Positions 1 to 64,000 of a stretch of 64,000 nt of DNA are shown one piece after another (within the stretch, counting starts at the first letter, position 1; every line of letters begins with the position of its first letter). The notes beneath the pieces were generated by a model, which was given only the letters and a program-made list of their open reading frames with translations, did not search any database and was not told where the DNA came from. The translations under genes and the position numbers were made by a program. The stretch covers positions 23,996,001-24,060,000 of the forward strand of contig CM119371.1 of NCBI GenBank assembly GCA_051294905.1, in the 5' to 3' direction. The stretch is from Botryllus schlosseri. Taxonomy: Eukaryota.

Positions 1-671
1 TTAATATTAATCACCCCTCTGTGCACACGTTGATGTGTCTTCTGAAAGCAGTAGAAACCAACATCACTGTACATTAGGGCTCTTCAAAAATGACTTTTTT
101 TCTCAAATCGTATTGGCTACTTGATAAAATTGTTAGGTTACCTAATTTAAGCCTACACACAAAATTTGATTCAATTCCAGCCAGTAAACCGCTTTGCTAC
201 AGGAGAAGAAAGTTTCTATTATTATATAAAAATAAATAATAAAAAATTTGAAATTTTTCTGTTCACCCCATGAAAGTGTTAGGCTGTCTATAGAAACTAT
301 GCTCACCAAATTTAGTTCAATTCCAACCAGTGGAAGCGGAGTTATTGCGGTCGAAAAATTTGGATTCGAATAAAATAGTATAACGATGACCGATTCTTTG
401 TTTATTTATTATCGTTCTGCTCACCGTAAATACTATTTTATTCGAATCCCAATTTTTCGACGGCAATCACGTTTTAATGTGATGGGGAGTTGGTGCAATT
501 TATTGCGATAGTCGCGATTTTCAAGTCCAGGATTGAATTTTATCTACATTAATGGTATTTGTACAAATCATCGTCTCTAAGCTCACATCATCAGATTTAT
601 CGTTAGAGCTGCTGGAGGTTTGTTTGTTTTGTTTGTATTCACGCATATACCGTAGCGCTTATCGCCTACAC

Positions 672-1471
672 CAGAGGTGTCAAACACGCGGCCCTCAAGT
701 CCATTTTGTGCGGCCCGCGACGGTATTTTGGATTTCGAGGTATTCGACAATATTTAACTATCAAATATCCTTTGGTTTAAATTTGAAAACTGGAAATTCG
801 CCCAAAACTACTCCAGAAGCCTGAAACTACTCATCAATCTTCACTATTACATCACTATAAAAAGTTACCACGCAGTGGAAGATCAAATATACTTGGGCGA
901 TTGGAAATTTCCATTGCTATGGCACAGTAACCATTATATTCAAGTTGTTTTTGATATGTTCCAATATTCTAAGGTAAATGATTTAATTTGACTTAGACAA
1001 TGGACATGATCAATAGACTTGCTTTCAGGAGTATGCCTGAAACCCGGATTAAGCGGTACTGCTTCAATGCTCAGATATCAGGCAAATCTTTGCAAAATTC
1101 TAAAATATTCTACCTATAATTGTGTCACGTCAAATGTTCGCTAGCTACAAAATCATAACGCGACAGCTTTTACTATGTCCTGAAGCATTTGTAGCCTACT
1201 CTCGGATGGTGCCCATAACTAAATATACAGCAACTATGCCAAGTACAGCAACAATTTTATTCAAATATTTTAAAATGTAATTTTTTTTGGCGTGGATTCA
1301 CAATAATAAATGACATTTTCAAGATGCGTGTGGAATATCAATCTGCAAGGTCCCATCAAATAAGGCATACTCGGAAATACATTGAATTCCCCCATTATTG
1401 GTGATGCGGCCCGCGGCGCCATCAAAAAGTGGGGAATTGGCCCGCGGGCACATTTGAGTTTGAGACCTCTG
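672..1471. mobile_element. hAT (Charlie-like) MITE
   Basis: TIRs cagaggtgtcaaac / gtttgagacctctg; 8-bp TSD gcctacac/gcgtacac; related fragment starts at 31068. Confidence 0.8.
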
Positions 1472-3300
1472 GCGTACACGTTCATTTGCGCCACGACATT
1501 ATTTAAGTAATTTCAGTCCGTCACCGTTTGTAATGTTTCGGACCACTTACAGTTCTCGCTCTGTCTCATCATCGGCCACCCTCGTTTTTCATGCGTTCAT
1601 AGCTTGAACCTTGCTACCGACTTTTGGCTTGGCCTACTTTAACTCCGGGCTTTCGGAACACTGCTACGGCAGTTAGGTCCGCGATGTGGCGTCCAGGGAA
1701 ACCTCGGACACATATAAACTTGGTAGAGCCGAGACTCGTACCAACGCAACAGCCCCTCGCTTCCCTAGCTGAGGGAGGTGGTGACTTCAAAAATATATGG
1801 GATATCAAATTATCCTCTGGTGGCCTGTTAGTTATTACTTTGTTTTATGTTTTTTTTTTTGCGACCTCCCGTCTCCTATATAGTCAAAATATATTGGAAT
1901 CGTCCGAACGTACCATATTAAACCAAAAGTAAAACTGCATACGCTATTAGAAATTGGCATTTCTGCACGGGGCGCGTCATTTTCCTCTGTGGACCTTCGG
2001 ATGACATTTGTACTATGATCTCAGATTGGAATCACAGTATTATTCCGCGGTGGTTTTATTTGGTAATAATGTGTCATGGCGCGGTAATGGAAGGTGCTGA
2101 AATGCCTATTTTGTATGAAGGATGCTTATTTTCTTTCTTAGTGCTGGGAGGGTGCTTATATTAAAGTCAGGGTATCAAATCTTAATAAATCGCGAAGGGG
2201 CTACTCTAGATGTTTTCGAGGTCGCGATTTTTCCTTGGTGCCGGGGTCGGGAACTAATGGTTCACGACCCATATATATGGCTCTTTTGGGTATAACATAT
2301 GGGTCTTTGCCATTTTTTAAATCTTATACTGAATTTGTGAATATTGCATAAACTAGTAAGTGAATTTTTATCACGGTCCGTAATAATTTTTCTCGTGGTA
2401 GTATAACCATTTCTTTGAATGCTAAAGGTAATGCCGTATCCATGGTTAGGGACTCGTACCCTCTTTTTCAAAATCCTAAAATTTACGTTGCTGTCACGCC
2501 GGCGATCAATATCCGAAGAACCCCACGCGAAATCTAGGATTGCAGGATACGCTGATTCATTCAAAGAGAATAGCAAACATAATGACGCCTGTATGTCATG
2601 GGGATTTTGAATACACATTGTCTTCCTGATCTACGGTGATAAATGTACTGCCATAGAAGTCACAATAACAAACTCAAATTACAAACATGGCCATAGCTGT
2701 TAAAATGCGAAAAAATCTAGGGGTGTAGCGCATCGTTGTATGTCATTGTATTGTTGTGGTGACCATCATGTGACCAAGATATCAGTAATACCAAAACAAG
2801 TATTAACTGCAAAAAAACGTGTAAATAGTAGATTCACACTTTTGCTGTTATCTACGTCTGTTGGAAATGTTCATTGTCTTAAGCTCCGAAAAATATCACA
2901 TTACTCTCACTCTAATACGGTTAAAAAGATGTCACGTGCAAACGATTTATTTAACTCCAGTATCGATTGTTCAAATACGACAACCAGCATGATTAGTACG
3001 AGTGTTCACAGTGAAAATGTGTCGCAGACAACAAATCTCATGTAGATAGTCAGAATGAGTGATACAATGACGTCACAGATTTGAAATTGTGACGTAGCAT
3101 TTGATTTACATGTATGGCTCTTTGGGAGTTAAAATGGTAAAATAGGGCCGATAAGGCTCTTCGGGCGAAAAAGATTCCCGACGCCTAAATAGTGAAATAT
3201 TGTTGATTGGAAAATTTCACTCTTCCCTCATGTTTCGAAATCGGACGTATTGGCCACCAATGTATTTCATTCTACGCGTATTTCTTGAACATGTGTCCAG

Positions 3301-3463
3301 GAATTTTGTTGCGCACTGCATGTCGCGAGTCTCGACCGATCGAATATGAAGAGATTAATTTCGAAAGATCTAAACGAGAATGGAATGGAATTGACTAGAC
3401 AACTTTTTTACGGATTGATTCTCAATGATAAAGTCACCAATAAAATGAGGAAGTTCCTGACGG
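3301..3463 (+). CDS. NLR winged-helix/HD2-region exon (EFCCALHVASLDRSNMKRLISKDLNENGMELTRQLFYGLILNDKVTNKMRKFLT)
   Basis: tccag|GAA acceptor, G|gtaag donor (phase 1); NLR-like (Q)EFxxAL and ELTRQLFYGL motifs. Confidence 0.75.
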
Positions 3464-6400
3464 GTAAGTTTATGTGTCCGCGTAATCCGAATGAGCTTAC
3501 ATTCTTGCACATATTTCACCGTGTTTTCGCTCTGATAGTAGTGATGGTAGAATGCACCACTCACCTCCCCGTATTTCCAGAAAGGGGGACAGTAAGATGC
3601 AATACTGTTCTGTACGAAGATAAGACCCTAACTATTAATATGACCGACATTTTGCCTCGCCGAATTTCAGATTAACCGAGTCCAAGCAAAATAATATAGA
3701 TTGGTGACACCGCCAATCCAAAATAAACCGTACCTAAACTATCTTAGCCATAGGATAATAAATAAAATTATATTTGGATAATTTCGTATACAGAAACCGC
3801 CTTCTATACTCGGTCGAAGTTGACTATATTTGCTTAGGTATGTTATATGCATTTAACATATTAGTTTGAAAGGGTAGAATCCGCTCATATCATGGCAAAT
3901 AGCGACGTTTCACAATACTCGTTTGTATGATTTAATAGATGATAAAGCATCCCATCAGCAGCCCTGTAATAAAGGTTACCGTCATAAGATATGTTTGCGT
4001 GTAGAATTCGAACGGCGACGCGTTTTAAAATTCATTAAATCGTTTCCCTTCATCAGTATTAATACTTTCATGGCCTTGTATGACTGGCAGGTCACAAAAC
4101 CCCAACCAGGGATTGTCGCGAGATGTTGTTCGAAGAACTTCTTAACATGGTAACTGATGCTACAATACGGGATATTTCAACTGTTCGTCTCCTGAACGAG
4201 TGCGGGGACGACACCATAAAAAGAATGAAGCAACACGTTCAAAGAGTTACAATCAATTCGAGAGACCTGCTTTACACTGACCAAATTTTACTACTAACAA
4301 TGATAAAACGACTATCTCCCCTTAGAGCGACGTTCGCTGAGCAAATAGATCTTGATCCATTGATGATATTGTATGTGAAAGATTGTCTCGAATTTGCTGA
4401 TATTTTTGAGGTATGTGAAATTCTATCGAATTAAGTTTTCGTAATTAAATATATATTTTATTCTCCAAAATTGTTTCGTTATGATATATTGCATTTAATA
4501 AGCTTATATTGTGTAAAAAGGCTGGTTACGAAATTATGGATTCCGTCAAACAAATGCATTTCGCTGATGTGATGACAATCCTAAACCAGTCGAAATTACG
4601 GTACGTCCGGCTTCGATGTGATGATGATGTCAAACTTTTATTTCTCACTGATTGGATAAAAAGATCACAGGTATTCCATTTTACGTATTTAGTTGTCAGA
4701 TATAGATAGGGACTTTAGCAAAAGACTATGCTATGAATCTCCAAATGCTAATATTTAATATATGGTTTGGTAGTTATGAATGGAATGACACTGTTTCCGA
4801 ATATGAGTAGCCCACGGATCCCGGGATCAATGAAATTGGCAATTGTTAACGACAATATACGACCTGAGCAGGCGGAATATTGGTGACGATAGGTTCAGAC
4901 TTCTAGTATTTTGGCCAGTGACCCCACTATATTCATTAATACAGTAACTGATGACAATCTTGTAGTTTGGTGTTATTACTGTAATGTCGGATGCCTACAC
5001 CCTCTCCCTCCTTCTATCCTTCTGCTTATTGTCGCACTAACTTTTCTGCACGTGTCACGCATCGACTATAGTAGCCTACTCAAGAAACTTAACCTAGACA
5101 ACCACAATATAAAAAGTATAACAATATCGTTTTCATACGATTCGAATCCATACTTTGAGAACCAATATGATATTATCCTAGAATCTGGATGATTAAAAGA
5201 TCATCTCCTTCTAATTCAGATTCGCCTGGATAACCTTGGCTTGTTAAGAATAACGCAAATTGACACATTGATATGTTTATTCAAATTACTGTCGATACAC
5301 TCATTAGCAAATCTGCGTTTGAACATAAATTCTGGCATAATTGGATCACAATTCAAAGATGTTATTACGTCTCGTGGACCGATAACAAGGAAGGTGAGAA
5401 CTGGATTATTCAATGTTACTACTAAATTGCACCATGTTGTTTGTTTTGGGAATGGTGTACAAGTACTCTAGAGCAGTGGTTCTCAACCTTTTTCACCCCG
5501 CGGACCGGTAAAATTACAAAAAATGTCTGGCGGACCGGTGAACTTTCAAAATTGAAATTAAGCCAAAATGTAAAATAGCCTATGCCACCGTTTATTTGCA
5601 ATTATATGGTGTTACAAAGTGACATTTTCAGGGTTTTGATCGTAATTAATTATCTTCATATGATTTTATGGTAGTGAGTCTGCTGAGTCGAGGTAAAATT
5701 GCTTTAACCAGATAAACGTTCTACCACCGAGAGTCGTTTATAGTCTTTCGTGCCGAAGGCCGTGGGTTTAACCAACAACGCCAACTAAAAATAACATTCG
5801 TCCCTTTGACAATATCGAGAGAAGAAGCATTTCGGAGTCGAACCAAGCACCTTGTCGTGCTACCTTGCTATTGCCCGCTGGCACCAGACGCAGGCTACTC
5901 TGGCAACTACGAACACAACACGTACTGCAAGAAAACACTTTACAGCAGCGTGGGCCATTCGCAAATCCGGGCCGAAAAAGCACCTCGTCAGCCGACCCCT
6001 AAAAACGCTGGTTTTGGGCCCCCGCAGGGCGATAAGCCAGATTTCAGGAGGCTTCGCCCCCATGCCCTACATTTGGGTCGATGTTTTCCCCTATACTTGT
6101 GACCACATTCATTCTACTCTGTAAAAGCATAGAGTTTATTTTATACCTTAGTCGCGCCGATAGCGAAGATTTTCGATCATTCATGACTGAATGGGTTTTC
6201 TCGCAGCCGAATTTTTGGCACACCTTTCGGAGTCACATGTTAGCCTCAACTTCATTATGTGTTGGTACGTCGTGGCACGGTAATGGCTGATGTCAAAATC
6301 ACGATTTCTATAAATCATACGTATTTCTCGGAGAAGGGCACCTAATAATCAAGAGATTTAGGAACACTAAATCGCGCAAAGCGCGAAAAGAAATTGAAAA

Positions 6401-9400
6401 AATGTTGGAAAGAGTTTCAAAAGATACGCTATGATTCGTGTTCATTTGCAAAATAATTTTGGGCCCGTTTCAAGCCCGGCCCTCTACAATTTGGCGGCTA
6501 TGGGCGCCCCAGTTATGGTCCTGCACATACGAATGAATCGGAAACTAATTATCGTGCAAACTGCGCTGTTTAGCAATGCTTCAGCTCGTATCCGTTCTGT
6601 GCTTGTCGCTCGCATGTTGTCAACGGACACGTCTTGAACTTACAGTCAAATCGAACAGCCCTAATGTTACCTCACTAAGTTTTGACTCAGTTTAAAATTT
6701 GATGTTGTATTTACTTTATCAATGGACAAGCCATTAACACTGCATCTTGAAATTAAGGGATAAAATTGTAATATACGTGGCGGACCGGCAGGAATGTCGT
6801 CGCGGACCGGTGGTTGAGAACCACTGCCCTAGAGCAGTTGATCTCAACCTTTTAAAGCTTTCAGACCGGTAAATTTCCTAAAATACTCGGCGGGCCGGCG
6901 CGTCTTCAAAAACTTAAATCAACCCATAATATGATACGAAAAGGCATCAACCTTTTAAAGTGATCACTTCTTCTCAATTTGGACAATAAATTATCATATT
7001 TCAGATTTATATTCCTTCCGAAGACTAGAACAAGGTCCCCTCGACCGTGAAAACCAGTAATGATGCAGGCCTAGGCCTACATAACTAGGGCCACCATCAT
7101 GACATCGCAGTCTGGGTTTTCCTGTGACCCGATATGCCAAACTTAAAATGCTCAATACATTGCTGTTTGCTAGACTCCATAATATTGTCAATTGTCAACA
7201 AATGTTATTAAATTTTGCGTAAAGTCTTCTTTGCTTTCACGTACAACTGGTCTTGGAAGTTCGACACTTACAGGACCAGAACTGGTCGCGACTGAAAACA
7301 CATTAGACACGTAAATATCGGCCATCACCTCCACCAGATACTCCGGGGCGTTAAAGTGCTTTAGGACTTCGATCACGGATCCATGCCGAACGGTACCAAA
7401 AGCATTGCGGATATCAAGCCAGGCGCGTAGATCTTATACAGCGTCCTGGATAGCGCTTTGGGTCTCCAGTTGCCAACGTCTTGCATGTCGCCGTCGCGAT
7501 CCTTTGGAATTAGGATTACCCGCGACGAGCGCCACACAAGTGGAATTCGCCGGCCACGCCAACAGATTTTGAAAAGCTCAGAGAGGATTTCTCCCTTGGG
7601 GTCTAAGCGTTTCCAAAATCCATAGATGAGACCATCGGAGCCTGGCGAACTACTTGTGTTTAAGGTCGCCAGCACCCCCGCTACCTCTGAAGAAGTAATC
7701 GACTCGTCGTCAACAGCAGAAGCCAGGTCGCACCGGTAACTGTGCTGAGTCATCCACGAAGGAAAAGCAGCGTCATCACCAGCAACCGCGTCAGCAGCGT
7801 CAGCACGAAATTTTCGCTCGATGTCTTCAGCAGGAATTTCGCACCGTTTACTGCCAGAATCATCCTCGATGATCTGTCTGATCGTTTCCTTCTGATTGCG
7901 CCAGGAAGCGGACCGTAGGTGTTGTGCTGCCCCAGACCAATACTCGCGCTGGCCATTCAATTGGTTGACTTTGGCACGCCGTTGTGCTTCGCGCGAGTAT
8001 ATATTCCTTGGAGGGCGTTTACGGCCGGGAGGGCGGCTGCAATCAGCGGCCCGATCAGTCCAGAGCTCCAACTCACGTTCAAGGTGCCCGAAAGCCTCGG
8101 TGGTGTGAGGACATCCGGACACAAAGTCCGCAAGCTCCGAGCGCAACTCGCGTAGATCGACTTGTGCACGAGGTGCGCCCGGTTCGGGAGAAGGCACGTC
8201 GACATTCAATTCGTCACATGCACTCACCGAAGGAGGCAATCTCGTCGAGGTTTCACAGCCATCGACAGCTCCGGTAACTTCGGAGCGCTCGACCGCTGAT
8301 TCAGCCGTCACAGAGCGAGTCTTGTCCGCAGGTGGGCGCGAGGGAGACACGCTCTGACCGACGGGAGGCGAGTCTACGATGTTCGGACTCGTTCCCGCCG
8401 ACGATATCTGTTTCAGATCATCGCGTGTGGTGGGGAACGGACTTCCCCGGTCCAACCGGGCAAGGAGAGAGAGAGAGAGAGAGAGAGTCTTTATTTTTTC
8501 ATCGAACCAAAATACATAACAAACGGCAGTGATGGTGGTACAGAAAATATGCGTGCACAGTATTCGGTATTAGATAGGAATGATCGATAAGACCATGAAG
8601 GTCATCTAGTCTGATCACACCAGCATCAAACAGGTACACTTGACTCAGAACAGTCTGGCTGTAAGAAATGTTTAGTTAGGAAAGGAAAATAGAAAAAAAA
8701 TTAAACAATGGTAGCAAATGATCAATGAAGCAATGTCTGGGCGAGGTAGGGCAACAGTGAGTAGAGCTCGGGCTGCCCAGCAGAGGTAATTTAAACAATT
8801 CCGAAAGCGAGGGAATAGGACAATGTGAAGTGACAGGGGCCAAACGACTATTCACTAACGTTTGGAGTGGGGAGGAAGTAAAATCCCATGGGGGTGAAAC
8901 CACGATTTTGGGGGTTGTGGTACGATGGCCTAGGGACTGTCTACTATCCCCGGCAGTCCGAACCAGGCACGAACGTTAGGTAAGGCCCCAGTGATTGGCC
9001 TACGGACCGGGAATCGACTAATAAGTATTTGGGACGGGGTTCGGGGTGCAGATGAATTTGGTGACGTCACGACTGTTGACGAGTCGCGCGGCCCAGAGGA
9101 GGTAGTAGAAGAAGCGGAGCTAACTATGAGAGGAAGGATAGAATTTCATGGACTTTACTTTATGTTTAGAATTTTTAGGAGAAATGACAGAGCGTCTTGA
9201 ATTATTCGAAATCCGTGACCAAGGCCGAGATGATACTGTTACCATGGATATGGTTTCCTACAAAAATGAAAGGTTGGCCACGGATAAGGCAGGGTCCGGT
9301 ATAGTACCGGGAAAATAAGTAACAGAGCTTTCCGCTGCGTCAACGGCAAAGGGGACTAAAGAACGCGAAGAAATAGGGGAGATCGAGTCGACTCGCGAAA

Positions 9401-12400
9401 CAGTCGTAGACGTGGCTGGAGATAAGTTACCGGAAGCAGACACAGCTCCCCGTAAGCGACAGGCGGACCAATGGTTCTTGGCAGAGATCATATCTGGCTG
9501 CGCAAGAATTGTCCATTGGTCACACCTGCCGCACACGACATCGTAATTTACAAATTTTTTAGTGATGTCGTGCTTGGAACAAATGTGTTTCTGAAGTGAA
9601 ACCAACGATTTGTACGGGAAGCCCTGTTTATTGCAACCGGTAACTAGGCAAGGATACCTAGTATCTCCGCCCTCATATTTAACCGGGACAGTCAATAAAA
9701 TTTCCAAGGGGATTCCGGATTGTTTAAAAGCCGAACTCAGGGGATAGTAGACTCAGAGTGGCAGGATTTAAAATGGTGTGTCGCTTTCGGAACTGTGTTA
9801 AAGCACTTTCCGCAAGTCGGACAGGCAAACCAACTATGATGTCGCGTGCCCTTGCACCGCCTATAGTGACAGTTTATTTTACGATCCGAATCAGAAAAAA
9901 CATTACAGCATTTCATACACTTCCATTGAAGGCAGTCACTGGGATGGAAAAAAACCAAGTGATCCGTTAAACCAACAGATGCTAAGAAAGACATATCGCA
10001 ATTTGGTTGATCGAACGCAAGTAATGATAGGAGACGCGCCGGGAGATGACCAAAATATCGATGGTACAGATTTCAATATCTACGTGCGACATGTAGTGAT
10101 TGCTATGTCCTCTGTAGTAATATGATATCTGACGCGCCGGCCAGAACTATCACTTCTGAGGCGATTGTGCTGACATACTGACTCCCAAGACGGAATTGAT
10201 AATTACAGCATCTCTTTTTCTCAATTGCATTTTCATTACAGCTGAATTGCTGTACACAGGATATACTGCATACATATCGAAATTGATTCCCCGCATTCAA
10301 GACGTTGGCTACTGATGTGAATCAGTTGAAAAGCATTTGCTAAATAATTCAAATGTACAAGACTTCATCACCTTATTTTTGGTGATTAAGATATAAAATT
10401 GCAACATGTCTCGCGGACCGGCAAGAATGTGGCTGCGGACCGGTACCGTTCCGTGACGACTTTCCTTCCGGTCCGCCAGGTATATTACAATTCTATACTT
10501 TAATTCCCAGATGCAATGTATGTTCAAGAATTGTCCACTGATAAAATATGTAAAACATCGAATTTGAAACTGATTCAGAACTCCGTGAGGAAACATTAGG
10601 GCTGGAAACATGTCCGATTTGACTTGAAGTTTAAGATGTGTCATTTGACGACTTAGGAGCGACAAGTATAAATGAGCTGTCACGCTATGTCGCGCAGTTT
10701 GCGCGATCATTCGTTTTCGATTCATTCATTTTGTGTAGTAACGTAACTGGGGACCCCAAACCTCCAACTGGAGAGTGACCGAGCTTGAAAGTGGCCCAAA
10801 ATTATTTTGCAAATTATAATAAATCAAAGAATATTTTTGATACTTTTTTCAACATTTTTCAATTTTTTTTTGCGTTTTACGCGATTTAGTGCCACTCATT
10901 GTCTTGCTTATCGGGTGCCCTTCTGCAGGAAATACACATGATTTATAGAAATAGGCATTTCGGCGTCAGCCATTACAGTGTCACGACGCACCAACAAATG
11001 ATGAAGTTTAGGCTAATTGTTATTCCGAAAGGTGTGTCGAAAATTCGGCAGCGAGAAAAGCTGGGCCGAAGAAGACTGCGCTTTTTTTGGCAGGAAAATT
11101 CGATATTTATTTGTTTAATTGTGCATAGGAGCCCAAGTGACTAACTCTGAATCTCGCTGTCCTGACAATCTGTAGCCCACAGGATAAATGCCATCCCTCA
11201 GAGAAAAATTATTTGCCGGTGAATAAATACCAATTTGGAATCGTCTGCAGCTTTTAGTTTGGTAAGCATGGGCGATTTCAATATTCATTCACTATACAGC
11301 AGACACTAGGTCAGGAAAAATTGACATGCAACGAAGTAACTATTTCAACAGGCACGTTCGAATATGTTTATTATTTGTTACGTGCCCTCAATCTTCTAAG
11401 ATGAGAGCTCTTCCACTAAATCTGACAATTCTGATGAGAGGGTCAAAAATTTATAGCAATATAGGCTACATGCAATTACGAATATTATTGACCGATTCAG
11501 TTATGAATGATCGCAAAATTTCGCTATTGGTGCGATTAGCACAAGACTGGGCAATTATTTCCCTCCGCGGGCCAAATGAGAAGTAGAAATACGTCGGCGG
11601 GCCGAGTGAAAATTTTTAGCTATATTCTCCAGCGTATTTTAATTTCATCAGCATATTTCAATTTCATTTCTAAATTACACTGTTAATAAATTCTGCTCGG
11701 TGACTGTGGTGATGTTAGGTAATGATAAAATGACGGCTAATCAAGAAATATCTATTTGCCGTTAATGAGAAAATGACGGTTAATCAGGAAATATCTATTT
11801 GCCGTTATGATTCGAAACAATGTTAAACATGATACATTTTCAACTCTCTTTAGCACGATAGGGTGCTTGGTTCGAATCTGAAACGTTTCTTCTCACGATA
11901 TTGTCGAAGAGAAGAATATTATACGAGTGGGCGTGGTCGCTTAACCCGCGACTGTAAAGGTGGGGTCAAAATTGACCCCAGGCGAACAAATATGCGAGCC
12001 AAATTTTCATGTGCGGTCGGATTGTTCTTGCCAGCCATGTAATCCTAAATGGTGGTATACACTGTCAAGCGGAATAAGGCATTAGCTGATTATCGCTATT
12101 ACCTCGCCGCTATGAGCTATTGATTGAGCATAGGTCAGATTTTGAAAATATAGTTGTCGGACTATGTATTTTACTCCTCACTGTAATCTGATCGATTTTC
12201 GATTTCTAAGGGCTCTTTCGCATTGCTTATATTACGTGGAGTCAAAGAGGCATGAAGACAAGCTTTCATATTTCTTTGCTGGTCAGAGAAAGTCAGTTAT
12301 AGGCGGATTGATTCATGGATTGACTGCGTGAATAATGTCCACGGACATGTGAAACATGCATTGGACCGGATAAGGATTCCGATTGAATTAACTTTGTTGT

Positions 12401-15400
12401 AATAAATAACTGTTGTAACATTATATCGTATTGTATTATTGTATTGTACTGCAGCCATACTGTATTGTTGTATTGTAATAATTGTTGTAATAAATACCTG
12501 ATAGGGCCTGTTTGACCACAGCTCGCCATTCGTGTAATGGCGTCACGCCTCAGTGGGAGCTTTGAAATGGGTAGACAGCAAGGTTCAAACCTGATTGGAA
12601 TCGCTGGCCTTTTGTCTGATACATCAGGCGAGCGTGAGCAGCGATGATTTTCCGAGGTTAAGTGTGAGCCCAGGACCCCGATTCCATACACAGAACACCG
12701 ATTCCATGCGTGGGTTCAAAAAAGTAAGATACATCGTTATAACGTGCTGCAGAAGGTTTGAGACAGCTGTATAGCGAAATTGGTAAGAAAAAAGCATATT
12801 AACTGATGGGGTCAATTTGATCCTACCTTAGCCATCGTGTAACGATACCCACCTTAGCAGTATACGGTTAAATTCACGGCATTCGGCGCTAAATACTGTA
12901 AACTACTCTCGGCGGTAGCACGTTTATCTGGACACGGCAATTATAGGTCGACGCAGCAGTTAACTACCGTAAAATCACATGGGTGCGAGTACGAACATAA
13001 TTAATAACGATCTAAACCCTAATATCACTCTCTAGCACCACATACTTGAAAAAAAACGATTGCATACATTACATTTTGGGTTGAAATTAATTTTGGAATG
13101 TTTACCGGTCCGCCAGATATATTTCGAAAATTCACCAGTCTGCGAGGTGAAAAAGATCGAGAACCACTGCTTTGGAGCAGTGATTCCCAACCTTTTCCAC
13201 CTCGCGGACCGGTACAATTTCAAAAAAATATTTGGCGGACCGGTGGATTTTCAGAATTTGATATCAACCCGAAATATATGCTATATATTACTACCTATAA
13301 TAACATTTATTCTTATGCTACTTTCTTTATCTTTGTTTCATTATTCATAGTAGTTGATATCCCATGTTGTACTCCGCTTCCACTCGAACGCCATTACAAT
13401 GTCAATGCTATGAAACACTTTTTTTAGGTTGACCAAATGACGATTGAAGATAAATCAATGACGTATGAAAAAGTTGAAGCTTATTTAGGTATTCTGCGGC
13501 GCTGCAAATTCACGATGCTGGGTCTGGATAAATGTGATCTCACCGACAAAGATGTGGACATGATTTTACAATTTTGTCGCGATCACGGTATTAAGGTAAG
13601 GACTCTGCTTATAAGAAACTTTTCTATGCTAAAAGAGAAAATTCATGAATATATTAGATACATTTGTAAATCCGAAAGCTGAGTTAACCGACGTGCTAAA
13701 ATTTTCAAAATCGTTCAACTGATTTATTGATGTGGCGTATGGACTTGCTAACATCTGCTTCATTCGCCATCATATTCTTAAAAACCAAACTATCTAACAC
13801 CATATTCAATTAGATCAGGGGCGGGCAACTACTCACAGTCGGCGGGCCGGATATCGCAAAATTAGGTATTTGGCGGGCCGGATTGCCTAATCGATAAATT
13901 ATATTTGCCCATATACAAGGAATATATCGTATTAAATGGATGTATTTTAACGACAGCAATGTCACTTCAAAGCCATTTCTCGCATATAATGACGTAGAAA
14001 TTGTGGATTTGAAAATAGCATTGTTATACCGGCGTCGCCATGTCCGCTTCTGTCTGATAACACGCGGTACAATCCTTAATTAAGATTTCAAGGCGTTCGA
14101 TAAACCCGGAAACCCAAATTTACCAAGACATCATTTCATTAGGGTTGAGTACATCGTAAATGCGGATAATGCAAGTCTGCACGCTTCGACTTACGCGTAA
14201 GCTCTACTCTTGCACGCTGCGCACACACGTCCAGTCACTAAAATTTGACGTAGTAAGCAAGCAGTGGGAAATCTCTGCAGACTGGGGCCGCGGGCCACAT
14301 TATCCTGTAAGACGTAAAGCTGTCCGCCGGCCGGACAAAATCCCATTACGGGCCCGCGGGCCGTATATGTTGCCCTTCCTTTGAATTAGATAAAAGTAGT
14401 TGTAAGAATGTAATGTAGCCCCAGATTGCAAGGAATAGTGTGAGCCGGCTATGCCATATCATTGCTAACAATTACACTAAAAAGCAGCAATCGTCCCGTA
14501 ACTTCTATTCATTATGTCACAAGTCCATATCAAGAGACACAATCAAAAAAGGAAAATTGCTAAAACTATAATAAATAACGAAAATTGTAATTGTCACGTG
14601 CTAGCTTGACCATAGCAGATTACCACAATTTAAAGCTGCTACGTTGGGACTTGACCGTAGCAAATTTTGAAAAAAGCGTGAGCTACTTTGATCTTAGAAA
14701 TACTCTGACATTATTCGAGCGCAACCATCATTCCCGAAAAACCTGACAGTAGACATTTACATACACGTTTACTGCAACATAGCAATTTTTGTGCACCCGT
14801 AACCAGTAAAATTCTACGAAAAGCTTATTGCGCGTTATGCTGATCGTGCTTAACGTGTCTGTGACTCCAGTATTGGTTATCCAGAATTGAAAATGATTTT
14901 TTTTATCCAACAGGCCATTAAATTAGAGATGCATCACTTACAGTCCAGAACAGTGAACTGCAGGGTCACCGTTATCGTGGTATTCCGCCTTAAAAGGCTA
15001 CATTGTTAATGATGTGTCATTGATTTTGGAGGTGTGCCTGTTCCCCACCAGAAACCCCTTAATCCCCCACGAGAGGGACGTTATCCACCTGTTGAGAACC
15101 ATTGATCTGGAGCTAATTAGCAATTTAATTAGCCTCTTTAGATTCATCGTAAAAAATGGATAAGAATTAGCATTTGTTTTAGCAGAAGCCAACAACCTTT
15201 GAAAATTTGTTGAACGGTCTAAGCTGCAAAACAAATGAAAATACTGTCCAGTATTTCTTCGTTGTATCGAACGATGTTCTGCATCAATCATTCAATGATA
15301 ATTTCGGTTGTCTAAGAGATGAATGTCAGGAATTTGTGCGAGAGATCATGTGCTTTTGAGTAATCGTAACTGTGAAGTTGCAATGTTATATTGTTATTCA

Positions 15401-18400
15401 GCTTTCCGAATTGTTGATATCGGATGGGACCATGAAGTCAAATGTCTATTGTGAGGTCGCGAATATTGCCAGTATCACGGGTTGTTCGAGAGTATTTTTT
15501 GGAAACTGCGATCTGACGAGCCAGAAGTTGGAATGCTTTACGGCAACCTGCGTGCAAAATAAAAAATCGGCGAGTTGTGAAATTTGCCTGTTACAGCTGT
15601 TATTATATTGTTATTGTTATATTGTGATTTCCCAAATCAAAATGGAACTGTGACGTAGCAGGAATTTTGCGACTGCGTCGCGAACATTGTGATTGGCATT
15701 TGTGGTATTTCCCATGCACAATCACATCACTATTACCACCATTCGAATAAACAATATATGAAATGGACCATAGCCTCAACTTTATTTGTAAAGCAATCGT
15801 GTATTCTAAATATTCCTTATTTTATAGCTCTCTAGTCTGAAAATAGTGGATACTAAAATGCATGCTGAACTTTATCGTGAAATTGCTGTTACACTCAATG
15901 CTATCGGTGGCAACGAGATGTGGTTCCAAACCTGTGAATTGACGAGATCGAAACTTTCTGAATTCTACATCGGTTGTAAGGACAGCGATCTTACCGTAAG
16001 TTACTTTAGTCTAAAGAAAACGTAACGCGAGACAAGCTACATAAGTCGCGAGAAAACGACCGGGCGCACGCTACGAGAAAGATTAAAATACGTCCATGAG
16101 AATACCAAAAAGCTAGGACCCAAGAACAGTATGATATTCGTATCGTGGAGCACAAGGCCTAAAATACGATAAGCATCACTGTCTTGTGAACATTAATACT
16201 CCCGCGTTGCAGTGTAATAGTGCTGGTATAGTTAGTAATCCCTTTGCAGGCCAAGTCAATCCATTTTGACTGAGCATTGTGTCGCTCGCGCTCTACGGTA
16301 GGCTATTCTTTCCCTTGGCAACTATAATTTTTATGTTTGCTCATACATATTCCGATAAACTTCTGAACCAAATATTTTCTTTTGTATTTCGTTCGAAGAT
16401 TTTTATCATATCCGCCAAGTATTTCAGTCGACTCGAAATTAATGTCAGAAATTGCAGCGAGAAATTTAATGTTCTCCAGTAATCATTACTGAGAAGTTTC
16501 ATTATCATTCAGCTTTCCAAACTGTCGATATGGAACGGTGCGATGATGTCAGATGTCTACTGCGACGTCGCGGATATTATCAGTATAACACGATGTTCGA
16601 CAGTAGTTTTCGGAAACTGTGATTTGACGCAACAAAAGTTGGAATGTTTCACGGCAACATGCAAGAAAAAACAAATTTCTGTTAGTATGAATATTTGCTG
16701 AAAAATTGATTGGTACACAGATCAGGACATGAAAATGAAGCTCAGCAATATAATGATTTAGTGACGATAATATAAGTTTCTTTTGGGAAATTCATAGTTA
16801 ACCAATCGCATCGCCATGGATATTAATTATTCAATCATATTTTCCAGCAGTGGTGGCTCGTCCAATAGGGCAACTGGGGCATTGCCCCACCTAAAATTTT
16901 GTTCAATAATAAATATTTACCATTTATAGACGCACAGCATTCAAGATATACCGAAATCACAGCAAAACGTGCATACGTCTTGTGCTTTCGCTGGTAAATG
17001 CCCATCGCCCATACATAGCGAAGGCTTTGCGAAGAGCGAATTCTTTTCTGTGTTTTCGCTTTGTGAATGCCTAGTCGGGGCTTGCCCCGGTAGCACTCAT
17101 AACAAGCTTTCGCCGTCGGTTCTCTCAAAACCATGCAACAAGAAAGAAACGGTGACTTACTCTCTCCTATTCATAAAATTACTGAGAAAGTTGGGGCAAC
17201 CTTCCCTTGTTGCCCCCAAGGTGTGATGTAACAATCGTATCTATATCTGAACTCGGTTACCGTCATATGCGTTGAGTCGACCTTTGCTGGTATAGGTCGA
17301 TTTTGATGGTGTTTCGCACCATGATAATTCGTGAAACTTGGTATGTTATGTCGTGAAGGTGGTATTTAACACTGCTGCAAGTTTCAGGCTTGCTACCTAA
17401 AGATTAGAGTAGTAATTGTGTTTCCGAGTTTACTGTGTGCTGATCCATCATGTACAGCAAACAGATTTTACTCAAAAGGCAGCATTGGTCTCCATTGGTT
17501 TTGACTATAGAAATTAAACATGGAACGGCAACGACCGATTTTGCAGCTTCGTTCCGCTCCGCCGAGGCTGGAGTGGAGAGTGGTTTTGCGTAAGCGACTG
17601 TAGGATTTCTGGCAATCCAAATGCTATCTTCCCGAGCACAGAAATTATTGAATATGGTCTTGATCGAAAGCCACTGTTGCACCGATTCCGAAATTATAAA
17701 TTAAAATAATGATCAGGCACTGATCCACCTAGAATCCGTCCTCCAAGTCGAAATATCGGCATTGTTCGAACAATCGGAGAGTCGCAACGGGTCATTGTTA
17801 TGGTCATTGTGTTGCGGTTACCCGATTGTTCTGAACAATGCCGATATTTCAGACTTGGAGGACAGATTCTAGCTGGATCAGTGCCTGATCATTATTTTAA
17901 TTTATATTTTCGGAATCGGTGCAACAGTAGCTTTCGATCAAGACCAGATTCAATAATTTCTGGGCTCGGGAAGATAGTTTTTGAATTGCCAGAAATCCTA
18001 CAGTCGCTTACGCAAAACAATTCTCCTCTCCAGCCTCTGCGAAGCGGAACGAAGCTGCAAAATCGGTCGTTGCCGTTCCATGTTTAATTTCTATAGTTTT
18101 GACAATGTTCCATACCGAGATCGGTCTTGATATTTGATACGCTAAGTTAGTATCGACCGCTGTTACAAGTTTCAAGTTTTTCACTGAACTATGTGGGTGG
18201 TAATTTTGTTTCCTCAGTCGAGTGAGAGTCGACTCGTCATTTATCGCCAACAGATTTACGCCAATACCGCTGTTGGTCTCAATAGGCCTTTTGCAGGACT
18301 TCGATCACGTGACTAGGTCGCATAGCAACCACAAATTGGTTAGCAAGCTACTTTCTCGCGCACCTGCTTCAGTGCTAAATATCGCATATGGTACTGTTGA

Positions 18401-21400
18401 TTTCTGGTTGTAAACGTTTCGGAAATTTGTTGTAGAAGTCATCAGAGATTCACCTATGCTAGATGTCAATCATGTACAAAGCATTTAGAATGATATCGCC
18501 AGAATTACGCAGAAATCCATCGGTAACGTAGTCGTATTACGGTACTCAACTCTGATCATATGTACTTAAATTTATGCATTTGAAGTAAAGCGATTGGTTT
18601 ATATTCTGGTAAGAGTATTTGTTAGTTCAAGCAGAACTATTTGTCTGTTGTGGAGCCTGATTTTGGATGGAAGATATGACTGAAGCAGCCGGGACCCGCA
18701 AGGATCAGGATGTACTGTCTGCTGGTTTGGGTGCTGGCGTGCTGCTATAAAACCGCTGAACACATCGGAAGTATCTTTTGGGAGAACCTGCCATCAAGAC
18801 TAAGTAATGCAGTGCACTTTATTGTTGCCTTATACAATGCCGATCTTATTAGCACTACTTCACAACTGCGATTGAAGTGGATTTGGCAAATCACACGCGA
18901 TTTTGATAAATAGTTGATGTCACATATGTGCGCTATTTAGCGAACTAAGGGAAGTAACTATCAAATAACTCTTAGAGCAGCTCAAACGCAGTGACAAGAT
19001 CGGTCATCCTATACCCAGAGGTGGTCAACGTGGTCATTGTTGGGAACCGAGTACAAGTAATGCCTCAATTTATACTCCAGTACAAGTAGCAATAATTACT
19101 TCCAGGACATGTCCAAAGTACTTCAAGTGGAAGTAGAAATGAATTTCTGAAAAGTAGTCAAGAAATTCGTTACATGAAGTAGATTTGGTTGGGTCCCTTA
19201 GTTTTAGAAATTAATGCCACGTGACAACTGTAAACATTTCATGTTGCATCTTCTTGATCAACGCAAAAGGGTGATGACACCACAAATATGTGCAATTTTC
19301 AAAAATTAATTTAGTTACCGTGGTACTGGGGCTATTTTGCCCAGTTGTTATGACAACCTCACGCTTGAAGGGGATGCAATCATGCGTCAAAGCTACTTTC
19401 TAGTTGACAAAATCCACAAACTGACAAAAAAGTACTACCTAAAAAGTCTCAAGTAGAAGTGGAAGTAGCCTAAACTCATAATGACGCTAGTACTCAGGTA
19501 AAATAGTACTTCGTTGCTGACCCCCTCTGTGTATTGGTTCAACCAACTCAGAAACATCCTCTAAAGACGACGAACATTGTTTCTTTTGCATTGACTCCGT
19601 AATATTCTGAACTTATGTTATTCTTTGATTCATTGAATTTACAAATAAACTTGGAAAGAAGTGCAATTTATTAATTTTTGTGCATTCGATACCCAGAGCA
19701 TAAGAAATAGTTGAAGAAAAATGCATGTTAACCTTATCAAGTTCAATAACTGCCGAGACTCTTATGCCTATGTATTTTCATCTACCTCCAGAGCCACTTG
19801 TCTAGACAGATTCATAGCATCTGCGGAAGAGCGCTTGTCTTGTTGTACACAAATGAAATATCATTTTCGAAGCAGACATCAACATCGGGAAAGAAGTTCA
19901 GGACAGTTAGTCATTGGCCAGATCATCTGCTGACATTTTCTGTTGGCATGAAACCACGCTGCCTTCTACTGCATGACCGAATTTTATGTGGTGATAATAA
20001 TTGGCTCCAGGCTGAATTCTTGACGAGGGCATCATCAATTTCTTAGTTGCCTATGTTCGGCTCTCTTGGGATAATCCATCAGATCATTAATTCGTATACA
20101 TGTGGTATAGCCATGTCTTGAAACTCAAGATATTTGCACTGTGCCAAAGAGTCAAGTAATCCCATCCAGGCAATCAATCAAGTAATCCAGGCCTCGGGAC
20201 AGTTTGTTGCACCCTCAATTGGAGCTGATGATCATTTTTCTTCGGGTAGTGGCACTTGGCAGCATGACAGAATGATCAATAACTTGTAATATAGGTGTAC
20301 AGGTCTAAATATTTTGAATTGTTCAACTGAGAAGCCATACAATAGCATAGGATGTTTAATATATATATAGTATGTAGCACATGGCATGAATTCCTAACAC
20401 ATCAACGTACTGGCACTGGCAGTCATTGTCTCTAGGCTTAAAAATAGCAGTATCCTATATATATTGCAATCGATATCAATCATCAAAATGCTGCAATGAT
20501 TATCAACTACCACTACAATACAACTATAGTATAGTATACTTACTATCCACACCTAACTTAATGCTGCAATAAATATCACGCAGTCAATGTCCTGCAATGT
20601 CGAATTTTGTGTCATAAAATCATAGTTGACTACCATATAACGGCTACAATGTCGATCATTTTGACGCAAGGAGTTTACATAGTTCATGAATCGAAGACAT
20701 CAAACATATTTGAATCCTTGCGCATTTCCATGACACTTGCGTTTTATATAAAACGTTTACAGCCCTAAAACGATAATATACTGTATCCGAAATACGGCTA
20801 CGTTAACGACGGATTTCTGCGTAATTCTGACGATATCATTCTATATGCTTTGTACAGGATTGGCATCTAGCATAGGTGAATCTCTGATGGCTTCTACAAC
20901 AAATTTCCGAAATGTTTACAACCAGAAATCAACAGTACAATATGCGATATTTAGCACTGAAGCAGGTGCGCGAGAAAGTAGCTTGCTAACCAATTTGTGG
21001 TTGCTATGCGACCTAGTCACGTGATCGAAGTCCTGCAAAAGGCCTATTGATTCATACCTAGATCTGTCATGAGCTTTTGCGCGGTATGTCTTGATTTTAT
21101 TATGTCACGCCTTGCCAATTTTCAACGTTGACACTCAATGATTGAGGCAGTTATTTCGTTTTCGAGGTCGATTATGGCAGAGATGTGCGCTGATCTGATA
21201 CTTACCTACATCATTGCGGATTTCACGCAAAAGCCGGTGTCTATCTGTTCTAATTTAGTCTGCGTTCCATAACGTGATCGGTGATGATATATCACGATGA
21301 TCACCCAAAACAGCTTACTAAGATTCTCGGTTTGCATTCAAGTATTCACTAAAGTTTATGTTCTCCAATGTTCATTTCACTGTGAAATTGTGGCTTTCAA

Positions 21401-24400
21401 ACCATGTGCTTACAATCCCCTGTCAAATGTGATGGCTATTTCATTTGCGATGTCAGTTAACAGCTGATCACTCGATCAGCGTATTCCTCATTCTATTTTA
21501 TTCAAAGTTCGGTGTTCGTCTTTATTTTTTGATTTTGACAGTTTAACATGCTGGAATGGGTCATGAGATTGCGTATGCTACTTCTCGATGATGTCATGTA
21601 AAAGAGTAATAAGTTTACGGCTTTCACTGACTCATTCATTTAGTAATATATTTTCTAACGGAGATTTCGCAGCAGGCAGTAAGACAGTAAGCCATATATG
21701 CTGTGCCACAGTCTCCAGTTTCAAGGCCAAAATCTCCAACATGTTGTTCAGAGACCGACTTTCCAAGGATGCTATCCTTAGTTCTTTAAAGACCATTCAA
21801 AAGTTGCTTCGGATTCAATGTGACAGGCCCAATCTATGTGATAACAATTGCGTATGTGTCCGAACTCGTTGACCTTCCAGTTAGGCATACGCAATCTCCC
21901 GAGTGCTAGTCATTTATGCAGATAATTAGTCAGGTCAAATGCGAACATGAATCGTGTTGAATCTTTGCTCCGTACACCGTTTAAGCAGTCGCCATTAGAG
22001 CAAAAATTAGAGGTAAAGCGACTAGGTCCTTATACGCCTAGAAACTGTACATTGATCCAATCGTACGCCGGGTGCCACCGCTTTGGTTGCCTATCACCTG
22101 GTCGTAACACACCAGGAGCGTGTACGAAACACTTTCGGGTGGGCTTAGAAACACTAGGACCAATCGGTTTGCGTAATCACTACCACGAAATCAAAACGCA
22201 TGCTACTAAAGATGCGCTGATGATCGATTCGTGGCATAGGGACGATTCTTTGTACATTTTGTAAAATGACCGGTTGAATAAAAAAAAAGAATAAAACACT
22301 TTTATCCACACTTCAAGTCGCGGCTCATCGGCAAATCTCTCGCGGCACCTACGTTAAAATTACTGTTGTCGGAAATTCATGTGACCATCATAAAGTTACT
22401 TTTTCAAATTGGAAAACGTCATTCTGACTTAATGTTGATAAAATATCGCTTGTAGCCCTTGCCCCACCACCCGATATTCTCACGAGCCGCCACTGTTTCC
22501 TAACCGTTCGAAGACACAAGGGAATAAATCGACTTTGAGCTACATATATTGCAAAGCATTAGGTTAATGTATTTAATTCTATTTTGAAGCTCTCAACAGT
22601 TGAAGGAACGATGTGGAAATGTATGCCGAAGGTTACAATGAAATAGCTAATACACTAAAGTATATCGGTTGATAAAAGATGTGCTTCAACAATTGAGAAT
22701 TTACGGTGTAGTAGTCCAATATATCAGATTCCTAACTATAAACGAGTTTAGTATTTGTGGTGTTTTATGCATCCACCAGGTGTCTATCTTTGCGTCATTT
22801 CCTTTCGTGATTATTTCGTCTTGAAATCCTTGCAAGTGCTCAAGATTCGCTAAAGGTCTTCAATCACTGGGAAAAGACGCTCAACAATTTCATCAATGCA
22901 GTTGAGGCTTCGACGACGCAGGCTCCTTCTAACTCCGACGAAAACCCTCCCGCCTTGGTTCTCGATAAATTGGCGATCCTTACAGGGTATGTATCTCCTG
23001 ACGTCTATGCATTATTCGAACATCTGGACACCTTCACAGCGGCCATTGACGTGCTCATGTCCCTGTATCGAAAGAAGAAGAATGTAATTTATGCTAGGCA
23101 TCTGGCATCTGCTGGCCATTGCAAAACAAGACCCGGGTAAATCGATCACCGAGTTCTCACAGGAATTGCTCATGCTTGCACGTGATTGTTCGTTTGACGC
23201 TGTAACTGCTGACAAGCACAGACAAGAAGCGGTACGAGATTCGTTAATTACTGGTATTCAATCATCGGCCATTCGTCTGCGCTTACTCGAACATGACGAT
23301 TTGACTCTTGAAAAGGCGATAAAGATAGCTGAGTCTCTTCAACAGGCGCAAAAGTTTAGTTCCTATGAGCCGCAGAGTCAAACGTGTTCTGAATGTCAAC
23401 AGCGATCAATCCGCCAATGGTTCCAATTTATCAGCGTTCAAGAGCGATGTGCCTGCCGCGAATACATTGAAGAAGAAGTGAATTTTCTGCGGAGAAATTC
23501 ACGAAAGAACACGGAAATCCTGTCCCGCGAAAGATGCTTCAAGCTTTCATTGTGGCGTGCGAGGACACGATGCGAAGTATGCAGATTGCGTATCAGAGGA
23601 GAACCTGCTGCCTCGTTGAACTCGTTAGTCTCTGGCTCGGTACTTGCTGGAATATCCGAATCTCCTCTGTATTCTTGCCTCGACGTCTCCGTTGCGCAAT
23701 ACAACGTGGAAGCTTTGATAGATTCCGGTGCTTATGAATGCTATATCAGTGAATCTTTATCGAAATACCTCGGCCTTCGCCTGTTAGGTGGCAAATACCC
23801 CATCACACTCGCAGAGAAAAATTCCGTAATAACTGTTCTCGGGTGCATTGAAGCTTCACTCGAGATACCGGGGTGTAATTACGGCAAAGTCAAATTCAGA
23901 GTCGTTAAAGATCTTATTGCTGATGTTGTGCGAAGTATATTTGAAAGATGAAAACGGAAAATGCCATAACGGCAACGCAACAACAACAAAACGACCTCTC
24001 TCTCCACGGGTCACACGAGCTCTGTGTGCCAACATTCACGACCATCAAACAACACCGTTCGAACCAATCAACGAGCAATCAATCAGTCGCTCGCGCTGTG
24101 ATCAGCGTCCGAGATAACAGTCAGTTAACAAAATCGCACATTCCCCCGTGATGAATATCACTCTTCATCACCATTCATCATCGTCTCTCATCTCTTCTCC
24201 CCATCTCTCTATGCCTCTCATCTCTTCTCTCCATCTCTCTCCGCCTCTCATCTCTTCTCTCAATCTTATGAATTGGCAACGGCGCTCATCTCAGTACCAT
24301 CCAACCCATGATCGGTAACGAGGGCACGTGCTATCGATAGCACCTCAGTCAATTTTACCTGCTCCGCCTTTGGTGTCGCCCTTATCTGAGCAGACACACG

Positions 24401-27400
24401 TTTCGGCAACCCCAAGACGAAAGATAATTTCAACAGCCGTTCGTCACCGTTTTGACAGATACCCGCCAGCTTTGCTAATCGTTTCAAGTCGGCAAGGAAA
24501 ACGTCGACCGATTCCTCTTCATTCAACACCCTCGTCTTGAATTCCCCATACGCCGAAAGCTGATCACAGGCGAAGGCACGCAACAGAGCCTCTTCGATTC
24601 GATGTTCGTCACTCTTTTCAGTCTCCGGTAACTGGTCGTACACGGCAAATGCGTCACCGTCCAGAACCATTGGGGTTACGATTGTTGTTGTTGCTATATC
24701 ACCCGTTCCATCATACCGCGTCAACACCTCCGTCACCATGAAACTGGCCATTATCGTTGATGGGACGCGATAGCTTGTGTGAAGTATATTTGAAAGATGA
24801 AAACGGAAAATGCCATAACGGCAACGCAACAACAACAAAACGCCCTCTCTCCACGGGTCACACGAGCTCTGTGTGCCAATATTCACGACCATCAAACAAC
24901 ACCATTCGAACCAATCAACGATCAATCAATCAGTCGCACGCGCTGTGATCAGCGTCCGAGATAACAGTCAGTTAACAAAATCGCACACTGGGATTGGACT
25001 TCATGAAGCAGCATGAGAAAGTAGTATTTGAATTTGGGGACCATCGGAGGATCTCGTCATTTCTAATGCTTCACATTGCGCCGTAGCAGCTGCGAAAGTA
25101 TTTGCACCTCCTCAAATTTTCAAATTCGTCGACCCCGAAGTGCGACCCGTGGCTGTCAGATCAAGAAATTATAGTTCAGATGACCGCAAATTCATTGCGA
25201 GTGAGTTATCGAAGCTGCTGTGCGATGGTGTGGTAGAACACTCCGTGTCTCCCTGGCGAACTCAAGTCTTGGTAACTAAAGATTTTCGGCACAAGAAGAG
25301 GTTGGTAATCCATTATTCACAAACAATCAATAGGTTTACTCCTCTTGATGCGTACCCGTTGCCAAAAATAGAGAATATAGTCAATGAAGTGGCGAAAGGG
25401 ATGGTATACAGCACTATTGATCTAAAGTCCGCTTACCACCAGGTGCTACTATCTGTATCCGATAGGCCATATACTGCTTTTGAAGCTGATGGATCATTGT
25501 ATCAATTTTTCCGTTTGCCTTTCGGAATAACCAATGGTGTAGCTGCGTTTCAGAGTTTCATTGACAATTTCATTGCTGAACACGACCTAAAGGTACCGTT
25601 GCTTATCTTGATAACGTCACGATTTACGGAGAAAATCAAAAAGAGCATGATGAAAGGCTCCATCCAGGCTTTCGTGTTGGCTGCGACGAATTGCGAATTA
25701 ACACTCAATCGTGATAAATGTCTGTTCTCTATTTCAAAACTTTCGTTACTTGGACATTTGATATCACATAATCAAATTCAGCCAGATCCTGAACATCTGA
25801 AACCATTACTTGAAATGCCAGTTCCTAACGATAATCGCAGTTTGAAACGCTATGGGAATGTTGGCATACTATTCAAAGTGGATTCCCTCTTTCTCCAGTA
25901 AAATCAAACCAACATGTCAAAATTGCGAATTTCCGTTGATAGGTATTCAGCTTGAAGCCATCAGTAAACTGAAAGGTGACTTATTACGAGCCTGTCCAAG
26001 TTGTATTTATGACGATGAACCTTTCCAAGTGGAATGTGATGCGTCAGATCTTGCGATCGGAGCTATCTTAAGCCAGCGGAGCAGACCTGTCGCTTTCATG
26101 TCCCGAACATTGTCTAAAAGCGAGATGAAATATCCAGCTGTAGAGAAAGAGGCGCTGGCAATTATAGAATCTGTCAGAAAATTGGGATATCTTTTGATTA
26201 GAAACTAGTTTCGCTTAATCACCGACCAGAAAGCGCTTTCATTTATATTTCGAAAAAGTCACCCGAGCAAAATCAAGAACAGCATGTTATCTATTTGGAA
26301 ATTAGAACTCAGCTCGTTCAAGTATGAAATTTTTCATCGCCCCGGTGAGGAACATGTGGGGGCAGATGCTCTTTCTCGGCTGTGTTCCATTTCATCGTCG
26401 TCTGGAATGTCGTTACGGCAGATTCATGAAGCTTTGAGTCACCCTGGAGTCCGCAGGATTCATCACTTTGTTCGTGCGAAAAACCTGCCTTTTTCCATGG
26501 AGGATGTCAAAAACATCTGTTCCAATTGCTCTTTCTGCTCCGAATGTAAACCGCGTTTCTTCAAATCCAACCAAGTGAATCATCTAGTCCATGGGTGGGC
26601 AAACTACGGCCCGCGGGCCGCATGCGGCCCTCCACACCGTTTCGTGCGGCCCGCAAGAGTCTAAAGAAACTTATTAAAAATATTGATAAAATGCGGACTA
26701 AAAATCGAATTAATGGAGGGAATTGATTTAAACTTTTTCTTAGTACATTTCACCATGATAAGTATATGGAAGTGGTTCTCAAAACTGGGTGATGCACCAT
26801 CCTATAGGTGGCATGAAATCATTTGAAGGGAGGCGCGACGCTGAGCTCAACTAAAAATTTCGCGCTAGGCACGATTAACAGCCCATTCTTTATTATTGCT
26901 CTGTATTTAGTCTGAATTTGATATTTAAAAATCTCTCAACCACAGTCGTCACCTTCCATGCCATCAAACTATCTGAGGTTTGCTAACAGCCTGGTTGCGT
27001 TTCGTGATATGACGACAAGGGCGGCGAGAAATTTATTACCATCATAAGGGGGCAGGGCGTGTCTTAAAAAGTATGAGAACCACTATTCTAAGGTAAATAC
27101 TTCATACATCATTTTTATATTTAATTTCTTTCGTGACAACCCGATCTAAGGTCCACGCAGTCAGAAAGGTTTCAACTACTAAAGATCACAGAAATTCTAA
27201 ACGAGATCGACATAATTCGGATCACGAGTGGGATTTCAGATTGGCCACTCCAATTTTAATTATTTCCGTGATGTGCTTATAAAAAACGATTCGCGCGTGT
27301 CTTAGATAGACTCGTTCTCTGTATGCGCAAAATCAAGCTATTAATATTTTATCTACACATAGTAGAAGCGTGTTTGAACCTAACATGATTACGATGGTGT

Positions 27401-30400
27401 CAGCATTGTGTGTCCTGGAACTGAACCAAAAGTGGAATTAGTAAATCTATGAACAGATCGCTGCTCACAGATTTAAATTTCAATCTAATTCATCTCTATA
27501 GTTTTGAAAAATTGGTTATTTAGGTCGACCAGCCTATGAAATCCATCACCACTGTTTCTGATCTGATATCATCAAATCAATGGTTGGATTGTTTTAAATA
27601 AGCATATATATTATCTCCATGTCCTCACTATATAATCAAATACCAATATTGCGTTTTGGTTTATAATCTCAATTTTATATAGTGCGGCCCGCGAATGGAT
27701 TCAGATGTTGAATGCGGCCCGCCAGCTTAAAAGTTTGCCCACCCCTGATCTAGTCAAAGCCACGAGACCCTGGGAGCGTATAAGCATTGATTTCAAAGTT
27801 CCAGTCTCAGAGCCCAAACGTTTCATACTCGTCATAATCGACGAGTATAGTCGATTTCCATTCGCCTATGCGTGTCGTGACATGACTTCTGCGACTGTTA
27901 TCAAGTGCCTCTCTTCATTGTTTTCCCTTGTTGGACTCCCCGAATACGTCCACAGTGATCGAGGTACATCATTTCTATCGAAAGACGTAACGGTATTTCT
28001 GACTGGTAAAGGTGTTGCGTCAAGCAAATCAACACCCTATCATCCAACTGGCAATGCTCAATGCGAACGTTTGAATCAAACCCTCTGGAAAGCAATTAAA
28101 CTCCGTTTAGCAACTCAAAAATTACCTGAACGTATTTGGGAACAAGTCCTTCCTGATGCTTTGCATCCGATAAGATCGTTACTATGCACCTCTACTATAA
28201 CTGTTGTCCTCATGACAGATTTTTCAGCTTTGAACAGAGATCCATGTTAGGTGTATCGATACCTGATTGGCTCCTGGGCGGTGGCACTGTGCTGCTACGG
28301 AACTTCGTTCACAACAAGAGTGATCCTGAAGTCGTCAGAGTAGAACTTCTAGATGCTATAACACCAAATATGCTTTGATTCGTCACAGGAACGGGACGGA
28401 ATCAACGGTATCGGTCAAGGACCTGGCCCCTTGTCCACCTAAAGAGGACACGAATACGTCTGATTTCTCCTCTGACGAACCTGTGGTCGAGATGAGCCCT
28501 GGAGAATTCAATGATCAGAATCGTTCAGCTCGGGCGCCCTCAGATCAGCATTCTAGTTCTCCAGCCGCTGTTCGAAAGGACTGTTTCGATACGTCTATCG
28601 GTGGATATGACAACGATTCTCATATATCTGCTAAAGAGCCACCTGTCAAGAGGTCGTCAAGAATAAGACGTACGCCGGACTGGTACGGTGATCGCAGAAC
28701 TTGACTACTTTACGTAGGGTTAATTCTTTAGGCCGGGGAGATTGTGGTGTTTTATGCATCCACTAGGTGTCTATCTTTGCGTCATTTCCTTTCCTGATTA
28801 TTTCGTCTGTTTGTCCTTCAGTTAGTTGATCATTCTGGTTTAAGGCGTTTCGAGAGTAGCATGTATTTCCTGATTTACTTGCATTCAAACGTTTCTATTC
28901 TTTGTAGCTTATTCTACAATTTTAGTCGATAAATACCTTGAAAACCGTGTGTATATCAAGAGGGTTTTTTCTCGAAAGGTCACGACAGTATTCAATGATA
29001 GGCAAGCTTGTTCTTAATGTGCAGAAAGCAATCATCTCGCTTCCACATTACGAGGTTGAAATTGCATTATCGGGATCTGATGGAAACGTAATTTGAAAAA
29101 AAAACAGTAATGGCTCAAATACTTCGAGATGAGAGCAGAATAAATCGACAAAATGCCAAGATATGATGCCGCCACGTATAGGCTAATGGACATTGTCAAA
29201 ACTTGAATCGACACTGGAACTATGTCGACGCGAGTATTTCTTCTCTCACAAAGCATCAACTATTCTCAAATGTATTAGTTACATTTATCTGATCTAGATA
29301 TCAGCTTCTATTGTGCGACAACCTCTCTATAGTTCTGCTTCACATGATTAATTTATTTTCCGTGTCAATTCAACTTGAGGATGCTCTACTAATATCATCG
29401 TGAGCTATTCCCGACATAATATAACTCGATGAACGCAATGTCAATCTCAGTGGCGAGGCGACACTATGTAAAGCACTGGGACTGTACAACCGGATGAACT
29501 GGCCAATTAGTTCAAACTACTTGGTTTCTGATAAGAACGACCATATTCGACTATATTATACGACAAACTCTCGGATTGGCACATTGCGCTCGTTAGTATT
29601 AATTGGTGTTTACCCGCCGTGTGTCGCAAAGAGAATCACAGATTACGAGTAAACTGCAACTCGAGCTGGAATGGAAGAAATGTCAACATGGAATCCCATC
29701 AATTGGACAATCTATTTATTCCAACGCCAGTTAAAACCTAATTACTTAGTACGGTAATCCGTATTGAACTCAGAAGTATGTGCAACATTGATAACACATT
29801 TGTCTGAGCTTCCCGTCAATACTTTCTTTAATTTCATTGTCCTTGCGACGCAACGTGTTCCGGGACCTATATAATTCTTCGTACAAGGTGTTGTTATTAC
29901 TATATCATGTGATAAGACATATCGATCGGTTCTAATTATTAACCAGAAGTGCACTAAACTTTGAAAGACACCATTACCAGCATGTTTACCGATATAGCTG
30001 CTTGTGAATCGAAGATAAGAAGCATGCTAGAACGTGAACTAGAATGGGTATTCGATTTTGCATCGCTAGCCAAAACAGGAAGTGCTTTAGAAATTTGTTT
30101 TTTAATAATGTTGGGCAACATCGGTGATGATTCCATGCTGAATGCAGTCTTAGGTTTTCAGTGTAGTCGACCATTCAGTAAGGCGTCATAACAATATGAA
30201 TGAAGCAGAAAGTTCAAATGTAACGTTTATGCCAGTTGCAAATCACTTTTAACGATAACACATGGTCAAAACAATTTTTGCTGGTTATTTTTACCTAATT
30301 TGGGGCGCTGAATCCGAATCTGGCGTTACTTTTGAGATATTATGTATATAACCTTTTCTTATCTTTTCGGTTTACTGAAGTAGATTTTGCCTACTTGCAT

Positions 30401-33400
30401 TATTTACTGAAGTGGTTATGTTTTCATACTACCTCCACTTCTACTTGTACAGTATTTTTGATGAACTACATACAACTGTAATTTGGATTTTGAAACGTAA
30501 AACTAGTGATGGAATAATATTGCACCACTATCACGAGTTTAGTGGTCATTGCAGTAGCGTGGTGAAGTAGCCCGGAATCAAGGTAACTGGCTGGGGTATA
30601 TTTACCAATATCCAACCTATTCGTAACGTTATAATGGCCACTTTCATTATCCCCGGAAGTTGCATCTTGAGATTTCGTATATATCCACCTCAGAGCAACT
30701 GCGAAAACTATGCGATCCCGACCAAATAATCGTTTGACACATTCTGACTTAGTACTTTTCAAACCTTTCATCAATGTGTTCTCTCTGAAGTAGCTTTGTC
30801 ATATCTTAGAAATTACCACTTGTACTTGAAATTGGGAAAATATGTAAGGGGTTATTTGTTGTTCTACTTAAGTACCAACGCTGATCTGTTCGACCACTTC
30901 TGATATATAGTAATATATTACAACAATTCCTAAACCGCACTGAAAATCCATCAGTTTAGTAATTTAACCATGCAAAACACAACTGACCGATTACAGTATC
31001 GATCAGATTTCGTAACTGTCGATATGGGATAGTACGACGTCGGATATCTATAGACATCTCCCTAGTACAGAGGTCTCAAACATGCGGCCCCCGACGGTAT
31101 TTTGGAATTTCCAGTATTCAACAATAAATTCAAGGGCCATATATCTTTTTTAGATATAAGAACTTGAAGTTCACGCTTAAAATACTATAAAAATCACTGA
31201 AATCTCAACAAACTTCTTCATCACAGCACTTTTAAAAGCTACCATGTGGTAGAAGATAAGCTATTACGTCACATTTCTACTTCAAGATGATAAAACATCA
31301 CCAGTTCATGATTCGTGACAGAAAATTATGTTTGGTGCGACCTTTTCGTAAAATTACTCGATTTCGGATTGACTGGGTGTTTAATAAAAACGAACCCAGT
31401 TGAGTCGGGTCAAATGATGAAATCAGAGAAGGACTTGCGACTTAGAACGGTAATCCTACGGACGCAACAATCTATGAAACTGGCATGGGGAGTAATATTT
31501 TATCAAAAGTTAGTAGCTTGCGTTGCGTAGGGTATATAGCTATCTAATCAGGTCAGTATGACAACCATTGGTATTATGTGACCTCCATGACGTATAGTTA
31601 GTTACATGCTGAGTGTTGCCTGTTTTCTTTATCCATGTTATCATCGGTGGCGAGTAAGGTAAGGCTCTACAGCTGTACCACCAATGAATTCTTCGCCAAT
31701 TGGACATTTCTATTCCAGGGGTTCTTAACCAGGGTTCGTAGACCCCATCGGGGCAGAAGCACCACATCAGGGTGTACGAGTTGCATTGTGGAATTAGGCC
31801 TATATGCTGTGTAATGTTTTCTTGACCAATTTATTCAACTGGAAAATAGTCTTCACGCTACGCATGATTTGATGTGAATGGGCTTTCCAATTTTAATATA
31901 GGTATCATCAGAATTTGTGCTGAAAATGAACACATAATTTCAATGACAAAGTAAATGACGACAGGACCTGTGGGGTATATGAAGAATAAATCAGCAAAAT
32001 CGTGGACATTATGCTTATTCCTTTCTCGGCATTTTTGACACTGGAAGGAAGAGATAATCAGAATTGGAATCATTTTGCGCTGTCTACGTCAGTATCTCTG
32101 CAAAGAAACACATCTACTATTTTGAAACTTGACTCGCATATCAGTTTTCTTTGTCGGGCAGCCTCCTTAAATTCTCGTTGGTGACGTACCGTTTGAACCG
32201 TGTGGCGTTTCATACATTTTCCATTCATTTTGAATCCGAGGAAGTTTTGCGAATAACATCATAAGATACTCTCTGTGCGTATACTGGCAGTTTTGGTACG
32301 CTCGTGGAATAGACTTTGATCTCCGATATTGCTACAGCTTTCGGCGATTTTGCTGCAAGCAAATTCGCCTTGTAACCTCATTGCCAATTATTATATATAT
32401 TTAAATACATATGTTTATGGCCTGGTCGTTGTTGTTTGTTGTATTCATGGTTTTCGACTACTATGGTCATTTACACCAGACCGTTATTCCTTAATTTTGA
32501 TTCCCACTTTTGGGCTTTTTATAAGACACCGCTTACGCGTGAGAGAACAGGATGAAGGGATGCATGCGTTTGTCATTTATCAGAATGTTCTAAAAATAGT
32601 AGCGTTAGGGGAAAAATTTTCAAAATTGTTCTCAAAGTCAAATTTTTTTGCCGTCTGCATTTCGTTTGTTTCGTAGATTTTGCACTATCGGTGAACTTAT
32701 CATTTGATATTTTACAGCTTGTAGCCTACTTCATAAGCCTGCCGTTGTAAACGGTCAATTGTCTTCTCATTGGGAATCATAAACGGTCAAATAAAACAAA
32801 TAGATAGACATGGTGTTATGGTCAACGTACCGCAATATCCTAACTGAAGAAAGACTTCCTAGGCATTGCGTCATTCTTATATTAAGAAGCGCATGATGAA
32901 AAATTGTCATGTAGACAACATTATGAGAATGAAGCAACACGGAGTGTCACCAGTAAGTGTACGAACAACTTGAGCGATGTCAGCTGCTGCTGTTGAACGT
33001 TCTTTCTCCATTCTTGACAAGATTCTTAGTAAGGACATGCACTTTCTACCCAGGAATGTAGAAAAGTATCTCTCGTTGTGCTAGAACAAATTTTAATTCG
33101 GTGTTTTCACGCAAGACTCGGCCCTTATCAGACTAGAAATTGTCCATTGATCTAATCGTACGCGGGAGAAAAGTGCAATATTACCTTTCCCCAACGTATT
33201 TCGATAAAAATGAATGGCTGACGTATAAGCGAGGATAAGGATGCCTTGTTATCCACTTTTACACTGCTGGTGCCAGGGGCAGTGTTCCTAGTTCGACCGA
33301 AATTCGGTGTCGTGATCTGAAGCATGTGGTCTACTGCAAACGGCGTCTCGATATTTCCTGATGTTCGACATTGCTCGGCTCGAGTTGACTTGTTTATATT

Positions 33401-36400
33401 CCAATACATCTTTTACCACTATAGTGAGCTTTTAAAATTCCTAAGTTGAAAAATCGATTTATGTCAACTTTGCAGCACTACTTAGGCTCCGGGCGTTAAA
33501 TGTGCTCACGTTTCTCAACGCTCTAATTCTGGGTATTCCAGATTTCAATGGAGTCATGCTTGAACATTTTGAAACTATGGAATTACGCCGGGCGCAATAG
33601 GCCTACCGATACGAACTTTAAAATAAGCACTTATAAATTACTGTAGGCTACTTAATATTTTCTTTCGAATGATTTGAAATGCGTAAGCTTTGTCAAACAT
33701 GTCTGATGTCTATACCCCATACAAACGGGTGTGACCACCACGAAGTCACATTTTAACATCGGAATACACTATTGTGACGTCATTTGGACAATTAAAGTCG
33801 CGTAGACTACTTGCCCCACCACCCTATATTGTCACGAGCCGCCACTGATAGTAAGACAATGGTCACTGGATTGACTATTACCGTAATTTTCCATGTATAA
33901 TGCGCAAAATTTTACCGATTTTTTGCCCTAAAATAGGGGGTGCGTATTATACATGGGTACAGCAAGCCTTGAAAAAAAAATCCCACAATCAAAAACTTGA
34001 AATCACACCTTTATTCATGTTTGTTTAAATCGCGCATCACCTCTAGCCATTGGGCATCGTAATACGTGTTATAGAGTGTAACGCGCTGCCAAATAGAGAA
34101 GCGTGTTGCCAATTAACGAAAAGCGTGTTTCTAATTAACGAGTGTCGTCTGCAAAGCACGCGATCTGTTGCTGAGTTGGTTTGCCGTTTGTACGCGAGCG
34201 AAATTAGGTCGCTGATTGCTACAAGCGTGCGCGGCAATCCTTGTTGACTCATCGCGTCAACGACAGGCCTTAACAATCGCATACACAAGAGGCCATGTGC
34301 ACGAGATATAATCGCTTGCGTAATCAGTCGCATCTCCAATGGGACTGGTGCGCCGACATAACCGTTGACCTGAGCAATCGCATCTGTAATTGTAATAGGC
34401 CACGTGCGTAAGATGACGTGTGTCGCTTGCCTGAGCTATCGCGTCGCCGACCTCACAGGCTTTGGCTACTATCTACTCTCGTTTAGAGACAATGCCGTGA
34501 ATTGTATTATGATTAGCGATCATCATGTCATGATTGTTCGACAGTGACATCTCAAAACAGAACAACATTTAATACTAAACCGCAACAATTCATGTACTCA
34601 TGTACTGAGAATGCAGGGTGCGTATTATACATGGGTACAGGCTTTTTCCCAGAATATACACGTCATTTTAAGGGTGCGTACTATACATGGGGGCGCACTA
34701 TATTCGGAAAATTACGGTATTCAATATGACCCAATCATTTACGGAAGTTCCGAGTGCATTTTTGTGATAAAATTACTCGGCCTAATATATAATTCTTAAA
34801 CGTAAGCCGTAAATGCAATCACATTGCTACGTATATTGGTAATTCATGTTTTGCGACCTTTCTGAAATGGGGAAGCATAGAAACAGTCATCTACTCAACA
34901 GAAGTATTGTAAAGTAATCCGTAATGGTAAATAATGCTTATTTTGTAGCTCACAACTCTGTGTATATTCGATGCAAAAATGCCTGCTGAAACTTTTCGTG
35001 AAATCGCAATGACACTCAAGACCACATGTTGCAAAAAGATACAGTTCCAAAACTGCGAATTGACAACAAGGAAGCTCTCTGAATTCTTCATTGGATGTAA
35101 AGACCACCATCTATCTGTAAGTTGAAAGAATGTTCCTGAAAGGCGAATTCTTTAGAGTGGGTGTTAACATCAGGGCGATCGTGATCAGTCGGTAGATTGC
35201 AAGATCCAATCGAGAGCATCACAATACAAACCAAATGGCTTATTGGGTGTAAGGGCAATATTGACATGAATTTGTCATTACTCGTGGGATTGACAGACCA
35301 CGGAGATTTGTGCATCTGTGAAGTAAAAAGCGACTTACTACTGACTTGTGATCGCCCCTGGTCTGAATCGTAATAAAATAATCAAAGCTACTTCAATATA
35401 TCACAGTGGTAGTTGAAAATTGGCTTGGATTCGCTCTGAATATGCATCAATCAATGATCCAGTTTGGACAATTCATGATATATATTACTTCCTATATAAA
35501 GTCGGATATAATCGTAAATTGATTGAAAGTTGAGTTTTGGGGCATGAGAACACAAATCAACAAATTACCGGATATGACGATTTCTAGAGTTCGCTATTTC
35601 GTCGACATATTTGGTGCTAAAATAGGCACATATTCGACACTGCAAACATGATCAAAATTTGCGTAAGCCTATCATGCGAGTTGGTTATCTTCATCTAGCC
35701 TACTCTATATAGCAGGGGTGGGCAATTATTTACGCAGCTGACTAAATCAAAAGCAGGAAATACGTTGGCGGGCCGAGTCAAGAATTTAAATGATAATCTG
35801 CGGCGTATTAGAATTACATTGTTCACACATGCTGCTCAGGATATGTATTGGTATTAGGCCATGAGAAAGTGATGGGTAATCAGCATCATGATTCAGAACA
35901 ACGGTAACATCATAGTTTTAAACTATATTTTATTCCACAGACACGTTTTTCTGGTGAGACATTCAAATTACTTTAGGATATCACAATTCCTGTCTGGGAC
36001 GCCGCCTCCGAAGTAGTGTGTAGCTTGGTGAAATAGCCTTGTTGTTGATGGAAACTAGCAGTGTTTCCCAAAATCGCCCTCCCCTAGCCGAGTGTCTATC
36101 TTCATGTTTTTCGTCAACAAACAGACTTAACATATACTCCACTGGGGCCTGCTCGCTACTGACTAAGATGATGGGTTCACCCCTGACTCCAGTATACCAA
36201 TATTCAGTACTCCAAATCTTTTTTGGCAGTCGGCCCGCACCATCGATTGCTGACATGCCCGGACGTTCATCGCTTATGGGTGATGATGACTGGTTAAGCA
36301 CGGACACTGGACAGTGATCGACTTGTGTTACGAATTAGGGATTTGGAAATGTATTGCGTAACAATTTGAGCGAGATGCGTGCTTTAGATCGCTGCCATAT

Positions 36401-39400
36401 AGGGCTAAGAAGGATTACATCTTAATTTTGTGTGGTGCATGTGTATCTGTGCACGAGAAAAAAGAGACAGGTCCGAATTAATTAAAGTCCCCAGTGAATA
36501 TATTTGTTAAGAAAAAAACAGGAAAATTGCTAATTCGGTAGCTAGTGTTAGCTTTGATCATTTTCTACTATTTTCACGTGCTGAAAATATCAGAAGTAAA
36601 CTATGTGAAAAAGTATGTAGTGTACGGCAAACGGTTTCCAGAATGGGATTTGATTATTATCGAATAAAACGGCGTTCGTTACCTTGGTTTTGAAGAACGC
36701 AATGTTCAGATAGTATCTGCAGTCAATATTTACGGACCATGATTGTATTCGTATTGCTAAATCTACAGTCCCATATAAACCGGAACTCATATTTGATTAT
36801 TTCACAACGTTCAATCGTTAATATTCTAACTGTAGACATTCTATTAGCGATCATTATATTCTATTCGCCATATCGTCAATAGTATTTCTTTTATTGAAAG
36901 TTTATGCAAGCATGTGGTATTACATATATGTGTGCAATATGTCGACAATGAAAATAAAAAATATATAAATTTATTGAGTAGATTGATATCGATAACGGTT
37001 ACAGTAACAACTATATTTGAAAGAATGCTAACTAACTTTTATTACTTTGACGCTTTGTTATCTAGAATGGCTGATTGATTATATACCTGACTGTCAATTG
37101 AATTGGGTACCTAAAATGTATTTGAAAAACGAACGGTTGGTTCGAATTCACATCCATATGTTGAGCATGATCAATTAATCATATGTGACTGTGTGGTGCC
37201 TTTAGATGGTTGTGCAAATTGTCAATATAATTTAGAAATTATTGACTTATTCTTTATTCTGGTCTGCATTTATACGAATTCATTGATGCTTAGTTAGCAT
37301 ACAATTCACCATATCATTGGATATGTCGAAAGTATATTATATCAATGCGAGTTAGAATAATATAATATAACCAAATCAAAATCACTTTTGAGTATGATAC
37401 ACAATAGTTGTTTCATACAGCTCTCGAGACTGAACATCATGGATAGTACAATGCTTCCAGACGCTTATTACGACGTGGCAAATATCGTCAAAATCACCAA
37501 ATGTACTATTCTGTATTTCCGATATTGCGATTTGTCAATACAGAAATTGGAAAGCTTGGGTAAGGGTTGCAAGGAAAGTCGCATCTTGGTAAGTTGATAA
37601 TATTAAGAAACCTAATTTAGACAAAATTTTGCGTTCAAGTTTAAGAAACAAGAATTTAAATCGAAGCAGCGAAGAATGTAGAGTATATTGTCTCAAAGTG
37701 ACATGTCCATGTGTGACATGTCCAGTTTTCAAATTTTGAAGGTCCATTTTTAAAACTTTTTAAAGAAACGGGTAGAGAGCCACTTTTCAAATTTCATTGA
37801 TGCCTTTAGCCGTAAGAATGCAATATCGTGACCAAATAGACCACACTTTTACTAACCATTACTTGTTTACGTCAGTACAACTATAGAGTATGACTGGAGT
37901 GACGACTCGATTGTTCTCCCATTGTTAGCCGGCAGAATGGTCACGGTCAGATGGCTGCACCCAAAACATGATCGCTCAGCGCTTGTTTCTATGGCGTCCA
38001 AGGCGATTCGTCATGTATTTCTTGAAGCTGCGTCGGATTTAGTTGGACAGTTCAACATTTAGGTAGCGGTGGCGAGTGGTTATGACTAGTGAATATTACC
38101 GTGTAGCCTATGTTACATTTCTCACGAGATTGATGTGATATTGTGGCTTTGATCCTTTATAGAGTTTGCTACGTATATAAATATAATGACAGAAGGTATA
38201 TAGAATATCTGGTTCGTGTACATTGGCTATTGTGAGATGAATTCATGGAAAGGACGACTGAAGAGTACTACAAAGTGAACAAGTGGAAAGATCTCGAACT
38301 ATATCGATATGCAGTTCGCAATAGCTTTGATTGAAAATATATCCTATATTAACTGCAGAAATTCGAGTATGAATATAACAAATAATATCGCAACAGTCTT
38401 GTAGTCTTGTGTGCCTGTCCGATAACCGAAGAAACTTGAGTATGACTAGAACCAGAGCCTTGTGTAATGTCAATGTTCTGCTTGATCTCGGTTCACAATA
38501 GTCAGAGCTTACTCCTTGGAAGTATGCAAAATCGCACTTGAATGGAACTCGTTGTCATTGCCAAAAATACCCTGGAATTCGCTTGGAAGACCTCTGCCAG
38601 TGACATTAGTAGACAGCCAATGCACCACGTCAAGGTTTCGACAAACGCATTTTTTTCCCTTTTTTAGGTAGGGAATCTCAATGTGGATAGGCAGCATTTG
38701 CCACAGAGAGAAAAAACTACCATACTAACACTACCAGAAACTACATTCGCTTCATTTGCTGCATCTTTTCTTGGTCATGGATTCCTAGCCGACTTTTGTC
38801 CAAGGATTTTGATCAACATAGGCTTATGTTGTATTGGCACCTTTCCCTCTCTTTATAGCCTTACGCTGGCATAAACGCTGGCCTAAGGCATTTACTGAGT
38901 AACTGACTTGGCCAATAACTGGATTCCTGCTGTATCTCATCGAAGACCGCTGTTAACTTTTAACATTCGTGAATAATATTAATGAATGTCAACTGAAGTT
39001 ACCCAAGATCCAAATGCTGCTTCCAGAACATCTTGTGTTAGGACTCTGGAAGATACTGATTCCATAACACCATTCAAAAGCCGAATTGCTAGCTTGCCCA
39101 TATTCTTGGTCCATATTTGTATAGAATAGGGTTGCCATACGTCCGGAATTTCCCGGACATGTCCGGAATTTCACTGTTCAAACTGGCGTCCGGGAGGAAT
39201 TTCTAAAATATGCCAAATGTCCGGAATTTTGAAGACTTGACGTAGGCTCATAATTTTTTCGTAAATCAGCATAAAAACAATATTTTTTGGGAATAGGCTA
39301 TTTATGCTGATGCATGATATTTTTTTTTCACGCTGCGCGCGATTTACTATCACATTTATTGATTTTAATATGGAGACTACTACCATCGCAAAATGTGCAA

Positions 39401-42400
39401 TAGAATATTAATAAAAACAACCTTTATTTACTGAAATAAGCCTAATTGCAATCGCAATTATATGAGAACGGTATATTCCTAGAGATCGTTAAAACCGTTT
39501 AAATGCTTTATTTAAAGATAGTGGTTCCAAACGGGGGGGTCGTCGGCCTTTATTCTGGGGTTTGCGAATATGTTTAATGTAATCAGCTTCCAAAATAGCC
39601 CGTGAGTAAGTCCGGGCAAAGGTGCTGACTTCTTTTAGTAATCAGCTCGTCAAAGTTTGATCTGGGCCACGGAACATTTTCAAATTAGAGACGAAGTCGC
39701 GACCATAAAAGGTTTGAAACCACTGGATGTTGGGTGTCTATAAAGCTCCGTGGTGCGCACCGGCATAAGGATGATAAACAATCTTATCGGTAGGAAATGA
39801 ACATGACATAACGAAGTGCAATCCCGCTCCCTGTATTTTCGAACTCATCATCCTCCACCAGCTATAACGCTAACTCTGATCATATGGGCGGAGAGCAGTA
39901 GCTACATAGTAATATATGGAACGACCAATATTATTAACAGAATTCAAACAAATAATTTTACGACCAGATGCATATATCTACCGGATCCATATAGCAAGCA
40001 CCCCCCCCCCCCAGAAGTTGCATCGATTACCCTATAGTGTGGGCTCAAAATCATTATATATTTGGGCGGGAGGAGGCTGTAAACATGTGCTTTCGGTCCC
40101 GGTTACACATCACACGGCCACATACTCCATACTCCTCCTGAACCGGATCGTGAGCAGCACCTCTGGTCTCTGAGCAAAGCTTTGCTAGTTTGACGTCATA
40201 ACTCATTTTGAAATCCACTAGTGGGCGCTAAAGAGTGTCCGGAATTTGGGTTTCTGAAATATGGTAACCCTAGTATAGAACTCTGAACTTAGTGTTCACT
40301 TTTGGCCTTCTTGAAATTGGATGTAAATTTCACCGAGTTGTTCCTAGTGGCAACTAGAGTGGAACCACATAGTCGGGTGGTTATAATGAGACCTATGAAC
40401 ATGGAAGTATTTCCTGCCAAAAATCTCAACATTTGTAACAGATATGCAGTAAAATATAAGAATACTACTCGGAATTGCTTCGCGGGCCGGATGAAATCGT
40501 CTGGCGGGCCGGATGCGGCCCGTATCTTTGACACCCCTGCTTTACATTATAGTAAACCCCACCGTGATAGCAGTAGCAATTGTCAGATTGGTAAAGAAAT
40601 ACCATGACTTATAGAATTTCAACAATAACAAAAAAGCAAAGACTTTCAACAGCATCATTATTGGAACAAGAGGTTTGAAAGTATAGAAAATGGTGCTAAA
40701 AGAGCATATTGTTCATTTTTTTCAAGCTATCTCGCAAACATTAGGAAAATTGTGAGAACAGATGTTATTCAAGTGTTTCACTGCCTTGTCCATGACATCC
40801 TCAACCTCATTTAGATCTGAAACAGATTGAAGGGATACAGCATGAATCAATATGTTATAGAATGGATCACATTGAATTGCCTCAAGTACCGTGAAAAAAT
40901 ATATATTTTTCAGGGGTTTTGCCATTTCTTTACTGTGGATAACATAAAAGCGGAGAACCATGCCATGAAACTGTTCAGACGGGCTCTTCAATCCATCGTC
41001 TTTCTTCTGCATCACTTTAATGAGGTTTCCCGATGGCGCTGCAGTTGTTAGGCATGTGGCAATTGCTTCGTTGGCTTGCTTAGAAATGGCTCCCAAAAGC
41101 ACTCCACCAATATATTCAAGTATGTCTAAAAACACGTCAAAGTTTTTCCATGGAAAGGCAAAGTATAGGCCATTTACTTACTAGATTCCTTGCTGTTGAC
41201 TCCTCCAATCTCTGTGATTGGATGCTGCTCTTTACCGCAGACGAGAGAACCAAAAATCTTCAAAAGTAATGCTGAAGCTGGCAATTGTGGCAAACCCAGA
41301 AACTTGTTAGCTTGATGGCAGGATATTAGAGTAATGTTGATAAAATCCGTCAACACCAATTTTACAATATTCAGAATGGAGTTTTTCCACAAATGGAACA
41401 GCTTTGGTCATGTCTAGTTCCTCGAATGATGGGGTGCATTCAAAGTATTTTTTGCTATTTACACAAGCCCTCTTCAAAACAGCAATTACAGCATCCTCAG
41501 ATATATTCCAATTACTGGTGAGAACTTTATGATTTTTGTAATGTTTCTTCAAAGCTTTCACAGTAGGAAAGGATGCTTCGCATTCCTCACAAAACACACC
41601 CTTCAAGATATTGAGTCCTTCGAAACATTCTTCAATTTCCATTTCAGTTAGTCCCTCCCAGTCATCCCCGAAGGCCAAAGTGATGCGGCCGAATCAGCCA
41701 TGATACCGACTTCTATGCGTGACGAAGTATGATCTAATTCTGGCGAAAAATATAACAGAGGATACACGGTATTATTCACTAGTCATAACGACTCGCCACC
41801 GCTACTTAAATGTTGAACTGTCTAACTAAATCCGACGCAGCTTCACGAAATACACGACGAATCGACTTGAACGCCATAGAAACAAGCACTGAGCGATCCT
41901 GTTTTGGGTGCAGCCATCTGACCGTGACCATTCTGCCGGCTAACAATGGGAGAACAATCGAGTCGTCACTCCAGTCATACTCTATAGTACAACTATAGAA
42001 ATTAAACATGGAACGGCAACGACCGATATTGCAGCTTCGTTCCGCTTCGCCGGGGCTGGAGTGGAGAATCGTTTTGCGTAAGCGACTGTAGGATTTCTGG
42101 CAATCCAAAAGCCATCTTCCCGAGCGCAGAAATTATTGAATCTGGTCTTGATCGACAGCTACTGTTGTACCGATTCCGAAAATATACATTAAAATATTGA
42201 TCAGGCACTGATCCACCTAGAATCTGTCCTTCAAGTCTGAAATATCGGCATTGTTTAGAACAATGGGGTAACCGCAACACAATGACCATAACAATGAACC
42301 GTTGCGACTCTCCGATTGTTCGAACAATGCCGATATTTCAGATTGGAGGACGGATTCTAGGTGGATCAGTGCCTGATAATTATTTTACTTTATATTTTCG

Positions 42401-45400
42401 GAATCAGTGCAACAGTAGCTTTCGATCAAGACCAGATTCAATAATTTCTGCGCTCGGGAAGATAGCTTTTGGATTGCCAGAAATCCTACAGTCGCTTACG
42501 CAAAACGATTCTCCACTCCAGCCCCGGCGAAGCGGAACGAAGCTGCAAAAGCGGTCGTTGCCGTTCCATGTTTAATTTCTATAGTACAACGCTGTGCTCT
42601 CTAACTTGGGCGACTGGCATAGTTCCATGAAATAGTACCATTTTATTCAAAAAATACAAATATCATTATCATCAATTTAAGATTATTTTCAAATATGAGC
42701 TGCCCCCGATAGCCGAGTACGCTTTTTAGCGAACAAAGAATCAAATCAATATTGGGTCTAGCCAGCGAGACACTGTACACCAGTGGTTCCCAACCTTTTT
42801 CGATGGCAGGGCCAAATTTAGAATTTCAGAGTACGGCCGGGGCAGCACGAATACCAGGGCAATGAAAGGAACCCAAAATAGTCACCAATATATGAACATT
42901 GGCATTGTTCCGATCATTCGCTTGACGCCATTGGCCATTGCGTTGCCGCGCTCCCGTTGTTCAGAACAATCAACCTTTGTTGGCTATTTCGGAGTAGTTT
43001 TATCGGCCTATGGCGAGATTTCAATTCATATTTTTTGAATCAGTGCGACACTTGCTTTCGATAAACACCGACATATCAAATTATTTGGACGCTTGGGTCG
43101 CTAGCTGTAGAGGACCACCAATTATGATGCTTTTTGCCGGCCAAGCTGTACGCATCTCGTCGTATTCAATCATGAGTCCCTTGTTGCACATCTATCCGTT
43201 AATTAGTTATCAATACCCTGGGCCATAACAGCACTTCGTCAGCCCCCCCCCCAAAAAAAAACGTTTCTCTTGGGCCCCTATAGGGTGATAGACCGAACTT
43301 CCAAGCCCCCAGACCCCCTCAGGCTAGATGGCTGTTTACCGCTATTCGTCATCTAAATCGGATGCCCGTTTTAGGCAGCTTCTCACGACAAATCGCGGGA
43401 ATTACATATATATTGGTATCAATTTTTATCCTCTCTCTGCCAACGTATGCCGAGTGAGTTGTGTTTGAAAAGGTAGGACCACTCAATAATAATTAAACAT
43501 CTGCGGGCGTATACCCGGTGGCAGGAACGAAACAGCACTTCGTCAGGCCCCCCAGAACACTTAGGTCTTGAGCTCCCATAGGGTGATAAACCGAACCCCG
43601 TGTCGTTGTTCGCTTCTGCAACGAAATCAGGATCCCCGTTTAGTGAGCCAGCGCGGTGTGCGATAATTTTCGATAATTCAAAATAGGTCAATAGTAGCGG
43701 GAATTGCATATATAAATTGCTATCAATTACTTGTCCTCTCTGCTCACGTAATCAGATTTACCGGTACAGCTGAGTGAGGTGTCTTGGAAACTGTAGGGCC
43801 CGTAAATAATAATTAAACATATTCAGACGGGCGGACCCGTTGGTACAACTTCGTTACATGATGTTATTTGGTATTTCGTGACCTCCAGACTGCTATATCA
43901 AAAAATATAGAATCGCCCAAACGTACTAAACTAAAAGATGCACACGATTTCAAATTGGTAGTTCTTCACTGGCACATAATTCTTCCCTGCGCGATGGTAG
44001 CCTATTTGTCTCGTGACGTTCAGATTGCCAAGACAGGAACATTCGGCGCCAGTCATTTAGGCGCCTATGATCAATTATACCTATATGTATTTTGAATATA
44101 CATAACGAAGTTTTCGGTCAGCGTAAGGGCAGTCCTTTTCGGCCAAGGTTTTCTCGCTGCCGATCGTTCTCGCACACTTCTTGGAGTCGCATGTTACATG
44201 GCCTAAAACTTTATATGTCTTCGTGCGGCGTGGCCCGGTAATGGCTAACGCCGATATGCCCACTTCTACAAATCTTGCGTATTTTAACTTGGTCGAAGAG
44301 TACCCAATAATTATGGTACCTGAAAACTGATAATCGCGCGCAGCGCAAAAATCTTTGAAAAAGTTGCATAAAATTTTCTAAAATACTCTATAATTTATGC
44401 TAGTTCACTGAATAATTTTGGGCCCCCTTCGAGCTCGCTCCCCCCAATTGGGGGGCTTGGGGTGCGGCAGTTACGGTCCCGTCAATACCTCTAACTATAT
44501 GTAGAGGTACCGCCCGTTCAAATGGAAAGTTACGGCACATTGCATTAAAACAGCAATGACGTAATCTTAGCAGTCTACTCACAACTTACCTGCAATCCTA
44601 ATCAAAAACTCCAGACTCCAATCCAAGCAAGAGTATTTTATAAATATATTTCTTTTCATAGATCAATTTATCAATATTTTTGTGGGGGCCGCATGCGGCC
44701 CTCAGGGCCGCGGTTGGGAATCACTGCTGTACACTGTATTGCAAATCTTCATCTTGTGGGGAGCAATAAGATCTTTTTTAAGCGTCTCGGTCATTGCAGT
44801 GTTAAGGCAATTGCACGTCATGGCATTATGCCAAATTGCCGATTCATATCAGCTGATTCTTACTCGATGGAATGCTGTAGCAATTTCAGCTAGCGAGGAA
44901 TAATGATGCGAGGCACAAGATAATAGCCTATTTTGCAAACAGCAACAACAATATTTTAAAACTGAAATCAATTACAGCATTTCAAAATGCTTTACAATGC
45001 GCTCTTCCAAAATCTGAAATATGACCGCGGGCCGCGTGTTGGTGACACCTTGTTAAGGGTAAGATACGTTTAAGCCAAACCCAAGTCAGGAAATATAAGG
45101 GATTAGGCAATTAGCTAAAATTCGGTACAAATATTCGACTCATGCTGAGTTCATAAACATCGTTTCGCTCAGGCGACATCGCCCTCTTTCAGATGCTTTC
45201 ACGCCCCCAGTTTGAGAAACACTTGCATAGAACCTCACAAAAAGGTTCACGTTCACACGAAACAGAACTTTTCAAGGGTTCCAACCATCTCTTCTTTTCT
45301 ACGTTTCTGATTGGAACTGTCTGTCCATACGAAGGAGGTTAGCAAGAATAGAAAATGAACGTTCAAGTGCAGCACCTGTATGCTGGCAGTATTGAAGTTC

Positions 45401-48400
45401 AGCGTATAGTGCTGGAGTTTTAATTACAAAACCCGTTGCTTCATACCGGTGATGTTGTCTACATCGGAATATTTAGACCCCAACATCTCGCGATCCACCA
45501 TACGTTAAGAACGACTGTGCTATGATAACCAATGTCGACCACGCAGTCAAGATTCAGATTTGAGATATCGGCGTGAACTTGTAAAAACGTCAGACTTACT
45601 GAAATTTCACTCTGTTCTAGATGGGATTTTCATCGCACCAAGTCGAATGATTTGTTTCATTCGGCCGTTTACCATTCACTATGACTAGTTAATTGGTCAT
45701 CTACAACAGCAGGCCTATAAACTACTACAATGCGTAAAATGTCCAATTATAGGTTCACCGACAGGCAAAAAAAACTTTTGAATTCTTAAACTTCGTTAAG
45801 TAACGACAGTTCCAAACAGATGTGCTCCACATCTAACATTTTGTGAAGCAACGCCAAATTAAAAAGTTAAGGTCAAAAGTTTTTCATATATATTTTTTTA
45901 ATGTCAGAATATGCCAAAATTCTGATTTTGATAGGTCAAAAAATAAGCGCCCGATTCATAATAAAGGTATATTTCATTACGTGATATGAATATAACAAGA
46001 TCTATACATGTTGATTTCAGATTCCTACACTTGGGATTGATTGGTCGTATATAACTGCAACTGATGATCATATATCAATTCTGTGCGACTTGATGGCGGT
46101 TGTTGGGGAAATGCTGGCTCTATTTAATTTGGAAATTGATGCTAAAAGAAAGCAAAGACTAATAGATACACTTCACCTAGAAAACTCTACGGTCAGATTC
46201 TAACTCCGTACCGAGTGTTTAATTTTTTATTCACTGCTACCTTGCATTGGTAATCCATCCACTTCTCGAGTCGGCAGGGAGTACTCTCGTTACGCTCGGC
46301 GACGGAATTCTTTTGATCTACAAACTGGAAACTATCAGGATCACTCGCCTTGTTGCGCGTGTACCTGTACAAGTCGTTAAAACGTCGTTTCGAAAATCTT
46401 TATACCGCAGCTGTACTATCGTCGGTTTTCATCATTTAGTACTGATGAACTTATCGCATCGTTGTCCCATGCGGAAACTATAAATTACCAAGTTTATGTA
46501 TCATAGGGTTATCATATTTTGGAATCGGGAAAGGAGGACACTTTTTTCAAAATATCAAGACTCAGGATTGTGAAGTAAAATTCGGAAAAATTATAAATTA
46601 AAAAATATAAATTTTTCCCGACATTGCGGTTGGTTGACTAAAAAGGACTAAAAAACGGTCAACTTTCCGGCCCAACTCCCGAAATACAGGTTATCTCCCA
46701 CATTCTCCGTAGGTTAACTGAAAGAAAAGTCGTCACATTTGTTTGAACCAAGAATTTCTCATTTAGCGTCAGTCAAGTCCATTCACACTACAATCTGTCC
46801 ATTATATTTGCTCTAAAACCTCTAAAGGAAGACGAATTGCCAAAAAGGAGGTCATTTAGGCGTCCTCGAAGGAGGACATCTTCAAAAACCCTAAAAAGGA
46901 GGACAAATCCTCCTAAAGGACTATGGTAACCCTAAGTATCAGTTCCACTGTGGTCTCTGCCCCGAAAATTTCAATTACCTCTTTACCTCGGAATCAAAAA
47001 TGCATAAATAGGCCTACTACACACGCACGTCCTCGTCGTCCAAGCATCATATATGATCGACGCGAAATACGATGGCTCTATCAAATAAGCCGAACTTAAA
47101 GGTATTCAAGAGTATATGTCTCGCCGGCTATCCGCCAGTCGACGAGCGTGTCCACATTCAAGTCGACACACAAGCAACTTCTGCTGAATGAATACTTGTC
47201 AGCCCTCTACTTTACCGGACCACGACCGGACATATCGATCTCGTCTACCGTCGCATTCCACCTAATTTCGTCGCTTGTCATTTATGTTGACTTGATCACT
47301 TTTCATTCAGTGTGCATGCCTAATTTTAAAATCGCCTACGCCAGCTGTGTGTCTGATTTCAAAGACCACTCCAGGCCGTCTCGACACCTTCCTATCTTTC
47401 ATTGTATCACTGTCTTGTGGTGTACCGAAAAGATTAAATTGTTAGCGATAAATTGAATTGAATTGAACATTACTGAAGTTCCCTCTTTTAGCGACAGGTT
47501 TCCTTCACTATAGTTTAGACACAACCAAATCGCACGTCTGATTGCGCTTGGTTCACAACCCTTCTCCATTATTATGACCAAAGGCGATTTGTGCCAATAT
47601 TTGGGCTGGCTTTTCAACCCCGAAATTTGATAAAAGCCGGGCCAATCGAAAGATATTGCGTTTTTTTTTCGGAATTGCCGGTTATTCGTTGCCCATAGTT
47701 CTCGCAGCCCCAAAATAATAGTCGGTGCGAAGTACAACACACCCCGAAGAAACATTGCACTAGTGATGACGATTTTTGATATATTTTATCGCTTCTATAC
47801 GGGCGTTGAGTCCTGGAGCGATGCCGATGTGGTATCCTTGTCTTGCAAGGTTCGCACTTGGTCCGCGATATGGAATTACCGCGAATTCTTCAGCCTACCC
47901 GGCTATATATCGAGATCGTTCTAGATCGACTTATAGTAAGGGAAACTTATGAAAATCTGTGAACTATATTGTTACCAAACAATTTCTTCACCAATATGTT
48001 TGTTAAGGTGTGTAATAACATGTGTTAAAATGTTGAAGTTCAACTCTTGTGGGAAACCCCCCAAAAAAGCTGTTAAATTTGACGAATTAAAAAAAATTTA
48101 AAAAAATTAATAAATATTTATCGCCCATAAGTAACTTAGGACGTGTTTAATAATGGTTTTCTATGATTCTCAATCGATTGTTAGCACTTATAATTCACTA
48201 CAGGCTCTGCTTTGTGAATTTGACGAATTAAAAATTAAATAAAAAAATAAAAAATAAAAAATCTTTATCGCCCATAACCATAAGTAACTTAGGACGTGTT
48301 TAATAATGGTCATCCATGAACCAAATAATAAATAGAAATTTTATTCTCCTGTAGAAAAGCGGTTAGTGGCTGGAATTGAACCAAATTTTTGTGTAGGCTC

Positions 48401-51400
48401 AAATTAGGTAACCTAACAATTTTATCAAGTAGCCAGTACGATTGGAGAAAAAGAGTCATTTTTGAAGAGCCCTACTGTATATTCGGTTGTTGCAATCTTT
48501 ATGACAACTATAGCTTCTGAACTGCGATAGCTCATCAGGCTCATATCTATGCACGCCTAATGTCCATCCGTAATCGCTGGGGTTCGGAGACAAGTTCTGT
48601 AAAAGAATCAAATCCCGGGTCTGCAGGTACTCGCTGAGTGAACGTTATGAAGCTGCACCCTCTGTTAGAGGTAGTGTCTCTGGTTTTATCACTCCTGTCG
48701 CTATCTTCCTTGAGAACATGTTGTATGTTTTGGTGAACTGCTGTAACCCTCAAAGACCAGAATGAAATTCTGAAAGCAACGGCCCAGATACTGCGCGTAG
48801 CTTGGGTTATTGTTGGCAATTCCTTGTCATGTCTGACGTTGACCGCACTTCACCATGTACAGAAGCCATCCATCACCAATTATGAGGGTCCAGCATGGTT
48901 GATTAGTCAAATCAAGTGGTTCAGTTAAGGCCTACAAGGTTGTATTCGAACATTTTGCCTTGGTAGCCTTGTTCATCTTCTGATTTTTGTTGCTGAACAT
49001 GGACAACGGGAAAGGAGTGAACTCATACTGTAAGCTTGTCGCAACATCCTTATCCCGCAGGTTGAAAATGATAAGTCGGTTGAACAACTCCAATGAGTCA
49101 ATGTGAATGTTTTACTCGTAAACCTTGGGACATTTTCTTTGCGATGACAGGGCTTTTACCCAGGGTTGTAACCAACTCATAAGGCTCCGAGTCACAAGTC
49201 AATCTCAATTTTATAGTTTTGACTCGAGTCAGGTCGATTCACTTTCAATTCACCACCGAGTCAAGTCCGAGTCCAAGTCAGCGAGCAGAGGGTTGCGTCT
49301 GAGTGATGGTATTATGGCTCGAGTCCGAGTCCAAGTCATTGTGTTGATACTGCTCAGTTTCCAGTTAAAGCCATGTTAAATCCCCTTTTTTATAACTCTG
49401 TTTGGTGATATCGAATGGTTCGCATTTCTAATATACTAGTTTTCCTCACTTTTAGCAGTTTCTGGTCGCATTTTCAAGTGCAAGTAGCCTACTATTAGAC
49501 GAAATCCCAAAAGTTTGGCTACTTTACTATTCTTCGGAATTACCATAAAATGTAGGTCTTGGCCGTCTGAGTCTCGAGTCATATGACTTGGTTCGAGTCA
49601 TGCGCAATGACTCGAGAAGTCGAGTCAATACTTAGGTCCGTATTTTTAGAAAATGGCTTGAGTCAAGTCGAGTCATAAAAAGTCGTGACTCGAGTCATTA
49701 AAACCCTGCTTTAACCTTTGACATGACAACCACGGTCCGCGTCACTGACTTTTCATCCAGGTTGATCTGCATGGCTAATGGCCTTCGTAAATTCAGCTGC
49801 TCCCTCAGTATTTCGACTACGTCATCAACCGTATACTTGTGAATACAGTTGAGAAATACCTGGGCAACCCCTTTTATCTATCGTTGACGAATGGCTTCAT
49901 TTCTTCAAACCATTTTAGGGCAAGTTCAATCGCCCCTGCATCTCGCTTCATCTGTGTCTTTGTAAGCTCTCTGTGAACGGGTACATGTCTACTGACGTCC
50001 TCCTCCATTCGCCGGTTGACATATGACAGATGACTGAGAGTCGGCACCCAACATCTGTGGCCAGAAAAGCTGTTGCTCATTCTTCCTCTGCGGGTTCACC
50101 AACGTGATTCCCGTGGGCGGCAGACGTTCCAATGCAGTGGGTCTCAAATTGGGGGTGGGGTTCGTGGAAGCATCTGACGGGAGGCGCGAAGCCGCCTGAG
50201 AGAAATGATTTTCTTGAACTCGGAATGAGTTTAATTTGTGCTGAAACCTCCAGTTTCAACAATGGAAATAATCCTAATGAGGCCATTCGATTTGAAATGT
50301 CATAATTCCCCCGTACCATCCACACACTGATGCTAGATTTTGAGTGATACCGAAACTTGCACTAATCAGAAGATGTCCCTGAATGAAGTGTAACTGCGTG
50401 TAGCTGCCATTGGTTTTTGATTTAGGTTGTGGTCAGGTCCGTTCGAGCTAAGATCAAGTGGGGTAATAGAAGGGGTTAGGCACCAATATCGCTAAAATAT
50501 CTATGTGCTACATGTTATCATTGCACATGGTTATGTTTAATAAATTATTCAACTGCAACTACATATTTGAGAAGTGTCTCGACAGCCATAATACCTCCAG
50601 TGCCACCAAACAATGCATTGGGGTTGCAAACATTGGTTGCTCTTTTTAATACTTTTCGATATGACGATAAGAGGGGGGCGAAATTTTTTAGCAAAGGGCG
50701 TGCCGAAAAAGGTTTTGAGAACCGCTGATGATGGTCTGCAGGTGTGACGCATCTTGGTAACAATGCAGGACAGATTCCCATTGTGGTCTGCGAGTCACTC
50801 AGTTCTGATAAAGACATTGGGCATATCTACCATGTATTGGTACTCCACCCAGAGTGCAGGTGTTCTTCCTCTTTTTGCGAATCGATTGAACGTTTCTTCA
50901 AACCTTCGCTCAAATACTCGCAATACTGGGTCACAGTTTCTGGCTCCCATTTTCCCACCACCCACCTTTTCCATGAAGGACTTCATGTCACCACGTTTAT
51001 CCTCAGTTAAGGCCATTTCCGTGGTATGTTGATAGATAGCTGCATCGGCGAGGAGGTGAGGAGGGATTGCCTTGTCAAAACATCCTCCATCCATGATGTG
51101 GATGCTTGTTGTGCTTCCAGCATAGATCACCTGGATCACATCTAGCAGCCCAGAATATTCCATGTTGTCACCAATTGGTCCAATATAAGATTTCAATAGG
51201 TGAAAACCACTCAACCTTGGAATGACTGGTCAATTTGTCTGCTTCAATAGCCTTGAGTGGAATCGGAAGATCGACGGTCACTATAGCTACCCCTCTCTTT
51301 AAGACTGGCGAAGAAGGTTTTGAGGTCATCAGGGTCTCCTTCAATAACTGGAAGGAACTCGATCTGTGCGCGCTGTTTTACATCATTACCATTGATTCTC

Positions 51401-54400
51401 TTCATCCAGCCATTCCAGTTGAAATGTTGAAACTCAAGATCGTTGGCTTTAATGACCCAAACCACTGCTCATAGTGTGTTACCTGGATAGATGAGAGGCT
51501 GATCCAAGCTGGTCCATATGCCAAGGATCAGAAATTATGGTGAAACAGCGACGAACCATTCAGTAACAATTGACAATGAACTCACACAAGGCCGTGCTGG
51601 ATTCACAGCCGCTTTTTTACTTCGGTACAATTGCGTCCATCTTATAGAACAAAATGATACAGAAAATACCGCTGTAGACCTTGCTGCATGGCTTAGAACT
51701 GTATTTAAGGAATTACTGAACTGCTTTTAAGTATATATATGTGTCTGTTACCCAGTTTTACAGTATACAGACTTTGTTGAATCGTTCGGTATCGAATTAC
51801 TTGAACGGTGTACTTATGACTAGATAACCATGCCATCAGTGCCCTTACTTTTAAATATATTTCCACAAAACAGCCTGTGGTAAAATGCTAATTTTAACAA
51901 TCAATTGAGAAACATGAAAACCCATCATTAAACCCATCCTTAGTTACTTATAGCCGATAAAAATATTTTTTTTAATTTTTTTATTTTATTTTTTCAAATT
52001 TGTCAAATTTAACAGCTTTTTTTCTGGGTTTCCCACAAGAGTTGAACTTCAACATTTCAACACATGTTATAAGAGACCTTGACAGACATATTGGTGAAGA
52101 AATTGTTTGGTAACAATATAGTTCACAGATTTGTGAAATATTTCATAAAATGCCCTTACTATTAGCTTTGAAATAAAGAACGAATTACTGATGATTAGGA
52201 CGAACATAAGATGTGCCGGTAGCGCATTGCTCATTGCCGTGCAACCGTGTAAAACACTTCCTCTTGCAGGATTTCTTCACAATACAAAATTATAAACTCA
52301 TTTTCCATGACCATACGAGCACAATAAAATTTATAACTCCACAATTTGTTACGCAGTAGCTTCTGATGGGTATATGTTTTTTCCCAAATTTGTGCTCATG
52401 CGATAAATGGTCTTTGGTCAAATGGAGAAGGTATTGTGAGCTTGGAGATTGGCGTATGTCAACTACCTACGCCAGTATAACGCAGAGCGAATGTTTGTAG
52501 ATGTTATAGTTGTGTTTTATCTGACTCCAGAAGGTTACGTTTACAATTCGCTGCGTGTTTCTTCTTTTGACGGACCGGCGTAACCACGCCGTACGGCCTT
52601 GTTGGCTGACGTACCACGAAGCCTGTCTATTGCACACGTATTCGATGGACCACACTGACGAATATATTTTGTTTCTGTCTCCACGACTTGTAACTTTATT
52701 GACCCACATACGGCAATGCATCGGACTTCCGAATCGGCGAATAAAGAATGAATGAATATCTCTTCGTGGTATTACATACCCATATCCATCATAGCCGCGA
52801 GAGAGTACATGCACAAAACATCGTACGATTTCATATTCTGTTATCTACGTTCACACGACAAAATATACTACTCACAAAGGTCTTATCGGGTCTCAGTTCA
52901 GGGAATTACGTAAGGTTTACCAACTCCTTATTCAATATTATTAAAATGGCGTTATACCATTATATTCCGTTAAAGCCAGTGTAGGGCGCAATATTGAGTT
53001 CCTCTTTACAACTCCACTTTAATTTAGCAGTGTTTTCGCACTTCGTTTCGGCCTATAAGTAATTCTAGAATTAGATGTTGAGAATCATACCGTTTAGAGA
53101 TCATTTCGAGATCGGAGATCTGCAAGCAGCTAGAACAGGGGTGGGCAAACTTTTGAGCTCGCGGGCCGCATTCGACATCTGAATCCATTTGCGGGCCGCT
53201 CTATATAAAATTGGGACTATACACCAAAACGCAGTATTGGTATTTGATTATATCATATAGCGATGACATGGAGATAATATATATGCTTATTCAATGCAAA
53301 CCAAACATTACTTTGATGATATCGGAGAAGCGTGAGAAACAGTGGCGAGATTTCATAGGCTGGTCGACCTCAATAACCAATTTGTCGGTTGTCCTGATTC
53401 TTAGAACAGGATTGAAATTTGATTCTGAGCGCAGCGATCTGTTTATAGATTTACCAATTCCACTTTTGGTACAGTTCCAGGACACACAATGCTGACAGCA
53501 TCATAACCATGTTAGCTTCAAACACGCTTCCACTATGTGCAGACAAAATATAAATACCCTAATTGTACGCATACAGAGAACGAATCTATTTAAGACACGC
53601 GCGAATCGTTGTTATAAGCACACCATTGAAATATTTAAAACTAAACTGATTAACCTGAAATCACACTCGTGATCCGAATTATGTCAATGTCGTTTAGGAT
53701 TTCTGTGATGTTTACCAGTTAAAACCTTTTAAACTGCATGGGCCTTGAGATCGGGCTGTCGCGCCAGAAATTGAACATAAAAGTAACATAGGAAGTATGC
53801 ACCCTAGAATCGTATGTAAATCGCGCCGAGCGCGCAAAAAAATTCCACTTGAGCTCAGCTTCGCGCCCCCTTCAGATGCTTTCACGAGGCCCAAGGAGGG
53901 TGCACCCCTCCGTTTGACAACCACTGTCTTAGAATTATTATGTTGAAATATACTAAGAAATGGTCAATGAAGTCCCTGCATTAATTCAATTTTTGGTACG
54001 CATTTTATCAATATTTTGATAAGTTTCTTTAGACTCTCGCGGGCCGCACAGAACGGTGTCGAGGGCCGCATGCGGCCCGCGGGCCGTAGTTTGCCCACCC
54101 CTGAGCTAGAACAATGATCCTTAGTATGTTACACGGAACACTAGGGGTTACGCGAGTCAGTTTCGGAGGTTACCCGAAGATTAAGAGTCAGACGCAATTC
54201 ATACATATAATTTGCAATAATCATGGATTGCTGGAAAGTTGGCTCGATCAGTAGTCCCATTGCGACTGTTGAGGTTTTCGGGTATATGTGCAGCGGTGTA
54301 CGCAGAAGAAGGTTGGGGTTCAAAATCGATACTTCCTCCTAATGAAATGTGAATTATCTCCCCTATATTGATGATCTCACTTGCAAATAAGAAATTTGTG

Positions 54401-55666
54401 TCACCATGTTTCGTTTCAACCGAACATGACACTTACCAAGGTTATCGTTTTGTGTGAAAATTATATTTTAACCAGATACCAACTGAAGTCGACATCTTAT
54501 CTTTCGACTGCGGTCAGGACATTGTGGACTACCTACCAATTTATATAGAATCGGTTGTTCGGACTATTTAATTTGCGGCGAATGCAGCGTGATCGACACA
54601 GCTAAGCACATAGTTGAAAACGAGCATTAAATATGTTTTCCACGTATCTTTTTGAATACATTATTGGAATGAGCTACCTATCCCGCTAACCCTACGCCGC
54701 CTATACTTTCGATATAGGGAGTGTCGACCGCCGCTGCTCAAATCGAACGAAGTTCATTTAGTTACCGCTTGATTTAAATAACGTCAAGACCGTGAGACAA
54801 AATGGCATAAATGGCGATAAATAACACTTCAGTTTCCAATAATATTAATACCTATAATATTGATTGTTTCTCATCTCCTAACACTTTTTTGATGTGAAGG
54901 CCATTTTGTGCAATAATAATAAATAGTAGTGTAGGCCTATTTGATGTGCTGCATTACATGTGTATCGTGTTATATTTTTGTATTTATGACGTCACAAAAT
55001 TTGTGGATCCGCGGAGGCTTGAAAACTCGCGTAGGTGTTCTGCGGGCTAGTGTAAGGGTTAAGACCCACTGAACTAGAAATATGTCGTAATCCACCAATA
55101 TTATAGCGCAAACCCATCGGTCGCAGTGCTATAAATCGGGGAGTATGAACTAGTTTATTCTCCACGCCGTGGATAAAACGAAATTCATTTTATATCGATT
55201 ATACAGAATCAACATTATTACTGCGATTTAGATTTCTTCAATCTGCATTTATATTCTCTTGCAGCAACATCATGTACCATTTGACCATTCGTGCGTCACG
55301 GCTTGTTGCTTGACGTAAAGGGTGCTGTTATATGTGAAATCGTATTTACCACAGTACGCTTTTGATCCGGCGAATATTATTGCTGAACCGTGTAGTTCAT
55401 GGATGGTGATTTCATATCTCGTGCCATGTCTTCGACAACAACTACATTTAAATCAGCTTGCTTCACTGTACTCGATCGTATATATCTTCATTGATAACTT
55501 CATGTATTTGTTTGTTTTGAAAGCCTCGAGAATATATAACGGAATTACCTTTCTTTGCTTCATATATTCCCTGATAGGATTTCGTTTTTGTGTGATTCTA
55601 CAGATACAATCTATACAATTTCCGGACGGAAGTGAGGTTTACAAGCGTGCGTCAATGCGGAACTAG
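3301..55666 (+). CDS. Multi-exon NLR-like (NACHT-LRR) gene, 3' portion; the 5' NACHT exons probably lie upstream of the window. Model: 3301-3463, 4091-4410, 4503-4670, 5220-5393, 13428-13595, 15402-15569, 15828-15995, 16513-16680, 34949-35116, 37421-37588, 46021-46191, 55604-55666 (about 688 aa)
   Basis: All exons are stop-free, start after AG and end before GT (one GC), and phases join (1/1, then all 0). First exon resembles the QEFxAAL motif and 'RxFLxGL' HD2 region of NLRs; downstream exons are 56-58 aa two-LRR-like units. Confidence 0.75.
4091..4410 (+). CDS. NLR HD2/LRR transition exon (GHKTPTRDCREMLFEELL...LLNECGDD...FADIFE)
   Basis: ggcag| acceptor in phase 1 matching the previous donor; GAG|gtatgt donor, phase 0; overlaps ORF 4123..4434. 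Confidence 0.7.
4503..4670 (+). CDS. 168-nt phase-0 exon, degenerate LRR
   Basis: taag|CTT ... CAG|gtattc; open frame of 56 aa. Confidence 0.65.
5220..5393 (+). CDS. 174-nt phase-0 exon, degenerate LRR (IRLDNLGLL...LANLRLN)
   Basis: ttcag|ATT ... AAG|gtgaga; open frame of 58 aa. Confidence 0.7.
5474..6826. mobile_element. hAT (Charlie-like) MITE, 'gcggaccgg' family copy 1
   Basis: TIR cagtggttctcaacc; TSD ctctagag/ccctagag. Confidence 0.85.
7190..10080 (-). mobile_element. Degenerate, 3'-truncated RLE-type non-LTR retrotransposon (NeSL/Utopia-like): N-terminal zinc fingers and start of RT
   Basis: ORFs 9737..9994 and 9258..9707 carry C2H2/C2HC fingers; ORF 7373..8455 has SSPGSDGLIYGFWKRLDPKGEIL...IPLVWRSSRVILIPK...NWRPKALSRTLYKIY (RT domains 0-2); boundaries approximate. 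Confidence 0.8.
8465..8930 (-). mobile_element. Probable 3' end of a 5'-truncated LINE with AATAAA and (CT)n tail, inserted in the RLE element
   Basis: (GA)n at about 8465-8487 next to tttatt; interrupts the RLE ORF; 5' boundary uncertain. Confidence 0.4.
11945..12867. mobile_element. piggyBac-like non-autonomous element
   Basis: Flanked by TTAA; imperfect TIRs (actg.aaggtggg) with subterminal ggggtcaa..ttga.cc repeats. Confidence 0.6.
13428..13595 (+). CDS. 168-nt phase-0 LRR-like exon (VDQMTIEDKSM...LGLDKCDLTDKDV...GIK)
   Basis: ttttttag|GTT ... AAG|gtaagg; LxLxxCxLT motif. Confidence 0.8.
13816..14383. mobile_element. hAT (Charlie-like) MITE
   Basis: caggggcgggcaac / gttgcccttcctttg; exact 8-bp TSD aattagat. 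Confidence 0.8.
15402..15569 (+). CDS. 168-nt LRR-like exon, type A1 (LSELLISDGTMKSNVYCEVA...FGNCDLTSQKLECF)
   Basis: attcag|CTT; ends TCG|gcgagt (GC donor at the position where paralogous exons have GT). Confidence 0.7.
15828..15995 (+). CDS. 168-nt LRR-like exon, type B1 (LSSLKIVDTKMHAELYREIA...FQTCELTRSKLSEFYIGCKD)
   Basis: ttttatag|CTC ... ACC|gtaagt; not in the ORF track. Confidence 0.85.
16513..16680 (+). CDS. 168-nt LRR-like exon, type A2 (LSKLSIWNGAMMSDVYCDVA...FGNCDLTQQKLECFTATC)
   Basis: attcag|CTT ... TCT|gttagt; clear paralogue of 15402-15569. Confidence 0.85.
17506..18095. mobile_element. 590-bp near-palindromic (foldback) MITE, P/Galileo-like, copy 1
   Basis: About 280-bp inverted arms starting tatagaaattaaacatgg; TSD gttttgac on both sides. 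Confidence 0.85.
18284..21045. mobile_element. ISL2EU-like (PIF/Harbinger group) DNA transposon, degenerate, about 260-bp TIRs
   Basis: TIR aggccttttgcaggacttcg...; AT duplication within a palindromic tcaATtga site; family assignment rests on termini and TSD only. Confidence 0.65.
22590..22705 (+). pseudogene. Dead type-B LRR pseudo-exon
   Basis: gaag|CTC TCA, a 1-nt frameshift, then DVEMYAEGYNEIANTLKYIG**KMCFNN*EFT, aligning codon for codon with B exons. Confidence 0.75.
23927..24987 (-). mobile_element. Gag-only mini LTR element nested in the Gypsy protease
   Basis: About 213-bp direct repeats 23927-24140 and 24776-24987 with tgtg(c/t)ga...tcgcaca ends; PPT gggggaa; internal gag-like ORF (EESVDVFLADLKRLAKLAG) on the - strand. 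Confidence 0.9.
26590..27747. mobile_element. Charlie-like hAT MITE inserted in the Gypsy integrase
   Basis: TIR ca(t/g)gggtgggcaaact; exact TSD atctagtc; removal restores NHLV-KATRPWERISIDFK. Confidence 0.92.
28950..30280 (-). pseudogene. Decayed hAT (ZMYM1-like) transposase
   Basis: Fragments CVINVAHTSEFN (cf. HCxAHxLNL) and SLCDTRR (cf. LCxTRW); many stops; boundaries approximate. Confidence 0.4.
31007..31067 (+). pseudogene. Dead, truncated type-A LRR pseudo-exon
   Basis: atcag|ATT TCG TAA CTG TCG ATA TGG GAT AGT ACG ACG TCG GAT ATC TAT (IS*LSIWDSTTSDIY versus LSKLSIWNGAMMSDVY); cut by a hAT MITE starting at 31068. Confidence 0.6.
32980..33084 (+). pseudogene. hAT C-terminal dimerisation-domain fragment
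   Basis: SAAAVERSFSILDKILSKD...NVEKYL. Confidence 0.6.
33881..34717. mobile_element. Tc1/mariner-pogo (Tc2-like) MITE
   Basis: TA-flanked ccgtaattttcc / ggaaaattacgg; subterminal gggtgcgtattatacatggg repeats. Confidence 0.8.
34949..35116 (+). CDS. 168-nt LRR-like exon, type B2 (LTTLCIFDAKMPAETFREIA...FQNCELTTRKLSEFFIGCKD)
   Basis: ttttgtag|CTC ... TCT|gtaagt; paralogue of 15828-15995. Confidence 0.85.
35713..36310 (-). mobile_element. Charlie/SPIN-like hAT remnant with decayed transposase N-terminus
   Basis: caggggtgggcaa end; KIWSTEYWYTGVRGEPIILVSSEQAPVEY...EKH resembles the GTF2IRD2/SPIN zinc-finger region with Cys residues lost. Confidence 0.4.
37421..37588 (+). CDS. 168-nt LRR-like exon, type A3 (LSRLNIMDSTMLPDAYYDVA...FRYCDLSIQKLESL)
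   Basis: atacag|CTC ... TTG|gtaagt. Confidence 0.85.
37882..41986 (-). mobile_element. P/Galileo-like DNA transposon, about 250-bp TIRs, 7-bp TSD, two decayed coding regions
   Basis: TIR tatagagtatgactggagtg...; TSD gtacaac; TQDVLEAAFG at 39009-39038 (-); C2H2 finger and LEYIGG...GLKSPS ORFs at 40722-41678 (-). Confidence 0.75.
39127..40272. mobile_element. hAT (Blackjack-like) MITE nested in the P-like element
   Basis: tagggttgccata / tatggtaacccta; exact TSD gtatagaa; gtccggaatt repeats. Confidence 0.85.
41994..42583. mobile_element. 590-bp foldback MITE, copy 2 (opposite orientation to copy 1)
   Basis: Same sequence family as 17506-18095; TSD gtacaac. Confidence 0.85.
42781..44726. mobile_element. 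hAT (Charlie-like) non-autonomous element
   Basis: cagtggttcccaacc / ggttgggaatcactg; exact TSD ctgtacac. Confidence 0.85.
46021..46191 (+). CDS. 171-nt phase-0 exon, probable terminal LRR/cap (IPTLGIDWSYITATDDHISILCDLM...ENST)
   Basis: tttcag|ATT ... ACG|gtcaga; open frame, size and phase match the series. Confidence 0.6.
46504..46934. mobile_element. hAT (Blackjack-like) MITE
   Basis: tagggttatcata / tatggtaacccta; ggaggac repeats; imperfect TSD (gtatca). Confidence 0.7.
47934..52161 (-). mobile_element. Academ-family DNA transposon with decayed transposase
   Basis: tagtaaggg...cccttacta termini, long TIRs, 3-bp TSD tta; IPRLSGFHLLKSYIGPIGDNMEYSGL, FLPVIEGDP and DQPL motifs. Confidence 0.85.
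49161..49708. mobile_element. hAT MITE rich in gactcgagtc palindromes, nested in Academ
   Basis: cagggtt / aaccctg ends; TSD cttttacc/ctttaacc. Confidence 0.75.
53136..54103. mobile_element. Charlie-like hAT MITE, inverted relative of 26590-27747
   Basis: TIR caggggtgggcaaact; exact TSD agctagaa. Confidence 0.92.
55604..55666 (+). CDS. Putative last coding exon (IQSIQFPDGSEVYKRASMRN*)
   Basis: T-rich tract then ctacag| acceptor, phase 0, TAG stop, AATAAA signals downstream. Confidence 0.45.
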   Translation: MQSIQFPDGSEVYKRASMRN

Positions 55667-55711
55667 ATTCGCAACTTTGATGACACGAAGATTATATGAG
55701 GGCGAAGTACC

Positions 55712-55768
55712 AATAAATCATCGACGCCAAATCAACACATAGGACGGAAATTCCAGAAATTCAATAAA
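55712..55768 (+). promoter_or_regulatory. Candidate polyadenylation signals (AATAAA at 55712 and 55763)
   Basis: Hexamers shortly after the putative stop codon. Confidence 0.3.
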
Positions 55769-56429
55769 GGAAGATGCGTTGCGGTTTTCAGCACTTTATC
55801 GTTACCTTCAACATTTGTAAATTATTATTGAACGATTTTCATGAATTCTAATTTCCAAAATGTCACTTAAACTGAAGTCAAACTGGTGGGGAATGTTTGT
55901 TAATCAATATTACGAGATTGTATTTGTGGGAAGGTACACGAAAAATCATCACCTCTCTGCAATGTTAGAAATCCATGTACAATCAATTATTCTGGAGCCA
56001 AAACGGTCAAAACCAATGTTCATCTTTTTGAATAGAACGTTACGGAATCATGGGTCGAAAATAAATGAAGTCCCGTAAAAATGACGTCGCGAAAATTGCA
56101 CACTAGATTATTGTGGAAGCGATCCATCATCAGCAACAAGTTTTTTTTTTTGTATTTTGAGAAATGCATGGTAGCATAATAATTGTAGTATGGTAGTGTT
56201 CATGAATTGCCGTTTCATGGATTAGTTAGAAATTTACTCATAGAAGTCGCTTGATTTTTAAAGTAGTCTTCCGTACTGATTAACTTACTGTACTGACATC
56301 GATTCATGATCTCTTTTCGTATAGTAAATTACTAAAAAAAAACATATCACGTGTTGGCTTCACTGTCGTCGCCAAAGTAGTCAGAGATTATCTGATCGAG
56401 TGGGATTTATTGCGCATGTTGGATTATAC

Positions 56430-56828
56430 CAGTGGTTCCCAATCTTTTTCGACTCATCGCCCCCTTTTCAAGCTCAACGCCGATCATCGCCCCCCAAATT
56501 TTGTGAACCGAAAAATCGGTATACAAACTGTAATCACCGGCGGGTTGACTTTAAAAAAAAGAGGTCGACTTTACCGCTCGATGTCGAATTATACACTTTT
56601 GCAACTGAATATTCGTAGGATGACTAAAAAAAAGTCATTTCTCCGACTTGACTCCAATATAGCCGTTTTAACGCGTTATCGCCCCCCTATCGCCCCCTTC
56701 GCTATTTTGGCCCCCCGTCGCCCCCTTTGTCCGTTTTCGCCCCCCTATCGCCCCCTTCGTCATTTTCGCCACCCTAGACCGCCAAATCGCCCCCTGGGGG
56801 GCGATATCGCCCACGTTGGGAACCACTG
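56430..56828. mobile_element. hAT MITE with atcgccccc repeats
   Basis: cagtggttcccaa / ttgggaaccactg; exact TSD gattatac. Confidence 0.9.
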
Positions 56829-57837
56829 GATTATACTAAATACCAAATATTTAGGTATTTACTCTCCTTTGATATCGTTATCTCCACATGTTCCTTGATA
56901 TGCATGTAAAATTCGACCTATCCAGTTGTCGTCTCCTCCTATAATAATATAATATAATACCGGAATAGAATCACGTGAGTTATATACAGAATTACATCAA
57001 TAAATGCTAAAATCCTTTCTTTGATGAACGATAAATACTAAAAACGTAACTGATAAAAATGTGTTTACGTTATGAGTTTCCGAATTTATATTGTGATGTT
57101 CAGTAAAGCCGTTTTATTAGTCAGTGTGTATTGATCAATAAATGTTTAATCACCAATGCGATGATTTTTTAAACTATATCTTCAGGATTCAAGTTAGGCA
57201 TACAACCATAAGGCTTTTATTTACTTATCCAGCATTGTACCATATTGCGATTCGGAAGTACAGCTACACTCTAAATTGAAAGCGTCGATTTAGACACAAA
57301 ATTGTGCATTCACAGATGCAATATGGGACAAACACATAAAGTCGACCGTAATCTTTCACCGCAGTGGTGTCATAATGAGTGCAAGTCCACACTTCATCAG
57401 AGAAAGTTACGAAATATGTGCTTCTGCTCACATATTATCATCTGTCACCGGCTTTGGTCAATATGAAAGAGTTTATGTATACATTTTAATAGCCCGGTAA
57501 CTTACGGCACGAGTTGTGAGATCAGTAAGATTGAGAGGGATTGTGAGGTTAACGCTGGAAACGTTGCTATCGGGAACTTATCATAATGTCACTGGTGAAT
57601 TACCAGATCATCCAACGCAGGGTATATACAACCAACACTCGTTTGCCGATCATGACATCATCGGTAAAGCCACTGACCCTTGGGCCAGTTTGCTCCTGCT
57701 GGGTTATTTGTAGGAAAGGCTGTAAGCCGCAAGATATAGCCGCTCCAATGATGCAGCATTTCTATAATAGATGTTGAACGGTATTACCGACTTGAGTGTG
57801 AGTAATGCGTGCTTTGAGCACCGTTTACTTATTGCTC

Positions 57838-58165
57838 AGGAAAGGAAAGACGAAGTTTATTTTTGTCCTTGATGTTTTTGCGGCATATACGCCGACTCAT
57901 GATAGACATACACACGATCTGTGCTTATGCATACCATGAGTGCATGGTGTGAATATGCCGCTGGACAAGGAAGGTATACAGATATAGCGTTGTAGGGCTT
58001 TCTAAGTCATGCAACACCCCCCCCCCTGCTATCCCAGTAATTTATGTGCGCCAAGCACGGAAGTCGCGGATACCCCAGGTCATTGGTCTGACCCGGCCGG
58101 AGATCGAACCCACGATCTACCGATCAAGAAGCCGGACGCTTCAGCATTACGCAATCTAGTCGGAG
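57838..58165 (-). mobile_element. tRNA-derived SINE (head abutted by a small hAT-like MITE at about 58166-58353)
   Basis: - strand reads ...ggtagatcgtgGGTTCGATCTCCggccgggtc (B box), then a body and a ctttcctttcct tail. Confidence 0.55.
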
Positions 58166-59344
58166 TAATGTTCCCTCTAATTTTTGACGAGTCTGCGACC
58201 CTTGCGCGGTGCCTTGAACAACAGTGCGTAACCACTAAAAAAAGGTCATCTCTTCGGATTTGTTGTGCGCAGCTTAGATTTTCTGTGTGCAGTGACCGTC
58301 TCAGTAGTCAGCACTGCGCAATTGCACACGTGTGCAGCTTTGAGGGAACATTGCACAGGAGCCATGACGTGACGTGGACTGTTGTTTAATCACTGTCGCT
58401 ACTTTATGTTAGTGAGTGACTTTTTTACATTTACTAGGTTTTGTGTACGTTTCTCTTATCATTTTATTTTCCCACCAAAATGACAGAAGAAATTGATCAT
58501 TACAACCACATAATTGCCTGACTTGACTATGACTTCCATTCTATCGCGTTTCCCTATTATTGATTCATTGCCGTAGCAAATCAGCAGTATAGCAATCAAG
58601 AAATCGACCAATCAATCAATCAATCATTGTCAATACCATGTAATTCTGAAACACGTTGGTTATTAATCTTTAGTGTAACCTGCATGGCTATTGTCAGTGC
58701 ATTCTGCATTTGACTGTTGACTGAATAACCAAAAAACACCTCTATCTTTTCTTCCTCTCTCTCTTTCATTTACGCTTCACTTCTCGCGGTAACGGCGGGA
58801 ACTCAGTCAGTTTGAAAGGTCACCGCATAAGTAAATGGAGCAATAAGTCGCAGTACAGTGACTTTGCGGATGTGGATGAACGTGTCGCGAATCTCATCAT
58901 AGCGGAAGGAATGGTGAAGTTCCTAATTGCAAATGGGATTAAGAGAGAAGACATTGATTTAATTCAAGGTAATTCGTTTAAGGATATCAGCATGTCATAT
59001 GTTATGATTATGTTGTCAAGAGGGTTTTTACAGCAAGCAGCAGTATGAGAAACATGCATAGATTACCTTTTAGATCAAATTGCAGTAGCATCAAAACTGA
59101 GTTTCAGAATGTCAGTTAAACCTTCAAATTGACGCAATGTGGGGTTATACCTAGTGATACAACTACGGATCTAGTGCAGGATTCACCGTCATAGGGTGAA
59201 CATGATACTTAATCCATATATAAGCAAGTGAGTTATTCACCGTATAGCCTTGGAATTCGGATACAAGTGAATCATGTATTCAAATAAGACGCAAGGTGGT
59301 CATAACAAGAAAAAAAGAAATCAAAGTGAGAATATGACATTTCT

Positions 59345-62300
59345 TGACGTGGGCGCGAAACAGGCGATCCCGGAACCAGTCGAAAACAAAATGTGTGACG
59401 TACGAAATTGACGTCGCTCAAGAATTTCACAATCAATGACTAATTACGTTATACAAAAACTAGGCGAATGTATTATTGGTCTAGGCAAAATGCACGGTTA
59501 AATCATAATAAAACGACGCGTCAAGTGAATGTAAGGTATATTTAAATGGAAGATGCTCAGAAAATAAACAAATTATAAGTGGATCTTGACACACATGACA
59601 TTCCTCGTATCCGGACAAATGATGAACAGTGATCTAGCCGTGAATACAATAGGAATCACCGCAAGGATAATATTGAGATAGTGGCGACAAGGATGTATAT
59701 TGCATATGGTTAATACATGAGCACGGTTGAAGTTAGAATAGACGACGATCATTCAAGAACTTAATTTCTCAAGTCAATGTATCAGAACAGAGAACGAATA
59801 ATGCGGAGACGATGCTAACAACCGGGTGGGCGACGACTTAGAATCAAGAGCGTTCTATCACGACATAGATGGCGACATCGCGAATCAACTCGACCAACAT
59901 TATGTAGGCCAGATTAAAGTTGGAGGCAGTCTTCGATAACTGAGCCGATGAGTGCGTGAGTTCAAGAAATAAACATAATAGTGTGCGCACCGGAGTCCTC
60001 TATTAAAACGTAACTTAACCATATTTCATGTTGATTGCAGTATCAAAATAAGGAGTCAATGGTTCGATAAAGTATTGTAATCGAAAATACAGCGGGAAAC
60101 AATGTACTAATTAGGAACTCTATAGAATAAATAAAATTGGGATCACACGGCAACGTTACTGAGAATTTGCATGAAATACTTAAAATGGTGGATTAATTAC
60201 TCAATACTAGTCGATTATTATATTTTCATCATTATTGAGGTAAGTAATTTCAAAGACCTCGTGAAAGGACATATATTGGTAACTGAAAATGTTAATTATT
60301 GTGATTTTGATACCACACAAAATATTTCCTATAAATATTTGATATGTCCACATTGTATTTGACAAAAGATCGCAAAACTAACAGCTAACTTCAGATACGG
60401 TAAGCGCGATTCGTGGGTGCGAAATACTAGATATTATTGAGATCATCGCCATAATTTCATATTGGCCGGATACCCCAGATTATAAAACGTGTTTAAAACA
60501 ATTCAGTCAAGCTTTGCGCATATGGCACATAAACGCAGGTTATAAAATAGCGAATCCTAATTTCCTATCGCGGTCCTGGCTAGGAAGAAATGAATTCTGA
60601 AGTATACCCTTTTCTATATTGTGTGGTGTTCAAATTGGATTTTATATAGCATGCCTTGCAGTTCCTAGTTATAACTACTTATTTACTATATATCGGTGCA
60701 TATACGAAATGAATAGAAAATATACAAAAATATTTTGTTATATATGCTTTTGGTGTGTCATGAAAATAAGTCATAAAAACAATAAAAAAATTAATATAGC
60801 TCGAAAACCCACGATAAAATGCAAAAAAAAAGATGTCGATTTTTATTAAAATTTTGCTGCGATATTAAAAAAACTGGTTTCAATTTTTGTTGATTTATCG
60901 ACGAATTGCTTATGAGAATCATTTAATCAATGAAGTCTAGAACTAAAGATGAGCGAATGCTTTGTATGTAATGCCGTGAAAGTGAATATTACGAATGAAG
61001 AAGGCCAATCGAAATTTTCTTGTGGTTGCCTTCTGTTCTAACGTCAAGCAAAGCACGATAATTGTGTCATAACAATATATCCGCTTTCACAGGCTCCGTA
61101 CTTCGGTCTGTCTTGACAAATTTTACGTTATGTTGTGAGAAAGCGACAGACCTGCCGAATAGCAAAATTATCCGGGTTTAATATACATTAAATCCGCACG
61201 GAACAAGTTCAAACTAATCAGATATTTGGCCGTAGTCGTGTAATAATACCTCATGACCCGGCGGCACCCTGTGGTCAAAAACCAGTAATGAAGACGTAAG
61301 CGCCAGAAACACAAAAAGGGTTACTGAGTTGTATGATAATGAGTTATTGTAGCGGCACTGATAAACTCATTTATGTGTGTCTGAGGTTTATTGAAGTGAT
61401 TATAGTGAGTTGAAATTAGTATACATGCATTTCAAGTCCAGCTAACTGGATAGACAAAAACGGATGCCTTGATGTTTGAGGAACATGAACTCAAACACTA
61501 TTTTACACAATACCGAAGAAACCATAAAGGCTTTGTGGTTGAAGAGTGTCAGAAGGTAAGTTTACAACGAAGGAGGCTCAGGCTATCCATACCATACAAT
61601 GCCGACTAGGAACTGATACAAGCCATTTGGGAAACAATATGTATTATTCGTACAACTAGTTCACTAATATTGGTCCCATCGATAATAACTAAGTTATAAA
61701 AGACACGACGGAATTGCCCTTACAATACGGTGTAGTGCGGTATTTCAGTTAAGAATCAAATTAATACCATGGAAACTTATTATTAATACAATGAATATGC
61801 ATGCGATTTATTTTACTTATCAATAAAGGTCGAACATACCAGACACCTGTAGACGTACGAAATGATAAAGCCAATGCATTTCAGGAATCACAAAAACTCT
61901 ATGGTTACGTGATATATTGCTTGATGGGGATTAATAGGTGTTAGGTATAAGATTGGAATGTTAAATGCGGAACGCCTCACCTATTTCACTTAATCCGTGG
62001 TAAAAATTATTGAAAAAAAAGTGCGAAGCCTGATAAGACCAAATTTCGTCAAGTACGACAATTGCATGTTTCCAGAGCCATTTTTAGTTTTGCAAAAATG
62101 TGACAGATATCAAAGATATTATATTAGGATTGACGTGGTGTGACGACAATGGAAGTGGTTTGGTAGCTTTCCTTTCGAGGTGATTCGGAAGATTACTGAA
62201 AGAATGTTGCTCAAACCGAAAGAATTGCAAATAAACTGGCCAATTTCGACATGATAGGTTAAGATGACGTTATCTGATGACAATAGATGTATTTATGTAT

Positions 62301-63920
62301 TTTTTTTCGAAACTTGGAATGTTGATCGCCGACAGCTAAAATATATCGATATATCTATATACGACACGTCCTGATTCGAAATCTTATTTCAATCTCAGGG
62401 TGTTCGGCACATAGCATAACCGATTCGAAAACAAAATATTGAGATATTTATTGGTTACATCATGGCGAATGTGGAAGCCTAAGATATATCAAGAAAGTTT
62501 TGGAGCATAATTATATAATAATGATGAGGATGTTACAACTGTCTCGAGTTGTCCAATGAAATGGATACATTACTTATTGTGGATCATGTAGTACTTGCCT
62601 TTGCTCTGGAGACCTTTATTCAAATTTTGTTCAAGCATGAGCACATAGTTAATATTGTCCAGGGCTACATAAAACGATTTGATCTGTTATAGTGAATATA
62701 GATACGACGGACTTTAATGTGAATAGGCTACCCAACCAAACATTGGAGACCTGCGTGAAAATGAATTTTCTAAATGAATTAGATGTATGTATGTATGTTT
62801 GAATTTAAATCCGAGAGCTAATCCTGGTTTGATTTTCAATTCAAGAAACATGTCCCGTGGTATCCAAAAATGTCATAGAGTAAGTTAGTAACTGTTTCTA
62901 GTGAATGATGCCTTATTATCAATAGTTTCTTGAAAGTACACTTATCTGATTTACGAAACAGATTTGTCGAAAATTGAATGATGATACGACGGGTTCACGC
63001 ATTCGTCACGACGAAGGTGTTAACGCTAAACCGTCAGATCATGCTCGATCTGTATGATCAAAGTATCCGCAAGTTTACTATAATGTTATTGAAAAAAATT
63101 GTGACATCATTGTATGTTTCGAAATATGAGCGCTTCGCAGTGGGAAATTGAAAATTTTATCGCGTATATTATCCTTTATTTAGAAATTATGTGCTCAATA
63201 ACAGTTACAGTACAAATGCTCACGTATGTTGCATGCAACAGCTGCGCCAACCCGGCAAGCTACGTTTTAGTTTATGTTTAACTACATTAGTACTATGTTG
63301 GTCAATCTATCGCCAGAAAAATGCGCAACTATTTTCGTGTTTTCGTGTAAGCGAATCTTTTGCAAAATTCATGGATAGATAATTGTACGTATAATATGTT
63401 ATGTTGTATGTTATCCGCATGAATTATGCACTCAGTTGTGGTGATCAAAACACCACAGAAATGAACTATCAACACAAAGTACCGAAAGACATAGCCATTA
63501 TCAGACTCGAACACCAGAACTGACCAGTGACCGTTAATGGGCATTGGATGAATATCACCTGTTAGGATACAGATGGGTGAAATTAGGAGGTCATCCCTAA
63601 TGGCACTTAATCATATAATGATTAAACCGGCCGCTTGCACCAGTAGCAAAGCATACAGAATGCAGCATCGTGATAAATTGCGCCGGAATCGCTCCACAAA
63701 GCCGATGAACCGACGACAGAACGAATCAGAACAGTATTTGGAAGATATTGCATTGGAAGTCGCGGAACTCGAGACGAAACCCCGTTTACTGTCGAACTTG
63801 CCTATGCGACGTGAAGCGAAAGTGCTTGATAAATCCAGGAAACGACATAACGCGAACGAGGAATCGATGCCTCAACTGCAATTGCGAGTAATCAAAAATA
63901 TCTCGAAGGCCGAAAGACTC
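59345..63920 (+). mobile_element. Possible very old LTR-retroelement remnant
   Basis: PBS-like tgggcgcgaaacaggcga near 59350; faint motifs (NPNFLSR, IIVS*Q); purine-rich + strand; no LTR pair found. Confidence 0.25.
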
Positions 63921-64000
63921 TGATCTGTGAGGTGACAATATTTAAATTGGTCAGAATGAACGCTGAGTGTTTTGAGAACAATAAGTCATCAATAGAGTTA

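Follow-up and report, generated by a model that had tools for sequence, protein, structure and literature searches.

Vertebrate NLRs are already known to have phase-0 LRR exons with two LRRs apiece (PMC6642158, in the available portion of its text), and the preliminary description of the locus presented here had correctly named symmetric LRR exons of such size as established in that group. Lineage-specific tandem expansions, like the one reported here, are known for the NLRs of sea urchin, amphioxus, sponge and coral and for ascidian NACHT-LRR genes that have no N-terminal domain. Among the invertebrate examples, the LRRs of the sponge AqNLRX1 and of a Capitella NLRC are spread over multiple exons (PMC3879445, available text), and Acropora has about 500 NACHT/NB-ARC loci (PMC4083563, available text). 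In the accessible parts of the literature on expanded invertebrate NLRs, no description was found of the cassette family and exon structure set out below.

The window, a stretch of 64,000 nucleotides from Botryllus schlosseri, contains twelve exons (3301..55666, + strand) of what is very probably a NACHT-LRR (NLR) innate-immune receptor gene of ~1084 codons with a cassette-built sensor. Joined by script, the window exons comprise 2067 nt, encoding 688 aa and a stop with zero internal stops (Table 1), and 9 of the 12 are phase 0/0 with lengths of 168-174 nt, exactly the set of phase-compatible exons put forward in the preliminary description. All exons have AG acceptors, and all but the one ending at 15569 have GT donors. 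The table also lists their conservation in two paralogues, parA and parB. Exon 46021..46191, if left unspliced, runs to a stop at 46203. The weakest piece of the gene model is exon 55604..55666, for which a similar peptide is found in both paralogues, but with omega >1 and with the stop lost in parB. Between exons, at 40722-41693, lie ORFs on the minus strand that encode a C2H2 zinc finger.

Table 1. Exons of the putative NLR gene and intronic features of the window (a slash within a motif marks an exon border).
Feature	Position	Strand	Length and phase	Evidence
Exon after the NACHT exon; completes the FSHQTMQ/EFCCALHVA motif, winged-helix region	3301..3463	+	163 nt, phase 0 to 1	CAG acceptor, CGG/GTAAGT donor; 91-93% aa identity to two paralogues without gaps, omega 0.18-0.50
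Helical-domain exon (LLNECGDDTI...)	4091..4410	+	320 nt, phase 1 to 0	Splice sites present; 86% aa identity in parA and parB, omega 0.46; in-frame stop in parB copy
Divergent LRR-like exon	4503..4670	+	168 nt, phase 0/0	Splice sites present; gap-free and open in both paralogues, omega 0.19-0.24
Divergent LRR-like exon	5220..5393	+	174 nt, phase 0/0	Strong splice sites; open in both paralogues, omega 0.61-0.71
First clear cassette, two RI-type LRRs	13428..13595	+	168 nt, phase 0/0	Profile E 6e-27; AG/GT flanks; omega 0.38 vs parA
Type A cassette, GC donor	15402..15569	+	168 nt, phase 0/0	66% aa identity to cassette 16513
Type B cassette	15828..15995	+	168 nt, phase 0/0	Omega 0.85 vs parA
Type A cassette, unit used for folding	16513..16680	+	168 nt, phase 0/0	
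Dead cassette (pseudo-exon) in 18.3-kb intron	22589..22756	+		Profile E 6e-4 over positions 8-26; several stops in projected 56-codon frame, no AG acceptor
Broken Ty3/gypsy-like LTR retroelement in the same 18.3-kb intron, not part of the gene	22811..28704	+		Pfam: aspartyl protease, RVT_1, RT_RNaseH, integrase zinc-binding domain, rve; ORFs in different frames
Type B cassette	34949..35116	+	168 nt, phase 0/0	86% aa identity to cassettes in two paralogues
Type A cassette, last full one	37421..37588	+	168 nt, phase 0/0	Omega 0.12 vs parA
C-terminal capping unit	46021..46191	+	171 nt, phase 0/0	Splice sites present; open in both paralogues, 95% and 63% aa identity, omega 0.29-0.42
Proposed last exon, 20 codons and stop	55604..55666	+	63 nt including stop	AG acceptor; weakly supported

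The identity of the gene is indicated by an exon that lies outside the window, 3.5 kb upstream of exon 3301 (C1:23994626-23995813 = L009:8626-9813), where the preliminary description had predicted that a NACHT P-loop exon would be found. The ORF L009:8626-9999 matches Pfam NACHT (PF05729) with E 2e-11 and 44.4 bits (cut-off 26.7), and includes a Walker A or P-loop motif (GEAGAGKST) and a Walker-B-like motif (LLLTIDGLDQ); its match to NOD2_WH (16 bits, E 0.013) does not reach the cut-off of 23.1. The exon ends in phase 0 (...SHQTMQ/GT), and the motif FSHQTMQ/EFCCALHVA straddles its junction with exon 3301, which matches NLRs of the tunicate Styela clava directly C-terminal of their NACHT domain (tblastn), and the linker exons align to the equivalent region of the Styela NLRs. 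An N-terminal effector domain (CARD, PYD, Death, DED or BIR) is typical of NLRs but not obligatory, NLRX-type members having none. A Pfam scan of the 28 upstream + strand ORFs of L009 detected no such domain, tblastn with Styela proteins including their Death regions gave no match in the 20 kb upstream, and none of the 116 Death matches genome-wide falls between 21.50 and 25.11 Mb of C1.

The repeat motif discerned in the preliminary description (LxxLxIxDxxM ... xFxxCxLT) is real and far beyond chance; aligned, 21 cassettes give the consensus LSxLxIxDxxMxxxxYxxxAxIxxxTGCxxxxFxNCDLTxxKLxxFxxxCKxxxxS. When all stop-to-stop frames of the window are searched, the six clear cassettes prove to be homologues (each E ~1e-27 to 1e-30 with their own profile), and the only further matches of that profile at E <0.01 in the window are the decayed + strand copy at ~22600 and a minus-strand fragment (63875-63985). 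The same register of 168 nt is kept by 6/6 clear cassettes here, 11/11 in parA and 4/4 in parB, with an AG acceptor in 20/21 and a GT donor likewise in 20/21. The description of most symmetric exons as two LRR-like halves holds for the six clear cassettes; exons 4503, 5220 and 46021 have no match to the six-cassette profile and resemble LRRs only on visual inspection. Exon 46021 does have a weak match (E 0.013) to the C-terminus of the Styela protein P0006 (residues 1061-1102 of 1118).

Profile and structure predictions agree on the class of the repeat. The 21-cassette profile matches, among PDB sequences, ribonuclease inhibitor (4per_A, E 2.8e-7) and designed RI-like LRR proteins (E 2.8e-4), and the six-cassette profile matches the repeats of ribonuclease inhibitor at seven places spaced 54-61 residues apart. 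An AlphaFold2 model of cassette 16513, built with the 21 aligned cassettes, has a pLDDT of 91.7 and consists of two strand-helix units (strand 3-6, helix 13-26, strand 30-33, helix 40-52), with the exon border two residues ahead of strand 1. The LRR solenoid anticipated in the preliminary description is predicted at greater length by the 419-aa cassette array of Styela P0003, a homologue with a NACHT domain only 33% identical to that of this gene, which folds into 15 strand-helix units (pLDDT 86.2, pTM 0.83) and has 120 Foldseek matches at E <= 0.001, led by ribonuclease inhibitor (3tsr_E, E 6.9e-8) and NLRP3 (7vtp_A, E 2.9e-7), then NLRP9 and NLRC4. Since the cassettes fold as beta-alpha LRR pairs in these models, and since their profile matches ribonuclease inhibitor, they are predicted to be divergent LRRs of RI/NLR type, two per exon, with phase 0 at both ends. 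The term 'atypical', applied earlier to the Cys-rich repeat, overstates the case, because the half that contains the Cys (xFxNCDLT) lines up at regular intervals with ribonuclease inhibitor's canonical repeat. A reading in which the locus is no NLR and its repeats are no LRRs, but a set of chance or repeat-derived open frames, has a negligible probability: Pfam gives no LRR family in any window exon (nor in the Styela arrays) and the single 56-aa cassette model has no Foldseek match at E <= 0.001, but both folds are confident, the profile match to ribonuclease inhibitor is significant, a NACHT exon lies directly upstream, and splice sites and frames are kept in the paralogues with omega <1.

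This gene is a member of a family that evolves by birth and death. Eight NACHT loci of 69-100% identity, all on the + strand, form a 1.4-Mb cluster on C1 (23.45-24.82 Mb), and a further 19 loci are 45-58% identical; genome-wide, the cassettes have at least 132 and at least 144 matches at E <= 0.001 for the two query types. Stop codons occur in 2 of the 8 clustered NACHT exons and in the linker of parB (Table 1), and family copies therefore do die. Intact cassettes number 11 in parA, where an A+B block has recently been duplicated, 6 in this gene, and at least 4 in the 100 kb of parB that were read. Because these counts differ and one dead pseudo-exon lies in this gene, exon gain and loss are real on an evolutionary scale, whole cassettes having been gained and lost among close paralogues, in keeping with the earlier proposal that the recognition surface can be changed in this way. 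As each cassette is a whole structural unit and begins and ends in phase 0, a genomic segment that is duplicated in tandem or deleted would add or remove LRR pairs and leave the frame intact.

The locus might instead be a silent or dying member of this family, a young pseudogene whose exons are real relics but which gives rise to no functional receptor; this is unlikely, though it deserves weighing. In ~27 million RNA reads, sampled from three bulk runs (about 6% of each) on unspecified tissues of the same species, 5 of the 8 exons examined are in zero-depth bins and the other 3 in low-depth, repeat-containing bins, and none of the four joints listed is at a predicted intron, the junction-read check that the preliminary description had set. 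This lack of reads or joints on the exons would suit a pseudogene, as would the GC donor at 15569 where both paralogues have GT, the dead cassette and broken retroelement within the 18.3-kb intron, the smaller number of cassettes than in parA, and the stops in sister copies. Yet the RNA sample is small, and weak expression is common among NLRs; GC-AG introns are a working minority class, and this one has a good context at +3 to +6 (GCGAGT). All 13 exons, the NACHT exon and the 12 of the window, are open and compatible in phase, the 688-codon join being free of stops. Compared with parA, the NACHT exon has omega 0.16 (P 1.4e-13) and the six cassettes omega 0.46 (27 synonymous and 50 non-synonymous changes, P 0.003). 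The changes private to this copy are biased toward synonymous sites (45 to 37 non-synonymous, omega ~0.22, P 4e-11), although gene conversion between paralogues could distort such branch counts; purifying selection has thus acted on this copy's own branch.

Alternatively, the exons may be divided between two or more transcription units; the gene could, for instance, stop close to 16680 or 37588, with exons 34949, 37421, 46021 and 55604 further downstream as a separate fragment or the leftovers of a neighbouring copy. Introns of 18.3 (the longest), 8.4 and 9.4 kb set these exons apart, no RNA links them, the last exon is unconstrained, and the minus-strand zinc finger ORFs sit between exons. 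The idea is nonetheless improbable, as collinearity with parA extends from 2.1 kb upstream of the window to ~57.3 kb with identical exon order, the alternation of A and B cassettes runs on across the long intron, no other NACHT exon occurs before C1:24164808, and exon 46021 resembles the Styela C-terminal cap, which an NLR array needs.

A single NLR gene thus remains the preferred reading, in which the large upstream exon would encode a NACHT NTPase, two exons a helical linker, and nine phase-0 exons the C-terminal sensor. Membership in the NLR family suggests an immune-sensing role for this gene. By analogy with known NLRs, the LRR horseshoe may keep the NACHT domain inactive and bind ligand, and its release may lead to nucleotide-dependent oligomerisation. 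Combinatorial use of the symmetric cassettes through regulated or stochastic in-frame skipping, in a family whose cassettes number well over a hundred, seems very improbable. The skipping proposed in the preliminary description has no support: no RNA read or joint falls on the exons, and none of the Styela isoform pairs compared shows the skip of a whole cassette, their differences consisting of alternative 3' ends, a truncated N-terminus or 1-3 residues. If combinatorial use did occur, receptor surfaces would vary between single cells or individuals of an animal that lacks antibody-based immunity, and the family might bear on self/non-self recognition in a colonial ascidian. The design of vertebrate NLRs, two LRRs to a phase-0 exon, extends to a large, fast-turnover NLR family of a probable ascidian tunicate, where it is caught at work in near-identical paralogues that differ by entire cassettes. 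Pfam LRR models miss this repeat family, and domain-based surveys would therefore score its genes as 'NACHT only', a point useful to annotation and comparative immunology that leaves the understanding of NLR construction unchanged.

Among proteins with names, the NACHT domain is at most 33% identical to any, and the relatives are all uncharacterized proteins of Styela clava; since every one of them comes from this tunicate, the invertebrate origin proposed earlier is probable. The closest, XP_077976001.1 (P0003), XP_039248824.1 (P0005) and XP_077966284.1 (P0006), differ from this gene in species and subfamily, with NACHT domains 32-33% identical (E 8e-50 to 5e-46). Their parts are ordered (Death x3)-NACHT-linker-cassettes, the same as here from NACHT on, whereas the N-terminal Death domains (Pfam E 7e-10 and 1e-10 in P0003 and P0006) have no counterpart found here. 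The linker motif reads LLHECGPDVI in Styela and LLNECGDDTI here; the Styela cassettes are 56-57 residues long, as here, and the profile from the window finds 9 of them in P0003 and 30-31 in P0005, many with Ala at the last conserved Cys position (GA rather than GC). The C-terminal cap is alike in both. Ribonuclease inhibitor (RNH1), the top match both in PDB sequence and in structure, has the same repeat type and period, and the C-x-x-L-x-L-x-x-C-x-L-T half of the cassette aligns with its repeats; it has no NACHT domain and stands outside this gene family, so the likeness concerns the repeat class only. Vertebrate NLRP and NLRC proteins such as human NLRP3 differ in having PYD, CARD or other effectors, of which none was found here; the repeats of this gene are missed by Pfam LRR models. 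They share with it the NACHT NTPase, the helical linker and the C-terminal RI-type LRR horseshoe (here predicted), and their LRR exons, of 171 nt (28+29 residues) as against 168 nt (28+28) here, likewise carry two LRRs with in-frame ends and a border fixed at the beta strand.

The candidate NLR gene lies in a window of about 40% G+C, within a Botryllus schlosseri assembly of 495.5 Mb in 219 contigs, where short open frames and retroelement ORFs are numerous, as expected for an animal genome. A motif screen and a tblastn search of the window against itself identified six mutually similar frames on the plus strand, each containing a phase-0/0 exon that encodes two leucine-rich repeats (LRRs) and is termed here a cassette, and splice-site reading supplies the remaining exons of the model listed below. 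Concatenated by script, the 12 exons give 2067 nt (688 codons and a stop, without internal stops) with phases of 0>1, 1>0 and then ten times 0>0, which reproduces the twelve-exon, 688-residue chain of the preliminary description. Searching all stop-to-stop frames of both strands with a profile of these cassettes recovers each of the six at E 1e-27 to 1e-30; apart from them, just a decayed plus-strand copy near 22600 and a short stretch at 63875-63985 on the minus strand score below E 0.01. The nine symmetric exons described previously are all present, and six match the profile; the other three (those starting at 4503, 5220 and 46021) are unmatched by it and are LRR-like by eye only. An alternative reading of the second cassette as a 174-nt exon (15378-15551) was rejected on account of its poor acceptor and because both 92%-identical paralogues of the gene, parA (C1:24714001-24814000) and parB (C1:23585001-23685000) on the same contig, use the exon of the 15402 type with its donor at the 15569 position. 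Past the gene end, two short cassette-like fragments on the minus strand (63875-63985, E 1.5e-4; 61609-61719, E 0.02) probably represent the dead remains of a further copy.

Exons of the candidate NLR gene within the window
Feature	Position	Strand	Length (nt)	Boundaries
Exon	3301-3463	+	163	splice-site reading
Exon	4091-4410	+	320	splice-site reading
Exon	4503-4670	+	168	splice-site reading
Exon	5220-5393	+	174	splice-site reading
Cassette	13428-13595	+	168	AG/GT, in the frame's own phase
Cassette	15402-15569	+	168	AG acceptor, GC donor
Cassette	15828-15995	+	168	AG/GT, in own phase
Cassette	16513-16680	+	168	AG/GT, in own phase
Cassette	34949-35116	+	168	AG/GT, in own phase
Cassette	37421-37588	+	168	AG/GT, in own phase
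Exon	46021-46191	+	171	splice-site reading
Last exon (proposed)	55604-55666	+		splice-site reading

In the 20 kb upstream of the window, a frame of 457 codons (L009:8626-9999) contains the motif GEAGAGKST and matches the Pfam NACHT model at 44.4 bits (cut-off 26.7). The NACHT exon closes with ...FSHQTMQ at L009:9813, where a GT follows in phase 0, and translation resumes with EFCCALHVA in the exon at 3301 after an intron of 3487 nt; with the start of the NACHT frame taken as codon 1, the gene has 1084 codons. An upstream NACHT P-loop exon was the preliminary description's own test of an NLR, and its presence therefore bears that reading out. No death-fold domain was found when 28 upstream ORFs of L009 were scanned with Pfam, tblastn with Styela clava NLR proteins that include Death regions gave zero matches upstream of the NACHT exon, and none of the 116 matches of a genome-wide Pfam Death search is near the NACHT cluster. 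Upstream of the NACHT frame, collinearity with parA extends for just ~0.7 kb, with three short patches farther up. The genome-wide Death matches are mostly open frames of about 100 codons with equal scores, many of them in oppositely oriented pairs 5-15 kb apart (for example, C4:20656892-20657095 on the plus strand and C4:20667428-20667631 on the minus strand), and look like a repeated element carrying the domain rather than ordinary genes.

Pfam LRR models match none of the exons, and single exons searched against Pfam as a whole gave nothing below E 0.01, only chance-level matches. Among PDB sequences, the top match of the six-cassette profile is ribonuclease inhibitor (RI; E 0.0012), the chain of which is matched at seven places 54-61 residues apart, always through the C..L.L..C.LT half; with a profile of 21 cassettes (six of the gene under study, 11 of parA and four of parB) the E-value improves to 2.8e-7, and designed RI-like LRR proteins come next (E 2.8e-4). 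The AlphaFold2 model of cassette 16513-16680, computed with the 21 rows (pLDDT 91.7, pTM 0.74), has strands at residues 3-6 and 30-33 and helices at 13-26 and 40-52, i.e., two LRR units, and places the exon border two residues ahead of the first strand. Foldseek returned nothing at E <= 0.001 for this 56-residue model, and the chains of NLRP3, NLRP1 and an NLRP5 complex that it listed at E ~0.8-1 were therefore not counted as evidence. For the closest named homologue, XP_077976001.1 of Styela clava, a 419-residue stretch of cassettes folds into 15 strand-helix units (pLDDT 86.2, pTM 0.83), and the model of this array has 120 Foldseek matches at E <= 0.001, headed by mouse ribonuclease inhibitor at E 6.9e-8, then human NLRP3 at E 2.9e-7, and continuing with NLRP9, NLRP2/5/7 complexes, NLRC4, and plant and animal F-box LRR proteins. 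Together, the profile matches and predicted folds argue that the repeat is a divergent RI-type LRR. Cysteine accounts for 23 of the 336 residues of the six cassettes; in the RI-class consensus LxxLxLxx(N/C)xL, as a passage of PMC6642158 gives it, the conserved Cys of xFxNCDLT falls on the canonical Cys/Asn position, and the earlier term "atypical" was therefore an overstatement.

The locus and parA are collinear over a span that runs from 2.1 kb upstream of the window to ~57.3 kb; most of the blocks are 80-92% identical in DNA, and parA has extra internal duplications. The model exons are open and gap-free in both paralogues, the sole exception being one stop in the linker exon of parB. Intact cassettes, among which types A and B are distinguished, number 11 in parA, where the A+B block is present in a second copy, six in the gene under study, which also has a dead cassette at 22589-22756, and four in the part of parB that was read; therefore, cassette number changes between very recent duplicates, as the proposed exon gain and loss would have it, and always by whole phase-0 units. 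An in-frame stop in the linker exon of parB and a TG in place of the AG acceptor of one of its cassettes (parB position 7172-7486 and L029, C1:23595001-23605000) make parB look like a pseudogene.

In the comparison of the gene under study with parA, the NACHT domain has an omega of 0.16 (46 synonymous and 30 non-synonymous changes, P 1.4e-13). The linker and divergent LRR exons range over 0.18-0.61, and the six cassettes, when pooled, reach 0.46 (27 synonymous to 50 non-synonymous, P 0.003). When only changes unique to one of the three copies were counted, the other two agreeing, the gene under study had 45 synonymous and 37 non-synonymous changes (omega ~0.22, P 4e-11; parA 0.23, parB 0.34), so that by this count, which gene conversion could blur, it has been constrained on its own branch. 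Positional orthologues differ by 2.0 changes per site in the beta strands versus 1.07 in the helices, a trend only, given the small sample. The proposed last exon has omega > 1 and its stop is not retained in parB, and read-through of exon 46021 meets a stop at 46203; 55604-55666 is thus only a candidate 3' end.

The NACHT frame has seven further copies on contig C1 (69-92% identity, 23.45-24.82 Mb, all on the plus strand), of which two contain stop codons, and 19 copies at 45-58% identity on C3, C5, C9, C12 and C15. Single-cassette queries match at least 132 places for type A and at least 144 for type B (E <= 0.001); the totals are minimum values, since scoring covered 150 of ~300 candidates. 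They share the NACHT clusters and typically cover the full 56 residues. Five equal-scoring cassette copies at C1:24431735-24456505 are strictly periodic, with 5.6-7.7 kb spacing. Multi-exon blocks in sister NLR genes have been amplified in tandem very recently, giving strictly periodic arrays of A and B cassettes with equal scores at C1:24431735-24458775 (spacing ~5.6-7.7 kb) and C7:28566268-28585981 (~6.3-6.6 kb).

None of the runs listed with the NACHT exon is recorded as RNA. Bulk RNA of the same species label (three raw-read runs, about 6/100 of each, 27.2 million records in total) and one contig set were mapped on 3200-23199, the exons from 34949 onward lying outside this stretch. Five of the eight exons within it fall in zero-depth bins in all three runs, and those at 5220, 13428 and part of 16513 in low-depth bins shared with repeats. 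Nearly all mapped reads are partial fits, most at 95-99% likeness, and so are read as repeat-derived. None of the four joints listed is at a predicted intron; the preliminary description had taken a lack of junction reads linking the exons as evidence against its finding, and on 3200-23199 the result counts against it in that sense. Because the sampling was thin and the tissues unspecified, the result is taken to mean that no expression was seen in the sampled runs, not as a refutation. At 18541-20541, within an intron, one run (X21) reaches depths of up to ~8-14 with many fixed differences from the window, which is read as transcription of related repeat copies at other loci rather than of this one.

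The introns contain several putative mobile elements or remnants. In the 18.3-kb intron, a Ty3/gypsy-like LTR retroelement (22811-28704, plus strand; aspartyl protease, RT, RNase H and integrase) is broken over several frames, with a gap between the zinc-binding and core parts of the integrase. A palindromic repeat, which may be a foldback or MITE-like element, occurs there (17404-18137) and in the 8.4-kb intron (41806-42630), with open frames nearly identical on both strands (TWNGNDRFCSFVPLRRGW...). Two minus-strand open frames, of 151 and 128 codons, occupy 40722-41693, and a C2H2 zinc finger is weakly matched in the 128-codon one (E 2.6e-4); they have 91.6% DNA identity to a parA block placed out of order there, and are possibly a transposon gene within the intron. 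The 398-codon open frame in the 8-kb intron (7373-8569, minus strand) has zero Pfam matches at E <= 0.001 and by eye is similar to the N-terminal region of a non-LTR retrotransposon ORF.

Outside this genome, none of the 3464 candidates in a word-based search with the NACHT ORF, made against proteins of 801-2285 aa, reached E <= 0.001; exhaustive HMMER searching with the NACHT frame brought 152 proteins to that threshold, nine of them at E <= 1e-30. In two look-ups, the named members were all "uncharacterized protein" of Styela clava, five run-assembly clusters being nameless. The nearest ESM Atlas cluster of the NACHT domain, mostly Cnidaria-labelled (score 0.97), was set aside since the named HMMER relatives are all from Styela clava and so point to a tunicate. 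XP_077976001.1 and XP_077966284.1 combine Death domains and a NACHT domain with the same linker as the gene under study, and in XP_077976001.1 and XP_039248824.1 the same cassette, 56-57 residues long, recurs in long arrays, in which the window's profile finds 9 and 30-31 repeats, respectively, and Pfam detects no LRR family. The profile also reaches more distant Styela NLRs, and these give weak LRR_1 or LRR_6 matches.

The locus is a well-formed NLR gene of known architecture, and its NLR family is left "uncharacterized" by public annotation; in the open-access titles, abstract openings and passages searched on tunicate and ascidian NLRs, the cassette family is not described. The domain order of the gene model, the exon design and cassette turnover are demonstrated here, and diversity through splicing of the cassettes found no support. 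By analogy with the family, the LRR horseshoe would keep the NACHT domain inactive and sense a ligand, and activation would lead to oligomerisation. Large NLR expansions are reported in corals and other invertebrates (PMC4083563; see also PMC10236652), and multi-exon LRRs in one sponge NLR and one Capitella NLR (in a passage of PMC3879445). Passages of PMC6642158 describe the LRR exons of human NLRP3 as "exactly 171 bp long"; every one of them "encodes two LRR" and has its border at a set point of the beta sheet, and this exonic modularity is named there as a precondition for alternative splicing.

Follow-up and report, generated by a model that had tools for sequence, protein, structure and literature searches.

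Two classes of two-LRR exon in a Botryllus schlosseri NACHT-LRR gene cluster: A is usually followed by B, duplicated blocks span one to six exons, and the strictly alternating copy is probably in part a deletion scar

The LRR exons of the window (the whole stretch of Botryllus schlosseri DNA analysed here, 64,000 nucleotides) would belong to an NLR family that very probably gains and loses frame-symmetric two-LRR exons, with the strict alternation of exon classes A and B in the window gene likely left by an old (A-B)n start and a later deletion, and with the B exons likely carrying diversifying ligand contacts. Whole exons would move in blocks of one to six, the A+B pair being a common block, probably by unequal recombination in introns. 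The 112-aa super-repeat proposed in an earlier note on this DNA, a strict A/B alternation grown by two-exon duplications, is one of several rhythms in the family, and its strictness in the window is partly accidental.

On its predicted domains, the host gene of these exons is of NACHT-LRR (NLR) type. It is one of eight tandem paralogues on C1 (G1-G8, the window gene included), among 38 NACHT matches in the genome, and all eight C1 units carry a single NACHT exon and a single class C exon. The NACHT exon matches Pfam PF05729 above the cut-off (E 1.6e-11) and the NOD2 structure 5irm (E 0.003), with DGLDQ as Walker B in all seven copies seen, and the winged helix matches NOD2_WH below the cut-off (E 0.016); the two features by which an NLR is recognised, a NACHT NTPase with Walker A/B and winged helix and a C-terminal LRR solenoid (the latter from structure models and fold searches), were both found. 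Two upstream frames, considered for an N-terminal effector domain, have no Pfam match. A short Asn/Val-rich exon is common to four of the genes. In a splice-site model, 12 window exons (E1-E4, C, A1, B1, A2, B6, T, the cap and the last exon) join into a single open frame of 649 codons; these and the NACHT exon are all open, with AG acceptors and with GT at 10 of 11 donors. A role in immune sensing would fit this anatomy. The features are as follows (window positions, except for the NACHT exon):

C1:23994677-23995813, NACHT exon, just upstream of the window, ending about 190 bases before its start
3301..3463, + strand, exon E1, which follows the NACHT exon and carries on the winged-helix/helical region
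4091..4410, + strand, exon E2, helical domain / LRR lead-in, with six paralogous matches
4521..4600, + strand, exon E3 of the splice-site model
5249..5393, + strand, exon E4 of the splice-site model
13428..13595, + strand, class C, the first two-LRR exon, open, 168 nt, one per gene, preceding the A/B series
15402..15569, + strand, LRR exon A1, open, with a GC donor (GT in paralogues)
15828..15995, + strand, LRR exon B1, predicted beta-alpha-beta-alpha
16513..16680, + strand, LRR exon A2, open, 168 nt
22590..22755, + strand, dead B exon, with frameshift and stops and without a donor
22756..28987, + strand, broken LTR retrotransposon, with protease, RT and integrase matches and a 5-bp target duplication
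31007..31066, + strand, 60-nt stump of an A exon, A3 type (G3 exon 6 / G5 exon 3)
31067..31932, no strand given, multi-copy transposon-like insert interrupting the A stump and bounded on its 3' side by the first deletion junction
31933..32575, + strand, remnants of the introns that surround B4 and B5 in paralogues, here without those exons (deletion scar)
34949..35116, + strand, LRR exon B6, in paralogues the final member of a series of singly duplicated B exons
37421..37588, + strand, class T, the A-like terminal exon with two LRRs, present once per gene
46021..46191, + strand, capping exon, 171 nt
55604..55666, + strand, last coding exon, with stop codon

The seven pieces from which the alternation had been read are present in the window sequence at the positions and in the order that the earlier note gave. 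Five of them (15402, 15828, 16513, 34949 and 37421) are open 168-nt exons, AG-flanked and of phase 0-0, and the naming of the other two as dead B and dead A agrees with their best local scores (91 to B and 32 to A at 22590; 75 to A and 24 to B at 31007). The donor of A1 (15402) reads GCGAGT, where the equivalent exons at three paralogous positions have GT; it is the sole GC donor among 157 exon-length hits, GT being found in 154 of these, and A1 may be skipped in splicing.

Each 168-nt exon is predicted to encode two LRRs of ribonuclease inhibitor (RI) type, because a single-exon model, its RI match and the solenoid model of a Styela relative all point to this fold. One LRR exon modelled with 75 family members gave a strand-helix-strand-helix arrangement (pLDDT 93.8), the best wide match of which was ribonuclease inhibitor, at a middling Z of 5.2 (rmsd 2.1 over 53), and a profile match to ribonuclease inhibitor was obtained at 57-residue spacing (E 0.0012). 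Foldseek returned no match at E 0.001 for the 56-residue model, and no Pfam LRR model reached its cut-off for any of 75 exons tried. The eight-module Styela relative is predicted to form a regular solenoid matching the NLRP2, RI and NLRP3 structures (E 1e-9).

Exon classes were defined from the full C-to-T span of all eight C1 genes, most of the C7 array (with three gaps) and one array each from C3 and C15; of the 157 exon-length hits in these arrays, 135 entered a DNA tree and 22 from C15 were left out. In this tree A (with the terminal exons) and B form separate clades (UFBoot 100 and 92, respectively), internal A forms a clade of its own (UFBoot 97), and class T, which comprises the last exon of each gene, is sister to internal A. 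Helix residues at positions 19, 22 and 49 are fixed by class. The possibility raised in the earlier note, that the exons might fail to fall into two alternating classes, is answered by the tree as far as the separate A and B clades are concerned, and the division into two classes holds with the amendment that the exon at 37421 is terminal. The latter shares 84-96% identity with the final exons of four paralogues but 45% with the window's own A exons; with its place in T, this rules it out as an ordinary A exon.

Across the C1 paralogues the exon order is CAABBBBT in G1, CABA in G2, CABABABABBBT in G3, CABABT in the window gene, ABABABBBABBBT in G5, CABB(AB)8ABBT in G6, CABAABABBBT in G7 and CABBABBABBABT in G8; these strings count an exon whose acceptor is TG and another whose donor is AT, and they leave out exons with stops. 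Strict alternation is limited to the two shortest of the eight genes: the earlier reading holds for the window copy, but six of the eight paralogues contain B-B runs. No multi-module period is fixed across the family (periods of 1, 2, 3, 4 and 6 occur), although in G6 identity at lag 2 is 0.81 versus 0.35 at lag 1. The family pattern is instead that A is followed by B, as in 28 of the 30 junctions from A to A or B. With the young G6 copies collapsed, two A-A junctions were observed versus 7.8 by shuffling (P 0.0016) and 16 B-B junctions versus 19.7 (P 0.055), both P values being optimistic for paralogues of shared ancestry. A-A junctions with intact splice sites are nevertheless present in G1, in G7 and on C7.

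Introns record which blocks were duplicated. Comparison of repeat number between paralogues, which the earlier note had proposed, yielded units of 1, 2, 3, 4 and 6 exons and no single two-exon step. Intron homology identifies single-B copies in G1, G3, G5 and G7 and a duplicated A-B-B-B unit in G5; on C7, 2.5-kb A-B-B units are nested within six-exon units of 6.3-6.6 kb, and G7 repeats a block corresponding to window positions 15190-22598 (A1-B1-A2), with later losses. G6 contains a 5.65-kb A+B tandem array, kept together across a 2.1-kb intron, with copies 98.4-99.6% identical, although arrays of about 99% identity could partly be assembly artefacts. The short introns from A to B show homology even between pairs that are not equivalent (z 14 inside G3; z 9 between the window intron and that of G3 exon 6, but about 0-2 against the 140-nt class), and pair duplication is therefore old. 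The claim that the exon pair is the duplication unit is in this respect borne out, A+B with its intron being an old and still active unit, but the unit is not fixed. No pair within the window gene is a recent copy of another: A1 and A2 are 77% identical and share only about 100 nt of intron, which excludes a recent A1-to-A2 duplication.

Intron lengths differ by junction, at 139-276 nt in 15 of 24 A-to-B pairs, over 500 nt in all 16 B-to-A introns and over 2 kb in all 16 B-to-B introns, and the short A-to-B introns may themselves keep pairs together. Distances between neighbouring exons are correlated from A to the next B (r 0.75), from B to the next A (0.39) and from B to the next B (r 0.76), but since the paralogues share ancestry, neither these correlations nor the A-A shortage represent independent events.

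Why the window copy alternates is suggested by what lies between its dead A and B6. In all five paralogues compared, B4 is followed by an intron that matches positions 31933-32270; along 32274-32575 the likeness changes from the intron preceding B5 to the one following it; and the closest paralogues, G1 and G7 (NACHT identity 93-94%), retain A4-B4-B5. From these scar introns and this retention it follows that the window gene has lost A4, B4 and B5, and B3 as well by comparison with G3 and G5, so that the join of dead A to B is the site of a three- to four-exon deletion. The subfamily ancestor was likely A1 B1 A2 A4 B4 B5 B6 T, which does not alternate, and the strict alternation of the window gene is likely an old (A-B)n start followed by deletion, and so in part a deletion scar; an origin of the window order by two-exon duplications alone is not supported, its second half coming from the loss of A4, B4 and B5. 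A sequence of exon losses can be proposed in part. The dead B is common to G2 and G7, where it is decayed alike, and the retrotransposon at 22756-28987 is absent from the same site in both; its insertion is therefore later than the decay, and it is ruled out as the cause. Joint loss of dead B and dead A as a pair, preserving alternation, was likewise rejected, as G1 and G7 run A2-A or keep A4-B4-B5.

The two classes differ in selection. Seven strand positions (3, 5, 7, 30, 32, 34 and 35) were fixed from the structure model before any output was seen, their assignment to the concave face, and with it the choice of residues that would face a ligand, following the LRR strand pattern rather than model coordinates. 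Computed on distinct exons from C1, C7 and C3 (63 B, 37 A), dN/dS at these codons is 3.69 in B and 1.03 in A, compared with 0.22 and 0.33 in the core and 0.52 and 0.51 elsewhere; such values can be inflated by exchange among exons. Of 25 random sets of seven sites, none went above 1.0 in A or in B. By likelihood tests on a coarse kappa grid, the B strand codons differ from a dN/dS of 1 (P about 3e-6) and from the A strand codons (P 0.0017). The B value holds in subsets (3.4 with C1 only, 4.4 with C7/C3 only, 2.6-5.1 on leave-one-out), and the A value lies at 0.7-1.7 in subsets and leave-one-out. Furthermore, 21 disjoint close B pairs show 46 amino-acid and 3 silent changes at the strand codons, and 12 A pairs show 18 and 7, respectively. 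The dN/dS check suggested in the earlier note thus returned an excess in B and none in A, which points to diversifying selection on the predicted binding face for the B class only.

Growth solely by two-exon duplication, into an obligate 112-aa super-repeat, is compatible with the live window order A B A B T, with the (AB)4 start of G3 and with the young, lag-2-periodic A+B array of G6, but as a strict rule of genomic exon order it is already refuted by the 16 B-B and two A-A junctions between open exons of the eight genes, by periods of three (G7, G8, C7) and four (G5), and by the deletion scar and absence of recent internal duplication in the window; it is highly improbable. A structural rule, by which A needs a B on its C-terminal side to stack, so that selection removes A-A and tolerates B-B, with A as scaffold and B as variable module, would explain the predominance of A-then-B junctions, the class-fixed helix residues and the dN/dS asymmetry; we consider it unlikely, given the spliceable A-A junctions of G1, G7 and C7 and the short A-to-B introns (15 of 24 under 300 nt), which alone make breakpoints between A and B rare. 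Those same intron lengths favour a neutral geometry, in which A and B are linked only through a small recombination target and the classes have no functional meaning, as do the apparently independent two-module alternations of Styela, which suggest a generic outcome. This is a tentative possibility, as it leaves the A versus B difference in strand dN/dS unexplained and does not account for the G6 array, where A+B stays together across 2.1 kb. As regards exon order, neutral geometry is compatible with gain and loss of whole exon blocks.

The window gene might also be a decaying pseudogene, its order merely a remnant. Two dead exons, the GT-to-GC donor, a heavy transposon load and a stop in E2 of the close paralogue G2 all fit, and in four of four bulk RNA runs, sampled at 6-13% each (93% likeness), no read fell on the eight exons in 3200-16800; coverage in these runs, which carry the same species label, was of repeats only. 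The open state of the 12 modelled exons and the NACHT exon, with AG acceptors and GT at 10 of 11 donors, argues against decay, which is rather unlikely. The preferred reading remains an NLR family in which frame-symmetric exons come and go. A wider version, in which ascidian NLRs follow a two-class grammar with A spacers obligately before diversifying B surfaces, recombination varying the AB, ABB and ABBB rhythm and thereby the spacing and chemistry of the binding face, and similar rhythms having evolved at least three times in the lineage, is speculative and quite improbable.

The introns of this cluster reveal the size (1-6 exons), breakpoints and age of its duplication units along a natural series, and the two module classes interleaved in it are under different selection. 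This offers a test of whether stacking constraints maintain higher-order repeats in solenoid proteins or intron geometry generates them, and of how intracellular sensors are varied in an invertebrate chordate. Worth following up are the A-then-B rule and the contrast in selection between A and B exons.

Among relatives, word-indexed searches of longer proteins with the E2 exon, the NACHT exon and the LRR alignment gave no match at E 0.001, and a full HMMER search found 92 proteins; the nearest named relatives, 8 of the best 10 matches looked up, are uncharacterised Styela clava models. Two uncharacterised S. clava models, XP_039248824.1 (2508 aa, with NACHT) and XP_077976009.1 (1383 aa), share the 56-aa module, with lag-2 identities of 0.62 and 0.70 versus 0.44 and 0.51 at lag 1. 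The Styela two-module alternation is long, with local breaks. In the two NACHT-bearing Styela models read, the Walker B Asp is followed by Gln or Arg, comparable to the DGLDQ of the window family. In a FastTree phylogeny the Styela modules are a separate clade (support 0.97), divided from A, B, C and T by the midpoint root; each gene has its own pair, and the alternation of these two NLR-type models, compared at the protein level, therefore appears to have arisen independently.

Exon-modular LRRs and multi-domain duplications are already known. Human NLRPs have frame-preserving exons of two LRRs (PMC6642158, Hoss et al. 2019), and the window family shares with the vertebrate NLRP/ribonuclease inhibitor genes, as outlined in the sections of that paper used here, a NACHT-LRR architecture, LRR exons of one length that keep frame and hold two alternating LRRs, and an RI-type fold. 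Its exons are likewise uniform, but of 168 nt (28+28 aa, phase 0-0, strands at 3-7 and 30-34) rather than 171 nt (28+29), number from 4 to 22 among neighbouring genes of the cluster, lack a Pfam LRR match and add a second level of A/B classes. In nebulin, a block of four exons and seven domains was duplicated as a unit (PMC1553488, Bjorklund et al. 2006); according to the portion of that study consulted, multi-domain repeat proteins resemble the window family in duplicating several domains and exons at once, with variable unit size within a family, whereas in the window family exons and modules share their borders, and a single cluster has units of 1-6 exons side by side. The zebrafish NLR-B30.2 family also has a fixed last LRR exon and a variable internal number (PMC4852459, Howe et al. 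2016), and in brown-algal ROCO genes LRRs are shuffled exon by exon, with the concave face under positive selection (PMC11378527); two interleaved exon classes under different selection, as in the window family, are not described in the parts of these two papers drawn on here. A literature search over titles and abstract openings, supplements aside, found no report of ascidian NLR exon classes. What is new is the contrast at the predicted concave-face codons, where dN/dS is 3.7 in B and 1.0 in A.

The donor that follows A1, the first A-class LRR exon (window 15402..15569), reads GC in place of GT at window 15570, the sole such case in 157 exons; were A1 to be skipped, the exon order would become C-B-A-B-T. 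Exon content and a splice site are also altered in one paralogue of the tandem cluster on contig C1 of the assembly (G000):

G000:C1:23.587-23.625 Mb, paralogue G2

Here the acceptor at A1 is TG, E2 (the exon leading into the LRRs) contains a stop, the terminal T exon is absent and the capping exon has diverged to 65% identity. G2 is possibly a fusion of two genes through deletion.

The intron after T holds an element:

Window 37880-41988, containing a C2H2 finger frame and having inverted ends of 261 nt

A 595-nt palindromic element is present in two copies, 94% alike (window 17504-18098 and 41991-42585). Nested inside the broken LTR retrotransposon is a second element in reverse orientation, with its own direct repeats (window 23926-24987). 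Minus-strand frames at window 7373-10072, which we take to resemble a non-LTR retrotransposon remnant, gave no match in Pfam, and repeat-derived RNA reads cover their 8200-9100 flank.

LRR exon arrays also occur on other contigs:

G000:C7:28.46-28.66 Mb, LRR exon array
G000:C3:25.36 Mb, LRR exon array
G000:C11:4.4-5.0 Mb, LRR exon array

The genome-wide NACHT search returned no match near these three regions, which may be NACHT-less, may carry a divergent NACHT or may have one that the search missed. A compact paralogue lies at G000:C15:13.238-13.268 Mb; its LRR exons, about 22 in number, are older and diverse and fall outside both the A and B clades.

Upstream of NACHT, a short exon rich in Asn and Val (L020:5047-5153, on the stretch L020) is common to four genes of the cluster and has no match in Pfam. 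The Walker B sequence is DGLDQ in all seven NACHT exons seen, among them the one at G000:C1:23994677-23995813 (L020:8677-9813). The acidic residue normally found at one position of this motif is substituted, and its loss may slow ATP hydrolysis. The Walker B of Styela XP_039248824.1 is likewise DGLDQ.

Follow-up and report, generated by a model that had tools for sequence, protein, structure and literature searches.

The host gene and its two-repeat exons

The window analyzed here, a 64,000-nucleotide stretch of Botryllus schlosseri DNA, contains 12 exons distributed across 52 kb that are open, in phase, and equipped with splice sites. These exons appear to belong to an ascidian NACHT-LRR (NLR-type) gene, with the NACHT domain predicted from relatives and the fold of the leucine-rich repeats (LRRs) from a relative:

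3301..3463, + strand: host exon past the NACHT core (EFCCALHV..., helical-domain region), open, with splice sites; tblastn with relative P0015, E 2e-10
4091..4410, + strand: host gene exon, in phase; tblastn with P0015, 36% over 102 aa
4521..4670, + strand: host gene exon, in phase; tblastn with P0015
5220..5393, + strand: host gene exon, 174 nt, phase 0, open and in phase; P0015 likeness by eye
13428..13595, + strand: live 168-nt two-LRR exon C, with a divergent first unit
15402..15569, + strand: live exon A1, 168 nt, phase 0, GC donor
15828..15995, + strand: live exon B1
16513..16680, + strand: live exon A2, donor side of a predicted 18.3-kb intron
34949..35116, + strand: live exon B2, acceptor side of the same predicted intron
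37421..37588, + strand: live exon A3
46021..46191, + strand: C-terminal capping-type exon, 171 nt, weak donor; tblastn with P0006, E 3e-5
55604..55666, + strand: probable last coding exon including the stop, in phase; likeness to the P0006 end by eye only

The first of these exons matches the region that follows NACHT in relatives; tblastn with 72 proteins found no match to the NACHT core itself in the window, and the gene extends beyond the window's 5' edge. Downstream, the array is built of equal-length, frame-symmetric exons of 168 nt and phase 0 with two LRRs each. All live array exons (6/6) have this length and phase, and since every exon is in phase 0, skipping any one of them preserves the reading frame. 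Eight copies of the cassette are recognizable, of which six are live. Identity between units is 0.55 at lag 2 versus 0.31 at lag 1, and A and B exons share about 31% identity, compared with about 50% between the types in Styela proteins. Four columns tell all three A exons apart from the two B exons, and two of these columns (V/I 19, I/T 22) fall in the region of the first helix; the hydrophobic core columns are common to both types.

Pfam identified no LRR family on any of seven single exons. The best PDB match of the array profile is ribonuclease inhibitor, with an E of 0.0012 that falls short of the 0.001 default and with hits spaced about 57 residues apart. The exon profile aligns to the Styela clava relative P0003 with an hhalign probability of 97% (E 4e-11). 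The predicted model of P0003 (pLDDT 93) is a regular strand-helix solenoid in which every 56 residues hold two strands and two helices, and its top Foldseek matches are ribonuclease inhibitor and NLRP-containing structures, with E down to 2e-9. Judged through this relative, the array would form a C-terminal LRR solenoid of the ribonuclease-inhibitor class.

Passages of Hoss et al. 2019 (PMC6642158) describe frame-preserving exons of two LRRs each in human NLRP3, the NLRP genes, and ribonuclease inhibitor. As there, removal of a whole exon here shortens the solenoid in frame. The NLRP3 exon, however, is 171 nt long (28+29 residues) rather than 168 nt, the Botryllus gene adds an exon-level A/B period of 112 residues, and its lost units are genomic pseudo-exons instead of alternatively spliced exons.

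A dead B and a dead A exon within one intron

A preliminary description of this DNA proposed that one B exon and the next A exon lie inactivated between A2 and B2. Significant alignments and nhmmer matches to both bear this out, and at the sequence level the predicted splice from 16680 to 34949 preserves frame and A-B order. The intron contains the following features:

16848..22495, no strand assigned: DNA-transposon-like element with short inverted ends, nested insertions, and an imperfect target duplication
22496..22589, + strand: end of the intron preceding dead B, a homolog of the 3' portion of the A1-B1 intron with 63/91 positions identical (z 7.4)
22590..~22710, + strand: dead B pseudo-exon, with a 1-nt deletion, three in-register stops, and an unrecognizable 3' part and donor
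22756..28987, + strand: decayed Ty3/Gypsy element, with a 66-nt 5' LTR remnant, a 3' LTR at 28743-28987, and a 5-nt target duplication
31007..31067, + strand: dead A pseudo-exon, with its acceptor kept (CAG), one stop, and a 3-nt deletion, cut after about 61 nt
31068..31257, + strand: left end of a hAT-like non-autonomous element, directly abutting dead A

Dead B aligns to B1 with z = 13.6 and to B2 with z = 12.4 (500 Markov resamples for each dead-exon alignment), never exceeds 2.6 against the five other exons, and matches the nhmmer B profile at 22574-22705 (E 3e-12). Its 1-nt deletion lies near the start, and its three stops fall within 40 codons. A candidate remnant of its donor at 22700-22760 was rejected (z -1.0 and -0.6), and its missing 3' half was not found in the sequence past the Gypsy element (28993-30900, z 0.1). 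The exon alone does not separate its parents (76/120 identical to one live B exon and 73/120 to the other), and the upstream intron is nearer to that of B1 (z 7.4 versus 2.9). Without the 16848-22495 element, the intron from A2 to dead B measures 261 nt, compared with 258 nt for A1-B1. The conserved intron end and this intron length before dead B support duplication of a two-exon block; the remaining introns are not clearly homologous to one another (z no higher than 3.3), and the block boundaries are hence not fixed.

Dead A aligns best to A2 (z = 10.3), then to A1 (z = 7.0), and only with z 1.5 to A3, and it matches the nhmmer A profile at 30983-31051 (E 6.5e-7). A search for its missing 3' half past the hAT-like end found nothing (31068-34948, z -0.3). 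A six-frame HMM search, nhmmer, a generic AG-exon-GT scan, and sliding alignment with seven exons found no further copy, intact or dead, in 16681-34948; only the two dead copies were significant. The generic scan also returned a 171-nt open stretch at 22922, which lies within the Gypsy gag region and is not matched by LRR profiles.

The two exons were said to have died together, a claim to which their lesions lend no support: each carries separate lesions, and these provide no relative dating of the deaths. Private changes make up a similar share of both (24/120 in dead B, 11/61 in dead A), and their codon-position bias is too sparse for dating exon deaths. By a relative-rate count, the excess of private change in dead B is not significant (24 versus 12, p 0.065; 24 versus 15, p 0.20).

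Transposons closely flank both dead exons. The 16848-22495 element, which stops 94 nt upstream of dead B, itself contains a palindromic element (17504-18098) and an element with 264-nt inverted ends (18279-21050); RNA reads from other copies of the host element skip both. The Gypsy element starts about 50 nt past the end of the dead B profile match (22756 versus 22705), as first described. Its 3' LTR has TG...CA ends, and an identical 5 nt stands on both of its flanks. Although its frames are broken, PF13975 (23088-23948), PF00078 (25032-25898), PF17919 (25846-26205), and PF00665 (27636-28247) follow one another as protease, RT, RNase H, and integrase, the order that defines the Ty3/Gypsy group; two insertions, at 23926-24987 and 26583-27753, are nested within it. 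Its 5' LTR remnant is identical to the 3' LTR at 64/66 positions, an age estimate that rests on 66 nt, and at the upper 95% bound of that age P = 0.001 for the three stops found within 40 codons. Because the LTRs are this similar and the exon carries three stops and a frameshift, Gypsy most likely arrived after the B exon had died.

The remnant beside dead A, which we take to be hAT-like from its end motifs, shares 71% identity across 181 nt with the left part of an element at 672-1471, presumably also hAT-like on the same basis, which has both ends and flanks matching at 7/8 nt. No right end was found for the remnant in 31050-34948, and it is hence a one-ended copy without terminal inverted repeats at both ends. 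A hAT-like left end does abut position 31067, then, as the earlier claim of a hAT MITE cutting the exon had it, while the MITE label is not supported. Followed by a deletion, this insertion may have inactivated the A copy, or it may have struck one already dead. The broader proposal that transposon insertion caused or followed the contraction survives in its second half for Gypsy; the hAT-like element may have been either cause or sequel.

Transcripts were sought in 4 of 24 same-species runs (bulk raw reads from two studies, 6–13% of each run), mapped on 15340-35200. Among the 15 of 16 read joints listed from this sample, none was an exon-exon joint, and 16680-34949 did not appear. Between 86% and 99% of the mapped RNA reads diverge beyond a match, coming from other transposon copies, and the bin containing A1 and B1 reached a depth of 0.21 in a single run, with 0 in the other three. 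Protein searches at E 0.001 returned no allele or ortholog with the pair intact; other profile matches were mostly single-unit fragments, and the ten checked lie on contigs of 0.6–5.2 kb.

Alternation of exon types and its breaks in relatives

Five predicted NACHT-LRR proteins of Styela clava, each annotated as an uncharacterized protein, contain the same tandem unit of about 56 residues and two LRRs, with profile E values from 6e-234 to 2e-37: XP_039248824.1 (P0001, 2508 aa), XP_077976009.1 (P0002), XP_039259544.1 (P0003), XP_077976001.1 (P0004), and XP_039260272.1 (P0005). NACHT and winged-helix domains are present in P0001 and P0004, and period-two tracts in P0001 and P0002. The Styela arrays differ from the window gene in reaching up to 32 units, compared with six live units, and in alternating between types other than the A and B of the window. 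A single clade (100/98) unites the units of P0001-P0005 and P0010 and excludes A and B, and the alternation thus arose separately in the two lineages.

Same-type neighbors occur in 5/5 Styela models examined, at 1/18 junctions in P0001 (units 18/19), 1/17 in P0002 (units 15/16, 93% identical), 3/5 in P0004 (up to 96%, with units 8/9/10 among them), 4/7 in P0003, and 1/3 in P0005. These counts were read from RefSeq gene models, where an overlooked exon would create a spurious same-type junction, and P0002 and P0004, which lie on contigs of equal size and share repeat types, are not independent. In the closer relative P0006, two neighboring units are sisters (99/98). Because A and B in the window differ more from each other than the Styela types do, the Styela counter-examples may not carry over to the Botryllus gene.

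The preliminary description took A/B register to be structurally required, and this claim is not supported: relatives have same-type neighbors, and chance alone can give such a pair. Two random deaths among seven exons preserve alternation in 7/21 cases (4/10 if only internal exons are considered), a null probability of about one in three for the adjacent pair, and one event has no power. The structural alternation of the fold, two unlike repeats per unit, is already contained within each exon (cf. passages of PMC6642158). The dead exons, adjacent and of opposite type, look like ordinary remnants of exon duplication and loss and are no proof of required alternation.

Alternation is the expected product of two-exon block duplication. 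Passages of Bjorklund et al. 2006 (PMC1553488) report that repeat proteins expand by multi-domain blocks, most commonly of two units, and the higher identity at distance two seen here resembles block-duplicated repeats including the nebulin super-repeat. For nebulin the same passages suggest a structural constraint; here, in contrast, relatives break the period, there is no known partner to impose it, and a constrained, nebulin-like period that is never broken is at odds with the same-type junctions in every Styela model. The two long Styela arrays, with 17/18 (P0001) and 16/17 (P0002) alternating junctions, leave open a soft preference for alternation.

Origin of the dead pair

The reading we favor, with a probability of roughly 0.7, is that exon cassettes of a modular LRR array were born and lost in the ordinary way. 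A single exon would have been duplicated, its copies becoming A and B by divergence; blocks of two exons, intron included, would later have been copied, giving A-B-A-B without selection on order. One B and one A copy then lost function and decayed neutrally, each gathering its own stops and indels and losing its 3' end. Without donors the dead exons would pass for intron sequence, and A2 would be expected to splice to B2. Transposons gathered in the freed DNA, with Gypsy, judging by divergence, probably arriving after B had died.

The principal rival is a soft register constraint, in which A and B are co-adapted in packing and, after one death, loss of the neighbor was favored or freed, restoring A-B order. 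We consider this unlikely. It would account for the adjacency and opposite type of the dead exons, for alternation that arose independently and was kept over long Styela tracts, and for the four columns that split the types, and passages of PMC1553488 allow that selection may favor some duplication sizes. It is weakened by the single powerless event, by the same-type neighbors in all five Styela models and in P0006, by the shared hydrophobic core, and by human NLRP3, in which skipping of a single two-LRR exon is reported in passages of PMC6642158, whose authors argue that the fold likely stays intact. A bolder form, which we regard as rather doubtful, is that ascidian NLRs, separately here and in Styela, evolved a two-exon super-repeat (four LRRs, 112 residues) of co-adapted A and B that grows and shrinks in pairs, so that this locus catches a compensatory second loss restoring register. 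Should pairwise loss prove to exceed chance across the family, the modularity of LRR exons at the splicing level would be limited by higher-order packing, and the large gene family would offer a natural test of whether mutation (block size) or selection sets a repeat period. Among the papers listed by literature searches, none dealt with alternation at the level of exons, or with exons lost in pairs, in ascidian NLRs. Under ordinary birth and death, the locus offers a single dated case of cassette turnover in the repeat array of an immune receptor, where transposons fill dead ground.

It is improbable that a single transposon event silenced both exons, with the 5.6-kb element, Gypsy, or the hAT-like insertion disturbing exon definition before both decayed. 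The close insertions, the similar share of private change, and the age of the hAT-like remnant fit such an event, but Gypsy looks too young, B2, A3, and the last exons are intact beside equally large transposon-filled introns, and the comparable private change could reflect when the copies arose rather than when they died. Most improbable is that this copy of the gene is silent as a whole or has recently become a pseudogene, its junction never made and its exon order under no current selection: the RNA result and a gene start outside the window would fit, but RNA sampling was confined to a small part of four runs, 12 exons stayed open and in phase while two neighbors decayed, and differences between live pairs concentrate at third codon positions (21/48, 19/41, 33/71).

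Array exons and two pseudo-exons

The window is animal DNA of about 40% G+C with transposon remnants throughout, and it carries one plus-strand gene (3301-55666) whose twelve exons are open, in phase and provided with splice sites. The live two-LRR exons of this NLR-type gene form the following array.

Live array exons (start in window, strand)
13428, plus: exon C, 168 nt, phase 0
15402, plus: exon A1, 168 nt, phase 0, GC donor
15828, plus: exon B1, 168 nt, phase 0
16513, plus: exon A2, 168 nt, phase 0
34949, plus: exon B2, 168 nt, phase 0
37421, plus: exon A3, 168 nt, phase 0

A1 and A2 are identical at 37/56 residues and B1 and B2 at 31/56, while A3 shares 24-25 residues with the other A exons. 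Because within-class identity (24-37 residues) exceeds that of A-B pairs (16-19), the two classes are real. The A1 donor reads GCGAGT (15570-15575) in an otherwise intact exon; this weak donor could allow A1 to be skipped.

A profile of the six exons matched 69 proteins, the best five being Styela clava RefSeq models, two of which contain NACHT and winged-helix domains; the NACHT core had no match within the window. Judged by these nearest named relatives, the DNA comes from an ascidian. The predicted structure of the Styela model P0003 is a regular solenoid in which 56 residues make two strand-helix turns, with ribonuclease inhibitor and NLRP-containing structures as its best structural matches.

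Two pseudo-exons occupy the 18.3-kb predicted intron between A2 and B2. For dead B (22590 to about 22710) the matching live exons are B1 (z 13.6) and B2 (z 12.4), no other exon scoring more than z 2.6; for dead A (31007-31067) they are A2 (z 10.3) and A1 (z 7.0). Separate DNA profiles recover dead B and dead A at E 3e-12 and 6.5e-7, respectively. The preliminary description, which held that one B-type and one A-type exon had been inactivated, typed both correctly, and both alignments are significant. Nor do extra intact exons intervene: DNA profiles run over the whole window up to E 1 found no further copy; beyond the live exons and these two they gave a single match, on the minus strand (E 0.93). 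The observation of two pseudo-exons within a known gene design is correct. Dead B has three in-register stops and a 1-nt deletion, and dead A a 3-nt deletion and one stop; in both, the donor and 3' part are unrecognisable, and a search beyond the insertions did not find the lost halves.

In four of 24 RNA runs, aligned to 15340-35200, none of the 15/16 joints displayed was an exon-exon joint, the bin containing A1 and B1 was near-empty, and most aligned reads came from other transposon copies.

Transposons and the timing of loss

A Gypsy element (22756-28987) adjoins dead B, as first described; it has a 5-nt target duplication and the Gypsy domain order, with its frames broken into several. 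The surviving 66 nt of its 5' LTR match the 3' LTR at 64 sites, which places divergence at no more than 5.3% per copy (upper 95% bound). In simulations of neutral change at 5.3%, at least three stops arose in dead B's 40 codons with P = 0.001 (P = 0.05 at 30%), which suggests that dead B was most likely dead well before the insertion. Hence, of the proposal that a transposon caused or followed the loss, Gypsy most likely followed it, although the surviving LTR piece is short and homogenisation between LTRs can occur.

The hAT MITE said to cut dead A proves, at 31068, to be a left end belonging to a hAT-like family (another member lies at 672-1471); it does abut dead A, and its right end is missing. 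With 71% identity to its relative and a position directly beside dead A, this remnant may mark the insertion that caused that exon's loss. Private change is similar in the two dead exons (24/120 in dead B, 11/61 in dead A), which would fit a shared birth and a shared death equally well; a relative-rate count fell short of significance.

Proposed block duplication and the A/B register

Between A2 and dead B lies an element of 5.6 kb (16848-22495) whose inverted ends are short; the remaining host sequence, taken from both sides, comes to 261 nt. The A1-B1 intron measures 258 nt, and its end matches the final 94 nt before dead B (63/91 identical, z 7.4), the first 167 nt of the host sequence matching only weakly (z 1.9). 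The host intron length and matching end therefore indicate that dead B was copied along with its intron. Such copying is what tandem duplication of an exon block would be expected to produce, and a duplicated block of two unlike exons would alternate by construction. In the account of Bjorklund et al. (PMC1553488), repeats expand mostly several domains at once, two being the commonest unit, and low similarity between neighbours is attributed mainly to such expansion, with selection allowed for.

The preliminary description held instead that the A/B register is structurally required, an inference that outruns one event. Frame is uninformative, because all array exons are phase 0, and two losses among seven alternating exons preserve alternation in 7/21 cases (4/10 with internal exons only), so that a single case is no evidence for a required register. 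Relatives also place same-type units side by side. Repeat units were cut from nine proteins selected for carrying several family units (8 of the 69 profile matches plus one isoform), and five Styela models were tallied. Same-type junctions numbered 1/18 within the alternating tract of P0001 (XP_039248824.1), 1/17 in P0002 (XP_077976009.1; neighbours 93% identical), 4/7 in P0003 (XP_039259544.1), 3/5 in P0004 (XP_077976001.1; 96% and 77% identity) and 1/3 in P0005 (XP_039260272.1). Over whole arrays at a 70% identity cut, the counts were 1/31, 1/21, 1/7, 3/9 and 1/3, respectively. In P0006, a closer relative, two adjacent units are sisters in the tree. According to PMC6642158, moreover, each NLRP exon encodes two repeats, of 28 and 29 residues, and skipping of one such exon is reported for human NLRP3; the alternation that is known to be important for the NLRP-type fold, as presented there, sits inside each exon.

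A soft preference for A-B order is possible. Alternation holds at 33/35 junctions in the two long Styela tracts, a regularity that block duplication explains and selection could reinforce; window A and B types are 31% identical, compared with 50-53% for the Styela types, leaving more room for co-adaptation; and the Styela counter-examples are gene models, P0002 and P0004 being non-independent.

In a tree of 88 units and 57 columns, from which the relative P0072 and units under 45 residues were left out, units of P0001-P0005 and of another relative, P0010, form one clade (100/98). Because this clade excludes the window exons, the window's A/B pair arose separately. P0001 and P0002 each have their own two-type alternation over 18-19 units, with 53- and 56-residue units alternating in P0001; within the family, a period of two appears to have originated more than once.

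Other elements and a downstream frame

A 595-nt palindromic element occurs twice (17504-18098 and 41991-42585, 90-94% alike). RNA reads derived from further copies of the element around it skip 17498-18097, and the element at 18279-21050 is likewise absent from them. Inside Gypsy, 215-nt direct repeats (96% alike) surround a 219-codon minus-strand frame without a Pfam match (23926-24987), an insertion resembling a second, small LTR element. A hAT-like non-autonomous element (26583-27753) breaks the Gypsy integrase region, and its second copy (53130-54110, 81-83% alike) lies in the last intron.

In the intron preceding exon C, minus-strand fragmented frames at 7188-10072, including one of 398 codons without a Pfam match, resemble, on visual inspection, a non-LTR retrotransposon with a zinc-finger-like N-terminal part and the start of an RT-like region. 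A 261-nt inverted pair (37880-38140 and 41780-41988, 92%) encloses 3.6 kb with minus-strand frames (40722-41693), probably a decayed DNA transposon. Finally, 3' of the NLR gene's stop, a plus-strand frame (58800-58970, in the region 58725-59048) ends at a possible donor and could represent an exon of a following gene.
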